From Microbacteriaceae bacterium (GTDB taxonomy: Bacteria > Actinomycetota > Actinomycetes > Actinomycetales > Microbacteriaceae), in assembly GCA_022701925.1 (NCBI GenBank), contig JAKONM010000205.1, forward strand, positions 1 through 54,574: a stretch of DNA of 54,574 nucleotides. The letters run 5' to 3'. The notes below the pieces were generated by a model, which searched no databases, was not told the origin of the DNA, and saw only the letters and a list, made by a program, of their open reading frames with translations. Each line of letters begins with the position of its first letter. Positions within the stretch are counted from its first letter, which is position 1. The position numbers were made by a program, and so were the translations under genes. Positions 1 to 54,574 of this stretch are shown piece after piece.

Positions 1-229
1 GGCGCGAGCGGCGGACGCTCGGCTGCTCGGCCGCGCGCTCAGCCTGCTGATCGTCCTCGACGGCCGTCGCGACGGCTGCAGCGGCCGCCCGCTGCGACTC
101 GGCGGCGGCGAGCTCGTCCCGCAGCGCCGTGTACTCGGCGAGGTCCTCCGGCGACGCGTCCGGCCGGTAGAGGCGGCGCTGCAGCTCGGCGAGCCGCGCC
201 CGCCGCTCCGGCTCGTCCGCATCGACCAT
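1..229 (-). CDS. LYRP-motif family protein, copy 1 (partial, runs off window start)
   Basis: Manual translation from ATG at 229: MVDADEPERRARLAELQRRLYRPDASPEDLAEYTALRDEL..., open to position 1; same motif as seven other ORFs; absent from the ORF track. Confidence 0.8.
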   Translation of the reverse strand, partial: MVDADEPERRARLAELQRRLYRPDASPEDLAEYTALRDELAAAESQRAAAAAVATAVEDDQQAERAAEQPSVRRSR

Positions 230-301
230 GCGCTCAGCCTGCACCCGGCGGGCGAGCGGTCGGTGTCGTCCCGGGGAACGCGGGGCGGCGGAGCCGCCTG
301 T

Positions 302-1276
302 TCACCCTCGGGAGGCGCCGAGCCGACCCGGGGTCCGTCGCCCGCGCCGGAGCACGACGCTCACGCCCGCGGCGAGCGCGGCGACCAGGACGGCAGCCGC
401 CCCGAGCGTCACCGCGTCCGGCCGCATCAGGGCCTGCCCGCGCTCGGCCTGCCACCACAGCAGCACGACCAGCAGCGCCGCTCCGGTGCCCGCCACCCGC
501 ATCAGGGCGCGGCGGGTGCGCTCGCCGAGCCCGGTGCGGCGCTGCAGCAGCCAGGCCAGCAGCGGCAGCGCCTGCAAGGCGTGCAGACCGGCGAAGTGGG
601 CGATGCGCAGGTCGCCGTCGGTGAGGCTCCAGCCCGTCAGCGCCATTCCAGGACCGCCGTCGGGGCCTCCGACCGTGTGCCCGCCCATCGCCGTCGGGCT
701 GAAGCCGTTGACCAGCATCGACACCGCCTCCAGCATCCCGAGCGCGCTGACCGCCAGGCCCCAGCGGATGCCGGCCGCGACCCCGGCGTCGAGGCCACGG
801 GTGCGGAGCGCCAGCACCATCACCCAGACGGTGGCGACGAGCAGCAGCGAGACGACGCCTCCGGCCGCCTGGAAGGCGACCGCGTCCAGCGGCGTAGCGG
901 TGTTGAAGTGGCTGGTCGTGCCTCGGAGCACCTGGCCGTCGACCCACAGCGTCTCGAGGCCGAACGCGACCACGACGACGACGCTGAGCCGCGTCAGCAG
1001 GCGGCGGTGACCGTGCACCGAGGCGAGGATCCAGCGCAGCGCGACCAGGTACAGCGTGATCGAGACGCCGAACTCCGCCGGCTTCACCCATGCGGCCTCC
1101 CCGCCGATCTGCCGGGGGTCGACGGCCAGCCCCACCAGCGCCACCAGCAGCGACGCCACGGCGAGCAGAGCGCCGATCAGCAGGATGCGCCGGGCGGGGT
1201 CGGCGGCCCGCTCGTCGGGCACCGGCGCGGGAAGGCGGTCGACGCGCTGCTGCAGGCGTGCGGTGACGGAGGTCAT
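302..1276 (-). CDS. Multi-pass membrane protein of unknown function
   Basis: About 7 hydrophobic segments; WVKPAEF and GDLRIAHFAGLHALQ motifs typical of a conserved hypothetical family; divergent from the two-component system. Confidence 0.8.
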   Translation of the reverse strand: MTSVTARLQQRVDRLPAPVPDERAADPARRILLIGALLAVASLLVALVGLAVDPRQIGGEAAWVKPAEFGVSITLYLVALRWILASVHGHRRLLTRLSVVVVVAFGLETLWVDGQVLRGTTSHFNTATPLDAVAFQAAGGVVSLLLVATVWVMVLALRTRGLDAGVAAGIRWGLAVSALGMLEAVSMLVNGFSPTAMGGHTVGGPDGGPGMALTGWSLTDGDLRIAHFAGLHALQALPLLAWLLQRRTGLGERTRRALMRVAGTGAALLVVLLWWQAERGQALMRPDAVTLGAAAVLVAALAAGVSVVLRRGRRTPGRLGASRG

Positions 1277-1418
1277 GCGGCCAGCCTGCGGACACCGCGG
1301 CGCGGGGCGCATCGTCCCGGAGGCCGCCTCCTCCTCGTCCTCGCGGACGCCCGCACCGCTTCGACGGCCGATGCAGTCGGCCTCCTGCTGCGGATACCGT
1401 GCGGGTCAGGAGGTCCTC

Positions 1419-2543
1419 ATGCGCGCTCAGCACGACCCGGCGGCGCTCGAGCCGAGCTGGCTGGTGCCCGTGGGCATCGCCGCCGCCGCGGCCGCCGTGA
1501 TCGCGGGCGGGAGGCCGGCGGTGCTGGCGCTGCTCGCCGTCGCCCTCGTGCCGTGGGTGCTCGGCGTCATCGGGCGCCGGATGCCGGGCGTGCTCTTCGG
1601 GCTGATCGCGGTGCTGCCGGTCGTCGGGCTGCTGGTGCTGGACGACGTCGGCGCGGGCATGTTCCTGGCGACGACCGCGCTGGCCCACCTGGCGAGCCGG
1701 TCGACCACGCGACGGCACGTCGCACTGCTCGCCGGGGTGGGGGTGCTCCTGCCGTCCACCGCGCTCGTGGGCGGGCACGCCTTCAACCCGGGCGAGGTCT
1801 ACTTCGCGATCGGGAACGTGTTCAGCGTGATGCTCGGGCTGCTGCTCGGCCGCACCCGCCGCCTGGGCGTCGAGCTGCGCGCCGCCGACGCCCGGCTCGT
1901 CGCCGCCGAGGCGCAGGAGGAGCGCACCCGACTGGCGCGGGACGTGCACGACCTGGTCGCGCACTCGCTGACGGTCGTCGTGCTGCAGGTCGGCGGCGCC
2001 CGCCGCGTGCTGCGCGCCGATCCGGCGACGGCGGAGGCGGCGCTCGAGCAGGCGGAGCGCGTGTGCCGCGAGAGCCTGGACGGCGTGCGGCAGGTGGTCG
2101 GCCTGCTGCGCACCGACGACGGGGCGGGCGCCTCCCTCGACCTGACGCGGCTGGTGCAGACCTACCGTGCCGCGACCGTCGACGTGCGGCTGCACGCCGA
2201 CGGAGACTTCGAGGACCTGCCGCTGCTGGTGCGCGGCACGCTGTACCGCGTGGTGCAGGAGGCGCTGGCGAACGCCGCCCGGTACCGCTCGGCCGGCTCG
2301 CCGGTCGAGGTCCGGGTCGCGGTCGACCCCGCCGGTGTCGCGGCGAGGGTGGCGAACGCGGGAGCAGCGGCGCCGCCGGCTCCCGGAGCGGGCGGGTTCG
2401 GGCTGGCCGGGCTGCGTGAGCAGGTCGAGGCGATCGGCGGCACGCTGACCTCCGGCCCGTCCACGAGCGGGACGGGGGAGTGGGCGGTCGAGTGCCGCCT
2501 GCCGCGGGACGCGTCCGCGGTGCAGCCCGTGGTCCCCGCGTGA
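1419..2543 (+). CDS. Membrane sensor histidine kinase (HisKA_3 type)
   Basis: ERTRLARDVHDLVAHSL H-box, QEALANA N-box, GFGLAG G-box; N-terminal TM helices; AGGAGG before ATG 1419. Confidence 0.93.
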   Translation: MRAQHDPAALEPSWLVPVGIAAAAAAVIAGGRPAVLALLAVALVPWVLGVIGRRMPGVLFGLIAVLPVVGLLVLDDVGAGMFLATTALAHLASRSTTRRHVALLAGVGVLLPSTALVGGHAFNPGEVYFAIGNVFSVMLGLLLGRTRRLGVELRAADARLVAAEAQEERTRLARDVHDLVAHSLTVVVLQVGGARRVLRADPATAEAALEQAERVCRESLDGVRQVVGLLRTDDGAGASLDLTRLVQTYRAATVDVRLHADGDFEDLPLLVRGTLYRVVQEALANAARYRSAGSPVEVRVAVDPAGVAARVANAGAAAPPAPGAGGFGLAGLREQVEAIGGTLTSGPSTSGTGEWAVECRLPRDASAVQPVVPA

Positions 2544-3193
2544 GCGCGCTGCGCGTCGTGCTCGCCGACGATCAGGCCATGATCCGGTCGGGGCTGGCGC
2601 TGGTGCTCTCGGCGGAGCCGGACCTGCAGGTGCTCGACGAGGTCGCGGACGGGCGGGCCCTGCTGCGCTCGGTCGAGCGACTGCGACCCGACCTGGTGCT
2701 GACCGACGTGCGGATGCCGGTGATGGACGGCGTGGAGGCGACCCGGATGCTGCGGGCCGCCGACGGTCCGCCGGTGCTCGCGCTGACGACCTTCGACGAC
2801 GACGAGGTGCTGTGGCCGGTGCTGGCCGCCGGGGCTGCGGGATTCGTGCTGAAGGACAGCCCGGCGGAGTCGCTGGTGGAGGCGGTGCGAGCGGTCGCCG
2901 GCGGCGGCTCCTGGCTCGACCCGCGCGTGCTGCCGCGGGTGATCGCGCGGGCCGCCGCTCAGCCGATCGCTCCGCCCGACGCCGCCCGCGCGCTCGCCTC
3001 CCTGACCCCGCGCGAGCGGCAGGTGCTCGACCTCGTCTGCGCCGGCGCGAGCAACGTCGAGATCGCGGCCGCCCTGCGCACCGCCGAGCGCACCGTCAAG
3101 ACGCAGGTGTCGGCGATCCTGCTGAAGCTGGGCGCCCGCGACCGCGCCGGTGCGATCGTCGCCGCGCACGAGGCGGGCTGGCGGCGCGGCTGA
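2540..3193 (+). CDS. NarL/LuxR-family response regulator
   Basis: VVLADD, DVRMP, LTPREREV-like HTH; GTGA overlap with kinase stop. Confidence 0.95.
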   Translation: MSALRVVLADDQAMIRSGLALVLSAEPDLQVLDEVADGRALLRSVERLRPDLVLTDVRMPVMDGVEATRMLRAADGPPVLALTTFDDDEVLWPVLAAGAAGFVLKDSPAESLVEAVRAVAGGGSWLDPRVLPRVIARAAAQPIAPPDAARALASLTPRERQVLDLVCAGASNVEIAAALRTAERTVKTQVSAILLKLGARDRAGAIVAAHEAGWRRG

Positions 3194-3296
3194 GCGGGAG
3201 CGTCATCGCGCTCCGGGTCGACCGCAGAGCGCATCCCCTGGTCGGCAGCGGATCCTGCACCTTCTGCGCGGACACGGAACCTGCTTGAGTGTGCCG

Positions 3297-3620
3297 ATGG
3301 CCGCCCTGCTCGAGACGATCGCGGTGCTGGCCCTGGTCGTGCTCGTGGGGGCGGTGATGCTGGCCGTGCTGCCGCGCGCCCGTCCCGGCGCCGACTCTGA
3401 GGCGGTCGACCGCAGCCCGGCCGCCGTCTCCGACCGGCACAAGCACCGCTGGACGCGCTGGCAGATCCTCGACGAGCGGCGCATCCACCTCTACGGCGAG
3501 GTCGACGAGGGTCGCTGGCTGCCGGACCGGATCGACGTCGTCATGCGCCGTGAGTGCGCCCGCTGCGGCTACCCGCAGACCCAGACCGTCCGCGGTCTCG
3601 ACGCGGACCGCCGCGCCTGA
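3297..3620 (+). CDS. Small membrane-anchored protein with HxH...CxxC motif
   Basis: N-terminal TM (IAVLALVVLVGAVMLAVL), then HKHRW...RRECARCGYPQ; good codon bias; ends 16 bp before SPFH gene. Confidence 0.7.
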   Translation: MAALLETIAVLALVVLVGAVMLAVLPRARPGADSEAVDRSPAAVSDRHKHRWTRWQILDERRIHLYGEVDEGRWLPDRIDVVMRRECARCGYPQTQTVRGLDADRRA

Positions 3621-3636
3621 CCTCAGAAAGGCACCC

Positions 3637-4557
3637 GTGTCCCTCCTCGTCCTCGGACTCCTCCTGCTCGCCGTCGCCGTCGCCGGTCTGGTCGTGGGCC
3701 GGCGCCGCCCCAAGTCCCGCGCCATCGGCCTGATCACCGCCGTCGCGGGCGGCGTGCTCGGGGTCGTCGCGATCCTGTCGCAGACCTTCTACACGCAGGA
3801 CTCCGGCGAGGCGTCGGTGCTGGTCGACGTCTCCGGCGTCATCGCCGGCCAGGAGACCTCGCCCGGCTTCCACGGCAAGGCTCCGTGGCAGGACGTCAAG
3901 ACGTTCAACATCCGCAACCAGACGGTGAGCTTCGTCGGCAAGGGCGACACCGACTACTCCGGGGGCTCGGCCGCCGGGCCGCAGGTCACCGCGCAGGACG
4001 CGGACGGCGTCAGCAACGACATCGACGTGAACATCGTCTACTCGATCGCCCCGGAGAAGGTCACCGACATCTACCGCCAGTACCGCGACGAGCAGAACTT
4101 CGTGCAGCAGTTCGTCGTGCAGCAGGTGCGGTCGCAGACCCGCAACGTGCCCAACCAGTTCTCGACCCTCGACCTGCTGACCAAGCGCACCGAGGTGTCC
4201 AGCGCGCTGCGCACCGCGCTCGAGTCCGCGTGGGAGGGCACCGGGGTGCAGGTCGACCAGGTGAACCTGCAGGAGATCCGCCCGCCGCAGGCCGTGCGCG
4301 ACTCCTACTCCGCCGCGCAGCAGGCCCAGGTGCAGGTCGCGGCGGAGCAGTCGAAGCTGGACGCGGCGAAGATCAGCGCGCAGCAGCAGGTGGTCCAGGC
4401 CGAGGCGCAGGCGAAGGCCAACGAGGTGCTCGCGAAGTCGCTGAGCGAGCCCGTGCTGCAGAGCCGCTACATCGACGCCCTCAAGTCGATCGGCGACAAG
4501 GGCAACCTGGTCGTCGTCCCGCAGGGGTCCACCCCGCTGGTGCAGGTGCAGAAGTAG
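3637..4557 (+). CDS. SPFH/Band 7/prohibitin-family membrane protein
   Basis: Two N-terminal TMs, PGFHGKAPW, Ala/Gln-rich coiled coil, EAQAKANEVLAKSL; AGAAAGG RBS before GTG. Confidence 0.9.
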   Translation: MSLLVLGLLLLAVAVAGLVVGRRRPKSRAIGLITAVAGGVLGVVAILSQTFYTQDSGEASVLVDVSGVIAGQETSPGFHGKAPWQDVKTFNIRNQTVSFVGKGDTDYSGGSAAGPQVTAQDADGVSNDIDVNIVYSIAPEKVTDIYRQYRDEQNFVQQFVVQQVRSQTRNVPNQFSTLDLLTKRTEVSSALRTALESAWEGTGVQVDQVNLQEIRPPQAVRDSYSAAQQAQVQVAAEQSKLDAAKISAQQQVVQAEAQAKANEVLAKSLSEPVLQSRYIDALKSIGDKGNLVVVPQGSTPLVQVQK

Positions 4558-4586
4558 ATCGCGCCCGGCCTGCGATCGGTCGTCGT

Positions 4587-4943
4587 CTAGACCGTGAAGC
4601 CGGGCACCGCGGCGACCGCCAGCGCTGCGCCGCCGAACCACACGGCGACGGCCGCGGCCAGCCCGACCAGCGGCACCCAGAAGGCGAGGCGGCGCCGCAC
4701 GAGCCGTCGCACGAGCACGATGATCGCGATCACGGCCACCACCGCGGGGCCGGCCGCGGCGACGACGACCCCGGCGGTCAGCTGCCCGGTGCTGCACTGC
4801 ACGGAGGCGCCGCAGGAGTCGCCGACCAGCGCCAGCAGCAGGCCGAGCAGCGCCCCGACCGCGGCCGCTGCGAGCAGCAGCAGGCCCAGCACGACGGTCA
4901 GCACCAGGTCCCAGACGCCGCGGCCCTCGTGCACGGTCGTCAC
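4587..4943 (-). CDS. Small 3-TM membrane protein (DUF6264-like)
   Basis: DxC...C loop between TMs, RRRLAFWVPLVG; start could be GTG 4934. Confidence 0.7.
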   Translation of the reverse strand: MTTVHEGRGVWDLVLTVVLGLLLLAAAAVGALLGLLLALVGDSCGASVQCSTGQLTAGVVVAAAGPAVVAVIAIIVLVRRLVRRRLAFWVPLVGLAAAVAVWFGGAALAVAAVPGFTV

Positions 4944-4964
4944 CGTAGCGGGGCCGCCGCGCGC

Positions 4965-5693
4965 CTACTGGTCGGAGCGCCCGCGGGGCAGGAAGGCCAC
5001 CGTCAGCGTCCACCGGCTGCCGGTGGGCGCCTTGACGGCCAGCCGCGAGGGCGGGGAGCCGTCGTAGACGAGGACGCTGTAGGCGGGCTCGACCGCGGTG
5101 CCGTCGGCGTCACCGCTCGCGACCACCTCCGCCCAGCCCGCGTGCCCCGGCTGGCGCGCCGGCCGGGTGGCGTACCAGTGCACCCGCCCCGCAGCGGGCG
5201 ACGACATCATCACCAGCAGCGTGCCGTTCTGCCGCTGCGCGGTGGAGGTGTCGATCGCCAGCGCCGTGGGGCCGCGGCCGTGGAACCGCTGCAGCCGCGT
5301 GTCGACCCCCGCCAGCGAGGTCGCGATCGGGGTCGGCCGCGGGGCGTCCGGCCGGGGTACGACCAGGGCCGCGCGCACCTCCGTGCCGGTGACGTCAGCG
5401 GGGCGGACGGTCTCGGCGACCTCCGGAGCCGGTGCCTCGCCCCTGCCGAGCAGCAGCGCGGCGACGCACGCTGCGGCGACGCCTGCGAGCAGCGCGGCCG
5501 CCGGCCAGCGGGGCCGACGGGGGAGGGTCGGCGGCGGGTCCTGCGGCTGCTGCTCGACGACGGGGGCGAGCGCCGCGTACCGCCGGCGGTCCTCGTCCGT
5601 CGCGCCGGGCCGGTACAGGCTGCGGCGCAGGGCCTCGCGCTCGGCGGGGTCGGCACCCGTCGTCTCCCGGTCGGCCACGGGCTCACTCTGCAC
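4965..5693 (-). CDS. LYRP-motif family single-pass membrane protein, copy 2
   Basis: LRRSLYRPGATDEDRRRY, one TM, FHGRGP, C-terminal LAVKAPTGSRWTLTVAF. Confidence 0.85.
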   Translation of the reverse strand: MQSEPVADRETTGADPAEREALRRSLYRPGATDEDRRRYAALAPVVEQQPQDPPPTLPRRPRWPAAALLAGVAAACVAALLLGRGEAPAPEVAETVRPADVTGTEVRAALVVPRPDAPRPTPIATSLAGVDTRLQRFHGRGPTALAIDTSTAQRQNGTLLVMMSSPAAGRVHWYATRPARQPGHAGWAEVVASGDADGTAVEPAYSVLVYDGSPPSRLAVKAPTGSRWTLTVAFLPRGRSDQ

Positions 5694-5720
5694 CCGCTGC
5701 CGCGCGGCGTGTGCGCGGGT

Positions 5721-5918
5721 TCAGTCGGGGAGCACGTCCTCCGCCGGGAACGCCGGCAGCGGCTCGTCGTCCTGCTGCTTCGCGCGACCTGTGCTGGTGA
5801 GGGTGTGCTCCGCCTCCTCGGGCTCGCCGTGCTGCTCGGGCACCGGCGCATCGCTGCGCTCGTCCAGCGCGGTCTCCGGGTCCTCGGTGTGGGGCATGAA
5901 CGGCTCGGCCATCGACAT
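5721..5918 (-). CDS. Small acidic hypothetical protein (about 65 aa)
   Basis: MSMAEPFMPHTEDPETALDE...; high GC3, fills the gap between copies 2 and 3. Confidence 0.6.
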   Translation of the reverse strand: MSMAEPFMPHTEDPETALDERSDAPVPEQHGEPEEAEHTLTSTGRAKQQDDEPLPAFPAEDVLPD

Positions 5919-5989
5919 GGAGGCAGCGTGGGGGCGCCACGTGAACAGGAGGTGGCAGCGGGCTGAGCCGCTGCTGGGGCGATGCGCCG

Positions 5990-6727
5990 TCAGCGGAGGG
6001 TCGGCTCGATGCCGTCGGTGACGGCGACCAGCAGCGACCAGGCGGATCCCGCGGGCGCCTCCACCGCGATCCGGCTGGGCGGGCCCGTCGGGTAGATGAA
6101 GGTGGTGGGGTCCGCCGTGCCCCGCGGCTCGCCGGTGCGACCGCGCGCGAGCACCGCCGGGTAGCTCCTGCCGTCGCCGCGCAGCACGATCAGCAGCGCT
6201 CGCCAGGCGACCGGCGCGGTGCCGCTCGTGCTCAGCGCGACCTTCATCCGGCCGCCGTCGATCGCACCCGTCGGCGGGTCGAACGCCACGACCGCGTTGC
6301 CGCGACCCTCGTAGCGGAGGCCGACGGCGGCGACCCCGTGCACGGAGGTCGCCGCCCGCACCGGCGCCGACACCGTCCCCTCCTCGACGGCGAGGGTCCG
6401 ACCCTCGCCGATGTCCCGGACGTCGGCGGCAGGCGCCGGCGACGACGCGGTGACCGCCGGGGCGCCCCGGTCGGTGCTGATCAGCGCCGCGACCGCGGCG
6501 AGCGCCGCTGCTCCGGCCATCACGCCCAGGAGGGCGCGGCGCCGCACCCCGGACATGGTCGCGAGCGGCTGCCCCGGCAGGTCCTCGGCCGGGGCGACCG
6601 GTTCGGGCTGCGCGGCGAGGTAGCGGCGCACGTCCTCCTCGGAGGCGTCCGCGCGGTAGAGGCGGTGGCGCAGGGCGTCGATCCGCACCGCGTCGTCGCC
6701 GGCAGACGGCTCGGGCTCGGTCCGCAC
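5990..6727 (-). CDS. LYRP-motif family single-pass membrane protein, copy 3
   Basis: LRHRLYRADASEEDVRRY, one TM, YEGRGN, C-terminal IAVEAPAGSAWSLLVAV. Confidence 0.85.
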   Translation of the reverse strand: MRTEPEPSAGDDAVRIDALRHRLYRADASEEDVRRYLAAQPEPVAPAEDLPGQPLATMSGVRRRALLGVMAGAAALAAVAALISTDRGAPAVTASSPAPAADVRDIGEGRTLAVEEGTVSAPVRAATSVHGVAAVGLRYEGRGNAVVAFDPPTGAIDGGRMKVALSTSGTAPVAWRALLIVLRGDGRSYPAVLARGRTGEPRGTADPTTFIYPTGPPSRIAVEAPAGSAWSLLVAVTDGIEPTLR

Positions 6728-6764
6728 GGCACCACCCTGCCCCTTCCCGGGCGCGACCGCTCGT

Positions 6765-6850
6765 CCCGCGGATCCGCAGATCCGCAGGCGACACCCCGTC
6801 AGCGGGAGCGGCTGCTGCGGCGCGTCGGACAGGAAATGCGGATCCGCGGG
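6765..6850. repeat. Nested-palindrome REP/REPIN-like element A
   Basis: Perfect 14-bp terminal inverted repeat CCCGCGGATCCGCA (6765-6778 / 6837-6850); degenerate inner CGACACCCC...GGCGCGTCG. Confidence 0.8.
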
Positions 6851-6857
6851 CGCCCCC

Positions 6858-7829
6858 TCAGGCGGCGGTGTACCAGTTGCGCTCCCAGCGGTGGCGGCGC
6901 AGCGTCGCCAGCTGCTCGGAGGAGAGCGGGCCGCGGTCGCTCGTCGCCGCGTTGCGCTCCACGTTGCGCACCGACCGCATCCCGGCGATCACGGTCGACA
7001 CCGCCGGCTGCGCCAGCGCGTAGCGCAGCGCCAGGTCCGGCAGCTCGTCGACGTCGATCCCCAGGTCCTGGACCAGCGCCTGCACGTGCCGGTCGAGCTG
7101 CGCCGCGCGGTCGCCGCCGAAGTACCCGGCGCGGAAGTCGCCCGGCTCGAACCGGGTGTCGGCGGTGACGCGCCCGGTCAGCCCGCCCTCGTCCAGCGCG
7201 ACGCGGACGATCACGCCCACGTCGTGCTGCTCGCAGGCTGGCAGCAGATGCTCCTCCGGCTGCTGGTGGAAGACGTTCTCGATCACCTGCACGGTGTCGA
7301 TCACCCCGGACCGCACCAGCTCGACGCCGTTCTCCGGCTGGTGGTCGTTGATGCTGACGCCGAAGAACCGGATCAGCCCCTCCTGCTTCAGCGCCTGCAC
7401 GGTCTCCAGCCAGTCGCCGCGGCCGACCCACTCGTCGCTCCAGACGTGGAACTGCAGCACGTCGAACGCCTCCAGCCCGCTGGCCCTGAGGCTCGTCTGC
7501 AGGCTCTCCCGGATGTGGTCGCCGGGGAACGCGTCCTCCACCCGCACGCCCGCGGCGGCGGGCCACTGGAGGTTCTTCGGCGGCACCTTGGTCGCGACGA
7601 CCAGCCCCTCGTCGGCGTGCCGGCGCACCACCCGGCCGACCAGCTCCTCGCTGCGGCCGTAGCCGCGCGCCGTGTCGATGAAGGTGCCGCCGACCTCGAT
7701 GAAGCGCTCCAGCGCCTGCAGCGACTCGTCGTCCTGCGCGCCGATCCATCCCTCGCCGCCGATGCCCCAGGCGCCGTAGCCGATGTCGGAGACCTGGAGG
7801 CCGGTGCGGCCCAGCTGTCGGTACTGCAC
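6858..7829 (-). CDS. Aldo/keto reductase
   Basis: LGRTGLQVSDIGYGAW, FIDTARGYG, VATK motifs; GAGGAG RBS before GTG. Confidence 0.95.
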   Translation of the reverse strand: MQYRQLGRTGLQVSDIGYGAWGIGGEGWIGAQDDESLQALERFIEVGGTFIDTARGYGRSEELVGRVVRRHADEGLVVATKVPPKNLQWPAAAGVRVEDAFPGDHIRESLQTSLRASGLEAFDVLQFHVWSDEWVGRGDWLETVQALKQEGLIRFFGVSINDHQPENGVELVRSGVIDTVQVIENVFHQQPEEHLLPACEQHDVGVIVRVALDEGGLTGRVTADTRFEPGDFRAGYFGGDRAAQLDRHVQALVQDLGIDVDELPDLALRYALAQPAVSTVIAGMRSVRNVERNAATSDRGPLSSEQLATLRRHRWERNWYTAA

Positions 7830-7994
7830 GGTGATGCTCCTCGTCGTCGAGCGGACCGGGGATCGACCCGCGGGCCGCACGCTACGGGCGGCTGCGGCAC
7901 GACGCCTGATGGGGTGCGTCGCGCTGCACCCGAGCGGCCCCGCAGGTCGACGCCTGCGCGCCTGCGGCAGGCTGAGCCCGTGGACGTGCTGCGG

Positions 7995-8381
7995 ATGAAG
8001 CTGGAGCTGGTGGTGATCCCGGTCGCCGACGTGGACCGGGCGAAGGCGTTCTACGTCGACGTGCTCGGGTTCGCGGGCGACGTCGACGTGCAGCCGATGC
8101 CCGGGGTGCGGGTCGTGCAGGTGACCGCGCCGGGCTCCGCGTGCTCCCTCGGGTTCGGTTCCGGGCTGCCCGTCTACGACGGGATCGCCGCTCCGCTACG
8201 GAACCTGCACCTGGTCGTCGCCGACCTGGACGCGGTGCGCGAGGAGCTGCTGCGCCGCGGCGTCGAGGTCGGCGCGATCAGCGACGTCGGCGGGGGAGTC
8301 CGCTACGCGGGCTTCTCCGACCCGGACGGCAACGGGCTGCTGCTGCAGGAGATGGCGTGGCGACGGGGCGACGCCTTCTGA
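7995..8381 (+). CDS. VOC/glyoxalase family protein
   Basis: MKLELVVIPVADVDRAKAFY...FSDPDGN; start may be GTG 7980. Confidence 0.92.
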   Translation: MKLELVVIPVADVDRAKAFYVDVLGFAGDVDVQPMPGVRVVQVTAPGSACSLGFGSGLPVYDGIAAPLRNLHLVVADLDAVREELLRRGVEVGAISDVGGGVRYAGFSDPDGNGLLLQEMAWRRGDAF

Positions 8382-8448
8382 GCGGTCATCTTCGGCTCGG
8401 GATCGCGGCCTAGCCTCGTCGCCTCACGAGCAAGAGGGTGCGTCAAGG

Positions 8449-9201
8449 ATGCCGAACAGGTTCGACAAGAAGGTCGCGATCGTCACGGGCGCGGGCAGCG
8501 GCATCGGAGCCGCGATCGCCCGCGGGCTGGCCGCCGAAGGCGCGGTCGTCGTGGGGGTCGACGTCGACGAGACGCGGCTGCACAACGTGGAGCGCCGCAT
8601 CGAGATCGCCGGCGGCCTGCTGGTGCCGGTGATCGCCGACGTCACCGACCCGGAGGCCGTGGAGCGCGTGGTCGCGACCGCGGTCGAGCGCCGCGGCGGG
8701 CTGCACCTGGCCGTGAACAACGCCGGTATCGGCGGCACCCACGGGCTGGTGCACGAGGTCGAGCTGGCGGACTGGCGGCGCGTGATCGAGGTGGACCTCA
8801 ACTCCGTGTTCTACGGGATGAAGTACCAGGGTGCCGCGATGCTCGAGTCGGGCGGCGGCGCGATCGTGAACGTCTCGAGCATGCTCGGCCTGGTCGGCGA
8901 CGCTGACGCGATCGCCTACTCCGCGGCGAAGCACGGGGTCGCGGGCCTCACGAAGGCGGCCGCTGCGGGCTACGCCGAGCACGGCATCCGTGTGAACTCG
9001 GTGCACCCCGGCTGGGTCGACACCGCGCTGCCGACGCACACGACCCGCGACGAGCGGGAGGTGCTGAAGCGGCGCAACCCGATGGGTCGCCTGGGCCTGC
9101 CGGAGGAGGCGGCGCAGGTCGTGCTGTTCCTGCTCTCTGACGACGCCTCGTTCGTCACCGGCGCGCAGTACAGCGTGGACGGCGGCTACACCGCGGTCTG
9201 A
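8449..9201 (+). CDS. SDR family oxidoreductase
   Basis: TGAGSGIG, NNAG, YSAAK. Confidence 0.95.
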   Translation: MPNRFDKKVAIVTGAGSGIGAAIARGLAAEGAVVVGVDVDETRLHNVERRIEIAGGLLVPVIADVTDPEAVERVVATAVERRGGLHLAVNNAGIGGTHGLVHEVELADWRRVIEVDLNSVFYGMKYQGAAMLESGGGAIVNVSSMLGLVGDADAIAYSAAKHGVAGLTKAAAAGYAEHGIRVNSVHPGWVDTALPTHTTRDEREVLKRRNPMGRLGLPEEAAQVVLFLLSDDASFVTGAQYSVDGGYTAV

Positions 9202-9208
9202 GCGCCGG

Positions 9209-10135
9209 TCAGCGGTCGAGGGCGGCCAGCACGCGCTCCATCGAACGGCCGAGGTCCCAGCGCTCCGCCAGCTCCTGCGCGGCGGCGCGGCGCTCGTCGG
9301 TGAGGCCGATCGCGGTGTCCACCTCGGGCACGGGCAGGTCGGTCACCACCCGCACGGCGGGCAGCGCGCGGCGGGCGTACTCGGCGCCGGCGCGCAGCTT
9401 GGCCGCCTGCCCCGCGGCGATGCCGCTCGACGTCGTGGTCGCCGCCTCGAGCACCCCCTCCAGGTCGCCGAAGCGGAGGAGCAGGGTCGCCGCGGTCTTC
9501 TCGCCGATGCCGGCGACGCCGGGCAGGCCGTCGGAGGGGTCGCCGCGCAGCGTCGCGAACTCGGCGTACTGCGCGGCGCGGACGCCGTAGCGGTCCTGCA
9601 GCACCTGGTCGGTGACCGCCTCCAGGTTGCGCATCCCCTTGGCCGTCGAGACCACCCGCACCGCGCGGTCGTCGTCGATCACCTGGAACAGGTCGCGGTC
9701 GCTGGTGACGACGTCGACCGGGATCGTGGCGGTGGCCGCGAGCGTGCCGATCACGTCGTCGGCCTCGTGGTCGGGCACGCCGACGCGCGCGACGCCCAGC
9801 GCCTGCAGCACCTCCACGACCATCGGCACCTGCGCCGTCAGCGCCTCCGGCACCTCCTCGCGGTCCGGCCGGTCGCCGTCGCCGGGCTCGGCGATGCGCT
9901 GGGCCTTGTAGGAGGGCACGAGCTCGACGCGCCAGGCGGGCCGCCAGGCGTCGTCCCAGCAGGCGACCAGGTGCGTCGGCTCGAACTCGGCGACGAGCCG
10001 GGCGATGATGTCGAGCAGCCCCCGCACCGCGTTCACCGGCGTGCCGTCCGGCGCCGTGATCGTCTCCGGCAGCCCGTGGAACGCGCGGAAGTACAGGGCG
10101 GCGGTGTCCAGCAGCATCAGGCGGGGTTCCGGCAT
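9209..10135 (-). CDS. Stand-alone 5'-3' exonuclease / flap endonuclease
   Basis: LYFRAFHG, EADDVIGT, SDRD, GDPSDGLPGVAGIGEKTA. Confidence 0.93.
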   Translation of the reverse strand: MPEPRLMLLDTAALYFRAFHGLPETITAPDGTPVNAVRGLLDIIARLVAEFEPTHLVACWDDAWRPAWRVELVPSYKAQRIAEPGDGDRPDREEVPEALTAQVPMVVEVLQALGVARVGVPDHEADDVIGTLAATATIPVDVVTSDRDLFQVIDDDRAVRVVSTAKGMRNLEAVTDQVLQDRYGVRAAQYAEFATLRGDPSDGLPGVAGIGEKTAATLLLRFGDLEGVLEAATTTSSGIAAGQAAKLRAGAEYARRALPAVRVVTDLPVPEVDTAIGLTDERRAAAQELAERWDLGRSMERVLAALDR

Positions 10136-10228
10136 CCGGGCAGCATCGCACTTCGCGCCGGACGGCTCGCGCGCCGACGCTGCCGGCGATCGAGACCGCG
10201 CTGCTCGCGACCGGCGCCTGGTGGCGGG

Positions 10229-11119
10229 TCAGGCCTTCGGGATCACGAGCGGCACCCCGGTCAGCCGCTCCGCCTCCTGGATCAGCAGGCGCTGCAGCTG
10301 CCGGTTGCGCGACTTCCGCGTGGAGGAGACGAGGATCGGCGCGCCCCGCAGCTCGGCGAGCCCGCCCGGGCCGACGTAGCTGCCGCTCGGCAGGTCGCGC
10401 GCGGTCGCGGCGAGGATCGTCGGCAGGGCGCCCTCGGCGGCGGGCTGCCCGAAGCCGTTGATCAGCGCGCCGGTCAGCGCGGAGACGGCCTTCGGCATCC
10501 GCACCTCCCGGGTCAGGTTCGTGCTGGACATGCCCGGGTGCGCGGCGACCGACCGCAGCGGCGAGCCGGCCTCGGCCAGCCGCGCCGCCAGCCCGTAGGC
10601 GAACAGCAGGTCGGCCAGCTTGGTCTGCCCGTAGGCGGCGTAGCGGCCGTAGCGGCGCCGGTGCCAGTTCAGGTCGTCCAGCGGCAGGGGAGCGCCGACG
10701 TGGGCGAGGCTCGCCAGCATCACGACCCGGTCCGTCAGCTTCGGCAGCAGCAGCGCTGTCAGCGCGAACGGGCCCAGGAAGTTCGTGCCGAACTGCAGCT
10801 CGAAGCCCTCCGGCGTGCGGCGCTCGTCGATCGCCATCACGCCCGCGTTGTTCACCAGCACGTCGACGGACTCGATGCCCTCCGCGAACTCCCGCACCGA
10901 CTGCAGGGAGGCGGTGTCGATGCGCCGCACCTCGGTGCTGCCGCCGACGCGGTCCGCGGCCGCCCGCCCCTTCTGCTCGTCGCGCACGGCGAGCACGACG
11001 TGGGCGCCGGCGCGCGCGATGCGCTTCGCCGTCTCGAAGCCCAGTCCGCTGTTCGCACCGGTGACGACGACGGTGCGCCCGGTCTGGTCGGGCACGGGCA
11101 GGTCCTTCGGAGCACGCAT
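10229..11119 (-). CDS. SDR oxidoreductase (retinol-dehydrogenase-like)
   Basis: TGANSGLG, NNAGVM, FELQFGTN, YGQTK, HPG. Confidence 0.93.
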   Translation of the reverse strand: MRAPKDLPVPDQTGRTVVVTGANSGLGFETAKRIARAGAHVVLAVRDEQKGRAAADRVGGSTEVRRIDTASLQSVREFAEGIESVDVLVNNAGVMAIDERRTPEGFELQFGTNFLGPFALTALLLPKLTDRVVMLASLAHVGAPLPLDDLNWHRRRYGRYAAYGQTKLADLLFAYGLAARLAEAGSPLRSVAAHPGMSSTNLTREVRMPKAVSALTGALINGFGQPAAEGALPTILAATARDLPSGSYVGPGGLAELRGAPILVSSTRKSRNRQLQRLLIQEAERLTGVPLVIPKA

Positions 11120-11175
11120 GCGTCCGGTCTAGCCGCCGCACCTCCGAGGCGGCAGCGGACGGGCGCCGGCGCGGG

Positions 11176-11883
11176 CTACTGCGCCTGCTCCTGCGCGGTG
11201 CAGGAGACCACCGAGTTCTGCCCGGACGAGGTGTTGGTCGAGACCTCCCGCCCGTTGACGGTGATCGAGCAGGTGATGTCGCCGCTGCCGCCATTCTGAG
11301 CGACCAGGGCGTACGCGGCGAAACCGGTGCGATCCTCGATGCCGACCGACTTCGTCCAGGGCAGATCGGCGCCCGACACCTGGTCGGTCGCGGCGCCACC
11401 GGTGTTCGCGGCGGTGTAGCTGATGGTCGACGCCGTGCCGTCCCCGGTCACCCGGAACACGACCGATCCACCGGCTGCGGTGGAGGGGGCGCTCTCGAGC
11501 GAGGAGGGCGTCGGGAAGCCGGAGGGCGGGCTGCTGGCGAAGCCGGACGGCAGGCTGCTCGGGATCGCGCGGACCGCGGCGGGGATCACGAAGAACAGCA
11601 CCGAGTAGACGATCGACATGACGATCGCGGTGAGCAGCGCGATCGCGCCGAGCACGATCCCGACGATCGCCCGCCCCTTGCGCAGCGCGCCCCGCAGCGC
11701 CAGCACGCCGACGACGATCGCCGCGATCGCGATGAAGCCCGCGATGTAGGAGAGGAAGGGGATCAGCGCGGCGATCAGTGCCACGATCCCCAGGATCAGG
11801 GCCACCAGACCGCCGCGGCGCGGACGCTCCGCCGCCGGGGCGGGCGTGGAGGGCTCGGGCGCGGCGGGTCCGGGGATCGTCAT
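11176..11883 (-). CDS. Membrane protein with DUF4190-like TMs and an MmpS-like C-terminal domain
   Basis: Three TMs, Ser/Pro linker, LPWTK...ITCSITVNG...VSC pattern. Confidence 0.8.
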   Translation of the reverse strand: MTIPGPAAPEPSTPAPAAERPRRGGLVALILGIVALIAALIPFLSYIAGFIAIAAIVVGVLALRGALRKGRAIVGIVLGAIALLTAIVMSIVYSVLFFVIPAAVRAIPSSLPSGFASSPPSGFPTPSSLESAPSTAAGGSVVFRVTGDGTASTISYTAANTGGAATDQVSGADLPWTKSVGIEDRTGFAAYALVAQNGGSGDITCSITVNGREVSTNTSSGQNSVVSCTAQEQAQ

Positions 11884-11946
11884 GAGCCACATCGTGGTGC
11901 ACGCCGCTGACACGCGGCGGCGCGCGAACGGCGCAGCGCCCGCGGC

Positions 11947-12159
11947 TCAGCGGAGTGCGCCGAACTCCGCGCCGCAGCCGGGATTCCGGCAGGCGAAGGC
12001 GGGGGCCGGTGACGGGACGACGCAGCCGGCCAGGACGACGTCGGGGTCGTCCAGCAGGTCAGGGACGGGCAGGCCGTACACGATCGTCCGGGCGTCTGGC
12101 GTGCCGCAGACCGGGCAGCCGGGGGTCCTCCTGCGACCGCGCACGGCCGTCTCAGGCAC
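11947..12159 (-). CDS. Small Cys-rich (zinc-ribbon-like) protein
   Basis: CPVCG...IVYGLP...LAGC...CRNPGCG; start overlaps stop of upstream DHFR-like gene. Confidence 0.7.
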   Translation of the reverse strand: MPETAVRGRRRTPGCPVCGTPDARTIVYGLPVPDLLDDPDVVLAGCVVPSPAPAFACRNPGCGAEFGALR

Positions 12160-12733
12160 CGGAGGCGTCGTAGCGCAGCCGCACCAGCTGCGACCCGGGC
12201 AGCACGCCGGCGTCGAGCAGGCGCAGCGGGGTGCGCGAGCCGGAGAAGACCTTGGTGCCGTCGCCGAGCAGGGCCGGCCCGATCAGCACGTGCAGCTCGT
12301 CCACGACCCCGGCTTCGAGCAGCGGGTTCCAGGTGATCGCGCTGCCGAAGGTCAGGATGTCGCCGCCCTCCTGCGCCTTCATCCGCCGCAGCTCGTCCAC
12401 CGCCTCGGCGCGCCGGATGATCCGGGTCCTCGACGCCCACGGCCAGGTCGGGTCCACCCGCAGCGAGTCGGAGACGATCAGGTGCTCGACCTCCGCGTTG
12501 ATGCGGCCGATCTCGCGCTCGATCGCGGGCTGCGAGTCGTCCGCGGCGACGCCGGTCCAGTGGGCGCCGCCGTCCCAGGTCGCGCTGCCCTGCAGGATCG
12601 TGCCCGTACCGCGCAGCAGCTCGACGTTCGCGCGGCTGAAGCCGTCGTCGAAGGGCATCGCCATCACGTCGCGGCCCGGTCCCTCGTGGTACCCGTCGAC
12701 GGTCGTGATCATCGAGACGATGAACCTGCGCAC
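12152..12733 (-). CDS. Dihydrofolate reductase/RibD C-terminal family protein
   Basis: TTVDGY, GGDILTFGS, VDELHVLIGPALLGDG. Confidence 0.9.
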   Translation of the reverse strand: MRRFIVSMITTVDGYHEGPGRDVMAMPFDDGFSRANVELLRGTGTILQGSATWDGGAHWTGVAADDSQPAIEREIGRINAEVEHLIVSDSLRVDPTWPWASRTRIIRRAEAVDELRRMKAQEGGDILTFGSAITWNPLLEAGVVDELHVLIGPALLGDGTKVFSGSRTPLRLLDAGVLPGSQLVRLRYDASGA

Positions 12734-12877
12734 GGGACGACCTTCCGACGACGACGGACTCCTCCCTCCAGGATGCGCCCGCCCGGGCCGATCGGCCGGC
12801 ACCGCCGGGAATGCGGGGCGACCGAGGTCGTTGACGCATCACGGGTCGCCGCGCGCGATCCGTGATGGAGGAGACAC

Positions 12878-13951
12878 ATGGACCTGTTCAGCCCGATCGA
12901 CCTGGGCGACCTGCACCTCGCGAACCGCGTGGTCATGGCACCGCTCACCCGCGTCCGCAGCGGCGCCGAGGGCGTGCCGACGCCGCTCGTCGCCGAGCAC
13001 TACGCCCAGCGCGCCTCGGTGGGCATGATCATCAGCGAGGGCGTCTACCCCGGCCCGGAGTCGCGGGGGTACTTCGGCCAGCCCGGCATCGTCACCGACG
13101 AGCAGGAGGCCGGCTGGAAGCGGGTCGCCGACGCCGTGCACGCCGAGGGCGGCACGATCGTGATGCAGCTGATGCACAGCGGACGCGTCTCGCACCCCGA
13201 CCTCAGCGGCTCCGACCGCACCCTGGCGCCCAGCGCCGTCGCGATCGACGGCGACGTGCACACGCAGCACGGCAAGAAGCAGCACGTGGTGCCGCACGCC
13301 CTGACCGCGGACGAGCTGGCCGTGGTGCGCGAGGAGTTCGTCACGGCCGCCCGTCGCGCCCGCCGCGCCGGGTTCGACGGCGTGGAGCTGCACGGCGCCA
13401 ACGGCTACCTGCTGCACCAGTTCCTGTCGCCCGCGTCGAACGTGCGCGACGACGCCTGGGGCGGCTCGCCGGAGGCGCGTGCCCGCTTCGTGATCGAGGT
13501 CGCGCAGGCCGTCGTCGCGGAGGTCGGCGCCGGCCGCGTCGGCATCCGCATCTCGCCCGCCAACCAGGCGCAGGACGCGTTCGAGACCGACGAGGCCGAG
13601 ACGCGGGCGACGTACCGCGCGCTGCTCGACGGGCTGCGCCCGCTGGGGCTGGCGTACCTGTCGGTGCTGCACGCCGAGCCGGCGGGTGCGCTGGCGCAGG
13701 ACCTGCGCGAGTGGTTCGGCGGCAAGGTGGTCGTGAACAGCGGCTTCGGGTCGCCGACCTCCCGCGACGAGGCCGTGGCGCTGATCGAGCAGGCGCACGC
13801 GGACGCCGTCGCCGTGGGCCGCGCGGTCATCGCGAACCCGGACCTGGTCGAGCGCTGGAAGCAGGGGGCGCCGGAGAACGAGCCGCGGCCGCAGCTCTTC
13901 TACTCCGAGGGCGCCGAGGCCTACACGGACTACCCCCGCCTCTCCGCCTGA
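12878..13951 (+). CDS. Old-yellow-enzyme alkene reductase (NemA-like)
   Basis: NRVVMAPLTR, GFDGVELHGANGYL, YTDYP; GGAGG RBS. Confidence 0.95.
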   Translation: MDLFSPIDLGDLHLANRVVMAPLTRVRSGAEGVPTPLVAEHYAQRASVGMIISEGVYPGPESRGYFGQPGIVTDEQEAGWKRVADAVHAEGGTIVMQLMHSGRVSHPDLSGSDRTLAPSAVAIDGDVHTQHGKKQHVVPHALTADELAVVREEFVTAARRARRAGFDGVELHGANGYLLHQFLSPASNVRDDAWGGSPEARARFVIEVAQAVVAEVGAGRVGIRISPANQAQDAFETDEAETRATYRALLDGLRPLGLAYLSVLHAEPAGALAQDLREWFGGKVVVNSGFGSPTSRDEAVALIEQAHADAVAVGRAVIANPDLVERWKQGAPENEPRPQLFYSEGAEAYTDYPRLSA

Positions 13952-13953
13952 CC

Positions 13954-14075
13954 CTCGCGGATCCGCAGATCCTGCGCGGGTCCGCACTTCCAGGCCGACA
14001 CGCTGCTTCCGGAGCCTCCGGGAGCGGCGTGTCGGCCTGTTCCTGCGGATCCGCGAGTCAACTGCGGATCCGCGG
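13954..14075. repeat. Nested-palindrome REP/REPIN-like element B
   Basis: 15-bp inverted repeat CTCGCGGATCCGCAG (13954-13968 / 14043-14057), extra core at 14062-14075, long inner hairpin CAGGCCGACACGC...GCGTGTCGGCCTG (13991-14039). Confidence 0.85.
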
Positions 14076-14089
14076 AGCAGCGCAGCAGC

Positions 14090-14278
14090 GGTGAGGTCCC
14101 CGAACCCGCCCTCGGCGTCCTGGTCAGCACGTGGTGATGCGGTGTGCCCGATGCGCGGTCACCGGTGAGCGGTGCTGGGCTGAATGTGCGCGGCTCCCGC
14201 CTGCTCGCTGCCCGTCGCGATCGGAGTGGGCCGATGACCGACGACCCGGCGGTGTGTGCTCGCCCCGGGGCGCCTACC
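14090..14278 (-). ncRNA. Candidate structured RNA downstream of the DIP1984-family gene
   Basis: Non-coding gap; ends can pair (GGUAGGcgCCCCG / CGGGGaCCUcACC); six tandem heptamers with an invariant A at 14136-14177. Confidence 0.55.
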
Positions 14279-14281
14279 GAC

Positions 14282-14752
14282 TCACCGCTGCTGCAGGTCG
14301 GCCTCCCAGTTCACGCGCTGGATCGACGCCTCCAGGTCGCGGAGGGTCTTCGCCACCTGGTCCGCCTCGCGGCGCAGCTGCGCGACGGGCAGCGCGGGCA
14401 TCCACCGCAGCTCGCTGCGCAGCTGACGAGCGCCGCCCCAGGAGGATCCGGCGGCGGAGTCGGCGGCCGCGGTGAGCAGGGCGTGCCGCCGGCGCAGCTC
14501 GTCGCGGCGGGCCAGCACCGCGGTCACCGGCTCGCCGTCCACGGTGCGGATCGCCGCGTTCGTCAGGTTGATCGCGACGACCAGCCCGGTCAGGTGCTGC
14601 AGCACGCGGTCGACCTCGGCCAGCAGCGCGGTCGCGTCCTCGGCGGGCTCCTCGCCCTCCTGGTACCGCGCGTTCTGCACGATGCGCGCCTGCAGCTGCT
14701 CCACCTGCCGCTGCAGCGCGGCCCGCTCGATCAGCGCCTCCGCCAGCCTCAT
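14282..14752 (-). CDS. DIP1984-family (septicolysin-like) coiled-coil protein
   Basis: MRLAEALIERA...QEGEEPAED...INLTN...RSEL...IQRVNWEADL matches the family signature. Confidence 0.9.
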   Translation of the reverse strand: MRLAEALIERAALQRQVEQLQARIVQNARYQEGEEPAEDATALLAEVDRVLQHLTGLVVAINLTNAAIRTVDGEPVTAVLARRDELRRRHALLTAAADSAAGSSWGGARQLRSELRWMPALPVAQLRREADQVAKTLRDLEASIQRVNWEADLQQR

Positions 14753-14886
14753 CCCCGCAGGGTATCGAGCGGCGGCGCCACGGATGAAGGAGGAGACGCC
14801 GGTGGCGGTGTCGAGACCGACCGCTGCCCGGCCGGTCGTGCCGGGATCTCCTTCATTCGTGCAGGTCGGCTGTGGGACGGTGCCGC

Positions 14887-16107
14887 ATGCCCTCCGTCCT
14901 GATCTCCGGCGCCAGCGTCGCCGGGCCGCACCTGGCCCTCTGGCTGAACCGCTACGGCTTCGACACCGTGCTGGTCGAGCGCGCGCCGGAGTTCCGCGAC
15001 GGCGGGCAGAACATCGACGTGCGCGGCACCGCCCGCGAGGCGCTCCGGCGCGGGGGCCTGGAGAAGGCGGTGCTGGACGCCACGACGGGGGAGCGGGGCA
15101 CGCGCTTCCTGGCCGAGGACGGCTCGACACTGGCCGAGTTCCCGGTCACCGGCTCCGAGACCTCCGGCGCCACGGCGGAGGCGGAGGTGCTGCGCGGCGA
15201 CCTGGCGCGCCTGCTGCTGGACGCCGTGGAGGGCCGCACCGAGACGGTCTTCGGCGACCGGATCACCGCGCTGCGCGACGACGGGGACGGCGTCGGCGTG
15301 GAGTTCGAGCACGGACCGGGCCGCCGCTTCGACGCGGTCGTCGCGGCGGACGGCATCCGCTCCACCACCCGCTCCCTGGCGTTCGGCGACGAGGCGCGCA
15401 TCCGGCCGCTCGGCCTGGAGATGACCTACTTGACGATCCCGCGCACCGCGTCCGACGACGACTGGTGGCGCTGGTGCACCCTGCGGGGCGGCAGCGCGAA
15501 CCTGCGGCCCGACCGGCACGGCACCACGCGGGCGCTGATCTCCGAGACCGTCGACCGCGGCGACGAGCACCCCGCGAGCGAGCGGCGGGGCGCGGACCTG
15601 CGGAGCCCGGAGGAGCAGCGCGCGCACCTGCGCGAGCGGTTCGGCGACGCGGGCTGGGAGACGTCGCGCATCCTGGCCGCGCTGGACGACGCCCCGGACC
15701 TGTACTTCGAGTCGATCGGGCAGGTGCGGGCCCCGCGCTGGTCCGCGGGCCGCGTCGCGCTGACCGGCGACGCCGCCTGGTGCGCCAGCCCCGTCAGCGG
15801 CGTCGGCACCTCCCTCGCGCTGGTCGGCTCCTACGTGCTCGCCGGCGAGCTGGCCGCCCACGACGACCCGCGGGAGGCCTTCGCCGCCTACGAGCAGCGC
15901 ATGCGGCCCTCGGTCGAGAAGGGGCAGGACCTGCCGCCGGGCACGCCGCAGCTGGCGAACCCGACCAGCCGGCTGGGGCTCGCCGCCCTGCACGCGGGGC
16001 TGCGCGCGGCGGGGACGGGACCGGGGCGGGCGCTGGCCGGGCGTCTGCTCACCCCGCCGGCCGACCAGTTCGAGCTGCCCGACTACTCCCGCTTCGACCG
16101 GGGCTGA
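14887..16107 (+). CDS. FAD-dependent monooxygenase
   Basis: ISGASVAG, GGQNIDVRG, ADGIRS, GDAAWCASP. Confidence 0.93.
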   Translation: MPSVLISGASVAGPHLALWLNRYGFDTVLVERAPEFRDGGQNIDVRGTAREALRRGGLEKAVLDATTGERGTRFLAEDGSTLAEFPVTGSETSGATAEAEVLRGDLARLLLDAVEGRTETVFGDRITALRDDGDGVGVEFEHGPGRRFDAVVAADGIRSTTRSLAFGDEARIRPLGLEMTYLTIPRTASDDDWWRWCTLRGGSANLRPDRHGTTRALISETVDRGDEHPASERRGADLRSPEEQRAHLRERFGDAGWETSRILAALDDAPDLYFESIGQVRAPRWSAGRVALTGDAAWCASPVSGVGTSLALVGSYVLAGELAAHDDPREAFAAYEQRMRPSVEKGQDLPPGTPQLANPTSRLGLAALHAGLRAAGTGPGRALAGRLLTPPADQFELPDYSRFDRG

Positions 16108-16131
16108 ACCGCCGCGGCGGGCCGGGGCGCG

Positions 16132-16935
16132 TCAGGCGCCGCGGTCGAAGCGGACGATCGGGAACAGCTCGGGCACGTGGCTGTCCCAGACGCCGTGCGG
16201 GCTCCACGACCAGCCGCCGGAGTCGTCGCGCCGTCGCGTGTTGAAGCGGCAGAGCGCGACGCGCCACTCGTCGCCGTCGGCGGGAGGGAGGGCGCGTCCC
16301 GCCGCCAGCGGCGCGAGCCCCGCCCACGGCACCGCGATCTCGACGGACCAGCCGCGGTCCACGTCGCCCGGGTCGTTGAGAGAGCCGTCGACGTGCACCG
16401 CGGTGCGCAGTCCCGGCAGGTCGAAGCCCCAGTAGCCGGTCCGCGACCCGCGCGGGTGGGGCCTGAAGTCCACGCCGTCGAACGGCGCCGCCCGCAGGTG
16501 CTCGCGCTGCAGCGCCGGATCGCCCGCGAACGCCTCGGCCGTGTCGGCGCGGTCCCAGCCGAACAGCACCTCGTACACGGTGTTGAAGGCGTTGACCTCG
16601 AGCTCCCAGTAGGCGTCCGGCCCGGCGACGAACAGCTCGACGTCGTCGTCCAGCCAGATGCGGCTGTCGCGCTCGGTGAGCGTCGCCGTGACGTCCGGCT
16701 CCTCGAGCCGGAACCCGACGTACAGGTGCTCGTCGTCCCAGAGGATCGCGGCGCGGGTGTCCAGGTGCACCGCGCGGCCGTCGACCAGGTCGACGAAGCG
16801 CGGCGTCCAGGCGGCGGTGCGCCAGCACTCGGCCGCGAGCCTGCCGTCCAGGCGGGGAGGCGTGCGGGCGCGCTGCGCCGTCCAGCGCGGCACGTCCTCC
16901 GGCCGGCGCGGGAACGGCGACGCGGTCTCAGGCAC
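16132..16935 (-). CDS. Carbohydrate-binding family 9-like protein
   Basis: LDGRL...W, WDDEHLYVGF, DDDVELF, YWELEVN, WSVEIAVPW. Confidence 0.8.
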   Translation of the reverse strand: MPETASPFPRRPEDVPRWTAQRARTPPRLDGRLAAECWRTAAWTPRFVDLVDGRAVHLDTRAAILWDDEHLYVGFRLEEPDVTATLTERDSRIWLDDDVELFVAGPDAYWELEVNAFNTVYEVLFGWDRADTAEAFAGDPALQREHLRAAPFDGVDFRPHPRGSRTGYWGFDLPGLRTAVHVDGSLNDPGDVDRGWSVEIAVPWAGLAPLAAGRALPPADGDEWRVALCRFNTRRRDDSGGWSWSPHGVWDSHVPELFPIVRFDRGA

Positions 16936-17536
16936 CGGTGCGCCGGCCCATCCAGATCGTCTCCGGCTGCACGTCCAGACGCTCGAACCCCAGGTGCTCG
17001 TAGACGCCGATGGCGGTCGCGTTCCGGGGAGAGACCCCCAGGTGCACGCCCGGCACGCCGGCCGCGGCCAGCCGGTCGACCAGGTCGTCGATCAGCCGGC
17101 GGGCCAGCCCCCGCCCGCGGGCGCGCGGCAGGAGGTCGACGTGCAGGTGGGCCGGGAAACGGTCGAGCAGGTGCTCGGGGGAGACGGGCGGGCTCGCCAG
17201 CAGGCGGGCGACGGCGCGGTCCGCCGGGGAGAGGCCCGGCTCGTCCGCGGGATGGTCCGCGCTGAGCAGCGGCCACCAGGCGGCGTGCGCCCACCGGTCG
17301 AAGTCCCGCGTGGAGGGCACCGCCAGCAGGTAGCCCGCCACGCCCCGCCCGTCCACCGCCACGCGGCACCACTCCGGTGCGAAGGCCAGGTAGGGGTCGG
17401 CCCAGACGAGCCCGAGCAGGTCCGGCGTCGGCCGCAGCCCGGTCACCTCCTGCTCGGAGTACCCCGTCTCGAAGCAGATGCGGTTCACGGCGGACACGTC
17501 GCTCGTCCGCGCCGCCCGCACCACGAGGGCGCTCAT
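16928..17536 (-). CDS. GNAT acetyltransferase
   Basis: FPAHLHVDLLPRARGRGLA, GVHLGV, NATAIGVYEHLGF. Confidence 0.9.
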   Translation of the reverse strand: MSALVVRAARTSDVSAVNRICFETGYSEQEVTGLRPTPDLLGLVWADPYLAFAPEWCRVAVDGRGVAGYLLAVPSTRDFDRWAHAAWWPLLSADHPADEPGLSPADRAVARLLASPPVSPEHLLDRFPAHLHVDLLPRARGRGLARRLIDDLVDRLAAAGVPGVHLGVSPRNATAIGVYEHLGFERLDVQPETIWMGRRTGA

Positions 17537-18540
17537 CGCGGCTGCTCCGCGCCGCGCACCTCGGCCGCGAGCACCGCGAAGAGCCGCTCGCCGACCTCGA
17601 CGCCCTGCGACCGCAGGGCGAGCACCGCGGCGCCGACCAGGCCGTCCGCCACCGGGACCGGCACGGCGTCGCCGGCGGCCTCGAGCAGGGGAGCGGTGAA
17701 CGCGGGGCCGAGCGGCAGCACGCCCTCCACCAGCACGCTGCCGCCGACGACCAGCGGTCCCTCGCCCTCGATGCGGCGCAGCCGGCCGAGCAGCGCCGCC
17801 AGCGCCGCGACCGCCCCGTGCAGGACCTCGTCGGCCAGCGGGTCGCGGCCCGCCAGCCCGAAGGCCAGCGGCGCGAAGCGGGAGAGCTGCACGGGTCGCA
17901 GCGCGTAGAGGCGGCGCAGCAGCGCGCCGAGCACCGCCGGCCGCCCGTCGAGCACGCCCGCGCCGTCAGCGGGCGCGACGGGTCCGAGCCCCAGCGCGTC
18001 GAGCAGCGCGGGGGTCAGCGCGGTGGAAGGGCCGCCGTCCAGGTCGTCCACCACGGCGCGCGCGACCAGGTGCCCGATCCAGAAGCCGCTGCCCGCGTCG
18101 CCCAGCAGCCAGCCGGTGCCGTCGACCGTGCGGGCGATCCCGCCGTCCCGGATCACGCCGCCGATCGCGCCGGTGCCGGCGATCAGCGCGGTCCCTCGGC
18201 GCTCGTGGGTGCCGGACGCGAACAGCGCCGCCACGTCGCCCGCCCGCTGCACGGGCGCGCGGACGCCGAGCGCCGCGAGCCCCCGCTCGATGCCGGGCTG
18301 GTAGTCGTCGTGCCCGCCCGCGTGGGCGACCAGCACGGTCTCGACGGCGCCCGGATCGGTGCCGGCGGGGCGCAGCGCCTGCTCGATCGCGGAGATCACC
18401 GCCGCGACCGCCTCGGCCGGTCCGGCCGAGGTCGGGTTGCCGCCGGCGGCCCGACCGGAGCCCAGCCGACGGCCGTGCTGGTCGACCAGGACGGCGCGCG
18501 TGGAGGTGCCTCCAGCGTCGATCGCGATCACGGCTCGCAT
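17533..18540 (-). CDS. BadF/BadG/BcrA/BcrD-family sugar kinase (putative GlcNAc kinase)
   Basis: IDAGGTST, IAGTGA, GWLLGDAGSGFWIG; GlcNAc locus context. Confidence 0.88.
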   Translation of the reverse strand: MRAVIAIDAGGTSTRAVLVDQHGRRLGSGRAAGGNPTSAGPAEAVAAVISAIEQALRPAGTDPGAVETVLVAHAGGHDDYQPGIERGLAALGVRAPVQRAGDVAALFASGTHERRGTALIAGTGAIGGVIRDGGIARTVDGTGWLLGDAGSGFWIGHLVARAVVDDLDGGPSTALTPALLDALGLGPVAPADGAGVLDGRPAVLGALLRRLYALRPVQLSRFAPLAFGLAGRDPLADEVLHGAVAALAALLGRLRRIEGEGPLVVGGSVLVEGVLPLGPAFTAPLLEAAGDAVPVPVADGLVGAAVLALRSQGVEVGERLFAVLAAEVRGAEQPR

Positions 18541-18633
18541 CGTTACGGACCCGAAACACGCGCGTCACGGGCGCGCTCTATGGTGAAATCTCGTACCGGG
18601 CAATGGTGCCCCGCGATGAAAAGGGATCTCACA

Positions 18634-19641
18634 ATGGTCGCTCCGGATCTGCTGCAGGTCGATGATGGCATCGACCGCGCCGCACGGATCGACGCCAGTC
18701 CGGTGCACAACCGCATCCGCGCGCGATGGGACGAGCTGCCCGCCGGCGCCCAGCGCGTGGCCCAGGTCGTGCTCGACGAACCCCGCCTGGTGCTCGACCT
18801 GCCGATCGTCGACCTCGCGGAGCGCGCGGGCACCTCCGCGGCCACGGTCACCCGCTTCTGCCGCCAGATCGGCTACGCCGGCTACCCGGCGCTGCGCATG
18901 TCGATCGCCACCGAGCTGGGCCGCACCGAGTCCCGGCACGCGACCGCCGCCGACATCGGCCGCGCCTTCGGGCCGGACGACGCGGCCGAGGACGTGCGCA
19001 GCTCGCTGCTGGCCGGCGCCGTGCGCAGCCTGCGCGAGACCGCCGACTCCGTGGACCTGCCCAGCCTGCGGCACCTGGCCGGCGTGCTGGCCGGCAGCCG
19101 CCACGTCGACCTGTACGGCATCGGCAGCAGCGCCCTGGCGGCCGAGGCGCTGGCGGCGCGGATGTACCGCATCGGCATCTTCTGCAACGTCTGGTCCGAG
19201 GTGCACGCCGGGCTCACCAGCGCGGTGCTGCAGACGGAGGACTGCGTCGCCATCGGCTACTCGCACACCGGGCGCACCGCGGAGACGATCCAGATGCTGC
19301 AGGAGGCCGGGCGGCACGGCTGCCTCACCGTCGCGGTCACCAACGATCCGGAGTCGCCGCTGGCGCAGTGCGCCGAGATCGTGATCCGCACCGCCGCCTA
19401 CGAGCAGTTCCTGCAGCCGGACGACCTGGCGGCGTACTACAGCCAGGTCTACGTGGGCGACCTGCTCTACGTGCTGACGGCGCAGGCCGACTTCCCGCGC
19501 GCCGCCCGCCACCTGACCGCCTCCGCCCGCGCGGTCGGCCCGCACCGCGCCGGCGGCATCGCCGTGCGCTTCCCCGACCTGCCCGGCCCCCGCCCCGCGC
19601 CGTCCGCCGAGGACGCCCCGGACGCCCCGCTCTCCGCATGA
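18634..19641 (+). CDS. MurR/RpiR-family transcriptional regulator
   Basis: SAATVTRFCRQIGYAGY HTH plus SIS domain (YGIGSS, SHTGRT); alternative starts 18580, 18616. Confidence 0.93.
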   Translation: MVAPDLLQVDDGIDRAARIDASPVHNRIRARWDELPAGAQRVAQVVLDEPRLVLDLPIVDLAERAGTSAATVTRFCRQIGYAGYPALRMSIATELGRTESRHATAADIGRAFGPDDAAEDVRSSLLAGAVRSLRETADSVDLPSLRHLAGVLAGSRHVDLYGIGSSALAAEALAARMYRIGIFCNVWSEVHAGLTSAVLQTEDCVAIGYSHTGRTAETIQMLQEAGRHGCLTVAVTNDPESPLAQCAEIVIRTAAYEQFLQPDDLAAYYSQVYVGDLLYVLTAQADFPRAARHLTASARAVGPHRAGGIAVRFPDLPGPRPAPSAEDAPDAPLSA

Positions 19642-19669
19642 TCCGCCGAACCGAAGGACGCACCCGCCG

Positions 19670-20437
19670 ATGACCACCGCCACCGCCGCCACCACCGCGG
19701 TCCACGACTTCGCCGCCGCCGTCCGCGAACGGCTCGAGGCCCTGGAGGCCTTCGCCGCCGACGGGGGGCTCGACGCGTCCGTCGACCTGATCGAGCGCGC
19801 GATCCGCGCCGGCGGCGTGGCCTACGCGTTCGGCACCGGGCACTCGGAGGCGTTCGCGATGGAGATCGCGGGCCGCGCCGGCGGCCTGATCCCGTCGAAG
19901 AAGATCTCCCTGCGCGACCTGTCGCTGACCGGCGGCATGCCCGTGGCCGACCTGCAGGGCGGCAAGCTGGAGCGGGACCCGGGCGTCGCCGACCGCCTGT
20001 TCGCCCTGGCGGCGGTCGGCCCGCACGACGTCGTGCTGATCGCGTCGAACTCCGGCGTGAACGGCTCGATCGTCGGGTTCGCGCTGGCCGCGAAGGCGAA
20101 CGGCAACCCCGTGATCGCCGTCACCTCGATGGATCACACGGCCCGCGTCGAGCCGAAGCACCCGAGCGGGCAGCGGCTGCGCGACGTCGCGGACATCGCG
20201 ATCGACAACCTGGCGCCCTACGGCGACGCGGCGATCACCGTCGGCGCGGTCGTGCCGGTCGGCGCCGTGTCGTCCATCACCGCGGCGTTCATCGCCCAGC
20301 TGCTCACGGTCGGGGTCGCCGAGCGCTTCGTCGCCGCCGGCGAGCCCGCGCCCCTCTACCTGTCGGCCAACATCCCGGGCGGCGACGAGCACAACACCGA
20401 GCTCGAAGCCCGCTACGGCATCGACCGCAGCGCCTGA
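19670..20437 (+). CDS. SIS-domain sugar-phosphate protein (UPF0309-like)
   Basis: FGTGHS, GRAGGL, SNSGVN, YLSANIPGGDEHN. Confidence 0.88.
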   Translation: MTTATAATTAVHDFAAAVRERLEALEAFAADGGLDASVDLIERAIRAGGVAYAFGTGHSEAFAMEIAGRAGGLIPSKKISLRDLSLTGGMPVADLQGGKLERDPGVADRLFALAAVGPHDVVLIASNSGVNGSIVGFALAAKANGNPVIAVTSMDHTARVEPKHPSGQRLRDVADIAIDNLAPYGDAAITVGAVVPVGAVSSITAAFIAQLLTVGVAERFVAAGEPAPLYLSANIPGGDEHNTELEARYGIDRSA

Positions 20438-20445
20438 CCCCCTCA

Positions 20446-20489
20446 GCACCACTCCCGCACCACTCCCGCACCACCTCCTGCACCACCCT
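20446..20489 (+). repeat. Short tandem repeat GCACCACTCCC, about 4 units, in leader of the binding-protein gene
   Basis: Units at 20446, 20457 (identical), 20468, 20480 (degenerate). Confidence 0.7.
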
Positions 20490-20509
20490 CGAAGAAGAAG
20501 GAAGAGCAC

Positions 20510-21931
20510 ATGAACCAGAACCGGCCCACGCTGCACCGCCGGGACTTCCTGCGCGGCGCCCTGATCACGGGCATCGCCCTGCCGCTGGCGGGCTCGCTGG
20601 CCAGCTGCGCCGCCGGCGGCGGCGGCACCACCAGCACCGGCGACACCGGCTCCGGCGCCTCGAAGAGCGCCGACAACCCGTTCGGCGTCGCGGCGAAGAG
20701 CACCGTCGCGGCCTCGATCTTCAACGGCGGCTACGGCACCGACTACGTGGACTACGCCGCCTCCGTCATGGCGAAGCAGTCGCTGGGCGTCACGGCCAGC
20801 GTCTCCGCGATCACCAACATCGCGCAGTCGCTGCAGCCGAAGTTCGTGGCGGGCAATCCGCCGGACCTCATCGACAACTCCGGCGCCAACGCGATCGGCA
20901 TCTCCACGATCCGCAGCCAGCTCGCCGAGCTGTCCGACGTGCTGGACGCGGACAACTACGAGGGCACCAAGATCTCGGACACCCTCTACACCGGCGTCAC
21001 GGCGCCCGGCACCCTGGACGGCAAGTTCCTGGTGCTCAACTACGTGCTGACCGTCTACGCGGTCTGGTACTCGGCGGCGCTGTTCGAGGAGAACGGGTGG
21101 TCCGTGCCGAAGACGTGGGACGAGGCCTACGAGCTGGGCGGCAAGGCCAAGGCGAAGGGCAAGTACCTGTTCGTCTGGGGCAAGGAGGCCGCGACCTACT
21201 ACCAGACCCTCGCGATCGCGTCCGCCATCAAGGAGGGCGGCGACGAGGTGCGCCTGTCGCTCGAGAACCTCGAGTCCGACTGCTGGTCGAAGCCGGCCGT
21301 GCAGTCCGTCTTCACCGCGATGAAGAAGATCGTCGACGCCGGCTACTTCAAGCCGGGCGGCGCGGGCACGCAGTTCACCGCCGCGCAGGCCCAGTGGTCG
21401 AACGACGAGGACGCGCTGCTCTACCCCTCCGGCTCGTGGATCGAGAACGAGATGAAGAAGCAGACCAAGTCGGGCTTCGAGATGACGGGCGCTCCGGAGA
21501 TGGTCGTCTCCAGCAGCCCGTCGAAGCCCTACGAGGCGATGCACTCCACCGCGGGCGAGCCGTTCGTCGTGCCCTCCAAGGGCGCGAACGCCGCTGGCGG
21601 CAAGGAGCTGCTGCGGGCGATGCTCTCGAAGGAGGCGGCGACCAACTTCACGAAGACGCGCCTGACGCCGACCATCGTCAAGGGCATCGTGCCCTCCGAC
21701 GGGTTCGGCTCCACCGCGCTGGTCTCGCAGTCGAAGCTGCTGGAGGACGCGGGCAGCAACGTCTTCTCCTGGAACTTCGTCGACCTGTACGGCATGAACC
21801 AGGACCAGCTGGTGGTGTGGAACACGTTCCTCTCCGGCAAGTCCAGCGTCGCGCAGTTGACGAAGGGCCTGCAGGACATCACCGACAAGGTGAAGAACGA
21901 CGACTCGGTCACCAAGGTCACGGTGTCGTGA
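20510..21931 (+). CDS. ngcE: GlcNAc/chitobiose ABC substrate-binding lipoprotein (Tat signal)
   Basis: RRDFL twin-arginine, LASC lipobox, NPFGV...FNGGYG, GSWIENEM typical of NgcE. Confidence 0.88.
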   Translation: MNQNRPTLHRRDFLRGALITGIALPLAGSLASCAAGGGGTTSTGDTGSGASKSADNPFGVAAKSTVAASIFNGGYGTDYVDYAASVMAKQSLGVTASVSAITNIAQSLQPKFVAGNPPDLIDNSGANAIGISTIRSQLAELSDVLDADNYEGTKISDTLYTGVTAPGTLDGKFLVLNYVLTVYAVWYSAALFEENGWSVPKTWDEAYELGGKAKAKGKYLFVWGKEAATYYQTLAIASAIKEGGDEVRLSLENLESDCWSKPAVQSVFTAMKKIVDAGYFKPGGAGTQFTAAQAQWSNDEDALLYPSGSWIENEMKKQTKSGFEMTGAPEMVVSSSPSKPYEAMHSTAGEPFVVPSKGANAAGGKELLRAMLSKEAATNFTKTRLTPTIVKGIVPSDGFGSTALVSQSKLLEDAGSNVFSWNFVDLYGMNQDQLVVWNTFLSGKSSVAQLTKGLQDITDKVKNDDSVTKVTVS

Positions 21932-22926
21932 CCACCCTCGCCCCGACGGCCCCGACGACGGGCGGCCCCACGCGGGCCGCCCGCTGGCGGCGCAAGAACC
22001 TGACCGTCGACAAGGTCTCGTTCGCCGCGGTGTTCCTCGGGGTGCCGCTGGCGGTCTACCTGGTGCTGGTCGTCTCACCGTTCCTGCAGGCGGTCGGCTA
22101 CTCGCTGACCAGCTGGAGCGGCTTCGACGACAGCACCCCGTTCGTCGGCCTGCGCAACTACGTCACCGCCTTCAACGACGACGTGTTCATGACCGCGGTG
22201 CGCAACAGCGTCACCCTGGTCGTGGTGCTGCCGATCGTGATCATCGCCGTCGCCGTCGCGCTGGCGTCGCTGGTCACGATCGGCGGGGCGTCGAACGGAC
22301 CGGTGCGCGGCGTCAAGGGCGCCGAGTTCTACCGCGTGCTGCTGTTCTTCCCGTACATCATCCCGGCCATCGCGGTCGGCATCATGTGGGGCCAGATCTA
22401 CGACCCCAGCAACGGGCTGCTGAACGGCGTGCTCACGGCCGTGGGGTTGAACGACTTCGACTCGTACCCGTGGCTCGGCGACGCCCGCACGGCGATGCCC
22501 GCCACGATGTTCGTGATGATCTGGGCCTCCGTCGGCTTCTACGTCGTCATCTTCGTCGCGGCCATCAAGGCGCTGCCGGCGGAGGTCTTCGAGGCCGCGC
22601 GGCTCGACGGCGCCGGCCGCTTCCGCATCGCCACCCGCATCACCGTGCCGATGATGCGGGCCAACATCCGCACCTCCCTGATCTACACGGGCATCTTCGC
22701 GCTGGACGCGTTCGTGTTCATGTCCGCCCTGAACGCCGGCGGCGGGCCGCAGAACTCGACGCTCGTGATCTCGCAGGAGCTGTTCAAGACCGCCTTCACC
22801 AAGGGCCAGTTCGGCTACGCCTGCGCGATGGGCGTGATGCTCGCCGCGATCACGCTGCTGTTCGCCGGCGCCGTGTTCCTGGTCGACCGCCTGACCGGCG
22901 GCGGCGACGACCTGCAGGAGGAATGA
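21928..22926 (+). CDS. Carbohydrate ABC permease (NgcF-like)
   Basis: EAARLDGA loop, FVGLRNY, GQFGYACA; GTGA overlap. Confidence 0.93.
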   Translation: MTTLAPTAPTTGGPTRAARWRRKNLTVDKVSFAAVFLGVPLAVYLVLVVSPFLQAVGYSLTSWSGFDDSTPFVGLRNYVTAFNDDVFMTAVRNSVTLVVVLPIVIIAVAVALASLVTIGGASNGPVRGVKGAEFYRVLLFFPYIIPAIAVGIMWGQIYDPSNGLLNGVLTAVGLNDFDSYPWLGDARTAMPATMFVMIWASVGFYVVIFVAAIKALPAEVFEAARLDGAGRFRIATRITVPMMRANIRTSLIYTGIFALDAFVFMSALNAGGGPQNSTLVISQELFKTAFTKGQFGYACAMGVMLAAITLLFAGAVFLVDRLTGGGDDLQEE

Positions 22927-23828
22927 CCGTGGCCATCGACACCGCTGCTCCCGCCGCGCCGACCGTGCGCGCGGCCACCGCCCGCCGCCGGTCGGTGCCC
23001 ACCGGCGAGCGCATCACCGGGGGCGTCTCGCAGGCCGTGCTGATCGCCTGCGCCGTCGTCGTCGTGCTGCCGTTCCTGTGGACGATCATGTCGTCCTTCA
23101 AGACCAGCCGGCAGGTGCTGCAGTCGCCGTTCACCCTGCCCGACACCCTGCACTTCGAGAACTACGCCAACGCGTGGACGCAGGCGGGCATCGGCACCTT
23201 CTTCGTCAACACGCTGCTGGTCGTCGGCGGCGCGCTCGTGCTGACGATGGTGATGGGCTCGATGTGCGCCTACTTCCTGGCGCGCTTCCGCTTCATCGGC
23301 AACAAGGCGATCTACCTGCTGATGGTGGCGGGCCTCACGTTCCCGATCTTCCTGGCGATCGTGCCGCTGTTCTTCATCCTGAAGGGGCTCGGCCTGCTCG
23401 GCACGCTGCCCGGGCTGGCGATCACCTACTCCGCGTTCGCGCTGCCCTTCACCGTGTTCTTCATGGTGCCGTTCTTCCGCGCGCTGCCCTCGAGCGTGAC
23501 CGAGGCCGCGGCGATCGACGGGGCGGGGGAGTGGCGCACCTTCTTCCAGGTGATGGTGCCGATGGCGCGGCCCGCGATCGCGACGCTGTCGATCCTCAAC
23601 TTCGTGGGCCTGTGGAACCAGTTCCTGCTGCCGGTGGCCCTGAACCCGGATCAGCGCAAGTACGTGCTGACCCAGGGGATGGCGGCCTTCGCCGGCACGG
23701 CGGGCTACTCGATCGACTTCGGGGCGCTGTTCGCGGCCGTCGTGATGACGATCGTGCCCGTGCTGATCGTGTACCTGGTCTTCCAGCGCGCGCTGTCGGG
23801 CTCGGTCGTCATCGGCGCCGACAAGTGA
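22923..23828 (+). CDS. Carbohydrate ABC permease (NgcG-like)
   Basis: EAAAIDGA, WNQFLLP; ATGA overlap. Confidence 0.93.
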   Translation: MTVAIDTAAPAAPTVRAATARRRSVPTGERITGGVSQAVLIACAVVVVLPFLWTIMSSFKTSRQVLQSPFTLPDTLHFENYANAWTQAGIGTFFVNTLLVVGGALVLTMVMGSMCAYFLARFRFIGNKAIYLLMVAGLTFPIFLAIVPLFFILKGLGLLGTLPGLAITYSAFALPFTVFFMVPFFRALPSSVTEAAAIDGAGEWRTFFQVMVPMARPAIATLSILNFVGLWNQFLLPVALNPDQRKYVLTQGMAAFAGTAGYSIDFGALFAAVVMTIVPVLIVYLVFQRALSGSVVIGADK

Positions 23829-23833
23829 CCTGC

Positions 23834-23945
23834 CGGTCTCGCGGATCCGCACTCCCTGCGCGGATCCGCAGATCTCGGGCGACACGCCGGCCGGAGGGCC
23901 TTCCTCCCCGGCGTGTCGGGCAGGAGCTGCGGATCCGCGAGACCG
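23834..23945. repeat. Nested-palindrome REP/REPIN-like element C
   Basis: Perfect 18-bp inverted repeat CGGTCTCGCGGATCCGCA (23834-23851 / 23928-23945); inner CGACACGCCGG / CCGGCGTGTCG (23880-23890 / 23908-23918). Confidence 0.88.
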
Positions 23946-23949
23946 TGCG

Positions 23950-25413
23950 GTGACGGAGGCGCTGCGGCGGACCGCGGCGGCCGTGCTGCTGCCCGGGTTC
24001 GTCGGGCCCGTGCTGCCCGGCTGGGTCGCGGACGCGCTGCGGGAGGGGCTGGGCGGCGTCTGCCTGTTCGGATCCAACGTGCGGGATCCGCAGCAGCTGC
24101 GGGGGCTGACGGACGCCGTGCGCGCGCTGCAGCCCGACGCCGTCGTCGCGATCGACGAGGAGGGCGGCGACGTCACCCGGCTGCACGTGCCCGACGGGTC
24201 GCCCGAGCCCGGCAACGCGGTGCTCGGCCGGCTGGACGACGTCGAGGCGACGACCGCCTCAGCCCGCGCGATCGGGCACGAGCTGGTCGCGGCGGGCGTG
24301 ACGCTCGACCTGGCGCCCACCGTGGACGTGAACACGAACGCGGACAACCCGGTCATCGGCGCCCGCAGCTTCGGCGAGGAGCCGGCCCTCGCCGCGCGGC
24401 ACGCGGCCGCCTGGGTGCGCGGGCTGCAGTCGGCGGGCGTCGCGGCCTGCGCCAAGCACTTCCCGGGCCACGGTGACACCGCCGTCGACTCGCACCTGGG
24501 CCTGCCGGTCGTCGACCGCTCCCTCGACGTGCTGCGCGAGACGGACCTGCCGCCGTTCGTCGCGGCGATCTCCGCCGGCGTCGCCGCGGTCATGACCTCG
24601 CACATCGTGCTGCCGCAGGTGGACGACGCAGCGCCGGCGACCATGAGCCGCCGGATCCTGACGGACCTGCTGCGCGGCGAGCTGGGCTTCATCGGCCTCG
24701 TCGTCACCGACGCGCTGGACATGGCGGGCGCGAGCGGCGTGATCGGGATCCCGGAGGCGGCGGTGCGGGCGCTGGCCGCCGGCGCCGACCTGCTGTGCCT
24801 GGGGTCCTCCTCCGAGCAGCACCTGCAGCCGGTGCTCGACGCGGTCGTCGGGGCCGTCGAGGACGGACGGCTGCCGCTGGACCGCCTGCAGGACGCGGCC
24901 GCCCGGGTGCGCGCGCTGGCGGGGCCGGTCGTGCAGGCCGGCCCCGAGGACCCCGCGCTGCCCGCCGAGCGCGTCGCTGCCGCCTTCGCGGTGTCGCCCG
25001 CCGCCGCGGTGCTGCTGGCGGAGCCCGGGGAGTGGACGGTGGTGCGGCTGCAGGCGCAGGCGAACATCGCCGTGGGGGAGGCGGCCTGGGGCCCCTTCGC
25101 CGCTGCGGACGCGGAGCCCGGCACGCGCGCCGCGCGGCGCTTCGCCGGCTGGCGGCGGATCGACGTCGACGCGGACCGCCCCGGCCCGGTGCCCGTGGTG
25201 GAGGGCCGCGCGCTGGTGGTCGGCCGGGACGTGCACCGGCACCCGCACGCCCGCGCCGCGGTGGACGGCCTGCGCGCCGCGGGCGGCGGCGTCGTCGTGG
25301 TCGACATGGGCTGGCCCTCGCCCGACCGGGCGTACGCCGACGTGGCGACCTTCGGGGGCTCGCGCGCCGTCGGCGCCGCGCTGCTCCTGCTGCTCGACCG
25401 GATGGAGGACTGA
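23950..25413 (+). CDS. GH3 beta-N-acetylhexosaminidase (NagZ-like)
   Basis: DEEGG, KHFPGHGDTAVDSH, TDALDM. Confidence 0.92.
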   Translation: MTEALRRTAAAVLLPGFVGPVLPGWVADALREGLGGVCLFGSNVRDPQQLRGLTDAVRALQPDAVVAIDEEGGDVTRLHVPDGSPEPGNAVLGRLDDVEATTASARAIGHELVAAGVTLDLAPTVDVNTNADNPVIGARSFGEEPALAARHAAAWVRGLQSAGVAACAKHFPGHGDTAVDSHLGLPVVDRSLDVLRETDLPPFVAAISAGVAAVMTSHIVLPQVDDAAPATMSRRILTDLLRGELGFIGLVVTDALDMAGASGVIGIPEAAVRALAAGADLLCLGSSSEQHLQPVLDAVVGAVEDGRLPLDRLQDAAARVRALAGPVVQAGPEDPALPAERVAAAFAVSPAAAVLLAEPGEWTVVRLQAQANIAVGEAAWGPFAAADAEPGTRAARRFAGWRRIDVDADRPGPVPVVEGRALVVGRDVHRHPHARAAVDGLRAAGGGVVVVDMGWPSPDRAYADVATFGGSRAVGAALLLLLDRMED

Positions 25414-26201
25414 TGGAGATCGTGATCCTGCCCGACGCCGCGGCCGTGGGCGCCGCGGCCGCCGCCCGCATCGCCGCGGTGGTGCGGGCGAAGCCCCAGG
25501 CGGTGCTGGGGCTGTCCACCGGCTCGTCGCCGCTCGGCGCCTACGCGGCGCTGGCCGACCTCGTGCGGCGGGGCGAGCTGGACCTGTCGCGCACCTCCGC
25601 GTTCGCGCTCGACGAGTACGTGGGCCTGCCGCTCGGATCGTCGCAGTCGTACGCGGCGACGATCGCGGCCGAGGCCACGGGCCCGCTGGGCCTCGACCCC
25701 GAGCGCGTGCACGTGCCCGACGGCGCAGCCGCCGACCTCGAGGCGGCGTGCGAGGACTACGAGCGCCGCATCCGGGAGGCCGGGGGCGTGGACGTGCAGC
25801 TGCTCGGCATCGGCACGAACGGGCACATCGGCTTCAACGAGCCGACCTCCTCCCTGGCGTCGCGCACGCGCATCAAGACGCTGGCGCCGCGCACGCGCCA
25901 GGACAACGCCCGCTTCTTCGGCGGGGACCTGGACGCCGTGCCGCTGCACTGCATCACGCAGGGGCTCGGCACGATCCTCGACGCCCGTCGCCTGCTGCTG
26001 GTGGCGCAGGGCGAGGCGAAGGCGGCCGCGGTCGCCGCCGCCGTGGAGGGGCCGCTGAGCGCGATGGTGCCCGGGTCCGCGATGCAGCTGCACCGGCACG
26101 CGACCGTGCTGCTGGACGAGGCGGCCGCGAGCGCGCTGACGCTGCGCGACTACTACCGCTTCACCGCCGACCACCAGCCCGCCTGGCAGCGCGTGGGGTA
26201 G
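25413..26201 (+). CDS. nagB: Glucosamine-6-phosphate deaminase
   Basis: LGLSTGSSP, LDEYVGL, LGIGTNGHIGFNEP; TGATG coupling. Confidence 0.96.
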   Translation: MEIVILPDAAAVGAAAAARIAAVVRAKPQAVLGLSTGSSPLGAYAALADLVRRGELDLSRTSAFALDEYVGLPLGSSQSYAATIAAEATGPLGLDPERVHVPDGAAADLEAACEDYERRIREAGGVDVQLLGIGTNGHIGFNEPTSSLASRTRIKTLAPRTRQDNARFFGGDLDAVPLHCITQGLGTILDARRLLLVAQGEAKAAAVAAAVEGPLSAMVPGSAMQLHRHATVLLDEAAASALTLRDYYRFTADHQPAWQRVG

Positions 26202-26210
26202 CCAGCGGCG

Positions 26211-26272
26211 CTGGCTCGACGCTCAGCGGCTCGCTCGACGCCTCGCCGCGTCGGAACAGCCGCTCAGCGTCG
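26211..26272. repeat. Left palindromic flank of AbiEi-like gene
   Basis: 26223-26272 is the reverse complement of 27410-27459 at 43/50 positions; itself an imperfect hairpin. Confidence 0.85.
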
Positions 26273-26401
26273 TACTCGCGCGCGTCGGCACCGAGGTCGG
26301 CAGCGACGCGTCCGCTCCTCCCCAGGCAGGCCTCGCGCTCCCTCCGCCGATCCAGCGGCCCGCGCCCGCTGCGGACCGCGTGCCCGGAGCACCATGCGGG
26401 C

Positions 26402-27418
26402 GTGGATTCGAGGCGGGCACCGGACCCCTGGTTCATCGAGCTCATCGTCGTGGAGGGGCGGACCGACGGTGCGGGCCGACGGGCGCTCAGCAGAGACGTG
26501 GCCCGGGGCCTGCTCCTCCGGCTGCGCCGCGGGGCGTACGTCGAGCGCCTGGGCTTCGAGGCGATGACGCTCGAGCAGCAGCACGTGGTCCGCGCTCGAG
26601 CCCTCGCCGCCGTGTCGCAGCGGGCGATCGTCTTCTCCCACCACACCGCGGCCGTCGTCCACGGACTGCCGGTCCTGTCGGCGCGCTTCGACCGCCTGCA
26701 CACCACCGTCTCAGCGACGAGCGAGGGCGGCCAGGAGGGAGTGGTCGCCCACCGCTTCGACCTGCCCGAGGCCGCGGTCGTGCAGGTCGGTCCGCTCCGG
26801 GTCACCGCGCCGTCGCGGACGGTGGTCGACGTCGCCGGGGCCGGCCCGTTCGACGAGGGCGTCATGATCGCGGACGCCGCCCTGTTCCGGGGCCTGTCCA
26901 GGCCGCTGCTCGAGGCGGCCGCGGAGGCGGTCGGTCCTCGCCGCGCGGCGAACCGCATCGCCGGTGTGATCGCCTTCGCGCACCCGGGCGGGGAGTCCGC
27001 GGCCGAGTCGCGCAGCCGCTGCACCCTGCTGCGCATCGGCGTGGAGCCGCCTGAGCTGCAGCACCGGATGGTGCTGCACGACGGCGCCGAGGTCTTCGTG
27101 GACATGCTGTTCCGCTCGCGGAACACGAAGCGCGGAGTCGGCGGCGAGGTCGACGGGGCGAAGAAGCTGCTCGATCCGGCGATCGCGAGGGACGCCCGGA
27201 TCGCCCTCGTCCAGGAGAAGCGTCGAGAGGACGCGATCCGTCTGCACCTCGCCGGTCTCGCCCGCTGGGGGTGGGCCGAGGCCGGCAGCGCCGAGCGTCT
27301 CCGCCAGATCCTGCGGCTCGTCGGCGTCGCACCCGCGGAGCCGAGGGCGGAGCTCGCGGACTACGCCGCGGCGGCTCGATGTGCAGTCGCCCGGACGCGA
27401 CCCCTGGCTCGACGCTGA
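26402..27418 (+). CDS. AbiEi-like N-terminal region plus PD-(D/E)XK/DUF559-like C-terminal domain protein
   Basis: LRLRRGAY, SHHTAAVVHGL, VTAPSRTVVD, ESAAESRSR, PELQ, VD...GEVDG, EKRREDAIR, RWGW; start GTG 26402 uncertain. Confidence 0.82.
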   Translation: MDSRRAPDPWFIELIVVEGRTDGAGRRALSRDVARGLLLRLRRGAYVERLGFEAMTLEQQHVVRARALAAVSQRAIVFSHHTAAVVHGLPVLSARFDRLHTTVSATSEGGQEGVVAHRFDLPEAAVVQVGPLRVTAPSRTVVDVAGAGPFDEGVMIADAALFRGLSRPLLEAAAEAVGPRRAANRIAGVIAFAHPGGESAAESRSRCTLLRIGVEPPELQHRMVLHDGAEVFVDMLFRSRNTKRGVGGEVDGAKKLLDPAIARDARIALVQEKRREDAIRLHLAGLARWGWAEAGSAERLRQILRLVGVAPAEPRAELADYAAAARCAVARTRPLARR

Positions 27419-27460
27419 GCGGCTCCTCCGTCGCGGCGAGGCGTCGGGTCAGCCGCTGCG
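27404..27460. repeat. Right palindromic flank of AbiEi-like gene
   Basis: Inverted match to the left flank; also a 21/22 direct match CTGGCTCGACGCTSAGCGGCTC with 26211-26232; contains the stop codon. Confidence 0.85.
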
Positions 27461-27467
27461 GGGCGAC

Positions 27468-28607
27468 CTAGCGGGCGCGGGTGCCCGCCTGCCAGACCGC
27501 GGTCACGTGGAGGTCCGGGGTCAGCAGGACGGCGTCGGCGGGGGAGCCGACGGCCAGCGAGCCCAGCTCGGGGCGGCCGAGGGCGCGGGCGGGCACCGCG
27601 GTGAGGGCCTGCACCGCCTCGGGCAGCGGCACGCCCCCGGCGACGGCGGTGCGCAGCGCGGCGTCGAGGGTCAGGGTTGAGCCCGCCAGGCTGCCGCTGG
27701 CGAGCCTCGCCGCGCCGTCCTGCACGGTCACCTGCAGCGGCCCCAGCCGGTACTCGCCGTCGCCCATCCCGGCGGCCGACATCGCGTCCGTGATCAGCGC
27801 GACGCGGCCCGGCGCCATGCGGAACAGGGCGGCGACCAGCACCGGGTGCACGTGCATGCCGTCCGCGATCAGCTCGAGCACGACGTCCGGACGCTCGAGC
27901 GCGGCGCCGATGGGCCCCGGAGCGCGGTGGGCCAGCACCGGCATCGCGTTGAAGGTGTGGGTCAGCAGGGAGGCGCCCGCGTCGAACGCGGCCGCCGCGG
28001 TCGCCAGGTCCGCGGTGGTGTGCCCGACGGCCACGCGCACCCCGGCGTCCGTGAAGCGGCGCACCGCCTCCAGCGCCCCGGGCAGCTCGGGGGCCATCGT
28101 GATCTGGGCGAGCGCGCCGTCCGCCGCCTCCAGCAGCGCCTCGAGCGACGCGGCATCGGGCGTCGTCAGCGCACCGGGGTCGTGGGCGCCGCGCGCGTCC
28201 GGGCTGAGGAACGGCCCCTCCAGGTGGATCCCGAGCAGCGCCGGGTCCGCCTTCACGACCGGGGCGAGGTCGGCGACCGCCCGTACCAGCCGATCGACCG
28301 GCGCGCTGACCAGCGACAGCACGGAGCGGGTCGTGCCGTGGAGACGGTGCTCGCGCAGCACCGCCTCCACGGCTCCCGGCCCCTCGGAGGCGTCCGCGCC
28401 GCCGCCGCCGTGCAGGTGCTGGTCGACGAAGCCCGGCGTCAGCACCCCGCCCCCGGCATCGACGACCTCGACCGAGGCGTCCTGGAGGCGGGGAGGGGCG
28501 CCGGCGCCGCGGGCGGCCACCAGGCCGTCGGCCAGCCGCACCCAGTCGTGCTCGACGACGCCGCCGTCGGAGACGATGCGGGCACCGGTGATCAAGGTCT
28601 CGGGCAT
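27468..28607 (-). CDS. nagA: N-acetylglucosamine-6-phosphate deacetylase
   Basis: PGFVDQHLHG, HLEGPFL, HTFNAM, DGMHVHP, LAGSTLT. Confidence 0.96.
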   Translation of the reverse strand: MPETLITGARIVSDGGVVEHDWVRLADGLVAARGAGAPPRLQDASVEVVDAGGGVLTPGFVDQHLHGGGGADASEGPGAVEAVLREHRLHGTTRSVLSLVSAPVDRLVRAVADLAPVVKADPALLGIHLEGPFLSPDARGAHDPGALTTPDAASLEALLEAADGALAQITMAPELPGALEAVRRFTDAGVRVAVGHTTADLATAAAAFDAGASLLTHTFNAMPVLAHRAPGPIGAALERPDVVLELIADGMHVHPVLVAALFRMAPGRVALITDAMSAAGMGDGEYRLGPLQVTVQDGAARLASGSLAGSTLTLDAALRTAVAGGVPLPEAVQALTAVPARALGRPELGSLAVGSPADAVLLTPDLHVTAVWQAGTRAR

Positions 28608-28645
28608 GCCCTCACGCTAACGAGCGCCGGTGCACGCCTCCTCGG

Positions 28646-29374
28646 TCACCGCGGCGTCGCGCCCCGCAGCGCGGTCACGACCAGCGTCCAGGCGACCCCG
28701 TCCGGAGCGTCCACCCGCACGCGGTCGGGCGCGCCGCCGTCGTAGGGGAACTCGATCGGCACGGCCACGCCGCGGCGCTCGGTGACGGAGCGGGCCGCGA
28801 TCAGCTGGTCCGATGCGCCGTCCACGGGCACGGCGCGGCGCACCTGCCATCCGACCAGCGCGGTGTCGGAGGGGGCGAGCACCACCGACAGCCGTCCGCC
28901 GTCGCCCGGCAGCGCGTCGGCGTCCAGCACCGCCGTGGCCGGGCCGCGCCCGTGGAACGACTGCACGACCCCGGCGTCCGTGTACGCCGTGCCGAGCGCC
29001 CGCACGTCGGGCCGCCACACGGCGCGCACCGCGTCCGGGGAGCCGGAGGGGGCCGGCGTGGCGGAGGCGCTGGGAGTCGGCCCGGGCGCGGAGCCGGCGG
29101 CGACGGGCCAGGCCAGCAGACCCCCCGCGACGACGAGCACCGCGACCGCCGGCAGCGCGGCGGACGGCGCTCGGCGGGGCCATCGCCGAGCACGTGCGTC
29201 CCGCGCCGGGGACCGCGGTCCGGGAGCGGGGTCCCCCTGGGGGAGCGCGGGCACCGCCTCGGCCGCGGCCCGCTCGTACCGCTGCCGCTCGGCGTCCCCG
29301 GCTCCCGGACGGTAGAGGGCCCGCCGCAGCCGCTCCCGCTCCGCCGCCGCCTCCTGCACCCCGAGAGGATGCAC
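28646..29374 (-). CDS. LYRP-motif family single-pass membrane protein, copy 4
   Basis: LRRALYRPGAGDAERQRY, one TM, FHGRGP, VRVDAPDGVAWTLVV. Confidence 0.85.
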   Translation of the reverse strand: MHPLGVQEAAAERERLRRALYRPGAGDAERQRYERAAAEAVPALPQGDPAPGPRSPARDARARRWPRRAPSAALPAVAVLVVAGGLLAWPVAAGSAPGPTPSASATPAPSGSPDAVRAVWRPDVRALGTAYTDAGVVQSFHGRGPATAVLDADALPGDGGRLSVVLAPSDTALVGWQVRRAVPVDGASDQLIAARSVTERRGVAVPIEFPYDGGAPDRVRVDAPDGVAWTLVVTALRGATPR

Positions 29375-29378
29375 CCGG

Positions 29379-30509
29379 TCAGGCGCTGCCGTCGAGGTCC
29401 TTCCGCTGCTTGCCCAGCCGGTAGCCGTCGCGCCGCAGCTCGATCTCGTACAGCTTCGCGACGGTGCGCGTGCCGCCCTTGTGCACGATCAGCATCGGCA
29501 CCCTGCGCTTCTTCCTGCCGCGGGGCAGGGAGTCGAACACCATGCCGTGCCCGCCGCCGCGCACCAGCGGCCGCCCCTGCAGCCACGGGCCCTTCAGCCG
29601 GCCGCTCGGCGACACCGCCCAGGTCTGCACGTAGGGGCCGGTGACGGTGCCGTTCGTGCTGTTGGTGGTCTTGCCGTAGGTCGACCACAGCATGCCGAGC
29701 GCGCCGCCCGGCAGCCGGTGCAGCTGCGGGCCGTCGGTCACGTAGGGCGGCAGCTGGTGCACCGACGGGGTCGGCATGTCCTCCGAGATCCACGTCGCGT
29801 CACTGCCCTTGAACAGGTGCACCGGCTTCCCGGCCGCCCCCGACAGGTCGTCCTTCAGCGGCAGCGCCTCGATGGTCCCGTCCAGCTTCTGGATCCACTC
29901 GTGCGCGTAGACCATCCAGGGCTTCCCCTTGTCGTCCTTGAACAGCGTGCCGTCCAGGGTCATGAACGTGGTGGGCGCGACGGAGCGCGTCGGGTCGATC
30001 ACCGTGAAGGGCCCGAGCGGCGACGCGGCGGAGGCGATCACGGTGCCGCGCTTGTACTGCGGGATCTGCACGGGGATGCCGTACTTACCGGCCGGCGGCA
30101 CGGGCAGGGGCTGGTCGGGGTCGTGCAGGGTGACGAACAGGTGCCAGCGGCCCTTCCAGCGGTGCACCTCCGGGGCCCAGGCGCCGCGGCGGCCCCACAG
30201 GTCGGGCGTCACCACGAACACGGTCTGCGGGCGGGACCAGTCGCGCAGGTTCCTGCTGCGGTAGACCATCGTGCCGACGCCGGGCGTGCCCGACAGCTTC
30301 GCGTCGTTCTGCACGTACAGGTGGTGGTGGCCGCTGGCGGGGTCCGCGAGCACGAACGGGTCGCGCAGCGGCATGTCGGGCAGGCGCAGCGGGTAGGAGT
30401 CGGGTGGCGGCACGTCGGCCGACGCCGCTTGGGCGCCCGCGGTGGCGAGGCCTGCCGTGAAGGCGGAGATGCCCGCGGCGCTGAGGATCGCTCGTCTCGT
30501 CAGTGGCAT
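29379..30509 (-). CDS. Tat-exported GH43 glycoside hydrolase
   Basis: TRRAIL signal, LRDPFV, WAPEV, LDGTLF, TDGP, GHGMVF. Confidence 0.88.
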   Translation of the reverse strand: MPLTRRAILSAAGISAFTAGLATAGAQAASADVPPPDSYPLRLPDMPLRDPFVLADPASGHHHLYVQNDAKLSGTPGVGTMVYRSRNLRDWSRPQTVFVVTPDLWGRRGAWAPEVHRWKGRWHLFVTLHDPDQPLPVPPAGKYGIPVQIPQYKRGTVIASAASPLGPFTVIDPTRSVAPTTFMTLDGTLFKDDKGKPWMVYAHEWIQKLDGTIEALPLKDDLSGAAGKPVHLFKGSDATWISEDMPTPSVHQLPPYVTDGPQLHRLPGGALGMLWSTYGKTTNSTNGTVTGPYVQTWAVSPSGRLKGPWLQGRPLVRGGGHGMVFDSLPRGRKKRRVPMLIVHKGGTRTVAKLYEIELRRDGYRLGKQRKDLDGSA

Positions 30510-30648
30510 GCGGAGGGACGCTAGGCGCGGGCGTCCCCCGAACGGGGCTCCCGCGCCGGGGTCGCTCGACACGGACGGTGCGGCCGTCCGCCGTCGAGGA
30601 CCTCCTCGACGCTGCGCGCGAGCAATTCCTGAACCGCGGACGGGTCGG

Positions 30649-31104
30649 TCAGAGCGCCTTGCCCAGGTGCACCGCCGTGGGTGAGTCGGCGTAGAAGCCG
30701 AACGCGGGCACATCCGCGTAGCCGCGGGCGCGGTAGAAGGCGATCGCCGCGGTCTGGGGCGTGCCCGTGGTCAGCAGGGCCCGCCTCGCGCCCGCTCGCC
30801 GCGCCTCGTCCTCGAGCGCGTCGAGCAGGGTGCCGGCGAAGCCGCTGCGACGGCCGGCGGGCCGCACGTACATGCGCCGGATCTTCACGTCGGCCGAGTC
30901 GGCGACCCGGGTCCAGCCGCCCATCGCGACTGCGCGGCCCTCCTGCAGCCCGAGCAGGAACCGGCCTCGCGGCGGTGCGAACTCGGCCGGGTCGGTCGGG
31001 TCGTCGTCGCGGCCGCCGTAGATCTCCTCGTACCAGCGCTGCACCTCGTCGACCAGCTCCAGCACCTGGGGATCGTCCAGACGGGCGGGGCGCAGCTCGA
31101 GCAC
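30649..31104 (-). CDS. GNAT acetyltransferase
   Basis: IRRMYVRPAGRRSG, TGTPQTAAIAFY. Confidence 0.9.
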   Translation of the reverse strand: MLELRPARLDDPQVLELVDEVQRWYEEIYGGRDDDPTDPAEFAPPRGRFLLGLQEGRAVAMGGWTRVADSADVKIRRMYVRPAGRRSGFAGTLLDALEDEARRAGARRALLTTGTPQTAAIAFYRARGYADVPAFGFYADSPTAVHLGKAL

Positions 31105-31142
31105 CCGGGCAGCCTAGGAACGCGCAGCCGGGTGCCGGCCGA

Positions 31143-31616
31143 TCACGCCTGCCGCAGCCAGACGGGGTCGGCGAAGCGGTCGAGCAGCTGGGCGAAGCGC
31201 TCCAGGTCGTCCGGGTCCCAGGCGTCCAGGCGCTCGCGGAGGCCGAGCCGCCGCTCCAGCACCACGGCGTCGGCGCGGGCCGCCGCCTCGGGCGTCAGCG
31301 ACACCCAGGTCGAGCGGGCGTCCTGCTCGTCGCGCTCGTGCTGCAGCAGGCCCCGCTCGCGCAGGTCCTTCAGGTGCCGGCTGACCGCGCTGCGGTCCAT
31401 GGACATCGTCTCGGCCAGCGCGTGCGGCTGCACGCGACCGGCGCGCAGCACCTCCCTGAGCACCGCCCAGGTGACGGGCTGCAGGTCGGCGTCGAACTGC
31501 TGCGCCGCGGAGCGTCCGGCCCGGCGGGCGGCCACCGCGATCCGCTCGAACGACTCGTTGATCGAACGGATCGCGTCCTCGGTCGCCACGGCGCCCACCG
31601 TAGCCGGGGCGGGCAT
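31143..31616 (-). CDS. MarR-family regulator
   Basis: LAETMSMDRSAVSRHLKDLRERGLL...DARS; coupled to the MFS stop. Confidence 0.9.
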   Translation of the reverse strand: MPAPATVGAVATEDAIRSINESFERIAVAARRAGRSAAQQFDADLQPVTWAVLREVLRAGRVQPHALAETMSMDRSAVSRHLKDLRERGLLQHERDEQDARSTWVSLTPEAAARADAVVLERRLGLRERLDAWDPDDLERFAQLLDRFADPVWLRQA

Positions 31617-33304
31617 CAGCGCCGCCCGCCCACCTGCTCGACCGGACGCGCCGCCTCGGTGGTGCCACCGACCTCGTTCGCGCCCAGCTCCATGGCGCGC
31701 TCCGCGTCCGCCTGCAGGCCGGGGCGCTGCTCCGAGTCCGCCAGCTGCTCCGACGCCGTCCTCGTGCCGAGCGGCCGGTTCGGCAGCAGGCAGACGAACA
31801 GCAGCGTGACGAGGGTCAGCGGGGCGGCCAGCAGGAACACGTTCCCGATGCCCTCGCCGTACGCGTTCTCCACGACCATGCGGATCGGGCCGGGCAGGGA
31901 GGACACGACCGGCACCGTTCCGCTGCCCAGCGCACGACCGGCAGCGGCTGCGACCGCGGGGTCCAGCGCGCTGATGCCGTCGCGGATCAGGTCGGTGATG
32001 CGGGTGCCGAGGAACGCGCCGAGCGCCGAGACGCCGAGCGTGCCGCCCAGGCTGCGGAAGAACGCGATGCCCGCGCTGCCCGCGCCGAGCTGCGTGGCCT
32101 GCAGCGAGTTCTGGGTGACCAGCACCAGGTTCTGCATCGTGGTGCCGAGCCCCATGCCGAGGATCAGCATGTAGACGCCGAGCAGCCAGTAGGGGGTGTC
32201 CTGGCGCAGGGTGCCCAGCAGGGTCACGCCGACCACCAGCAGCACGGCGCCGACGACGACGTAGCGCTTCCAGACGCCGGTGCGGCTGATGATCCCGCCG
32301 ACGACCGTGCTCGTGCCGAGCAGGCCGACCACCATGGGCAGCGTCAGCAGGCCCGACTCCGTGGGCGTGTGGCCCTCCGCCAGCTGCAGGTACTGGCTGA
32401 GGAAGACGGAGGTGCCGAACAGCACCACGCCGATCGCGAGGCTCGCCAGCACCGCGAACACGAAGGTGCGGTTGCGGAACAGGGTCATCGGGATGATCGG
32501 CTCGCGCACCTTCAGCTCGACGACGACCGCGGCGACCAGCAGCAGCACGGCGCCGACGATCATCGCCCAGCTCGTGCCGGAGGACCACTCGAACTGCTTG
32601 CCGCCCAGCGACACCCAGATCAGCAGCAGCGAGACGCCGCCGGCGATCAGCACCGCGCCCAGGTAGTCGATCGACACGGCGCGCTTCGGGCGCACCGGCA
32701 GCTTCAGCGTGCGCTGGATCAGCACCAGGGCGATCACGGCGAAGGGCAGGGCGACGTAGAAGTTCCAGCGCCAGCCGAACCCGTCGGTCAGCAGCCCGCC
32801 GATCAGCGGCCCGCCCACGGTGCCGACCGCCATGACGGCGCCGATCAGGCCCATGTACCGGCCGCGCTCGCGCGGGCTGACGATGTCGGCCATGACGACC
32901 TGCACCAGCGCGGTCAGGCCGCCGGCGCCCAGGCCCTGCACGACGCGGAACGCGATCAGCGTGTTCGTGTCCTGCGAGAAGCCCGCCAGGGCGGAGCCGA
33001 TCACGAAGATCACCAGGGCCAGCTGCACCAGCACCTTGCGGTTCACGAGGTCGGCGAGCTTGCCCCAGATGGGCGTGGAGACCGTGGTCGCCAGCAGGGT
33101 GGAGGTGACGACCCAGGTGTAGGCGGTCTGGTCGCCCTTCAGGTCGCTGATGATGCGCGGCAGCGAGGTCGACACGACGGTGCCGGCCAGGATCGCGACG
33201 AACATGCCCATGAGCAGTCCGGACAGGGCTTCGAGGACCTCGCGGTGGCGGGCCCTCTCCTCGGGGGTCTGCGCCGGGCGCGGCGCGGGTGCGGTGCGGG
33301 TCAT
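31616..33304 (-). CDS. MFS multidrug efflux transporter (DHA2, 14 TM)
   Basis: WGKLADLVNRK, SPRERGRY, GPLIGG, WRWNFY. Confidence 0.95.
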   Translation of the reverse strand: MTRTAPAPRPAQTPEERARHREVLEALSGLLMGMFVAILAGTVVSTSLPRIISDLKGDQTAYTWVVTSTLLATTVSTPIWGKLADLVNRKVLVQLALVIFVIGSALAGFSQDTNTLIAFRVVQGLGAGGLTALVQVVMADIVSPRERGRYMGLIGAVMAVGTVGGPLIGGLLTDGFGWRWNFYVALPFAVIALVLIQRTLKLPVRPKRAVSIDYLGAVLIAGGVSLLLIWVSLGGKQFEWSSGTSWAMIVGAVLLLVAAVVVELKVREPIIPMTLFRNRTFVFAVLASLAIGVVLFGTSVFLSQYLQLAEGHTPTESGLLTLPMVVGLLGTSTVVGGIISRTGVWKRYVVVGAVLLVVGVTLLGTLRQDTPYWLLGVYMLILGMGLGTTMQNLVLVTQNSLQATQLGAGSAGIAFFRSLGGTLGVSALGAFLGTRITDLIRDGISALDPAVAAAAGRALGSGTVPVVSSLPGPIRMVVENAYGEGIGNVFLLAAPLTLVTLLFVCLLPNRPLGTRTASEQLADSEQRPGLQADAERAMELGANEVGGTTEAARPVEQVGGRR

Positions 33305-33342
33305 GCGGCTCCTGCAAGTAGTGGTGTGATGTCCACCATACC

Positions 33343-33366
33343 AACAGTGGACAGAAGTCCACTGTT
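33343..33366. promoter_or_regulatory. Perfect palindromic operator upstream of MFS-marR
   Basis: AACAGTGGAC-agaa-GTCCACTGTT next to a minus-strand TATGGT -10 (33335-33340). Confidence 0.7.
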
Positions 33367-33389
33367 CCCGTGTCGGCCGCGCGCGTCGC

Positions 33390-34127
33390 TCAGTCGGTGA
33401 AGGCGACCACCGCGTCCCAGCGCATGCCGTCCCGCACCTCGACCCGCAGGGACTCCGGCGCCGCGCCGACGTAGCGCACGGTCGCCGACTGCAGCGCGCC
33501 CGGCTCCGGTCGCAGCAGGCGCTGCCCGACGGTCTGCTCGTACTGCCGGTGGTCGGGCCGCACCGCCTCGCGCAGGATCGTCCAGCGCAGCGGCAGGGAG
33601 CGGTCCGCGACCAGCACCACCGTGATGCGGCCGCCGGACCGGGCGGCGAAGTCCGGGCGCAGCGGCACGGTCAGGGAGCCGACCCCCTGGTGCTCGTCGA
33701 CCACGGCGCGGGTGGCGGCGGCCACCGCCCGGGGCCGCGCCGACGGGTGCAGCACCAGGTATTGCGCCACCCCCGGCGGCTGCGCGCCCGCCAGGGCCTG
33801 CACGAATCGGGCGCGGTCCGCGGCGGGCACCGGCAGCACGCCCTCGTCCGCCGTGCCGGCGGCGGTCGGGGAGGGAGCGGGGGCCGGAGCGGGCCGCGTC
33901 TGCACCACGGCGGCGACGAGCCCCGCGACGACCAGCGCGCCGGCGGCCGCGGGCAGCAGTCGCGGCAGGCGGCGGGGCGGCGGCGGGCCGGGCGCGGCGG
34001 GCGCGTCCGGAGCGGGCGGCGCGGGCAGGGCGGCGCGGTAGCGGGCGACGTCCTCGCCGTCGGCCCCCGGTCGGTAGAGCCGACGCCGCAGCGCGTCCGG
34101 GTCGGGCGGCGTCCGCTGCTCAGGCAG
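33390..34127 (-). CDS. LYRP-motif family single-pass membrane protein, copy 5 (start uncertain)
   Basis: LRRRLYRPGADGEDVARY, one TM, HQGVGS, LRVEVRDGMRWDAVVAF; nearest starts are CTG 34127, GTG 34214 or ATG 34223. Confidence 0.8.
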   Translation of the reverse strand: MPEQRTPPDPDALRRRLYRPGADGEDVARYRAALPAPPAPDAPAAPGPPPPRRLPRLLPAAAGALVVAGLVAAVVQTRPAPAPAPSPTAAGTADEGVLPVPAADRARFVQALAGAQPPGVAQYLVLHPSARPRAVAAATRAVVDEHQGVGSLTVPLRPDFAARSGGRITVVLVADRSLPLRWTILREAVRPDHRQYEQTVGQRLLRPEPGALQSATVRYVGAAPESLRVEVRDGMRWDAVVAFTD

Positions 34128-34299
34128 TGGTGTCCCGATCGCCGGCGCGGGGGAGGGCGGCCGGTGCGGTGGCCGCCTCGCCCGACTCCCGGTCCGGCGC
34201 CGTGCCGAGCGGACGGCCCTCATCGGGGTCCGGGTGCTGCGCGCCGCCCTCGCCGGCCCGCCGCGCGCGGCCGTGCTCGGGCTGATCGGTGTCGGGCAT
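34120..34299 (-). CDS. Small hydrophilic hypothetical protein (59 aa)
   Basis: GGGAGGAG RBS before ATG 34299; MPDTDQPEHG... Confidence 0.5.
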   Translation of the reverse strand: MPDTDQPEHGRARRAGEGGAQHPDPDEGRPLGTAPDRESGEAATAPAALPRAGDRDTTA

Positions 34300-34390
34300 G
34301 GGGCTCCTCCCGGTGGTCGTCAGGCGATCCTGCCCCCGTCCGCTGCAGCGGCGCCCGCGAACCGTCAGGAGGCGGGCGGAGGATCGCCGC

Positions 34391-35866
34391 ATGCCCGCCG
34401 AGACCGACCCCGCCCGCTCCGTCCTCAGCGGCGGCGCCTACGACCCGGTGCGCACGGAGGAGACGGTGACGGACCTCCGCGTCACCGGGCGCATCCCGGA
34501 CTGGCTCGACGGCCGCTACGTGCGGAACGGTCCGAACCCCATCGGCCCGGTCGACCCGGCGACGCTGCACTGGTTCATGGGCGACGGGATGGTGCACGGG
34601 GTGCGGCTGCGCGGCGGCCGCGCCGAGTGGTACCGCAACCGCTGGGTGCGGTCCGCAGACGCGGCCCGGGCCCTCGGCGAACCGGTGCCGGGCAGCGCGG
34701 GCGTCAGCGTCGCCGCGAACACCACCGTGATCCAGCACGCGGGCACGATCCTGGCGCTGGTCGAGGCGGGCGGCGCGGCCTACGCGCTCAGCGACGAGCT
34801 GGAGACGGTCGGCGTGTGGGACTTCCGCGGCACGAAGCCCGGCGGCTACACCGCCCACCCCAAGCTGGACGCCGCCACGGGCGAGCTGCACGCGATCTCC
34901 TACCGGTTCGACCGGCCGGGCGTCGTCGAGTACTCGGTGGTCGAGCCGCGCGGCACGCTCACGCGCCGAGTCGACGTGCCCGTCACGGGCAGCCCGCTGG
35001 TGCACGACATGGGCCTGACCCAGCGGCACGTGGTCGTGCTGGACCTGCCGATCGAGTTCGACCTGGGCCGCGCCATGCGGGCGGTCGGGGTGCCGGAGCG
35101 CATGATCGGCCCCGGCTCGCGGGTGGCCTCCCGCCTGATCGGACGGGTGCCGATGAGCGGCCGACTGGCCGACCTGGCCGCCAGCCGGCTGCGCAACGGC
35201 GACATGCCCTACAGCTGGTCGCCCGAGCACCCGAGCCGGCTCGGGGTGCTGCCGCGGGACGCGGCGGGCTCGGCGGTGCGCTGGTTCGAGATCGACCAGT
35301 GCTTCGTGTTCCACGTGCTGGGCGCCTACGACGAGGAGGACGCCGAGGGGCGCGCGGTCGCGGTCGTCGTGGACGGCGTGCGGTACGACGAGGTGTTCAC
35401 GGCGAACGCGAACGGGCCGGACGGCGCGACGACGAGGCTGACCCGCTGGCGGCTCGACCTGCTGACGGGCGGCGTCAGCGAGGTGGTGGTCGACGGCCGC
35501 CAGCAGGAGTTCCCGCGCATCGACGAGCGCCGCATCGGCCGTCCCTACCGCTACGGGTACGCCTCCGCGCTGATGCCCGACGGCACCGGGCGGGTGGACG
35601 ACCGCATCCTGCGGCACGACCTGGTCGCCGGCACCACCACCTCCCACAGCCTGGGGGCGGGCACGGAGGTGGGCGAGCTGGTGTTCGTGCCGGCCGGCCC
35701 CGACGCGGCGGAGGACGACGGCGTGCTGATGGGCTTCGTGCACGACGGCGCGACCGGGGAGGACCGCCTCGAGCTGCTGGACGCCGCGACCATGGAGTCG
35801 GTGGCGCAGGTGCACCTGCCGACCCGGGTGCCGCACGGGTTCCACGGCAACTGGCTGCCCGCCTGA
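34391..35866 (+). CDS. Carotenoid cleavage oxygenase (RPE65 family)
   Basis: GRYVRNGPNP, HWFMGDGMVHG, TAHPK, HD, FH, EDDG, PHGFHGNW (four Fe-binding His). Confidence 0.95.
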   Translation: MPAETDPARSVLSGGAYDPVRTEETVTDLRVTGRIPDWLDGRYVRNGPNPIGPVDPATLHWFMGDGMVHGVRLRGGRAEWYRNRWVRSADAARALGEPVPGSAGVSVAANTTVIQHAGTILALVEAGGAAYALSDELETVGVWDFRGTKPGGYTAHPKLDAATGELHAISYRFDRPGVVEYSVVEPRGTLTRRVDVPVTGSPLVHDMGLTQRHVVVLDLPIEFDLGRAMRAVGVPERMIGPGSRVASRLIGRVPMSGRLADLAASRLRNGDMPYSWSPEHPSRLGVLPRDAAGSAVRWFEIDQCFVFHVLGAYDEEDAEGRAVAVVVDGVRYDEVFTANANGPDGATTRLTRWRLDLLTGGVSEVVVDGRQQEFPRIDERRIGRPYRYGYASALMPDGTGRVDDRILRHDLVAGTTTSHSLGAGTEVGELVFVPAGPDAAEDDGVLMGFVHDGATGEDRLELLDAATMESVAQVHLPTRVPHGFHGNWLPA

Positions 35867-35957
35867 GCCGGCGGGCCGGCCCCGGCCGCACGGCGGGCCC
35901 GCCGCGCTCCTGACCGCCCGCTGCGAGGAGGCGCCGGTCGCTCCCGCGAGGAGCAGG

Positions 35958-36560
35958 ATGCGGGTCGTGCGCCAGGCCGTCGACGAGCTGCGCGTCCGGC
36001 TGTACCGGCCGGCGCCGCCGCCCGGCGCGGTCGCGGCCTACCTGGACGCCGTGCGGGCGGCCGACCGGCTTCGGACGACCTCCGCCTCGCAGCCGAGCGC
36101 CGCGCCGCGCCGCCGGCGGGTGCCGATCGGCGCCGGGCTGCTGGCGGCGGTCGCCGTGCTCGTCGTCGGCGGCGTCCTCGCCCTGCGGACGCCTCCCGCT
36201 CCCGCCGGGCACGAGGCCGGGGGCGCGGAGGCGGTGGGCACGTCGGCGCCGAGTCCCGGGTGGCCCCCGGTGACCGGCGTGCCGATCGGCCGCCTCCACG
36301 GTGAGGGGCACGCCGGCGCGGCACGGTTCTCCGCGGCCGGCGAGCACGCCGTGATCGGCGTGAACTGCACGGGGGAGGGGACGCTCTCGGTCCGCATCGG
36401 TCCGGACGACCCGGTCGTGCTGGTGTGCGACCGCGGCGCGGTCGCCTTCGCGCTGGTGGCGAGCCGCACCCCGCTGCAGCGGTTCCGGCTCGAGGTCGTG
36501 CCGGACGGGCCGGTGCGGTGGTCGGCCGCGGCGGGCGCGATCGACCTGCCGCCGGCCTGA
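35958..36560 (+). CDS. LYRP-motif family single-pass membrane protein, copy 6 (most divergent)
   Basis: LRVRLYRPAPPPGAVAAY, one TM, LHGEG, FRLEVVPDGPVRWSAA; two Cys. Confidence 0.8.
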   Translation: MRVVRQAVDELRVRLYRPAPPPGAVAAYLDAVRAADRLRTTSASQPSAAPRRRRVPIGAGLLAAVAVLVVGGVLALRTPPAPAGHEAGGAEAVGTSAPSPGWPPVTGVPIGRLHGEGHAGAARFSAAGEHAVIGVNCTGEGTLSVRIGPDDPVVLVCDRGAVAFALVASRTPLQRFRLEVVPDGPVRWSAAAGAIDLPPA

Positions 36561-36567
36561 CCGCGCC

Positions 36568-37686
36568 TCAGGCCAGGCGCAGCGCCGCGGCGGCGGGGCA
36601 GTCGAACGGGTCCGCGTGCCGCACGCCCAGGCGGTGCACGGAGCGGATCACGTCGGCCATCGCCGGCACCAGCGGGCGCTCCAGGTAGGGCACGCCCAGC
36701 TCGGCGCAGTAGTCGCGGATGATGCGTCGCGCGGCCCGCAGGTTGGCGCTCGGCATGCTCGGGAAGAGGTGGTGCTCGACCTGGTGGTTCAAGCCGCCCA
36801 TCAGGAAGTCCACGGCGGGGCCGCCGGTGATGTTGCGGGAGGTCAGCACCTGACGGCGCAGGTAGTCCACCTTCTGGTCGTGCGCGATCGTCGGCATGCC
36901 GATGTGGTTCGGGGCGAAGGCGCCGCCCATCATGAAGCCGAAGGCCAGCAGCTGCACGAGCAGCGCGACCAGGCCGATGACGGGTCCGGCGGACAGCACC
37001 AGCAGGGTCGGGAAGCCGATCAGGCGGATCAGGATCAGGGCCAGCTCGGCGCCGCGGTGCGGAACCGGTCCGCGGCCCAGCAGCATCCGCATCGTCTTGA
37101 CGTGCAGGTCGAGCCCGGTCAGCGTCATCGCGGGCAGCAGCAGCCACCCCTGGCGGCGCAGCACCACGCCCAGCAGTCCGGTGCTGCGGCGCTCGGCGTC
37201 CTGCTCCGTGAAGACCACGATGTTGGGGTCGAGGTCGTTGTCGCGGCCGACGGTGTTCGGGTTGCCGTGGTGCTTGGTGTGCTTGTGCATCCACCAGCCG
37301 TAGCCCAGGCCGACGAACATGTTCGCGACCACCCGGCTGAACCACTCGTTGCGCTTGCCGCTGGCGAAGACCTGGCGGTGCGCGCCGTCGTGGGCGAGGA
37401 AGCCGAACTGGGCGAACAGCGCGCCGAAGTACACGGCCACGGCCAGCTGCCACCACGACTGGCCCAGGACCACCATCGCGGCGACCCCGGCGGCCAGGGC
37501 GACGAGCAGCAGCGACATCCGCAGCACGTAGGGTGCGTAGCGCCGTTCCAGCAGCCCCGCCGCCTTGATGCGGCGCGACAGCTCCGCGTAGTCGCTGGCG
37601 TGCTTGGCCTGGCCCTCGCCGCGCGCCGTCGAGCGCGGTCGCGTGCTGCGGACGGGACGGGAGGGAGGGGGCGCGAGGGTCGACAT
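36568..37686 (-). CDS. Membrane fatty acid (acyl-CoA) desaturase
   Basis: His boxes HDGAH, HTKHH, HQVEHH. Confidence 0.95.
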   Translation of the reverse strand: MSTLAPPPSRPVRSTRPRSTARGEGQAKHASDYAELSRRIKAAGLLERRYAPYVLRMSLLLVALAAGVAAMVVLGQSWWQLAVAVYFGALFAQFGFLAHDGAHRQVFASGKRNEWFSRVVANMFVGLGYGWWMHKHTKHHGNPNTVGRDNDLDPNIVVFTEQDAERRSTGLLGVVLRRQGWLLLPAMTLTGLDLHVKTMRMLLGRGPVPHRGAELALILIRLIGFPTLLVLSAGPVIGLVALLVQLLAFGFMMGGAFAPNHIGMPTIAHDQKVDYLRRQVLTSRNITGGPAVDFLMGGLNHQVEHHLFPSMPSANLRAARRIIRDYCAELGVPYLERPLVPAMADVIRSVHRLGVRHADPFDCPAAAALRLA

Positions 37687-37746
37687 CCCGGATGACGCTA
37701 CGGATCGTGCAGGCCCGCGTCGTCACCCTGCGGAGCCGTCTTCCGA

Positions 37747-37764
37747 CCCCTACTCCAGTAGGGG
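37747..37764. promoter_or_regulatory. Palindromic site upstream of desaturase
   Basis: CCCCTACT-cc-AGTAGGGG, about 47 bp upstream of a TAGCGT -10 (37695-37700). Confidence 0.55.
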
Positions 37765-37808
37765 GTGCCGCTGCGAGGGCGCTGTGAGCGCTCGGGGCGC
37801 GCCCCGGC

Positions 37809-38477
37809 TCAGTCGCCGGGGACCACCAGGCCGGTCTCGTAGGCCACCACCACGGCCTGCGCCCGGTCGCGCAGGCCCAGCTTGCCGAGCACGCGGCTGA
37901 CGTGGGACTTGACCGTCTGCTCGGCGATCACCAGGGCGGCGGCGATCTCGCCGTTGCTGCGACCGCGGGCGATCTCGCGCAGCACCTCCCGCTCGCGCTC
38001 CGTGAGCGACTGCAGCCGGACGGGCGAGGGCTCGGGGCGCTCAGGCCGGGCGGAGAACCGCTCGATGAGGCGGCGGGTGACGCTCGGAGCCAGCAGGGCG
38101 TCGCCGCGGGCCACGATGCGCACCGCGTCCACGAGGTCGTCGGGCAGCGCGTCCTTGAGCAGGAAGCCGCTGGCACCGGCGCGCAGCGCCTCCAGCACGT
38201 AGTCGTCGATGTCGAAGGTCGTCAGCATCAGCACGTGCGGCACGGGAGGCACCGCCTCCGGTCCCAGCAGCGCGCGCGTCGCCTGCAGACCGTCCTGCAG
38301 CGGCATGCGGACGTCCATCAGCACGACGTCGGGCCGGGTCGCGAGGGCGACCGCCACGGCCTCGACCCCGTCCGCGGCCTGCCCGACGACCTCGAGGTCG
38401 GGCTGCGCACCGAGCAGCGCCGCGAAGCCGGCTCGGACCATCGCCTGGTCGTCGGCGATCACGACCCGGATCGTCAC
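37809..38477 (-). CDS. NarL/LuxR-family response regulator
   Basis: IADDQ, MDVRMP, LTEREREVL. Confidence 0.95.
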   Translation of the reverse strand: MTIRVVIADDQAMVRAGFAALLGAQPDLEVVGQAADGVEAVAVALATRPDVVLMDVRMPLQDGLQATRALLGPEAVPPVPHVLMLTTFDIDDYVLEALRAGASGFLLKDALPDDLVDAVRIVARGDALLAPSVTRRLIERFSARPERPEPSPVRLQSLTEREREVLREIARGRSNGEIAAALVIAEQTVKSHVSRVLGKLGLRDRAQAVVVAYETGLVVPGD

Positions 38478-39742
38478 GAGGCCCCTCCCCGGACGACGGG
38501 GCCGATCGGCAGCACCGCGCGCACCGAGAAGCCGCCGTCCGGCTCGGGCTCCGAGCGCACCGAGCCGCCGACGGTCGCGGCCCGCTCGGCCATCCCGACG
38601 AGGCCGTGCCCGGGTTCGGCGGGTCCGGCGGCGCGCACCGGCACGTCCGGCGGTCCGTTCACGACCGCCACGTGCAGGCGACCGTCCCGCGACTCGGTGG
38701 TCACGTGCACGGCCGAGCCGGGGGAGTGGCGGATCGCGTTGCTGATCGCCTCCTGCACGATCCGGTACGCGGCGAGGCCCGTCAGGTCGCCCACGTCGTG
38801 GGCGGTCCGCGACTCGAAGGTGACCCGGGTGCCGGCGCGGTCCGCCTGCGCGACCAGCTCGGGGAGGTCGGGCAGGCCGGGCTGCGGCCGGGTCTCCGCC
38901 TGCTCGTCGGAGCCCCGCAGCACCTGCAGCAGGCCCCGCATCTCGTCGAGCGCCTGGCGGGAGAGGGCCCCGATGCGGTCGAACTCGGCGACCGCGTCGG
39001 CGTCGAAGCCGGGGTGCCGGAACTTCGCGGTGGACGACTGCACGGTGATGATCGACATGCTGTGCGCGATCACGTCGTGCAGCTCCCGCGCGATGCGCGT
39101 GCGCTCCTCCATCACCAGACGGCGACCCGCCTCGTCGGCGGCCACGCGTCGCTCGTGCAGCAGCTCGGACCGGATGCGGCGCCACTGGGCCGCGGTGTGC
39201 GCGACGCCGATGGTGCCGGCCGTCACGCCGCCGAAGACCGCGAGGTTCACCGCGGTCGCGTCGCTCTCGTCCGGCCGCAGGGCGGCGGCGAGCAGGGCGG
39301 AGGCGGCCAGCGCGATCAACCAGTGCAGCAGCAGCGCGGGCCATCGCACCCGCAGGGCGACGGCTCCCAGCACCAGCGCCTGGGTGACGATCAGCACCGG
39401 CCACCACGGCCAGACCTGGGTGCGCTCGGCGTCCAGCGCCTGCAGCGCCAGCGCCGCGGCCAGGGCCGTCGACGCGGCGACGTGGGGCGCGCGGAAGGCG
39501 AGCGGCAGGGACGCCGCGTGCAGCACCGCGAGGCCGAGTGCGGGCACGACCGGCACGGCGTGCAGCCCGGCCGCGACCGGGGTCTCGACCAGCACGAGCA
39601 CTGCGGCGGCCAGCAGCGAGACCGCGATCAGCACGCGGTCGAAGCGCACGCGCCGCAGCACGACGAACGCCGAGGCCGCACGAGCACGCAGCAGCCCGGC
39701 GCGCGAGCCGGAAGCCGCGGCGGACGTCGTGCCGGTCACCAT
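38474..39742 (-). CDS. Membrane sensor histidine kinase (HisKA_3 type)
   Basis: ERTRIARELHDVIAHSM, QEAISNAIRH, GHGLVGMAER. Confidence 0.93.
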   Translation of the reverse strand: MVTGTTSAAASGSRAGLLRARAASAFVVLRRVRFDRVLIAVSLLAAAVLVLVETPVAAGLHAVPVVPALGLAVLHAASLPLAFRAPHVAASTALAAALALQALDAERTQVWPWWPVLIVTQALVLGAVALRVRWPALLLHWLIALAASALLAAALRPDESDATAVNLAVFGGVTAGTIGVAHTAAQWRRIRSELLHERRVAADEAGRRLVMEERTRIARELHDVIAHSMSIITVQSSTAKFRHPGFDADAVAEFDRIGALSRQALDEMRGLLQVLRGSDEQAETRPQPGLPDLPELVAQADRAGTRVTFESRTAHDVGDLTGLAAYRIVQEAISNAIRHSPGSAVHVTTESRDGRLHVAVVNGPPDVPVRAAGPAEPGHGLVGMAERAATVGGSVRSEPEPDGGFSVRAVLPIGPVVRGGAS

Positions 39743-39887
39743 GCGCCCTCCCGCCACGGGCTGCCGCGCAGCGCCGACAGCCTAGGACGCGCCTTCCGCC
39801 CACGCCGGGCACGGGCAGCACATCTGCAGCCTCGGCCGGACGGAGGGGTCGGGGCCGCCGCGCGGACGCGACGGTCCCGACCCTCGA

Positions 39888-40937
39888 TCAGGCCGGGATC
39901 GTGGCCGTGTCGATGACGACGCGGTAGTGCACCTTGCCCTCGACCACCCGGTCGTAGGCGGCGTCGACCTCGTCGGCCCCGATCACCTCGACGACCGAGC
40001 CGATGCCGTGCTCGCCGCAGAAGTCGAGCATCTCCTGGGTCTCGCGGATGCCCCCGATGTTCGATCCGGCGATGCTGCGGCGGCCGCCGATCAGCGAGAA
40101 GACCGCGAACGACTGGCGGTCGGCGGGCGCGCCCACGTAGACCAGGCTGCCGCCGACGCGCAGCGTGCCGGCCAGGCCGTCGACGTCCACGTCGGCCGAG
40201 ACCGTGTTGATGATCAGGTCGAAGGTGTTGCGCAGGGCCTTCAGCGCGCCCTCCTCCTCCGTGGCGACCCAGTGGTCCGCGCCCAGCTTCGCGCCGTCCT
40301 GCTCCTTGGAGCGGGATCGGGAGATCACGGTGACCTCGGCGCCCATGGCATGGGCCAGCTGCACCGCCATGTGACCGAGGCCGCCCAGGCCGACGACGGC
40401 GACCTTCGAGCCGGGGCCGGCGTTCCAGTGGCGCAGCGGGCTGTAGGTGGTGATGCCGGCGCACAGCAGGGGGGCGGCGACGTCCAGCCCGATGCCCTCG
40501 GGGATGCGCAGCACGTAGCGCTCGTCGGCGACGATCGCGGTGCTGTAGCCGCCGTAGGTCGGCTCGCCCGAGTACTGGCGGCCGTTGTAGGTGGCGACGT
40601 TGCCCTTCAGGCAGAACTGCTCCTCGCCGGCCAGGCAGTACTCGCACTCGCGGCAGGAGTCCACGAAGCAGCCGATGCCGACGCGGTCGCCGACCGCGTG
40701 CTCCGTCACCTCGTCGCCGACGGCCGTGACGACGCCCGCGATCTCGTGCCCGGGCACCATCGGGAAGATGGCCGAGCCCCACTCCTCGCGGGCCTGGTGG
40801 ATGTCGCTGTGGCAGATGCCGGCGAACTTCACGTCGATGGCGACGTCGTGCGCGCCGACGTCGCGGCGCTCGACGGTGCCGCGGTGGAAGGAGCCGCCGG
40901 AGGAGTCGGTCAGCAGGGCGGGGACGGTGGTGGGCAC
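39888..40937 (-). CDS. Zinc-dependent NAD(P) alcohol dehydrogenase (cinnamyl-ADH-like)
   Basis: GICHSD, GHEIAG, CxxCxxC, GLGGLG; GAAAGAGG RBS. Confidence 0.95.
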   Translation of the reverse strand: MPTTVPALLTDSSGGSFHRGTVERRDVGAHDVAIDVKFAGICHSDIHQAREEWGSAIFPMVPGHEIAGVVTAVGDEVTEHAVGDRVGIGCFVDSCRECEYCLAGEEQFCLKGNVATYNGRQYSGEPTYGGYSTAIVADERYVLRIPEGIGLDVAAPLLCAGITTYSPLRHWNAGPGSKVAVVGLGGLGHMAVQLAHAMGAEVTVISRSRSKEQDGAKLGADHWVATEEEGALKALRNTFDLIINTVSADVDVDGLAGTLRVGGSLVYVGAPADRQSFAVFSLIGGRRSIAGSNIGGIRETQEMLDFCGEHGIGSVVEVIGADEVDAAYDRVVEGKVHYRVVIDTATIPA

Positions 40938-41039
40938 GGAGGCACCTCTTTCATGCGGGACGGACGTCGCCGCCGGTGCACGCGATGCGGCGCCGGCGGC
41001 CGGCGGTCATCCTGCACGTCCTCGCCCGGGCGTCCGCCG

Positions 41040-41414
41040 TCAGGGCAGCAGCAGCGAGAGCGCGGCCCCGCCGGCGCCGACCGCCGTCGCGGCGCCCAGG
41101 ATCCGCAGCGCCTTCGCGCGGTCGGCGGCCCGGTCCTCGGCGTCCTCGACGGCGGTCGAGCGCCCGAGGTCGGCGAAGTTCGCGAGCCCCCGCAGGCCGA
41201 AGCCGCTGCAGAAGCGCGCTCGTGCCTGCAGCAGCCCCGAGGCGCCCCCGAACAGCGGCAGCGCGGCGAGCAGCCGCACCGGCTTCGGCAGGCCGAAGCC
41301 GACGGCCGCCGCGATCACGGCGGCTCCCGCCGCCAGGCCGACGACGCCGCCGTCGCGACGCCTCGCGATCTCGGCGGGGCCGATGTTGCAGACGCCGGGC
41401 TCGTAATCGGTCAT
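41040..41414 (-). CDS. Conserved small membrane protein
   Basis: YEPGVCNIGPAEIARR, QARARFC, three TMs. Confidence 0.75.
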   Translation of the reverse strand: MTDYEPGVCNIGPAEIARRRDGGVVGLAAGAAVIAAAVGFGLPKPVRLLAALPLFGGASGLLQARARFCSGFGLRGLANFADLGRSTAVEDAEDRAADRAKALRILGAATAVGAGGAALSLLLP

Positions 41415-41498
41415 CCCGCGATGGTGCCAGGCGGTGCATCCGTCGGCGCGGCGGCCGCCGATTCCGGCCCGCGGGTCGCGCGCAGCGCCGGCGGGCAC

Positions 41499-41635
41499 TA
41501 TCCTGCTGAAGCAGTTGTGTTGACAGGTGGGTCGTGTACGGCCGGGCTTCGCCCGGGGTTCTCCGGCGTGTGTGTTCAGCGTGACGTCACGGCGCGGAAG
41601 TCGCGCTGTGCTCGGTCAATACGGAGGTAATACCA
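41499..41635 (+). promoter_or_regulatory. Putative promoter (TATCCT) and long 5' UTR of the csp gene
   Basis: -10-like hexamer at 41499-41504, about 125-nt lower-GC leader, GGAGG RBS; long leaders are typical of csp genes. Confidence 0.5.
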
Positions 41636-41839
41636 ATGGCCAGTGGTGTCGTGAAGTGGTTCAACAGCGAGAAGGGCTACGGCTTCATCGCTCCCGACGA
41701 GGGCGGCTCGGACCTGTTCGCCCACTTCTCCGCAATCACGGGGAACGGCTACCGTTCCCTCGAGGAGAACCAGCGTGTCGAGTTCGACATCGCTCGTGGC
41801 GACCGCGGCCCGCAGGCCGCGAACATCCGCCCGCTCTGA
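41636..41839 (+). CDS. cspA: Cold-shock protein
   Basis: [13 protein letters not shown] (RNP1), LFAHFSAI (RNP2). Confidence 0.96.
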
Positions 41840-41890
41840 TCGGTCTCATCTGATCAACACGCGTGACGCCGTCTGACGGCAGCGCTTCGC

Positions 41891-41925
41891 ACGAGCCCGT
41901 CTCCCCGCTGGGGAGGCGGGCTCGT
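41891..41925 (+). terminator. Hairpin terminator after csp
   Basis: ACGAGCCCGTCTCCCC-gct-GGGGAGGCGGGCTCGT. Confidence 0.75.
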
Positions 41926-41978
41926 CGCATTCCCGGCGCGGTGTTGCCGCCGCCGGCCGCGGGTGCCACGGTGGAGCC

Positions 41979-42821
41979 GTGAACGACTTCGCGGTGCGCA
42001 CCCCCGACGGCGCCGTCCTGGCGGCCGACCGCAGCGGCGAGGCGGGCGGCACCGCGGTGGTCCTGCTGCACGCCGGCGTCGCGGACCGCCGCTCGTGGCG
42101 GCAGGTGCTGCCGCTGCTCGACCAGCGGCTCGACGCGGTCGCGGTGGACCGGCGCGGGTACGGCGACTCCCCGGCGGGGGAGGGCGACTTCACGCACCTC
42201 GCCGACCTGTGGGCGGTGCTCGACGCCGTGGGCGCCGAGCGCGCCGTGCTGGTGGGCAACTCGATGGGCGGCGGGATCGCGCTCGACGCCGCGCTGACGC
42301 GGCCCGACCGCGTCGCGGGCCTGGTGCTGATCGGCAGCGCGGCGAGCGGCATGACGGACGAGGGCGAGCCGGTGCAGTGGCAGGCGGATCCGGCGACGGC
42401 GGCGCTGCTGGAGGCGTCGTCCGCTGCGGAGGCCGCGGGCGACCTGGAGGAGCAGGTGCGGCTGGAGCTGCACCTCTGGCTCGACGGGCCGACCGAGCCG
42501 GAGGGCCGCGTCGGAGGGCCGGCCCGCGAGCTGGCGGCCGACATGAACCGCCGCGCGCTGCAGGGCGGAGCGGGCCGCCGCGGCGACGCCGACCTGGACG
42601 CCTGGCACGCCCTCGCGCGGATCGAGACGCCGGGGCTCGCCGTGTGGGGCGACCTGGACATGCCGCCCGACCGGCCGTTCTACGAGCTGATGGCCGAGCG
42701 CCTGCCGAACGTCGAGGGCCGCGTGCTGCCCGGCGTCGCGCACCTGCCCTCCCTGGAGCAGCCGCAGACCGTCGCCGACCTGGTGCACGAGGTCGTCCGA
42801 CTCGCGGGCTCCGCCGCGTGA
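41979..42821 (+). CDS. Alpha/beta hydrolase
   Basis: LLHAG, DRRGYG, GNSMGG, AHLPSLE. Confidence 0.93.
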   Translation: MNDFAVRTPDGAVLAADRSGEAGGTAVVLLHAGVADRRSWRQVLPLLDQRLDAVAVDRRGYGDSPAGEGDFTHLADLWAVLDAVGAERAVLVGNSMGGGIALDAALTRPDRVAGLVLIGSAASGMTDEGEPVQWQADPATAALLEASSAAEAAGDLEEQVRLELHLWLDGPTEPEGRVGGPARELAADMNRRALQGGAGRRGDADLDAWHALARIETPGLAVWGDLDMPPDRPFYELMAERLPNVEGRVLPGVAHLPSLEQPQTVADLVHEVVRLAGSAA

Positions 42822-43366
42822 CCGGTCTCGTGCTGGGGGCGCTGGCCGGCGTGCCCGCCGGCGAACGGCCCGACCTGCTGGCGGACCCGGTGCTGGCCGC
42901 ACTGACCGAGCAGGGGCTGCTGCAGCGGGTCGGCGTGGTCGAGATCGACCCGGCCCTGTCCGACACCGCGGCGACGCAGGAGGCCTACGGGCTGCGGGCC
43001 GCCTGGCTGGTCAACTGCGTGCTGGTCGGCGGCACCAGGGCGGGGGAGCAGCGCACCGCCGCCTGCCTGGTCCCGTCGACCCACCGGGCGGACGTCAACG
43101 GCGCGGTGCGCCGGCGCCTCGACGTGCGCAAGGCCTCCTTCCTGCCGCGCGCGACCGCGGTGGACGCGTCCGGCATGGAGTTCGGCGGCATCACGGCCAT
43201 CGGTCTGCCGCCGGGCTGGCCGGTGCTCGTGGCGGCGGAGGCGGCCGCGGAGCCCCTGGTCGTCGTCGGATCCGGCGTGCGCCGCTCGAAGCTGCTGGTG
43301 CCGGGGCAGGTGCTGGCCGCGCTGCCCGGCGCGGAGGTGCTGCCGGACGTCGCGAAGCCGGTCTGA
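42818..43366 (+). CDS. YbaK/EbsC-family aminoacyl-tRNA deacylase-like protein
   Basis: SGMEFGGIT, GSGVRRSKL; GTGA overlap. Confidence 0.88.
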   Translation: MTGLVLGALAGVPAGERPDLLADPVLAALTEQGLLQRVGVVEIDPALSDTAATQEAYGLRAAWLVNCVLVGGTRAGEQRTAACLVPSTHRADVNGAVRRRLDVRKASFLPRATAVDASGMEFGGITAIGLPPGWPVLVAAEAAAEPLVVVGSGVRRSKLLVPGQVLAALPGAEVLPDVAKPV

Positions 43367-43432
43367 CCGGCCGCGGTCTCGGCGGATGCTCAGGCAACTG
43401 GGGGAGTGACCCCCGCCCGGGGGTGCGTCAGG

Positions 43433-43906
43433 ATGTCCGGCGTGCTCCCCACGCTCTCCACCGCCGTCTGCCTCGACGAGTTCTTCGCCGACCGCCGCCG
43501 CGGCGCCGTCGGCCGCCCGCTCATCCGGATCGAGCGGGTCGAGACCGTGCTGCGCGCCGCCGTGGAGCGCATGGCCGACCTGGTCCTGACGGACGAGGAG
43601 CAGCTCGTCGTGGCCTTCGAGCGCCAGTTCCAGCCGAACGGCGCCGTGGCCCGCATCCTGCCCGCCTCCGGCCTGCTGCTGGTGCTCGAGGCGCACCTGG
43701 CGGCGCTCGAGGGGCGCCCCAGCCGCGGAGCCGCCCGCCGCACCGAGCTGGAGCTCTGCGGCCAGCTGGCCCGCCATCTGACCCGCGAGCTGCAGCACCT
43801 GGACGTGCAGCGCGCCGCGCACCGCATCGAGGTGGCGCTGCAGGAGTGCGCCGCCAGCGCCGACCGCGGCCCCGCCGGCCTGCTGCGCCGAGCCCTGGGC
43901 CGCTGA
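43433..43906 (+). CDS. Hypothetical helical protein (ERQF family, copy 1)
   Basis: LTDEEQLVVAFERQFQPNGAVARIL; paralog at 53097. Confidence 0.75.
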   Translation: MSGVLPTLSTAVCLDEFFADRRRGAVGRPLIRIERVETVLRAAVERMADLVLTDEEQLVVAFERQFQPNGAVARILPASGLLLVLEAHLAALEGRPSRGAARRTELELCGQLARHLTRELQHLDVQRAAHRIEVALQECAASADRGPAGLLRRALGR

Positions 43907-43995
43907 CCCGGAGGGGCCGGCCCCCTGCACGACCGTCGTCTGCGGCTGCTGCGTGCACCTGCGGTCGGTGGAACAGCCGCGATCGCGCGGAGCAA

Positions 43996-44009
43996 CCGCG
44001 GATCCGCGG
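43996..44009. repeat. Solo CCGCGGATCCGCGG palindrome (core of elements A-C)
   Basis: Perfect 14-bp palindrome between convergent genes. Confidence 0.55.
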
Positions 44010-44017
44010 CTGACGGG

Positions 44018-45358
44018 TCAGGCGAAGGCCTCGCGGACCCGCACGAAGTCGGCGTCCGCGACCGCCGCGTAGCGCGCCGACCAGGCGGCCACGGCACGGT
44101 CGAACTCCTCGCCGTCGTGCAGGTACTCCGCGATCGCTGCGGCCGCCGCGCTCTGCGCGTGCGCCCGCGCCAGCACGGTGCCGCAGGTGCGCACGTAGGC
44201 CCGCAGCTCCTCCGCCGACAGGTCCGCCAGCCGGATCGCGCCCTTCATGTCGTGGTACTGCCGCACGTAGTAGTCGTGGCTGCGGCCCTCGAAGTGCCCG
44301 AGGAAGGGGTCGCCCACCGCCTGCAGCACGCGCTGGTGCGAGAACACGCGCAGCCCCTCCCGCCCCGGCGCCGTGAGCGGGGCGAGCCCGGGCTGGGGCT
44401 GCAGGCCGTGCGACTCGAGCACGCTGCGCACCGCCTGCTTGATCTGCAGCAGCAGCGGCTCGCCGTCGGGGCCGCGCAGCACGATCAGCCAGCAGCGCGT
44501 GCCGACGCTGCCGACGCCGACGACCTTGCGGGCCACGTCGTCGATGCGGAAGCGCGACAGCAGCTCGCGCACCCCGGGATCCACCGACTCCAGGTACGTG
44601 TCGAGCAGGCGCTCGGTGTGCCCGGGCTGCGAGTCCGGCCGGTGCACGAGCACCGGCGGGTCCTCGACGAAGCGGCGTCGCCCGTCCGGCAGCAGCTCGG
44701 TCATGCGCTCCGCGGCGCGCAGGGAGGTGCGGCGCCGGGCCTTCGCGACCGTCCGCTCGAGCGCCGCCCCGCGACGGGAGCCGAGCGCCGCGCGCAGGTC
44801 GGCCTCGTCGCTTCGCACGTAGTACCGCTCCAGCACGGTCAGGGCCGCCAGCGCGCCGATGGCGTCGCGGTAGCCGGCGACCGACGACTCCGCGGCGGCG
44901 GTGCACCCCGCCGGGTCCGCGCCGAGCGAGCGCGCCGCGAGGAAGGCGCTGACGGCCAGCCGCTTCACGTCCCACTCCCACGGCGCCGTGCCGGCCTCGT
45001 CGAAGTCGTTCAGGTCGAAGACCAGGGAGCGCTCGGGGCTCGCGAAGACGCCGAAGTTCTGCAGGTGCGCGTCGCCGTCCGCGACCACCGCCGCACCGGT
45101 CGAGGCGGTGGCCGTGAGGTCGGTGGCCATGATGGCGGCGGTGCCGCGGTAGAAGGCGAACGAGTCGGTCAGCGTGCGCTGCATCCGCAGCTCGACCAGG
45201 TCGGGCTGCCGCGTCTCGTTCTGCTCCGCCAGGATCGCCGCGGGGTCCCGCTGCGGCACGGCCAGGTCGGCGTGCGCCGACAGCGGCAGCGCGGAACGGG
45301 CGGCCCTGCCCTCTTCGCGCAGCCGGGCGGTGGTCGGCACGTCGGCGGCGGTCGGCAC
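44018..45358 (-). CDS. DUF2252 family protein (kinase-like fold)
   Basis: FAFYRGTA, GDAHLQNFG, FDLNDFDE, KVVGVGSVG, LARAHA. Confidence 0.92.
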   Translation of the reverse strand: MPTAADVPTTARLREEGRAARSALPLSAHADLAVPQRDPAAILAEQNETRQPDLVELRMQRTLTDSFAFYRGTAAIMATDLTATASTGAAVVADGDAHLQNFGVFASPERSLVFDLNDFDEAGTAPWEWDVKRLAVSAFLAARSLGADPAGCTAAAESSVAGYRDAIGALAALTVLERYYVRSDEADLRAALGSRRGAALERTVAKARRRTSLRAAERMTELLPDGRRRFVEDPPVLVHRPDSQPGHTERLLDTYLESVDPGVRELLSRFRIDDVARKVVGVGSVGTRCWLIVLRGPDGEPLLLQIKQAVRSVLESHGLQPQPGLAPLTAPGREGLRVFSHQRVLQAVGDPFLGHFEGRSHDYYVRQYHDMKGAIRLADLSAEELRAYVRTCGTVLARAHAQSAAAAAIAEYLHDGEEFDRAVAAWSARYAAVADADFVRVREAFA

Positions 45359-45390
45359 CCGGTCACCGTACCGAGGCGGAGTCCGGCCGG

Positions 45391-46104
45391 TCAGCGGGTG
45401 AAGACCACGGCCGCGCCCCAGCGCACCCCGTCGGGCACGTCCACGCGCAGCCGCACCGGCCGCCCGCCGTCGGAGTGGGCGAAGGTGGCCGTGGTCAGCG
45501 CCCCGGCGGCCTGGTCGCCCTGACGCTCGGCCACCGGGCGCAGCACGACGACGGGGCTGCCGTCCGTGCCCAGGCGCAGCGCCTGCCAGGCGACGTGCAC
45601 CGGCTGCGCGACGACGACGAGCACGGTCGCGCGGCCCGCGCCGGCCGGCACCTGCGAGACGTCCAGCGGCAGCGTGCCGGGTCCCGAGCCGTGCAGCTCG
45701 TCGGTGATCGTGCCGTCGGTCGCGACCAGCCCGGGCGGGGAGGGATGGGTGACCAGGTAGGCGGCGATGCCCGCGTCGCCGCCGCGGGCCAGGTTCTGCA
45801 GCAGCTCGGAGCGGTCCTCCGCCGACAGCGCGACGCCCGTCGGCGCCGGAGCGGGCGGCGCACCGGTCGGTCGCAGCAGCAGCGCACCGGCGACCACCAG
45901 CAGCACGGCGGCGACCCCCGCCGCCCCGACCGCGCGCCGGGAGGGCCGCGGTCGGCGCCGGCGAGGGGTCGGGGTCGCGGACGCCCCGGCCCGCCGAGCG
46001 GTCCGCGGCGCCGCGGAGGCAAAGCGCTGCAGGTCGTCCGGGGAGGCGTCCGGCCGGTAGAGCCGTCGGCGCAGCGCCTCCCGGTCCTGCCGCTGCTCCG
46101 CCAC
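45391..46104 (-). CDS. LYRP-motif family single-pass membrane protein, copy 7
   Basis: GTG 46104; LRRRLYRPDASPDDLQRF, one TM, LHGSGP, LRVDVPDGVRWGAAVVF. Confidence 0.85.
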   Translation of the reverse strand: MAEQRQDREALRRRLYRPDASPDDLQRFASAAPRTARRAGASATPTPRRRRPRPSRRAVGAAGVAAVLLVVAGALLLRPTGAPPAPAPTGVALSAEDRSELLQNLARGGDAGIAAYLVTHPSPPGLVATDGTITDELHGSGPGTLPLDVSQVPAGAGRATVLVVVAQPVHVAWQALRLGTDGSPVVVLRPVAERQGDQAAGALTTATFAHSDGGRPVRLRVDVPDGVRWGAAVVFTR

Positions 46105-46133
46105 CCCGCCGATCCTGCCCCGGATCCGCCGGC

Positions 46134-47027
46134 TCAGCGGATGCCGCTGCGCGCGAAGCCCTGCACGAAGTACCGCTGGAAGACCAGGAAGAGCACGACC
46201 ATCGGCACCACGTCGAGCAGCGCGAAGGCCATCGTCGTGCCGTAGTCCGGGCCGTTCTCGCTCTGCAGGTAGAGCAGCCCGATCGGCAGCGTGAACAGCC
46301 GGTTCTCCTTCAGCGCGATCAGCGGCCAGGCGAAGTCGTTCCAGCTGGCCAGCAGGCTCATGAAGAACAGCACCGCCAGCAGCGGCTTGGAGAGGGGCAG
46401 CACCACGCTGCGGAAGACCCGCAGGTGCCCGGCGCCGTCCATGCGGGCCGCCTCGATCAGCTCCTTCGGGATGCCCAGCAGGAACTGCCGGGCGAGGAAC
46501 AGCCCGAACGCGCTGGCCGCCGTCGGCAGGATCACGGCCCAGTAGCTGCCGTAGAGCCCCAGGTCGGTGACCAGGCGGAACAGGGCGACCATGATCACCT
46601 GCACGGGCAGCGTCAGGGTGGCGAGCGCCACCAGGAACAGCGCGGTGGAGCCGCGGAACCGCAGGTGCGCGAAGGCGTACCCGGCCAGCATGTTCACGCC
46701 CACCGTCAGCACCGCGGTGGTGATCGCGATCGCCGTGGAGTTGCCGAACCAGGTCCATACGGGGAACGAGCCCAGCACCCGGTCGAAGTTCTCCAGGGTC
46801 AGGGTGCGGGGCACCAGCCGCAGGTCGCCGCCGAGCAGGTCCGAGCGGCTGGAGAGCGCGACGACCAGCATCCAGTACAGCGGGAACAGCACGACCGCGG
46901 CGACGACGACCGCCGCGAGGATCCGCGCCGCCAGGCCCAGGCGGGAGGCGCGGCGGGGGCGTCTCGGCGCGGCCGTTCGGCTCGACGGACGGACGGACGG
47001 GCGGGCGAGGGGGTCGGCGCGGGTCAT
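46134..47027 (-). CDS. Carbohydrate ABC permease
   Basis: EAARMDGA, WNDFAWPL. Confidence 0.93.
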   Translation of the reverse strand: MTRADPLARPSVRPSSRTAAPRRPRRASRLGLAARILAAVVVAAVVLFPLYWMLVVALSSRSDLLGGDLRLVPRTLTLENFDRVLGSFPVWTWFGNSTAIAITTAVLTVGVNMLAGYAFAHLRFRGSTALFLVALATLTLPVQVIMVALFRLVTDLGLYGSYWAVILPTAASAFGLFLARQFLLGIPKELIEAARMDGAGHLRVFRSVVLPLSKPLLAVLFFMSLLASWNDFAWPLIALKENRLFTLPIGLLYLQSENGPDYGTTMAFALLDVVPMVVLFLVFQRYFVQGFARSGIR

Positions 47028-47929
47028 CCGGTCAGGTCCTTCGTGCGGCTGGTGCGCCAGCGCACCGCGGTGAACACCAGGGCGAAGACCAGCAGCACCA
47101 TGCCGATCGCGGCCGCGTACCCCTGGTCCCGCACGACGAAGCCGTTCTGGTACGCGTAGGTCACGAGCACGCTGGTCGCGTCCTGGGGCCCGCCGCCGGT
47201 CATCACGAACACCAGGTCGAAGACCTGGAACGAGTAGATGACGTTGATGACCAGCAGGAAGAAGCTGGAGGGGCCGAGCAGCGGCACGGTGACCAGGCGC
47301 AGGCGCTGCCACCACGAGGTGCCGTCGAGCATCGCGGCCTCCTGCAGCTCGGGCGACAGCCCCTGCAGCCCCGCCAGGTAGATCAGCATGTTGAAACCGG
47401 TGCGCCACCACAGCGTGACGAGCACGATGGAGAGGAACGCGGCGGCCCCGCCCGACTGCCACTGCACGGCCGGCAGCCCGACGAAGCGCAGCAGCTCGTT
47501 CAGCACGCCGGAGTTCTCGTCGAACACCAGCAGCCCGATCAGTGCCGTCGCCACCCCGGACACCGCCATCGGCAGGATCAGGATCGAGCGGAACACCGCG
47601 CGGGCCGGCAGCACCGAGTTCAGCAGCAGCGCCGCGCCGAGCCCCAGCCCCATGGAGAGCGGGGTCGTGATCAGCGTGAACAGCAGCGTGTTGCCGGTGG
47701 AGCGCCAGAACACGGGGTCGGCCAGCAGGCGGGCGTAGTTGTCGAGGCCGGTGAAGACCCCGCCGCCGAAGCCGTCGGTGCGCTGGAAGCTGATCGACAC
47801 GGCCCAGGCCAGCGGCAGCAGCACGAACAGGCCGAGCAGCAGCAGGTTCGGTGCGATCAGCCCGTAGGCGACGGCGGTCTCACGGCCGCCGCGGGACCGG
47901 CGGCGTCGAGGGGCGGTGACGGCGGTCAC
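47024..47929 (-). CDS. Carbohydrate ABC permease
   Basis: YLAGLQ, EAAMLDG, GYAAA. Confidence 0.93.
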   Translation of the reverse strand: MTAVTAPRRRRSRGGRETAVAYGLIAPNLLLLGLFVLLPLAWAVSISFQRTDGFGGGVFTGLDNYARLLADPVFWRSTGNTLLFTLITTPLSMGLGLGAALLLNSVLPARAVFRSILILPMAVSGVATALIGLLVFDENSGVLNELLRFVGLPAVQWQSGGAAAFLSIVLVTLWWRTGFNMLIYLAGLQGLSPELQEAAMLDGTSWWQRLRLVTVPLLGPSSFFLLVINVIYSFQVFDLVFVMTGGGPQDATSVLVTYAYQNGFVVRDQGYAAAIGMVLLVFALVFTAVRWRTSRTKDLTG

Positions 47930-49227
47930 GCGCCCACGGCCCGGTCGATGCCGGAGGCCAGCGCCTGCACGGTCGCGTCCACGCCCCGGCCGCCGACGAA
48001 CGCCTGCTCGAGCCCGTCCTGCAGCACGCTGATGATCTTCGACATGTCGGGTGACGCCACCTGCGCGGAGTCCTCCGCCCGCACGGCGCGGGCCTGACCC
48101 AGCAGCACCGGCGTCAGCTCGGGCCGCACCGCGAACTCGATCCCGCCCTCCACCAGGTCCGCCCTCGTGGGCAGCAGCGAGGCCCGCTCGCAGAAGTCCC
48201 GCATCTGCGACTCCTGCGTCACGTGCTCGAAGAAGGCGGCGATCAGCTCGGCCTTGCCCTCCGCCCCCTTCGTCGCCACCAGCGCGTTGCCGCCGAAGTC
48301 CCCGCCGGCGCGCACGTTGCGGGGGGCCGGGGTCGCGGTCCAGTCGAACTTCAGCGCGCTGTCGGCGTCGGGGATGGCGAAGGCGCCGGAGAAGACCATG
48401 GCCGTGGTCTGGTCGTACCAGGTGTCCGCAGCGTAGGTCGTCGACTTCACGGAGTCGTTGGCGGGCACCAGCCGGTCCGGGAAGAACGAGCGGGTGAAGT
48501 CGACGGCGGTGCGGGCGGCGCGCGAGTCGATCGCGGACGCGGTGAGCGTCTCGTTCAGGAACCGCCCGTCGGCCTGGAACAGCCAGCTGAGCCAGCGGGT
48601 GACGCCGTTGCCCTGCCAGTTCACCGCGAACGGGTACTTCCGGTCCGGCTGCGCGCGGCGCAGGCGCTGCGCCACGGCGCGGAACTGCGACCACGTCCAG
48701 GCGTCGTCCGCCGTCTGCGGCACGGCGCCGACGCCGGCGTCGTCCAGGGCCCGCCGGTTCACGAAGACGACGGAGGTGTCGGTGTGGTGCGGCACCCCGT
48801 ACGGCTTCCCGCCGCTCTGCACGGCGGCCCAGGCCTGGGGCGTGAACCGGTCGGCGAACCCGGAGGACAGGTGCGGCGACAGGTCCAGCAGCTGCCCCTG
48901 CCCGGCGTAGGCGCCGAACGTGTAGTACGGCACGCGGAAGACGTCCGGCGGGTTGCCCGCCTGGATCTGCGCGTCGATGTTCGTGAACATCTGCTCGTAG
49001 GGCACGGCGTTCAGCTCGACGGTCGCGCCCGCGCGCGCCTTCTGGAAGGAGGCGATGGCCCGGCGGAAGCCGGTGAGCTCGGCCGAGGTGCCCCAGGTCG
49101 TGAAGGTGAGCGTCTGCGCGTCGGCGGACGGCGAGGCGCCGGTGGGGATGAAGCCGCATCCCGCCAGCGCGAGCGGCGCCGCGAGGACGCCTGCGCCGCC
49201 GATCAGCTGCCGCCTGGTGGGTTCCAT
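47926..49227 (-). CDS. Sugar ABC substrate-binding lipoprotein (Tat)
   Basis: TRRQLI signal, LAGC lipobox, PPDVF, YGVP. Confidence 0.9.
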   Translation of the reverse strand: MEPTRRQLIGGAGVLAAPLALAGCGFIPTGASPSADAQTLTFTTWGTSAELTGFRRAIASFQKARAGATVELNAVPYEQMFTNIDAQIQAGNPPDVFRVPYYTFGAYAGQGQLLDLSPHLSSGFADRFTPQAWAAVQSGGKPYGVPHHTDTSVVFVNRRALDDAGVGAVPQTADDAWTWSQFRAVAQRLRRAQPDRKYPFAVNWQGNGVTRWLSWLFQADGRFLNETLTASAIDSRAARTAVDFTRSFFPDRLVPANDSVKSTTYAADTWYDQTTAMVFSGAFAIPDADSALKFDWTATPAPRNVRAGGDFGGNALVATKGAEGKAELIAAFFEHVTQESQMRDFCERASLLPTRADLVEGGIEFAVRPELTPVLLGQARAVRAEDSAQVASPDMSKIISVLQDGLEQAFVGGRGVDATVQALASGIDRAVGA

Positions 49228-49321
49228 GGCGTCAGTGTTCCGACCGCGGGCTGGCAGCGCGGGGGAGCGGCCGCGCATCGGCGGCGCGCTCACATGCGAC
49301 GGGGGCGGACCCGGCGCCGGA

Positions 49322-49699
49322 TCAGTCCCGCAGCTGCGCCAGCAGGGCCGCCCCGTCGTCGGAGCCCGCGTGCTCGACCAGGCGTCCGGCGTGCACGCGG
49401 AAGAAGCCGAACTCGGCGACCCCGACGTGCCGCCCCGTCGCCCGGACGCCCCGCCAGTCGCCGCGATGGGTGCCGCGGGTGCGCAGGTGCGCCGCCAGCC
49501 GGTCCTCCTCCACCAGCACCGCGATGCGCTTCCACCGGTGGTCGGGGAAGGCGGTCAGCAGCTCGTCGAGGTCGCGCAGCCAGGCGTCGGCGCCGCGGGG
49601 CCGGCCGGCCCGGCGCACGTCCGTGGCCAGCAGCCCGCCGACCCGGACCAGGTCGTGGCTGTTGCAGGCGTCCAGCCAGTCGTCGAACCAGTCGCGCAC
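49322..49699 (-). CDS. SnoaL-like ester cyclase family protein
   Basis: AFPD, GTHRGDWRGVRATGR, EFGFFRV; start uncertain. Confidence 0.8.
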   Translation of the reverse strand: MRDWFDDWLDACNSHDLVRVGGLLATDVRRAGRPRGADAWLRDLDELLTAFPDHRWKRIAVLVEEDRLAAHLRTRGTHRGDWRGVRATGRHVGVAEFGFFRVHAGRLVEHAGSDDGAALLAQLRD

Positions 49700-49710
49700 C
49701 GCGTCGGGGT

Positions 49711-49839
49711 TCAGCGGGCGACCTCCGCGCCGTGGATCGGGCACCGCGGGCCGACGATGGTGGGGAAGAGCGGGCTGCCGCAGGTGCCGCAGAGCGGGCG
49801 GGCTGCGGTCGTGGAACGACCCTCGACGGTGAGCGACAT
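49711..49839 (-). CDS. 42-aa zinc-ribbon microprotein
   Basis: Manual translation MSLTVEGRSTTAARPLCGTCGSPLFPTIVGPRCPIHGAEVAR; CxxC...CxxH; below ORF-track cutoff. Confidence 0.6.
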   Translation of the reverse strand: MSLTVEGRSTTAARPLCGTCGSPLFPTIVGPRCPIHGAEVAR

Positions 49840-49927
49840 GCTCCAGATGATGAGGGATCAGTCCGTGAGGCGGCCGCTCGTGCGCCTCGCATCGGCTGTG
49901 ACCGCCGCTTCCCCGCATCCCGGCCGG

Positions 49928-50665
49928 TCAGGCGGAGAAGACGGCCGCGACGCCCCAGCGCACGCCGTCGGGCGCCACCACCAGCAGCGTGCCGGGCCGG
50001 CGCCCGGGCGCCCAGTCGACCGAGGCGGAGGTCAGCGCGCCCGCCCGCTGCAGCGCGCTGCGGGATCCGGCGACCGCGTCGCCGCCCGCGCCCGGGGACG
50101 CGTCCACCAGGGTCCAGGTCAGCCGCGCGTCGACGGCCGTGACGACCAGCACCGTCACGTGCCCGCCGTCCTGCCCGATCGAGGGCGGGTCCAGCCGCAG
50201 CGTCCGGCTGCCGGAGCCGGCGAACTCCAGGGTGTCCGAGCGGGTCGCCCGCCCCAGCACGCCGGGCAGCCGCCGCGCGTTGCGGTCGAGCCAGCCCGAC
50301 ACGCCGGCCCGGCCGGCGGCGGTCAGCGCCCGCACGAAGCCGTTGCGGTCCGCGGTGCCCGTGCGCACGACCGTCTCGACCGCGGCGGGGGTGCTCGCGG
50401 AGGCGGTCGGCGCCGGCCCGTCCGAGGCCGGCCGCGGCAGGACCGCAGCCGCGGCGAGCGCGGCGGCGGCGACGGCGACGAGTGCCGCGCCCGCCCGGCG
50501 CCGGGCGCGGGACGGGCGCGTCGGCGGCTCCGTCCCCGGTGCGCCCGGCTCGGGCTCGGGCGACGCGCTCCGCCCGCGGGAGTAGGCGGCCACGTCCTCG
50601 TCGGAGGCGCCGGGCCGGTACAGGCGCCGGCGCAGCGCCTCCTCCTGCTCGTCCGGAGGGGTCAC
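49928..50665 (-). CDS. LYRP-motif family single-pass membrane protein, copy 8
   Basis: LRRRLYRPGASDEDVAAY, one TM, FAGSGS, LLVVAPDGVRWGVAAVF. Confidence 0.85.
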   Translation of the reverse strand: MTPPDEQEEALRRRLYRPGASDEDVAAYSRGRSASPEPEPGAPGTEPPTRPSRARRRAGAALVAVAAAALAAAAVLPRPASDGPAPTASASTPAAVETVVRTGTADRNGFVRALTAAGRAGVSGWLDRNARRLPGVLGRATRSDTLEFAGSGSRTLRLDPPSIGQDGGHVTVLVVTAVDARLTWTLVDASPGAGGDAVAGSRSALQRAGALTSASVDWAPGRRPGTLLVVAPDGVRWGVAAVFSA

Positions 50666-50672
50666 CCGCGAG

Positions 50673-51581
50673 TCACCCGGTCGTGTCCGACGGGAACGCC
50701 TTCGGCACGACGACCTTCAGCGCCTCCAGGTCGATCGACAGGTCGACGGGGGTCCTGGCCCGCACCTCGCCGTCCAGCTCGACGTCCTGCGGCGGCACCG
50801 CCGTCAGCCGCGCCCGCTGGACGCTCGTCGAGTTGACGTCGGTCAGGGTGCGCGGCCGGCCCAGCGCCATCAGCAGCAGGCTGCGCAGCAGCTCGAGGCG
50901 GCGGTGGTCGCCCAGGTGGAACACGACGAGCCGGTCGTCGTCGGGGTCGATGCCGTCGCCGATCAGCATCCCGCCGTGGAAGCGGCCGTTCGCGACGATC
51001 AGCTGGTGGGTGCGGTAGGCCACGACGCCCCGCTCGGTCTCCAGCGAGGTGACGACCGCCCGGTGCCGCACCAGGGCGACCAGCCCGGTCAGCCCGTAGG
51101 CGGCGCGACCGAGCACCTTCTTCAACCCCGGGGGCACGCTCTGCGCCACGGCCACCGAGATGCCGACGGTCGCCACGTTGGCGAAGTGCTCGTCACCCGC
51201 CAGCCCCAGGTCGACGTCCGTGATCACCCCTCGGGCGATCAGCGCGAGGGCGGCGTCCGCGTCCATGGGCAGGCCCAGCGAGCGGGCGAAGTTGTTGGTG
51301 GTGCCGGTGGGCACCAGCCCCAGCACGGCGTCGCGGTGGGCGAACCGGCCGACGGCGGAGGAGACGGTGCCGTCCCCGCCGGCCAGCACGACCACGTCGG
51401 GCCCGTCGGCGATGGCCGCGTCCACCACGGCGCGCAGGTCGTCCTCGATCCGCCGCACCCCGATCAGGCGCAGGCCCGCCCGCTCGAAGCGCGCCTCCGC
51501 GCCCTCCAGCAGCCGGGCGCCGCGCCGCGACCGAGGGTTGACGACCAGGACGGCGGAGCGGCGTGCGGCGGGGGCGGGCAT
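50673..51581 (-). CDS. Diacylglycerol/lipid kinase family (YegS/BmrU-like)
   Basis: VNPRS, GGDGT, PTGTTNNFAR, ELDGE. Confidence 0.93.
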   Translation of the reverse strand: MPAPAARRSAVLVVNPRSRRGARLLEGAEARFERAGLRLIGVRRIEDDLRAVVDAAIADGPDVVVLAGGDGTVSSAVGRFAHRDAVLGLVPTGTTNNFARSLGLPMDADAALALIARGVITDVDLGLAGDEHFANVATVGISVAVAQSVPPGLKKVLGRAAYGLTGLVALVRHRAVVTSLETERGVVAYRTHQLIVANGRFHGGMLIGDGIDPDDDRLVVFHLGDHRRLELLRSLLLMALGRPRTLTDVNSTSVQRARLTAVPPQDVELDGEVRARTPVDLSIDLEALKVVVPKAFPSDTTG

Positions 51582-51627
51582 GCCGGTCAGGCTGCCAGGG
51601 CTTCCGATGCGCGACCGGTGCGCGGCA

Positions 51628-52413
51628 TCAGGACTTCTGCTCCGTCGGCCGCACCAGCACCTCGTTGACCGCGACGTGCCGCGGCCGCGTGACCATCCAG
51701 GTGATCGCGTCCGCGACGTCCTCGGCCAGCAGCAGCTGCACCTGCTCGTAGCGCGCCGCCTGCTTCCGCTGCAGGTCGGGCGACAGGTGGGTGCGCAGCT
51801 CCGTCTCCGTCGCGCCCGGCTCCACCAGGCCGACCCGCACGTGCCGCTCCGTGACCTCCTGCCGCAGCGACTCGCTGTACCCGCCGAGGCCGAACTTGGT
51901 CAGGGCGTAGGCGGCGGACCCCTCGCTGGCGCGTCGACCGCCGAGCGACGACACGTTCACCAGGTCCGCGACGCTCCGCAGCGGGTCGGCGGCGGCGCGC
52001 AGCAGGTGGGGGAGCGCGGCGTGGGTCAGCCGCAGCAGCGCCGCGGTGTTGATCTCGAGCATCCGCAGCTGGTCGTCCAGCGACCCGTCGACGACCGGGC
52101 CCAGCAGCATGACCCCGGCGTTGTTGACCAGCACGTCGAGGCGCCCGGTCGCCCCGATCGCCGCGTCGACCGCCCGCGTCGCCGCGTCCGCCTCGACGAG
52201 GTCGGCCGTCACGGGCACCAGGCGCTCGCCCAGCCGCTCCGCCAGGTCGCGCAGCCGGTCCTCCCGCCGGGCGACCGCCACCACGGTCGCGCCCTCCGCG
52301 TGCAGCGCCTGCGCGGTCGCGGCGCCGATGCCGCTCGAGGCGCCGGTCACCAGCGCCGTCGTGCCGGCCAGCCGTCCGGCGCCCGTCGTCGTGCCCATCG
52401 CTCCTCCGCTCAC
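51628..52413 (-). CDS. SDR oxidoreductase
   Basis: TGASSGIG, NNAGVM, YALTK, RPTEQ; start may be ATG 52398. Confidence 0.93.
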   Translation of the reverse strand: MSGGAMGTTTGAGRLAGTTALVTGASSGIGAATAQALHAEGATVVAVARREDRLRDLAERLGERLVPVTADLVEADAATRAVDAAIGATGRLDVLVNNAGVMLLGPVVDGSLDDQLRMLEINTAALLRLTHAALPHLLRAAADPLRSVADLVNVSSLGGRRASEGSAAYALTKFGLGGYSESLRQEVTERHVRVGLVEPGATETELRTHLSPDLQRKQAARYEQVQLLLAEDVADAITWMVTRPRHVAVNEVLVRPTEQKS

Positions 52414-53042
52414 GGCTGCAGCCGCTGGATCGACCAGCCCTCGCCGGCCGGGGAGTACACCAGGCGGTCGTGCAGCCGGGAGGGCCGCCCCTGCCAGAAC
52501 TCCACGCGCCGGGGCCGCACCAGCCAGGCGCCCCAGAAGGGCGGGCGCGGCACGTGCTCGGGGAAGCGGGCCCCCGCCTCCCGCACGGCCGCGTCCAGGT
52601 CCGCGCGGTCGGCCAGCGGCGCCGACTGGCGGCTCGCCCAGGCGCCCAGCTGCGAGCCGCGCGGGCGGGTGGCCCAGTAGGCGTCGCTCATCGCCGCCGG
52701 AGCGGGCTCGGCGTCGCCGTCGACCAGCACCTGCCGCTGCAGCGGGTACCAGGGGAACAGCAGCGAGACGCGCCCGTCGGCCGCCAGGGCCCGGCCCTTG
52801 CGCGAGCCCGAGTTCGTGACCAGCTCGAGCCGCCCCGCGGTCAGCCCCTTCAGCAGCACGGTGCGGCTGGTCGGCCCGGTGGCGTCCACCGTCGACAGCA
52901 CCATCGCGTTCGGCTCGGCGACGTCCGCCGCCTCCGCGTCGGCCAGCCAGGCGGCCAGCTGCGCGATCGGATCGGGGTCCAGATCGGCCTCGTCCAGCGC
53001 GCCGCGGTCGTAGTCCACGTGCCGATGGATGCTCTCCGCCAT
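52410..53042 (-). CDS. pdxH: Pyridoxamine 5'-phosphate oxidase
   Basis: RTVLLK, SRKG, SQLGAWAS, EFWQGRPSRLHDR. Confidence 0.96.
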   Translation of the reverse strand: MAESIHRHVDYDRGALDEADLDPDPIAQLAAWLADAEAADVAEPNAMVLSTVDATGPTSRTVLLKGLTAGRLELVTNSGSRKGRALAADGRVSLLFPWYPLQRQVLVDGDAEPAPAAMSDAYWATRPRGSQLGAWASRQSAPLADRADLDAAVREAGARFPEHVPRPPFWGAWLVRPRRVEFWQGRPSRLHDRLVYSPAGEGWSIQRLQP

Positions 53043-53096
53043 GGCCCCCATCGTGGCACTCAGCGCCTTCGCGGCCGGCCGGGTCAGGCTGGCGCG

Positions 53097-53558
53097 GTGC
53101 GCGCAGCCCCCACCGCGGACCGGTTCCTGGCCGGCTTCGCCGACCAGCGCCGCGCGGCGACGCCCGCCCAGCGGGTCGCCGCCCTGGACCGCATCCTCTG
53201 CGACCTGCGCCTGGCCGTCGAGCTGGAGGGTGAGGCGCTGCTGGACGACGACGGCGCGGTGCTGCTGGCCGCCGAGCGGCAGTTCGAGCGGCCCGGCGCC
53301 GTCGGCCGGGTGCTCGGCACCGCCGACCTGGCCCGGGTGCTGGAGCGCTACGCGGCGGACCCGCTCTACCGCCCCGACGACGCCGCGGACGCCCGCCTGC
53401 GCGTGGAGACGTGCGGCGCGCTGCTGCGCCGCCTCGCCGCGGAGCCCGACCTCGAGGGCCGGGCCCGCCTGCTGCGCCGCACGGACGAGGCGATCCGCAT
53501 CGAGGCGGGCGCGATCGGTCCGCTGCGGCGCCTGCGCCCGCGCCGCACGAGGTCCTGA
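53097..53558 (+). CDS. Hypothetical helical protein (ERQF family, copy 2)
   Basis: LDDDGAVLLAAERQFERPGAVGRVL; paralog at 43433. Confidence 0.75.
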   Translation: MRAAPTADRFLAGFADQRRAATPAQRVAALDRILCDLRLAVELEGEALLDDDGAVLLAAERQFERPGAVGRVLGTADLARVLERYAADPLYRPDDAADARLRVETCGALLRRLAAEPDLEGRARLLRRTDEAIRIEAGAIGPLRRLRPRRTRS

Positions 53559-53682
53559 CGCGGGCACGCGCCGCCTGACGCGACGGCCAGCGGCTGATCC
53601 GACGCCTCGCCCGGTCGTTCCAGCCGCTGCGCGTCGAGTCAGGAGCACGCCCGCCGACCCGCTGACGTGCCGCGGCGCGGCC

Positions 53683-53877
53683 TCAGTCCGCCTCGCGCAG
53701 CTCCCACGGCACCTCGCCGACCAGCACGACCGGCTGCTCCGGCGGCAGGTCGAACTCGCCGGGCAGGTCGAAGCCGCCCGTCACGCTGTGCCGGCCCAGG
53801 TGCACCGTGGTCTCCCGGCCGTCCCCGGTCCTCGCGGGCTCGTCGCCCAGGTGGTGCTCGTGCTCGAGGTCTCGCAT
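53683..53877 (-). CDS. Small acidic hypothetical protein (64 aa)
   Basis: GAGGAGG RBS before ATG 53877; high GC3. Confidence 0.6.
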
Positions 53878-53991
53878 GGTCCGATCCTCCTCGGGCCGCG
53901 CGGCCACGGCGCGACACGCCCCGCGCTCGCGTCGATCTCCCAGCCGACGCGAGCCGCTCGCCGAGCGGGTCGGGCGCCCAGCGTCAGCGGC

Positions 53992-54574
53992 TCAGCACTC
54001 CACCACGTTGACGGCGAGGCCGCCCCGGGCGGTCTCCTTGTACTCGTCGCGCATGTCCACGCCGGTCTGCCGCATGGTCTCGATCACGGCGTCCAGCGAG
54101 ACCAGGTGCCGCCCGTCGCCCTGCAGCGCCAGGCGCGCGGCGACCAGGGCCTTGGAGGCGCCCATCGCGTTCCGCTCGATGCAGGGCACCTGCACCAGGC
54201 CGCCGACCGGGTCGCACGTGAGGCCCAGGTTGTGCTCCATCGCGATCTCGGCCGCGTTCTCCACCTGGGCCGGGGTGCCGCCGAGCACCGCGCACAGCGC
54301 GCCCGCGGCCATCGAGCTGGCCGAGCCGACCTCGCCCTGGCAGCCGCTCTCGGCGCCGCTGATGGACGCGTTGCCCGCGCAGAGCGAGCCGATGGCGGTC
54401 GCGGTCAGCAGGAAGCGCCGCGCCAGGTCGGCCCGGGCCGCCTCGTCCCCGTCGGGCAGCCGCAGCGCGAGGGCGTGCAGCAGCACGGCGGGCACGATGC
54501 CTGCGGCGCCGTTCGTGGGCGCGGTGACGACCCGGCCGCCCGCGGCGTTCTCCTCGTTGACGGCCAGCGCGAAC
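53992..54574 (-). CDS. sdaA: L-serine dehydratase, C-terminal part (runs off window end)
   Basis: [34 protein letters not shown]. Confidence 0.95.

What the first reader, a model, noticed from the sequence alone, without database searches (positions are those of the whole stretch)
1..50665. Eight dispersed paralogs of an unrecognised receptor-like membrane protein family (LxxxLYRP motif)
Seen: eight ORFs (1-229 partial, 4965-5693, 5990-6727, 28646-29374, 33390-34127, 35958-36560, 45391-46104, 49928-50665) start with the motif L-x-x-x-L-Y-R-[PA]-x-[AP]-x(7)-[YF]. The seven complete copies continue with an Arg/Pro linker, one TM helix, a Pro/Thr spacer and a ~110-aa beta-rich domain with G-x-G and a C-terminal V-x-x-P-x-G-x-x-W-like motif. 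The rest of the sequence is highly divergent. Density is about one per 7 kb among unrelated housekeeping genes, with no adjacent sigma factor or transposase. Inference: a lineage-specific expansion, possibly hundreds of copies per genome if the density holds. A constant cytoplasmic motif may dock a shared partner while variable outer domains sample ligands, as in anti-sigma factors or diversified surface receptors.
Basis: partly seen in the sequence, partly recalled or inferred. Interest (0 to 1): 0.88.

Follow-up and report, generated by a model that had tools for sequence, protein, structure and literature searches.

The report
Hairpin-tagged membrane receptor family of Amnibacterium
Eight of this bacterium's twelve detected copies of an unannotated membrane protein family lie in one stretch whose gene order is scrambled between related species; each joins a conserved, predicted inner helical hairpin to a variable, predicted outer binding domain, so they likely act as cell-envelope sensors or adaptors that would share one still unknown partner.

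Summary
The eight ORFs are real, old paralogues under purifying selection, with no Pfam or NCBIfam match at cut-off. Predicted architecture: cytoplasmic helical hairpin (LRRRLYxPGAxxxDxxRY), linker, one TM helix, outer jelly-roll domain. 'Hundreds of copies' is refuted: the 3.17 Mb assembly holds 12, and 9 are in this window or the adjoining contig. The jelly-roll form was found only in this genus (Amnibacterium by named hits; 16 of 17 relatives). The hairpin itself is a wider Microbacteriaceae module (about 16 of 95 genera), fused to unrelated outer domains (LysM-like, Cys jelly-roll, a third type). In three near-complete relatives the copies lie in or beside a bounded zone about 80-240 kb from dif, where gene order is shuffled but strand is kept (44 of 46 moved blocks) and the flanks are collinear. 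This fits tandem duplication with random loss and would explain the dispersed, same-strand copies. Best reading: orphan envelope sensors/adaptors whose hairpin docks a shared partner (0.45). Anti-sigma identity is unsupported: no linked sigma, only weak likeness. No partner, ligand or expression is shown. No earlier scan note on this family was found.

The parts
1..229 (-). Family copy, N-terminal half (hairpin plus linker); the C-terminal jelly-roll half likely lies on contig C266:9679-10119
   Evidence: the junction itself is not assembled
4965..5693 (-). Family copy, beta-stalk subtype; likely start 5678 after a CAGAGT -10 box at 5685-5690
5990..6727 (-). Family copy, beta-stalk subtype; CAGGGT -10 box at 6734-6739; relatives lie beside the same small gene in G005, G014 and G017
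28646..29374 (-). Family copy between GH43 and amidohydrolase (nagA-like) genes; likely start 29359 after a CATCCT box at 29366-29371
33390..34127 (-). Family copy, helical-stalk subtype; start uncertain (CTG)
35958..36560 (+). Short two-Cys subtype on the opposite strand; its orthologues lie beside nusB in G001, G005, G011 and G017, so it likely moved into this zone; likely start 35967
45391..46104 (-). Family copy, helical-stalk subtype, used for the model: hairpin residues 2-31, TM 56-76, helices 95-119, jelly-roll 133-236; CAGGAT box at 46112-46117
49928..50665 (-). Family copy, helical-stalk subtype; its clade lies beside the SnoaL-like gene in G011 and G017 too
1..54574 (.). The whole window belongs to a region whose gene order is shuffled between genus members while strand is kept

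Best explanation
These are old, selected paralogues of a single-pass membrane protein whose predicted outer jelly-roll domain likely binds a ligand in the cell-wall space, and whose conserved, predicted cytoplasmic helical hairpin likely docks one shared, unidentified partner, so they would work as orphan envelope sensors or adaptors. Shown: the ORFs, motif conservation, purifying selection, fusion of the motif to unrelated outer domains, cross-species paralogue clades, and strand-keeping gene shuffling in a bounded zone. Predicted: topology and folds. Inferred: ligand binding, a shared partner, leaderless expression from each gene's own weak promoter, and spread by repeated local tandem duplication with random loss of redundant neighbours, which would leave retained copies dispersed and co-oriented.
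For: The hairpin is the most conserved part: mean top-residue frequency 0.65, against 0.43 for the jelly-roll and 0.32 for the linker; 153 of 159 full-length homologues carry it. AF2 model pLDDT 89.8: hairpin, TM, 8-strand domain. The nearest folds are jelly-rolls, including protease accessory domains, CBM36/CBM6/CBM51 and TNF-like lectins. The same hairpin precedes a TM and a LysM-like domain (3 of 5 with Pfam LysM hits, E 4e-4 to 0.033), a Cys jelly-roll and a third outer domain in other genera. A longer, well-folded version exists (pLDDT 95; linked by hhalign P 2e-5) in 19 of 201 family genomes. dN/dS: hairpin 0.25, outer 0.27 (three pairs). Window copies fall into different cross-species clades. 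39 of 64 genes have a -10 box 5-8 nt before a start, against 3.75% for internal ATG/GTG. Shuffle zone.
Against: No partner, ligand or transcript is shown. Fold matches are generic (best Z 7.9, rmsd 2.6, 99 aligned), and a jelly-roll does not imply sugar binding. The LysM hits are under Pfam's cut-off. No gene neighbour is shared by all copies. One 97%-complete genus member (G015) has no detectable copy, so the family is dispensable there. Order breaks are not enriched at family genes (26 of 52 gaps with a copy, against 59 of 120 other long gaps), so the genes are passengers of the shuffling as far as tested. The hairpin could be only a scaffolding or targeting tag.
Confidence: 0.45

Rival explanations
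1. The hairpin is a SHOCT-like assembly or targeting tag: it gathers membrane proteins into an envelope scaffold or a fixed location, and no signal crosses the membrane.
For: It is a short bihelical module reused on unrelated domains. PMC11237479 (passages read) proposes such an assembly role for SHOCT-like domains. A flexible, poorly conserved linker separates hairpin and TM (pLDDT about 50), which argues against rigid signal transfer.
Against: No SHOCT or DUF1707 hit among 70 members at E 0.05. The SHOCT paper's abstract says its experiments did not support oligomerisation. The outer domains stay distinct and conserved per clade, which suggests separate inputs.
Confidence: 0.25
2. They are orphan anti-sigma factors: the hairpin is a reduced anti-sigma domain that holds an ECF sigma until intramembrane proteolysis releases it.
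For: The architecture matches bitopic anti-sigma factors such as RsgI (search listing and abstract starts). Weak NCBIfam hits: NF052375 'antisigma' E 4e-4 and 1e-4; NF038083 E 2e-4. The second helix resembles that of zf-HC2/RskA-type N-termini (hhalign P 0.004, probability 8.8%). An ECF/zf-HC2 pair lies just upstream of copies in G001, G005 and G011. UniRef names one long-form member 'Anti-sigma factor'.
Against: The hits score about 20 bits against a 100-bit cut-off and span linker and TM. The likeness fades with broader alignments (P 0.03 and 0.46). There is no HxxxCxxC (137 of 159 have no Cys). That anti-sigma was not found in G000, G014 or G004, which hold several copies, but is present in G015, which has none. 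The genes flanking the 11 sigma-like genes of G000 include no family member.
Confidence: 0.15
3. They are membrane-anchored immunity or decoy proteins against phages, or against toxins or wall hydrolases of neighbouring bacteria, kept as a diversified set in a variable region.
For: Variable copy number, faster evolution than neighbours (dN/dS 0.30-0.48 against 0.03-0.24 for nine neighbours), and location in an accessory zone. The best-holding run is a phyllosphere metagenome, which may be the source sample.
Against: No toxin or phage gene among the window's neighbours. The outer domains are under purifying, not diversifying, selection, and paralogue clades are old. Immunity would not need an invariant cytoplasmic hairpin. 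PADLOC and PHROGs were not scanned.
Confidence: 0.1
4. They are largely neutral relics of a duplication-prone region.
For: Patchy presence, weak non-consensus promoters (36 of 39 boxes start with C), and slightly lower GC3 than most neighbours.
Against: Intact frames, dN/dS well under 1 and cross-species clades.
Confidence: 0.03

Closest known systems
RsgI anti-sigma-I sensors of Clostridium thermocellum (PMC10328401, PMC12203970, PMC6582324, PMC6852018, PMC4711584; search listing and abstract starts only)
   Same: A set of about nine paralogous single-pass proteins with a small conserved inner domain and variable outer sensing domains
   Different: RsgIs have cognate sigma-I factors; here there is no linked sigma, no Pfam match to RsgI domains, a helical hairpin as inner domain and a much shorter protein
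zf-HC2 (PF13490) / RskA-type (PF10099) actinobacterial anti-sigma factors
   Same: Similar length and type II topology; weak likeness in the second helix
   Different: No zinc ligands, no Pfam hit, a different outer domain and no operon with an ECF sigma
SHOCT and SHOCT-like bihelical domains (PMC3581485 abstract; PMC11237479 passages)
   Same: A short two-helix module attached to many unrelated domains
   Different: Always N-terminal and cytoplasmic on single-TM proteins here; found only in Microbacteriaceae among those searched; no SHOCT or DUF1707 hit
SNAP, duplication followed by random loss (PMC7055797 passages; PMC9016547 abstract and section 5); tandem duplication-random loss of mitochondrial genomes (PMC3283314, listing only)
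   Same: Would rearrange order inside a duplicated stretch; that orientation is kept follows from the mechanism (my inference)
   Different: Here it looks recurrent, short-range and confined to a bounded zone of about 160 kb near the terminus across a genus; no duplication was caught in progress

Membership tests
Any curated Pfam or NCBIfam family | Score above the curated cut-off | tested here: not met
   0 of 8 window proteins; among 70 aligned members no Pfam hit better than E 0.0024; long-form members matched no domain family at cut-off
zf-HC2/ZAS anti-sigma factor | HxxxCxxC zinc motif in the N-terminal domain | tested here: not met
   Absent from the hairpin alignments; 137 of 159 members have no Cys
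Class I anti-sigma domain (ASD) proteins | Profile similarity of the N-terminal domain | tested here: inconclusive
   hhalign against 7 anti-sigma N-termini: probability 8.8%, P 0.004 over 15 columns; P 0.03 and 0.46 with broader alignments; reversed control P 0.48
Class I anti-sigma domain (ASD) proteins | Gene adjacent to and co-occurring with a cognate ECF sigma | tested here: not met
   No sigma among 50 window proteins; the nearby ECF/anti-sigma pair of relatives does not co-occur with the family
Class I anti-sigma domain (ASD) proteins | Binds and inhibits a sigma factor | not tested
   No sigma-hairpin complex was predicted or assayed
RsgI | RsgI inner and periplasmic domains with a cognate sigma-I | tested here: not met
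   No such Pfam or NCBIfam hit; the predicted inner domain is a helical hairpin; the RsgI features are recalled or from abstract starts
SHOCT / SHOCT-like (PF09851, DUF1707) | Match to the SHOCT or DUF1707 profile | tested here: not met
   No hit in 70 members at E 0.05; divergent SHOCT-like domains can escape these models
Carbohydrate-binding jelly-roll modules (CBM6/36/51, TNF-like lectins) | Jelly-roll fold | tested here: inconclusive
   Predicted jelly-roll; Z 6.0-6.5 to CBMs, level with viral capsids and protease domains
Carbohydrate-binding jelly-roll modules (CBM6/36/51, TNF-like lectins) | Sugar binding | not testable with these tools
   Needs a glycan array or calorimetry
LysM (variant members outside the window) | PF01476 above the gathering score | tested here: inconclusive
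   3 of 5 hit, with 20.7, 19.9 and 14.6 bits against a cut-off of 20.9

The most novel reading that the evidence does not exclude
The hairpin is the docking domain of an undescribed Microbacteriaceae transmembrane signalling system that uses no adjacent sigma factor or kinase: many orphan receptors with swapped outer domains converge on one cytoplasmic effector. In Amnibacterium, selection for more such receptors drives repeated duplication in a bounded terminus-proximal zone, reshuffling its gene order without inversion, a natural genus-wide case of SNAP.
Probability: 0.2. Interest if true: 0.8.

Novelty: new variant of a known kind. Interest (0 to 1): 0.5.

Why it matters
It defines an unannotated cytoplasmic module that marks a set of single-pass envelope proteins across Microbacteriaceae and gives a direct bait (a 30-residue hairpin, or a well-folded 100-residue long form) for finding their common partner. 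The bounded zone that changes gene order but not orientation, between fully collinear flanks, is a clean natural test for duplication-and-loss models of bacterial gene-order change. Without a partner or phenotype, it is a modest genus-level expansion of a familiar architecture, not the massive expansion first proposed.

Tried and rejected
Hundreds of copies: rejected. Mobile element or DNA repeat: no transposase among 50 window proteins, motif DNA only 62-74% identical, no tRNA in 25 region loci, and neither REP-like palindromes nor close direct repeats are enriched in the shuffle zone of three relatives. Family genes as breakpoints: not enriched. Partnering with the nearby ECF/zf-HC2 pair: no co-occurrence. 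ECF-type promoter: no conserved -35 motif among 39 aligned promoters. Homotrimer prediction of the full-length protein: no answer (score 0.00), no evidence either way. Sequence search of PDB: best E 0.24. Fold searches of the long cytoplasmic module: no match with E <= 0.001, best Z 7.2 to generic helical hairpins. ESM Atlas: best feature scores 0.81 and 0.77, leads only; DUF6023 appears on 40% of one cluster. Expression: no RNA holder listed. Contigs from other DNA runs cover the locus but could not close the C266 junction. Weak matches of the full-length profile in other genera: seven of eight inspected were linker/TM composition noise, and one (G055) proved a true hairpin member. Three out-of-family hairpin hits and two of nine newly inspected in-family hits were chance. 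Alignment A8 held one wrongly specified row, absent from A9. Literature: searches on Amnibacterium with paralog or synteny, Microbacteriaceae expansion, leaderless promoters, orphan anti-sigma and DUF2510 found nothing on this family. The library is open-access only and no supplements were read. Earlier scan notes were unrelated.
Full report
Observation. The eight ORFs exist as described; seven are on the - strand and one on +. The seven complete ones align with conserved columns in the N-terminal motif and in the C-terminal domain (G-x-G, G-x-x-x-V, terminal W). Each has one TM segment with a positive-inside bias. None reaches a Pfam or NCBIfam cut-off, and no PDB sequence matches. The surrounding genes are accessory metabolism and regulation, with no sigma factor or transposase among 50 scanned.

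Copy number and range. A profile of the window copies finds 11 matches above its inclusion threshold in the 3.17 Mb, 93%-complete assembly, and the hairpin profile finds 12 genes: 8 in the window, 1 on C266, and one each on C44, C120 and C123. C266 likely adjoins the window's left end, because its terminal fragment and the window's partial ORF best-hit the same orthologue; there is no exact overlap. The extrapolation to hundreds of copies fails. The family is present in 16 of 17 other genomes of the genus. All 5 of the 46 protein hits that carry an organism name are Amnibacterium. 218 representatives at 50% identity pass E 0.001. In 247 genomes of other genera of the family, only partial N-terminal or TM matches appeared. 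Five near-complete relatives hold 10, 8, 7, 4 and 0 hairpin genes.

Structure. AlphaFold2 on a 70-row alignment gives pLDDT 89.8: helices 2-15 and 22-31, a disordered linker, TM 56-76, two helices at 95-119 and an eight-strand domain at 133-236. The domain is a jelly-roll. The best matches are the subtilisin accessory jelly-roll (Z 7.9, rmsd 2.6, 99 aligned), viral capsids, CBMs and TNF-like proteins, all at a level that shows only a common fold. Across 159 full-length homologues the hairpin is the most conserved part (0.65, against 0.43 for the jelly-roll). The tip of a long beta-hairpin differs between clades but is conserved within them.

The hairpin is a portable module. In the genus it also precedes a LysM-like domain in genes between the tsaE- and tsaB-like genes (five genomes; gene names recalled from sequence), and a short two-Cys domain beside nusB (four genomes). 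The window copy 35958-36560 belongs to this second clade, while no such gene was called beside this genome's nusB. A longer form (consensus AYxGxHDxxDALWWxxHP...PSG...P, then the hairpin and a long helix) occurs in 19 of 201 family genomes, 13 of 101 genera. It was not found in 200 other genomes drawn across the class. It is linked to the short form by profile comparison (P 2e-5) and by intermediate sequences, folds confidently as five helices (pLDDT 95) and has no clear structural match. A broadened hairpin profile hits 24 of 201 family genomes, 16 of 95 genera. Many of these were in the training alignment, and two of nine newly inspected in-family hits were chance. True hits again have one TM and a third kind of outer domain. 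Outside the family, three weak hits among the 151 genomes of the order search were chance.

Evolution of the copies. In a 64-row tree (LysM-type rows and one truncated row left out) most window copies group with genes of other genomes rather than with each other; 33390 and 4965 are unplaced, and 5990 pairs with the C266 copy. The duplications are therefore mostly old. Three orthologue pairs from two close genomes give dN/dS 0.25 (hairpin), 0.46 (linker-TM-stalk) and 0.27 (outer domain), against 0.03-0.24 for nine neighbours: selected, fast, not hypervariable. 39 of 64 genes have a [CT]ANNNT box 5-8 nt before an in-frame start, against 3.75% for internal ATG/GTG codons. 36 of the 39 begin with C, whereas the genome's boxes are mostly TANNNT (274 T against 123 C). 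No -35 motif stands out. I infer independent, weak, leaderless transcription; no RNA run was available.

Why dispersed yet clustered. In G001, G005 and G017 the clustered copies lie about 60-180 kb from a dif-like site (pattern recalled) and all point the same way. Over about 360-380 kb compared per genome, orthologues keep strand in 213 of 214, 211 of 212 and 228 of 228 pairs. Order breaks are confined to roughly +70 to +240 kb from dif, the flanks are collinear, and a 60 kb control region has no break. Moved blocks are mostly single genes, lie on both strands, and keep strand in 44 of 46 cases; both exceptions are one gene, and the pairs are not independent. With seven genomes including this one, 430 of 431 pairs keep strand. 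Tandem duplication followed by random loss, the SNAP route of Brandis and Hughes (PMC7055797, passages; PMC9016547, abstract and section 5), would give this pattern and would scatter retained paralogues on one strand. This is inference: no duplication was caught, breaks are not enriched at family genes, and no repeat substrate is enriched in the zone.

Function. The best reading is an orphan envelope sensor or adaptor: a clade-specific outer domain binds a wall or environmental ligand, and the invariant hairpin recruits a shared cytoplasmic partner (0.45). The reuse of one hairpin on unrelated outer domains is the main support. The anti-sigma version is weak (0.15): sub-threshold hits, a faint second-helix likeness, no zinc motif, and a nearby ECF/anti-sigma pair that does not co-occur with the family. 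A SHOCT-like scaffolding tag (0.25; PMC3581485 abstract, PMC11237479 passages), immunity or decoy roles (0.10) and neutrality (0.03) are the other rivals.

Novelty and verdict. The architecture is familiar (RsgI-like sets, search listing). The module and family matched no curated model, and my open-access searches found no description (no supplements read; subscription journals not covered). Verdict: real, a new variant of a known kind, a modest expansion, mechanism unproven; interest 0.5.

Noticed in passing
G000 contig C225:4819-4890; G001:C2:310547-310618; G005:C2:225870-225941: Two dif-like sites in inverted orientation, 24 bases apart; G013 and G017 showed one each at two mismatches, and G000 has a third candidate on C337.
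   Followed up: no
G001, G005, G017 contig C2, about +70 to +240 kb from dif; includes this window: A sharply bounded zone of gene-order shuffling without inversion, between collinear flanks.
   Followed up: partly
window 6787-6848, 13954-14074, 23838-23939: REP-like intergenic palindromic repeats built on GCGGATCCGC: 9 matches in the window against 2.5 expected from the genome mean.
   Followed up: partly
window 26211-26284, 27404-27477, 53575-53648: A second 74-nt repeat family, 65-74% identical, with inverted-repeat character; two copies flank the unannotated ORF 26402-27418.
   Followed up: no
window 17533-28607: An amino-sugar utilisation cluster (BadF-type kinase, SIS protein, sugar ABC transporter, GH3, glucosamine-6-phosphate isomerase, amidohydrolase); its core stays in order inside the shuffled zone in four genomes.
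   Followed up: no
window 34289-35866 and 36568-37686: An RPE65-family carotenoid oxygenase-like gene and a fatty acid desaturase flank the opposite-strand copy.
   Followed up: no
L077, L080, L081, L085, L087: Hairpin-TM-LysM-like gene inserted between the tsaE- and tsaB-like genes in five relatives; absent at that place in G000.
   Followed up: partly
G001, G005, G017 cluster region: The clustered copies point away from dif, so they are likely head-on to replication (inferred and the strand bias).
   Followed up: no
window 53992-54574 and contig C226:1-741: A serine dehydratase gene appears split across the window's right end and C226, suggesting the contig order C266-C221-C226.
   Followed up: no

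What the first reader, a model, noticed from the sequence alone, without database searches (positions are those of the whole stretch)
14090..14752. DIP1984-family gene followed by a candidate structured RNA with a 7-nt periodic tract
Seen: 3 nt after the stop begins a ~190-nt non-coding stretch whose ends can pair (14266-14278 with 14090-14102). It has an inner hairpin GGGUCG/CGGCCC and a possible alternative or pseudoknot pairing CCCACUC/GGGCGGG. It also has six exact-period heptamers on the minus strand: CAGCACC GCUCACC GGUGACC GCGCAUC GGGCACA CCGCAUC. An A recurs every 7 nt (plus-strand T at 14173, 14166, 14159, 14152, 14145, 14138). A period of 7 is not a codon effect. Established: DIP1984-family proteins are uncharacterised and helical. 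Unverified recollection: similar sequence follows DIP1984 genes in other bacteria. Inference: a protein+ncRNA module in which an oligomer binds one heptamer per subunit (TRAP-like), or a type III toxin-antitoxin-like or defence RNP.
Basis: partly seen in the sequence, partly recalled or inferred. Interest (0 to 1): 0.85.

Follow-up and report, generated by a model that had tools for sequence, protein, structure and literature searches.

The report
New tRNA-linked RNA beside DIP1984 gene
A folded RNA of about 210 bases, absent from the Rfam catalogue, with several pseudoknots and a row of adenines about seven bases apart, follows a small helical protein gene of unknown function in many bacteria and phages, often inside tRNA gene arrays next to RNA-repair genes, so the two likely form an undescribed RNA-protein particle that is predicted to act when tRNAs are damaged.

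Summary
Confirmed and extended. Window 14752-14282 (-) is a DIP1984/DUF6847 gene; 14294-14082 (-) is a conserved structured RNA with no Rfam match. A covariance model finds it after the gene in 79 of 80 actinobacterial and 77 of 80 metagenome loci (all four misses are contig ends) and in exactly the 4 of 61 related genomes that have the gene. Long-range helices covary strongly; the 7-nt adenine period is family-wide (z 12.9) but not rigid. Context: 30 of 80 metagenome loci and 8 of 20 viral loci lie in tRNA arrays or beside RtcB, other RNA ligases, Ro60 or RtcR; 55 of 86 RNAs carry a tRNA T-arm, which this copy has lost. The protein is predicted to self-associate. Best reading (0.45): a Ro60/Y-RNA-like but non-homologous particle acting in tRNA damage or translation stress; binding, expression of this copy and function are untested. 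The scan noted this gene-RNA pair before on other DNA (six notes).

The parts
14282..14752 (-). DIP1984/DUF6847 gene, 156 aa, four long helices; stop codon 14284-14282 lies inside the RNA closing stem
14759..14764 (-). possible -10 hexamer 6 nt before the ATG (leaderless transcript; inferred)
   Evidence: sequence; A..T hexamer 6-7 nt before the start in 20 of 55 actinobacterial loci, 2 of 54 others; the sigma-70 scan lists no site here
14082..14294 (-). structured non-coding RNA, about 210 nt
   Evidence: model R1 hit 14084-14291, 117.8 bits (this copy was in the training set); covariation
14281..14294 (-). P1 closing stem, 5' strand (overlaps last codons and stop)
   Evidence: 14 bp perfect with 14095-14082; family mean helix 6.8 bp against 3.2 for swapped partners
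14274..14278 (-). near-invariant GGUAG in the internal loop opposite the G-rich box
   Evidence: absent together with the G-box in L251, L142, L239, L246 (by eye)
14256..14273 (-). P2/P3 long stem, 5' strand, with a G.A pair and two bulged G
   Evidence: top covarying pairs, G scores 45-116 against null 95% maximum 37; helix 4: 11 of 11 pairs with two-sided change, 97% paired
14228..14253 (-). hairpin P5 (14247-14228) whose loop (14240-14237) can pair with 14253-14250 (H-type pseudoknot a)
   Evidence: P5 covaries; pseudoknot full pairing 33 of 86 against 0.12 swapped
14205..14220 (-). hairpin P6; loop GGGC (14213-14210) pairs with GCCC 14180-14177 (pseudoknot b)
   Evidence: 72 of 86 full Watson-Crick against 0.12 swapped; GAGC/GCUC in 11
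14192..14201 (-). GNRA hairpin in the slot where 55 of 86 homologs carry a tRNA T-arm
14136..14177 (-). A-heptamer tract (unit about G-Y-A-H-N-G-N); looser upstream A's at 14181 and 14187
14133..14135 (-). invariant ACC closing the tract
14115..14130 (-). P3/P2 long stem, 3' strand
14098..14113 (-). G-rich box GAGGG-N-GGG-NNN-GGGG, no conserved pairing partner found
14082..14095 (-). P1 closing stem, 3' strand

Best explanation
The gene and the conserved folded RNA behind it travel as one unit, and they likely form a ribonucleoprotein in which predicted dimers of the helical protein would coat the row of adenine heptamers while the RNA's tRNA-like and G-rich parts would engage tRNAs or tRNA-handling enzymes during tRNA damage or translation stress. 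Shown: the RNA fold, its strict coupling to the gene, the T-arm subdomain in most copies, and the placement in tRNA arrays and RNA-repair operons in several lineages and phages. Predicted: protein self-association. Inferred: (1) the RNA is cut from the gene's transcript or from a tRNA polycistron and closed by P1; (2) protein binds the heptamer tract through conserved basic and aromatic residues outside the dimer interface; (3) the particle works like Ro60-Y RNA, as a tether or decoy for tRNA nucleases and repair ligases. This copy has lost the T-arm, so it is a reduced, stand-alone form.
For: Coupling: RNA after the gene in 79 of 80 genome loci, 77 of 80 metagenome loci and 14 of 19 viral loci searched; same 4 of 61 relatives hold gene and RNA. 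Fold: 41 of 48 pairs with two-sided change, 85.6% paired against 36-44% for slid partners; tree-based null. Acts as a separate RNA: tandem second copies in L199, L248 and L143, spacers to the gene up to 326 nt, tRNA genes directly abutting its 3' end in L139, L244, L252, L140, L178, L181. Context: RtcB in 15, Rnl2-type ligase in 6, Ro60-like in 3, RtcR in 1, DRB0094-type ligase start in 1 of 193 loci; three or more tRNA genes in 22 of 80 metagenome and 8 of 20 viral loci (7 contigs) against 3 of 1156 windows of the own genome; the label needs at least 8 changes on starred branches. Such arrays with RtcB and HNH genes are induced by translational stress (PMC8421152, passages). tRNA elbow: 49 of 55 RNAs with a T-loop have UGG before P6 against 7 of 31 without. 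Protein: model pLDDT 94.9; four-copy prediction 0.73 against best control 0.02, mark reached by 20 of 30 solved pairs and 1 of 23 single chains, runs agree in at least 80% of contacts, pLDDT at least 82 (may be from memory of 3kdq); R10, R109, E114, D131, R138, Q145, N148, W149 are at least 90% conserved and not in the listed interface. A homologous locus is transcribed: ABUW_RS19620 fills 78 rows of a chimera table in A. baumannii AB5075 (PMC11472050 supplement).
Against: No binding, processing or function has been measured. None of 80 actinobacterial genome loci, nor this window, has a tRNA array or repair gene within 4 kb; this copy lacks the T-loop. 50 of 80 metagenome loci show neither (many are short), and the 80 are the best hits to one query, so they include kin. 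The T-loop/GG link gives only 4 independent pairs on starred branches (never significant). tRNA arrays collect unrelated RNAs too (GOLLD, ROOL; PMC12286853 passages), so the context may reflect shared processing, not shared function. The chimera table counts the gene, not the RNA, and includes uninduced samples, so it shows abundance only. Heptamer spacing varies (6/8 or 7/7) and the bases after the second A can pair upstream in 27 of 86, so the tract may be structural, not a protein track. Three viral loci (L246, L255, L256) have the gene without a model hit.
Confidence: 0.45

Rival explanations
1. The RNA is the working part: a ribozyme or tRNA-capturing RNA (its GGUA loop pairing with tRNA 3' RCCA as in RNase P, or forming a G-quadruplex junction with the G-box), and the protein is only its chaperone or scaffold.
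For: GGUA and the G-box are the most invariant bases and sit across one internal loop; both are absent together in four loci (L251, L142, L239, L246, by eye); the linker between G-tracts takes a 9-nt insert in L258; RNase P uses G292-G293-U294 for RCCA (PMC11143913 passages); the protein resembles no enzyme fold.
Against: The module is dispensable in those four loci while the heptamer tract and P3 stay; GGU could equally pair with the RNA's own invariant ACC (no covariation either way); no RNA without the gene was found.
Confidence: 0.2
2. A type III toxin-antitoxin-like addiction or abortive-infection pair: the protein is toxic unless bound by the RNA.
For: Patchy two-part module (4 of 61 relatives; the same slot holds an unrelated gene in G017); on 342 Acinetobacter plasmid records; a good sigma-70 site 6 nt before the RNA in the Acinetobacter form (10 of 12, best of 5 sites, 5.2 expected by chance).
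Against: No ToxN-like, nuclease or defence-model match; the RNA lies downstream and is one complex fold, not tandem 34-57-nt repeats (type III layout recalled); carriage in phage tRNA arrays and repair operons fits help for translation better than poisoning.
Confidence: 0.15
3. A cis-acting 3' element of the mRNA: the protein binds its own 3' UTR to control its stability or translation (TRAP-like feedback).
For: The RNA was always found downstream, usually within 50 nt; the closing stem covers the stop codon here, and the ORF runs into the RNA in 6 of 164 loci.
Against: Tandem duplicate RNAs, spacers up to 326 nt, a T-arm and four conserved modules are far more than feedback needs, and it leaves the protein without any other job.
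Confidence: 0.12
4. A selfish RNP: the protein packages or protects its own transcript through the 3' structure and the unit spreads by hitch-hiking.
For: Minimal two-part content, varied neighbours in most loci, tRNA-like part as in viral 3' ends (analogy, recalled).
Against: Single copy per genome, no polymerase or reverse transcriptase among recurrent neighbours, no capsid-like fold, no target-site repeat seen against G017.
Confidence: 0.07

Closest known systems
DIP1984 family / Pfam DUF6847 (PDB 3kdq, Corynebacterium diphtheriae; often labelled 'septicolysin' in databases)
   Same: The protein is a member; 33% identity and TM-score 0.89 to 3kdq.
   Different: No function and no partner RNA found in the searches run: DIP1984 1 paper, DUF6847/PF20935/NF038048 0, 3KDQ 2 unrelated. 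The 'septicolysin' label does not fit a 156-aa all-helical protein.
Ro60 (Rsr) - Y RNA / YrlA ribonucleoproteins
   Same: Protein gene with an adjacent ncRNA closed by its own ends, a tRNA T-arm domain, and RtcB/RtcR context (PMC4201824 passages).
   Different: Protein is not a TROVE ring; no Rfam Y RNA hit; GNCGAAN(0-1)G in 14 of 164; Ro60-like gene nearby in 3 of 193; heptamer tract, pseudoknots and G-box have no Y RNA counterpart.
GOLLD and ROOL RNAs
   Same: Ornate RNAs of phages and prophages near tRNA islands (PMC12286853 passages).
   Different: Those are several times longer and assemble without protein; this RNA is about 210 nt, tied to one gene, and gives no Rfam match.
Type III toxin-antitoxin (ToxIN, CptIN, TenpIN) and TRAP (both recalled)
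   Same: Small protein with a pseudoknotted or repeat-bearing RNA.
   Different: No sequence or fold match; repeat unit is 7 nt inside one larger fold; RNA lies after the gene.

Membership tests
DIP1984 / DUF6847 proteins | Score above curated cut-offs of NF038048 and PF20935 | tested here: met
   164.5 bits (cut-off 70) and 156.6 bits (27)
DIP1984 / DUF6847 proteins | Fold of 3kdq | tested here: met
   TM 0.89, rmsd 2.0
Bacterial Y RNA (YrlA) - Ro60 | Ro60 ortholog within 4 kb on the same strand | tested here: not met
   3 of 193 loci by tblastn with two Ro60-like queries; not in this window's locus
Bacterial Y RNA (YrlA) - Ro60 | GNCGAAN(0-1)G motif near the 5' end | tested here: not met
   14 of 164 RNAs; this copy reads GGCGAG
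Bacterial Y RNA (YrlA) - Ro60 | tRNA-like domain with T-arm | tested here: inconclusive
   T-loop in 55 of 86, with D-loop-like UGG in 49 of them; absent in this copy; no D-stem or acceptor stem shown
Bacterial Y RNA (YrlA) - Ro60 | Rfam family match | tested here: not met
   no match at gathering score in the window or in 19 loci other than tRNA
Type III toxin-antitoxin | ToxN/CptN/TenpN endoribonuclease (recalled) | tested here: not met
   Pfam, PADLOC and Foldseek give only DUF6847 and 3kdq
Type III toxin-antitoxin | Tandem 34-57-nt antitoxin repeats upstream of the toxin (recalled) | tested here: not met
   single downstream RNA with 7-nt units
Type III toxin-antitoxin | Toxicity relieved by the RNA | not testable with these tools
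   needs expression test
TRAP-type repeat-binding rings | (G/U)AG repeats at 5-nt period and beta-sheet ring (recalled) | tested here: not met
   lag 5 z 0.0, lag 7 z 12.9; all-helical model
GOLLD / ROOL | Rfam match and length above 500 nt | tested here: not met
   GGUA to G-box 142-236 nt in 164 RNAs
GOLLD / ROOL | Location near tRNA islands | tested here: met
   family level: 22 of 80 metagenome and 8 of 20 viral loci; not this window
tmRNA / IRES-like coding RNA | Conserved reading frame after the pseudoknot | tested here: not met
   tract lengths fall in all three frames, 16/25/45 of 86
Septicolysin (cholesterol-dependent cytolysin, recalled) | Thiol-cytolysin domain, about 500 aa | tested here: not met
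   156 aa, only DUF6847

The most novel reading that the evidence does not exclude
A widespread, previously undescribed class of ribonucleoprotein: a helical protein oligomer threaded on a 7-nt adenine ladder presents an RNA that recognises tRNA directly, with a tRNA-elbow mimic on one side and an RNase P-like GGUA/G-quadruplex site for the CCA end on the other, and so captures, shields or repairs cut tRNAs for bacteria and phages independently of Ro60.
Probability: 0.2. Interest if true: 0.95.

Novelty: categorically new. Interest (0 to 1): 0.82.

Why it matters
It assigns a partner RNA and a testable role to a protein family with a crystal structure but no function, found in many bacterial groups, phages and 342 Acinetobacter plasmid records where it is often mislabelled as a toxin. 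New ornate bacterial RNA classes with a dedicated protein are rare; one that sits in tRNA arrays with repair ligases and carries a tRNA mimic would be a second, non-homologous solution to what Ro60-Y RNA does and may explain part of how phages and bacteria survive tRNA-cleaving attacks. The parts are small and soluble, so binding, structure and phenotype are directly testable.

Tried and rejected
Rfam at gathering and E-value thresholds: nothing on the RNA (weakest hint Tymovirus tRNA-like element, 18.7 bits against 40, in L264). Single-sequence folding is uninformative. Public runs: no RNA holder listed for the window; three contig sets were laid. Coding or tmRNA-like reading rejected. A separate promoter before the RNA is not conserved family-wide. 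RNA without gene: pattern scans of viral contigs gave 34, 119 (80 scored; scan covered 5 of 64 parts) and 4 stretches, and only the known contig was real; a G-box-only hit in G191 lies in coding DNA and is chance. Genome RNA searches score only 15-37 candidates a genome, so absence is soft. L019 (gene, no RNA) has an assembly gap of 100 N after the gene. PADLOC, BFVD and the ESM Atlas gave no functional match. VIA-align wide search did not run. Papers: supplements of PMC11109978 and PMC5737381 could not be read, so a listing of this motif there is not excluded; main text of PMC11109978 has no DIP1984 or septicolysin; PMC6182133 mapped to the chromosome only and its supplement had no pAB2 entry; PMC13141974 and bioRxiv 2023.09.04.556232 passages gave nothing.

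Full report
Observation. The minus-strand ORF 14752-14282 encodes a 156-aa DIP1984/DUF6847 protein, 33% identical to the functionally unknown structure 3kdq. The stretch behind it holds the hairpin and the six heptamers as described. Rfam has no match. Folding the single sequence says nothing (z +1.46). The palindrome at 13956-14074 is a genome-wide repeat (77 matches), not part of the element.

Family. I collected 193 loci with the gene: 80 from genomes (all Actinomycetota), 80 from metagenomes, 20 viral and 13 others from genome handles, plasmids. 167 show the G-rich box; 164 could be cut out; 113 were non-redundant and 86 of these were aligned with MAFFT, blind to structure. A G-test with a tree-simulated null gives 23 pairs above the null's 95% maximum, 19 of them mostly base-paired, marking P2, P3, P5 and P6. 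For a 48-pair structure, 41 pairs change on both sides and 85.6% of cells pair, against 36-44% when partners are slid (the structure was drawn from this alignment, which favours it). The closing stem P1 pairs 14294-14281 with 14095-14082 and covers the stop codon; family mean 6.8 bp against 3.2 for swapped partners. Pseudoknot b (P6 loop with 14180-14177) is well supported (72 of 86 against 0.12), pseudoknot a (33 of 86 against 0.12) and a pairing of the bases after the second tract A with an upstream segment (27 of 86 against 0.09; control units 4 and 6 of 86) less so. Contigs of two studies with close relatives change 14121 so that a C.A mismatch in P2 becomes C-G (table cut).

The heptamer tract. 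A is present at offsets 0 (100%), +6 or +7 (43 each of 86), +14 (93%), +21 (89%), +28 (76%) and 3 nt before the ACC (97%); tract length is 36-39 nt in 85 of 86. Lag-7 autocorrelation has z 12.9. The Acinetobacter form has about two more units (by eye). Lengths fall in all three frames, so it is not a coding template.

Coupling to the gene. Model R1 finds the RNA in 79 of 80 genome loci, 77 of 80 metagenome loci and 14 of 19 viral loci searched. The four genome and metagenome misses and two viral misses are contig ends; L246 has a divergent version by eye; L255 and L256 have a shortened gene and no hit. Among 61 related genomes the same 4 hold gene and RNA (these 4 were in the training set, and only 37 candidates a genome are scored). 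A 151-genome phylum sample gave one more full RNA, again behind the gene. None of 17 genomes of the same genus has it, and in G017 the same slot holds an unrelated gene. Tandem second RNA copies occur in three loci. GGUAG and the G-box are absent together in four loci while P2/P3, the tract and in three of them ACC remain, so the RNA has a core and an accessory terminal module.

Context. All-against-all clustering of flanking ORFs in 128 loci gave RtcB as the commonest recurrent neighbour (11 loci). tblastn over all 193 loci finds RtcB in 15, an Rnl2-type ligase in 6, Ro60-like proteins in 3, RtcR in 1 and a DRB0094-type ligase start in 1. Three or more tRNA genes lie within 4 kb in 22 of 80 metagenome and 8 of 20 viral loci (two of these are one contig), 0 of 80 actinobacterial genome loci and 3 of 1156 windows of the own genome; 30 of 80 metagenome loci have one or the other. 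In one clade the tRNAs lie on the opposite strand upstream of rtcB. On a protein tree the label needs at least 8 changes on starred branches. Long tRNA arrays with HNH and rtcB genes are induced by translational stress in Anabaena (PMC8421152, passages), and phage tRNAs, ligases and TROVE proteins are read as answers to tRNA-cleaving defence (PMC7824862, passages). 55 of 86 RNAs carry a T-loop hairpin; 49 of these have UGG before P6 against 7 of 31 without, the pattern of a tRNA elbow, though only 4 independent pairs are available and the test cannot reach significance. This window's copy has a GNRA hairpin instead and no array or repair gene nearby.

Protein. The model has four long helices (pLDDT 94.9) and matches only 3kdq; BFVD, PADLOC and the ESM Atlas add no function. 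A four-copy prediction scores 0.73 against 0.02 for the best control (mark reached by 20 of 30 solved pairs, 1 of 23 single chains; runs agree in at least 80% of contacts; pLDDT at least 82; possibly remembered from 3kdq). The most conserved residues at both ends and in the RxSE loop lie outside the listed interface and are candidates for RNA contact (inference). 1735 clusters at 50% identity match the protein. In A. baumannii AB5075 the gene's transcript appears in 78 rows of a chimera table and ranks third (PMC11472050; 30 of 78 rows and part 6 of the supplement seen), which shows abundance, not a partner, and does not separate mRNA from RNA.

Mechanism. I commit to a ribonucleoprotein in which protein dimers bind the adenine ladder and the RNA's tRNA-like and G-rich parts act on tRNAs or their nucleases and ligases under stress (0.45). 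My odds on the steps: RNA real about 0.97, bound by the protein about 0.8, role in tRNA damage or translation stress about 0.55 given binding. Rivals: RNA-centred catalysis or tRNA 3'-end capture (0.2; the GGU-RCCA precedent is from PMC11143913 passages), toxin-antitoxin (0.15), cis feedback (0.12), selfish RNP (0.07).

Known or new. It works most like Ro60-YrlA (PMC4201824, passages) but fails membership on protein, motif and Rfam match; it shares only location with GOLLD and ROOL (PMC12286853, passages). Searches for DIP1984 (1 listing, not opened), DUF6847/PF20935/NF038048 (0), 3KDQ (2 unrelated listings), septicolysin with Acinetobacter (22 listings) and RNA-motif terms showed no description of the RNA; two motif-catalogue supplements could not be read. 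Six earlier notes of this scan report the same pair on other DNA; they are not independent evidence, and the counts above are my own. Verdict: real, categorically new pending function, interest 0.82.

Noticed in passing
window 13956-14074 and 23838-23941: A palindromic repeat of about 110 nt (REP- or MITE-like) with 77 matches on both strands in the own genome and copies in genus relatives.
   Followed up: partly
L255 1558-1750, L256, L257 (viral): A C-terminally shortened DIP1984 gene followed by a different short stem with CCAAC-like repeats and no hit to the RNA model; perhaps a reduced or replaced RNA.
   Followed up: partly
L199 4467-4976; L248 2286-2721; L143 to 5025: Two RNA copies in tandem behind one gene.
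   Followed up: partly
L251 4452-4680 (same sequence as plasmid locus L021): Acinetobacter form lacks GGUAG, G-box and P1, has a longer tract and a sigma-70-like site 6 nt before its first stem.
   Followed up: partly
protein P0202: One ORF joining a Barstar domain to DUF6847; single case, could be a read-through artefact.
   Followed up: no
L003, L059, L093, L094, L102, L129: In several Microbacteriaceae the module lies directly before an sbcD/sbcC-like pair; kin, so one event is possible.
   Followed up: no
L169 1270-2619, L170, L173, L177: An AAA ATPase gene follows the RNA in tRNA-array loci.
   Followed up: no
window 12878-13951 (+): Flanking gene looks like an old-yellow-enzyme flavin oxidoreductase by eye (recalled) yet gave no Pfam or NCBIfam hit, where the reference was given on the wrong strand.
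   Followed up: no
control genomes: Deinococcus radiodurans, the model for Ro60-Y RNA, also has a DIP1984 gene; its RNA was not examined.
   Followed up: no
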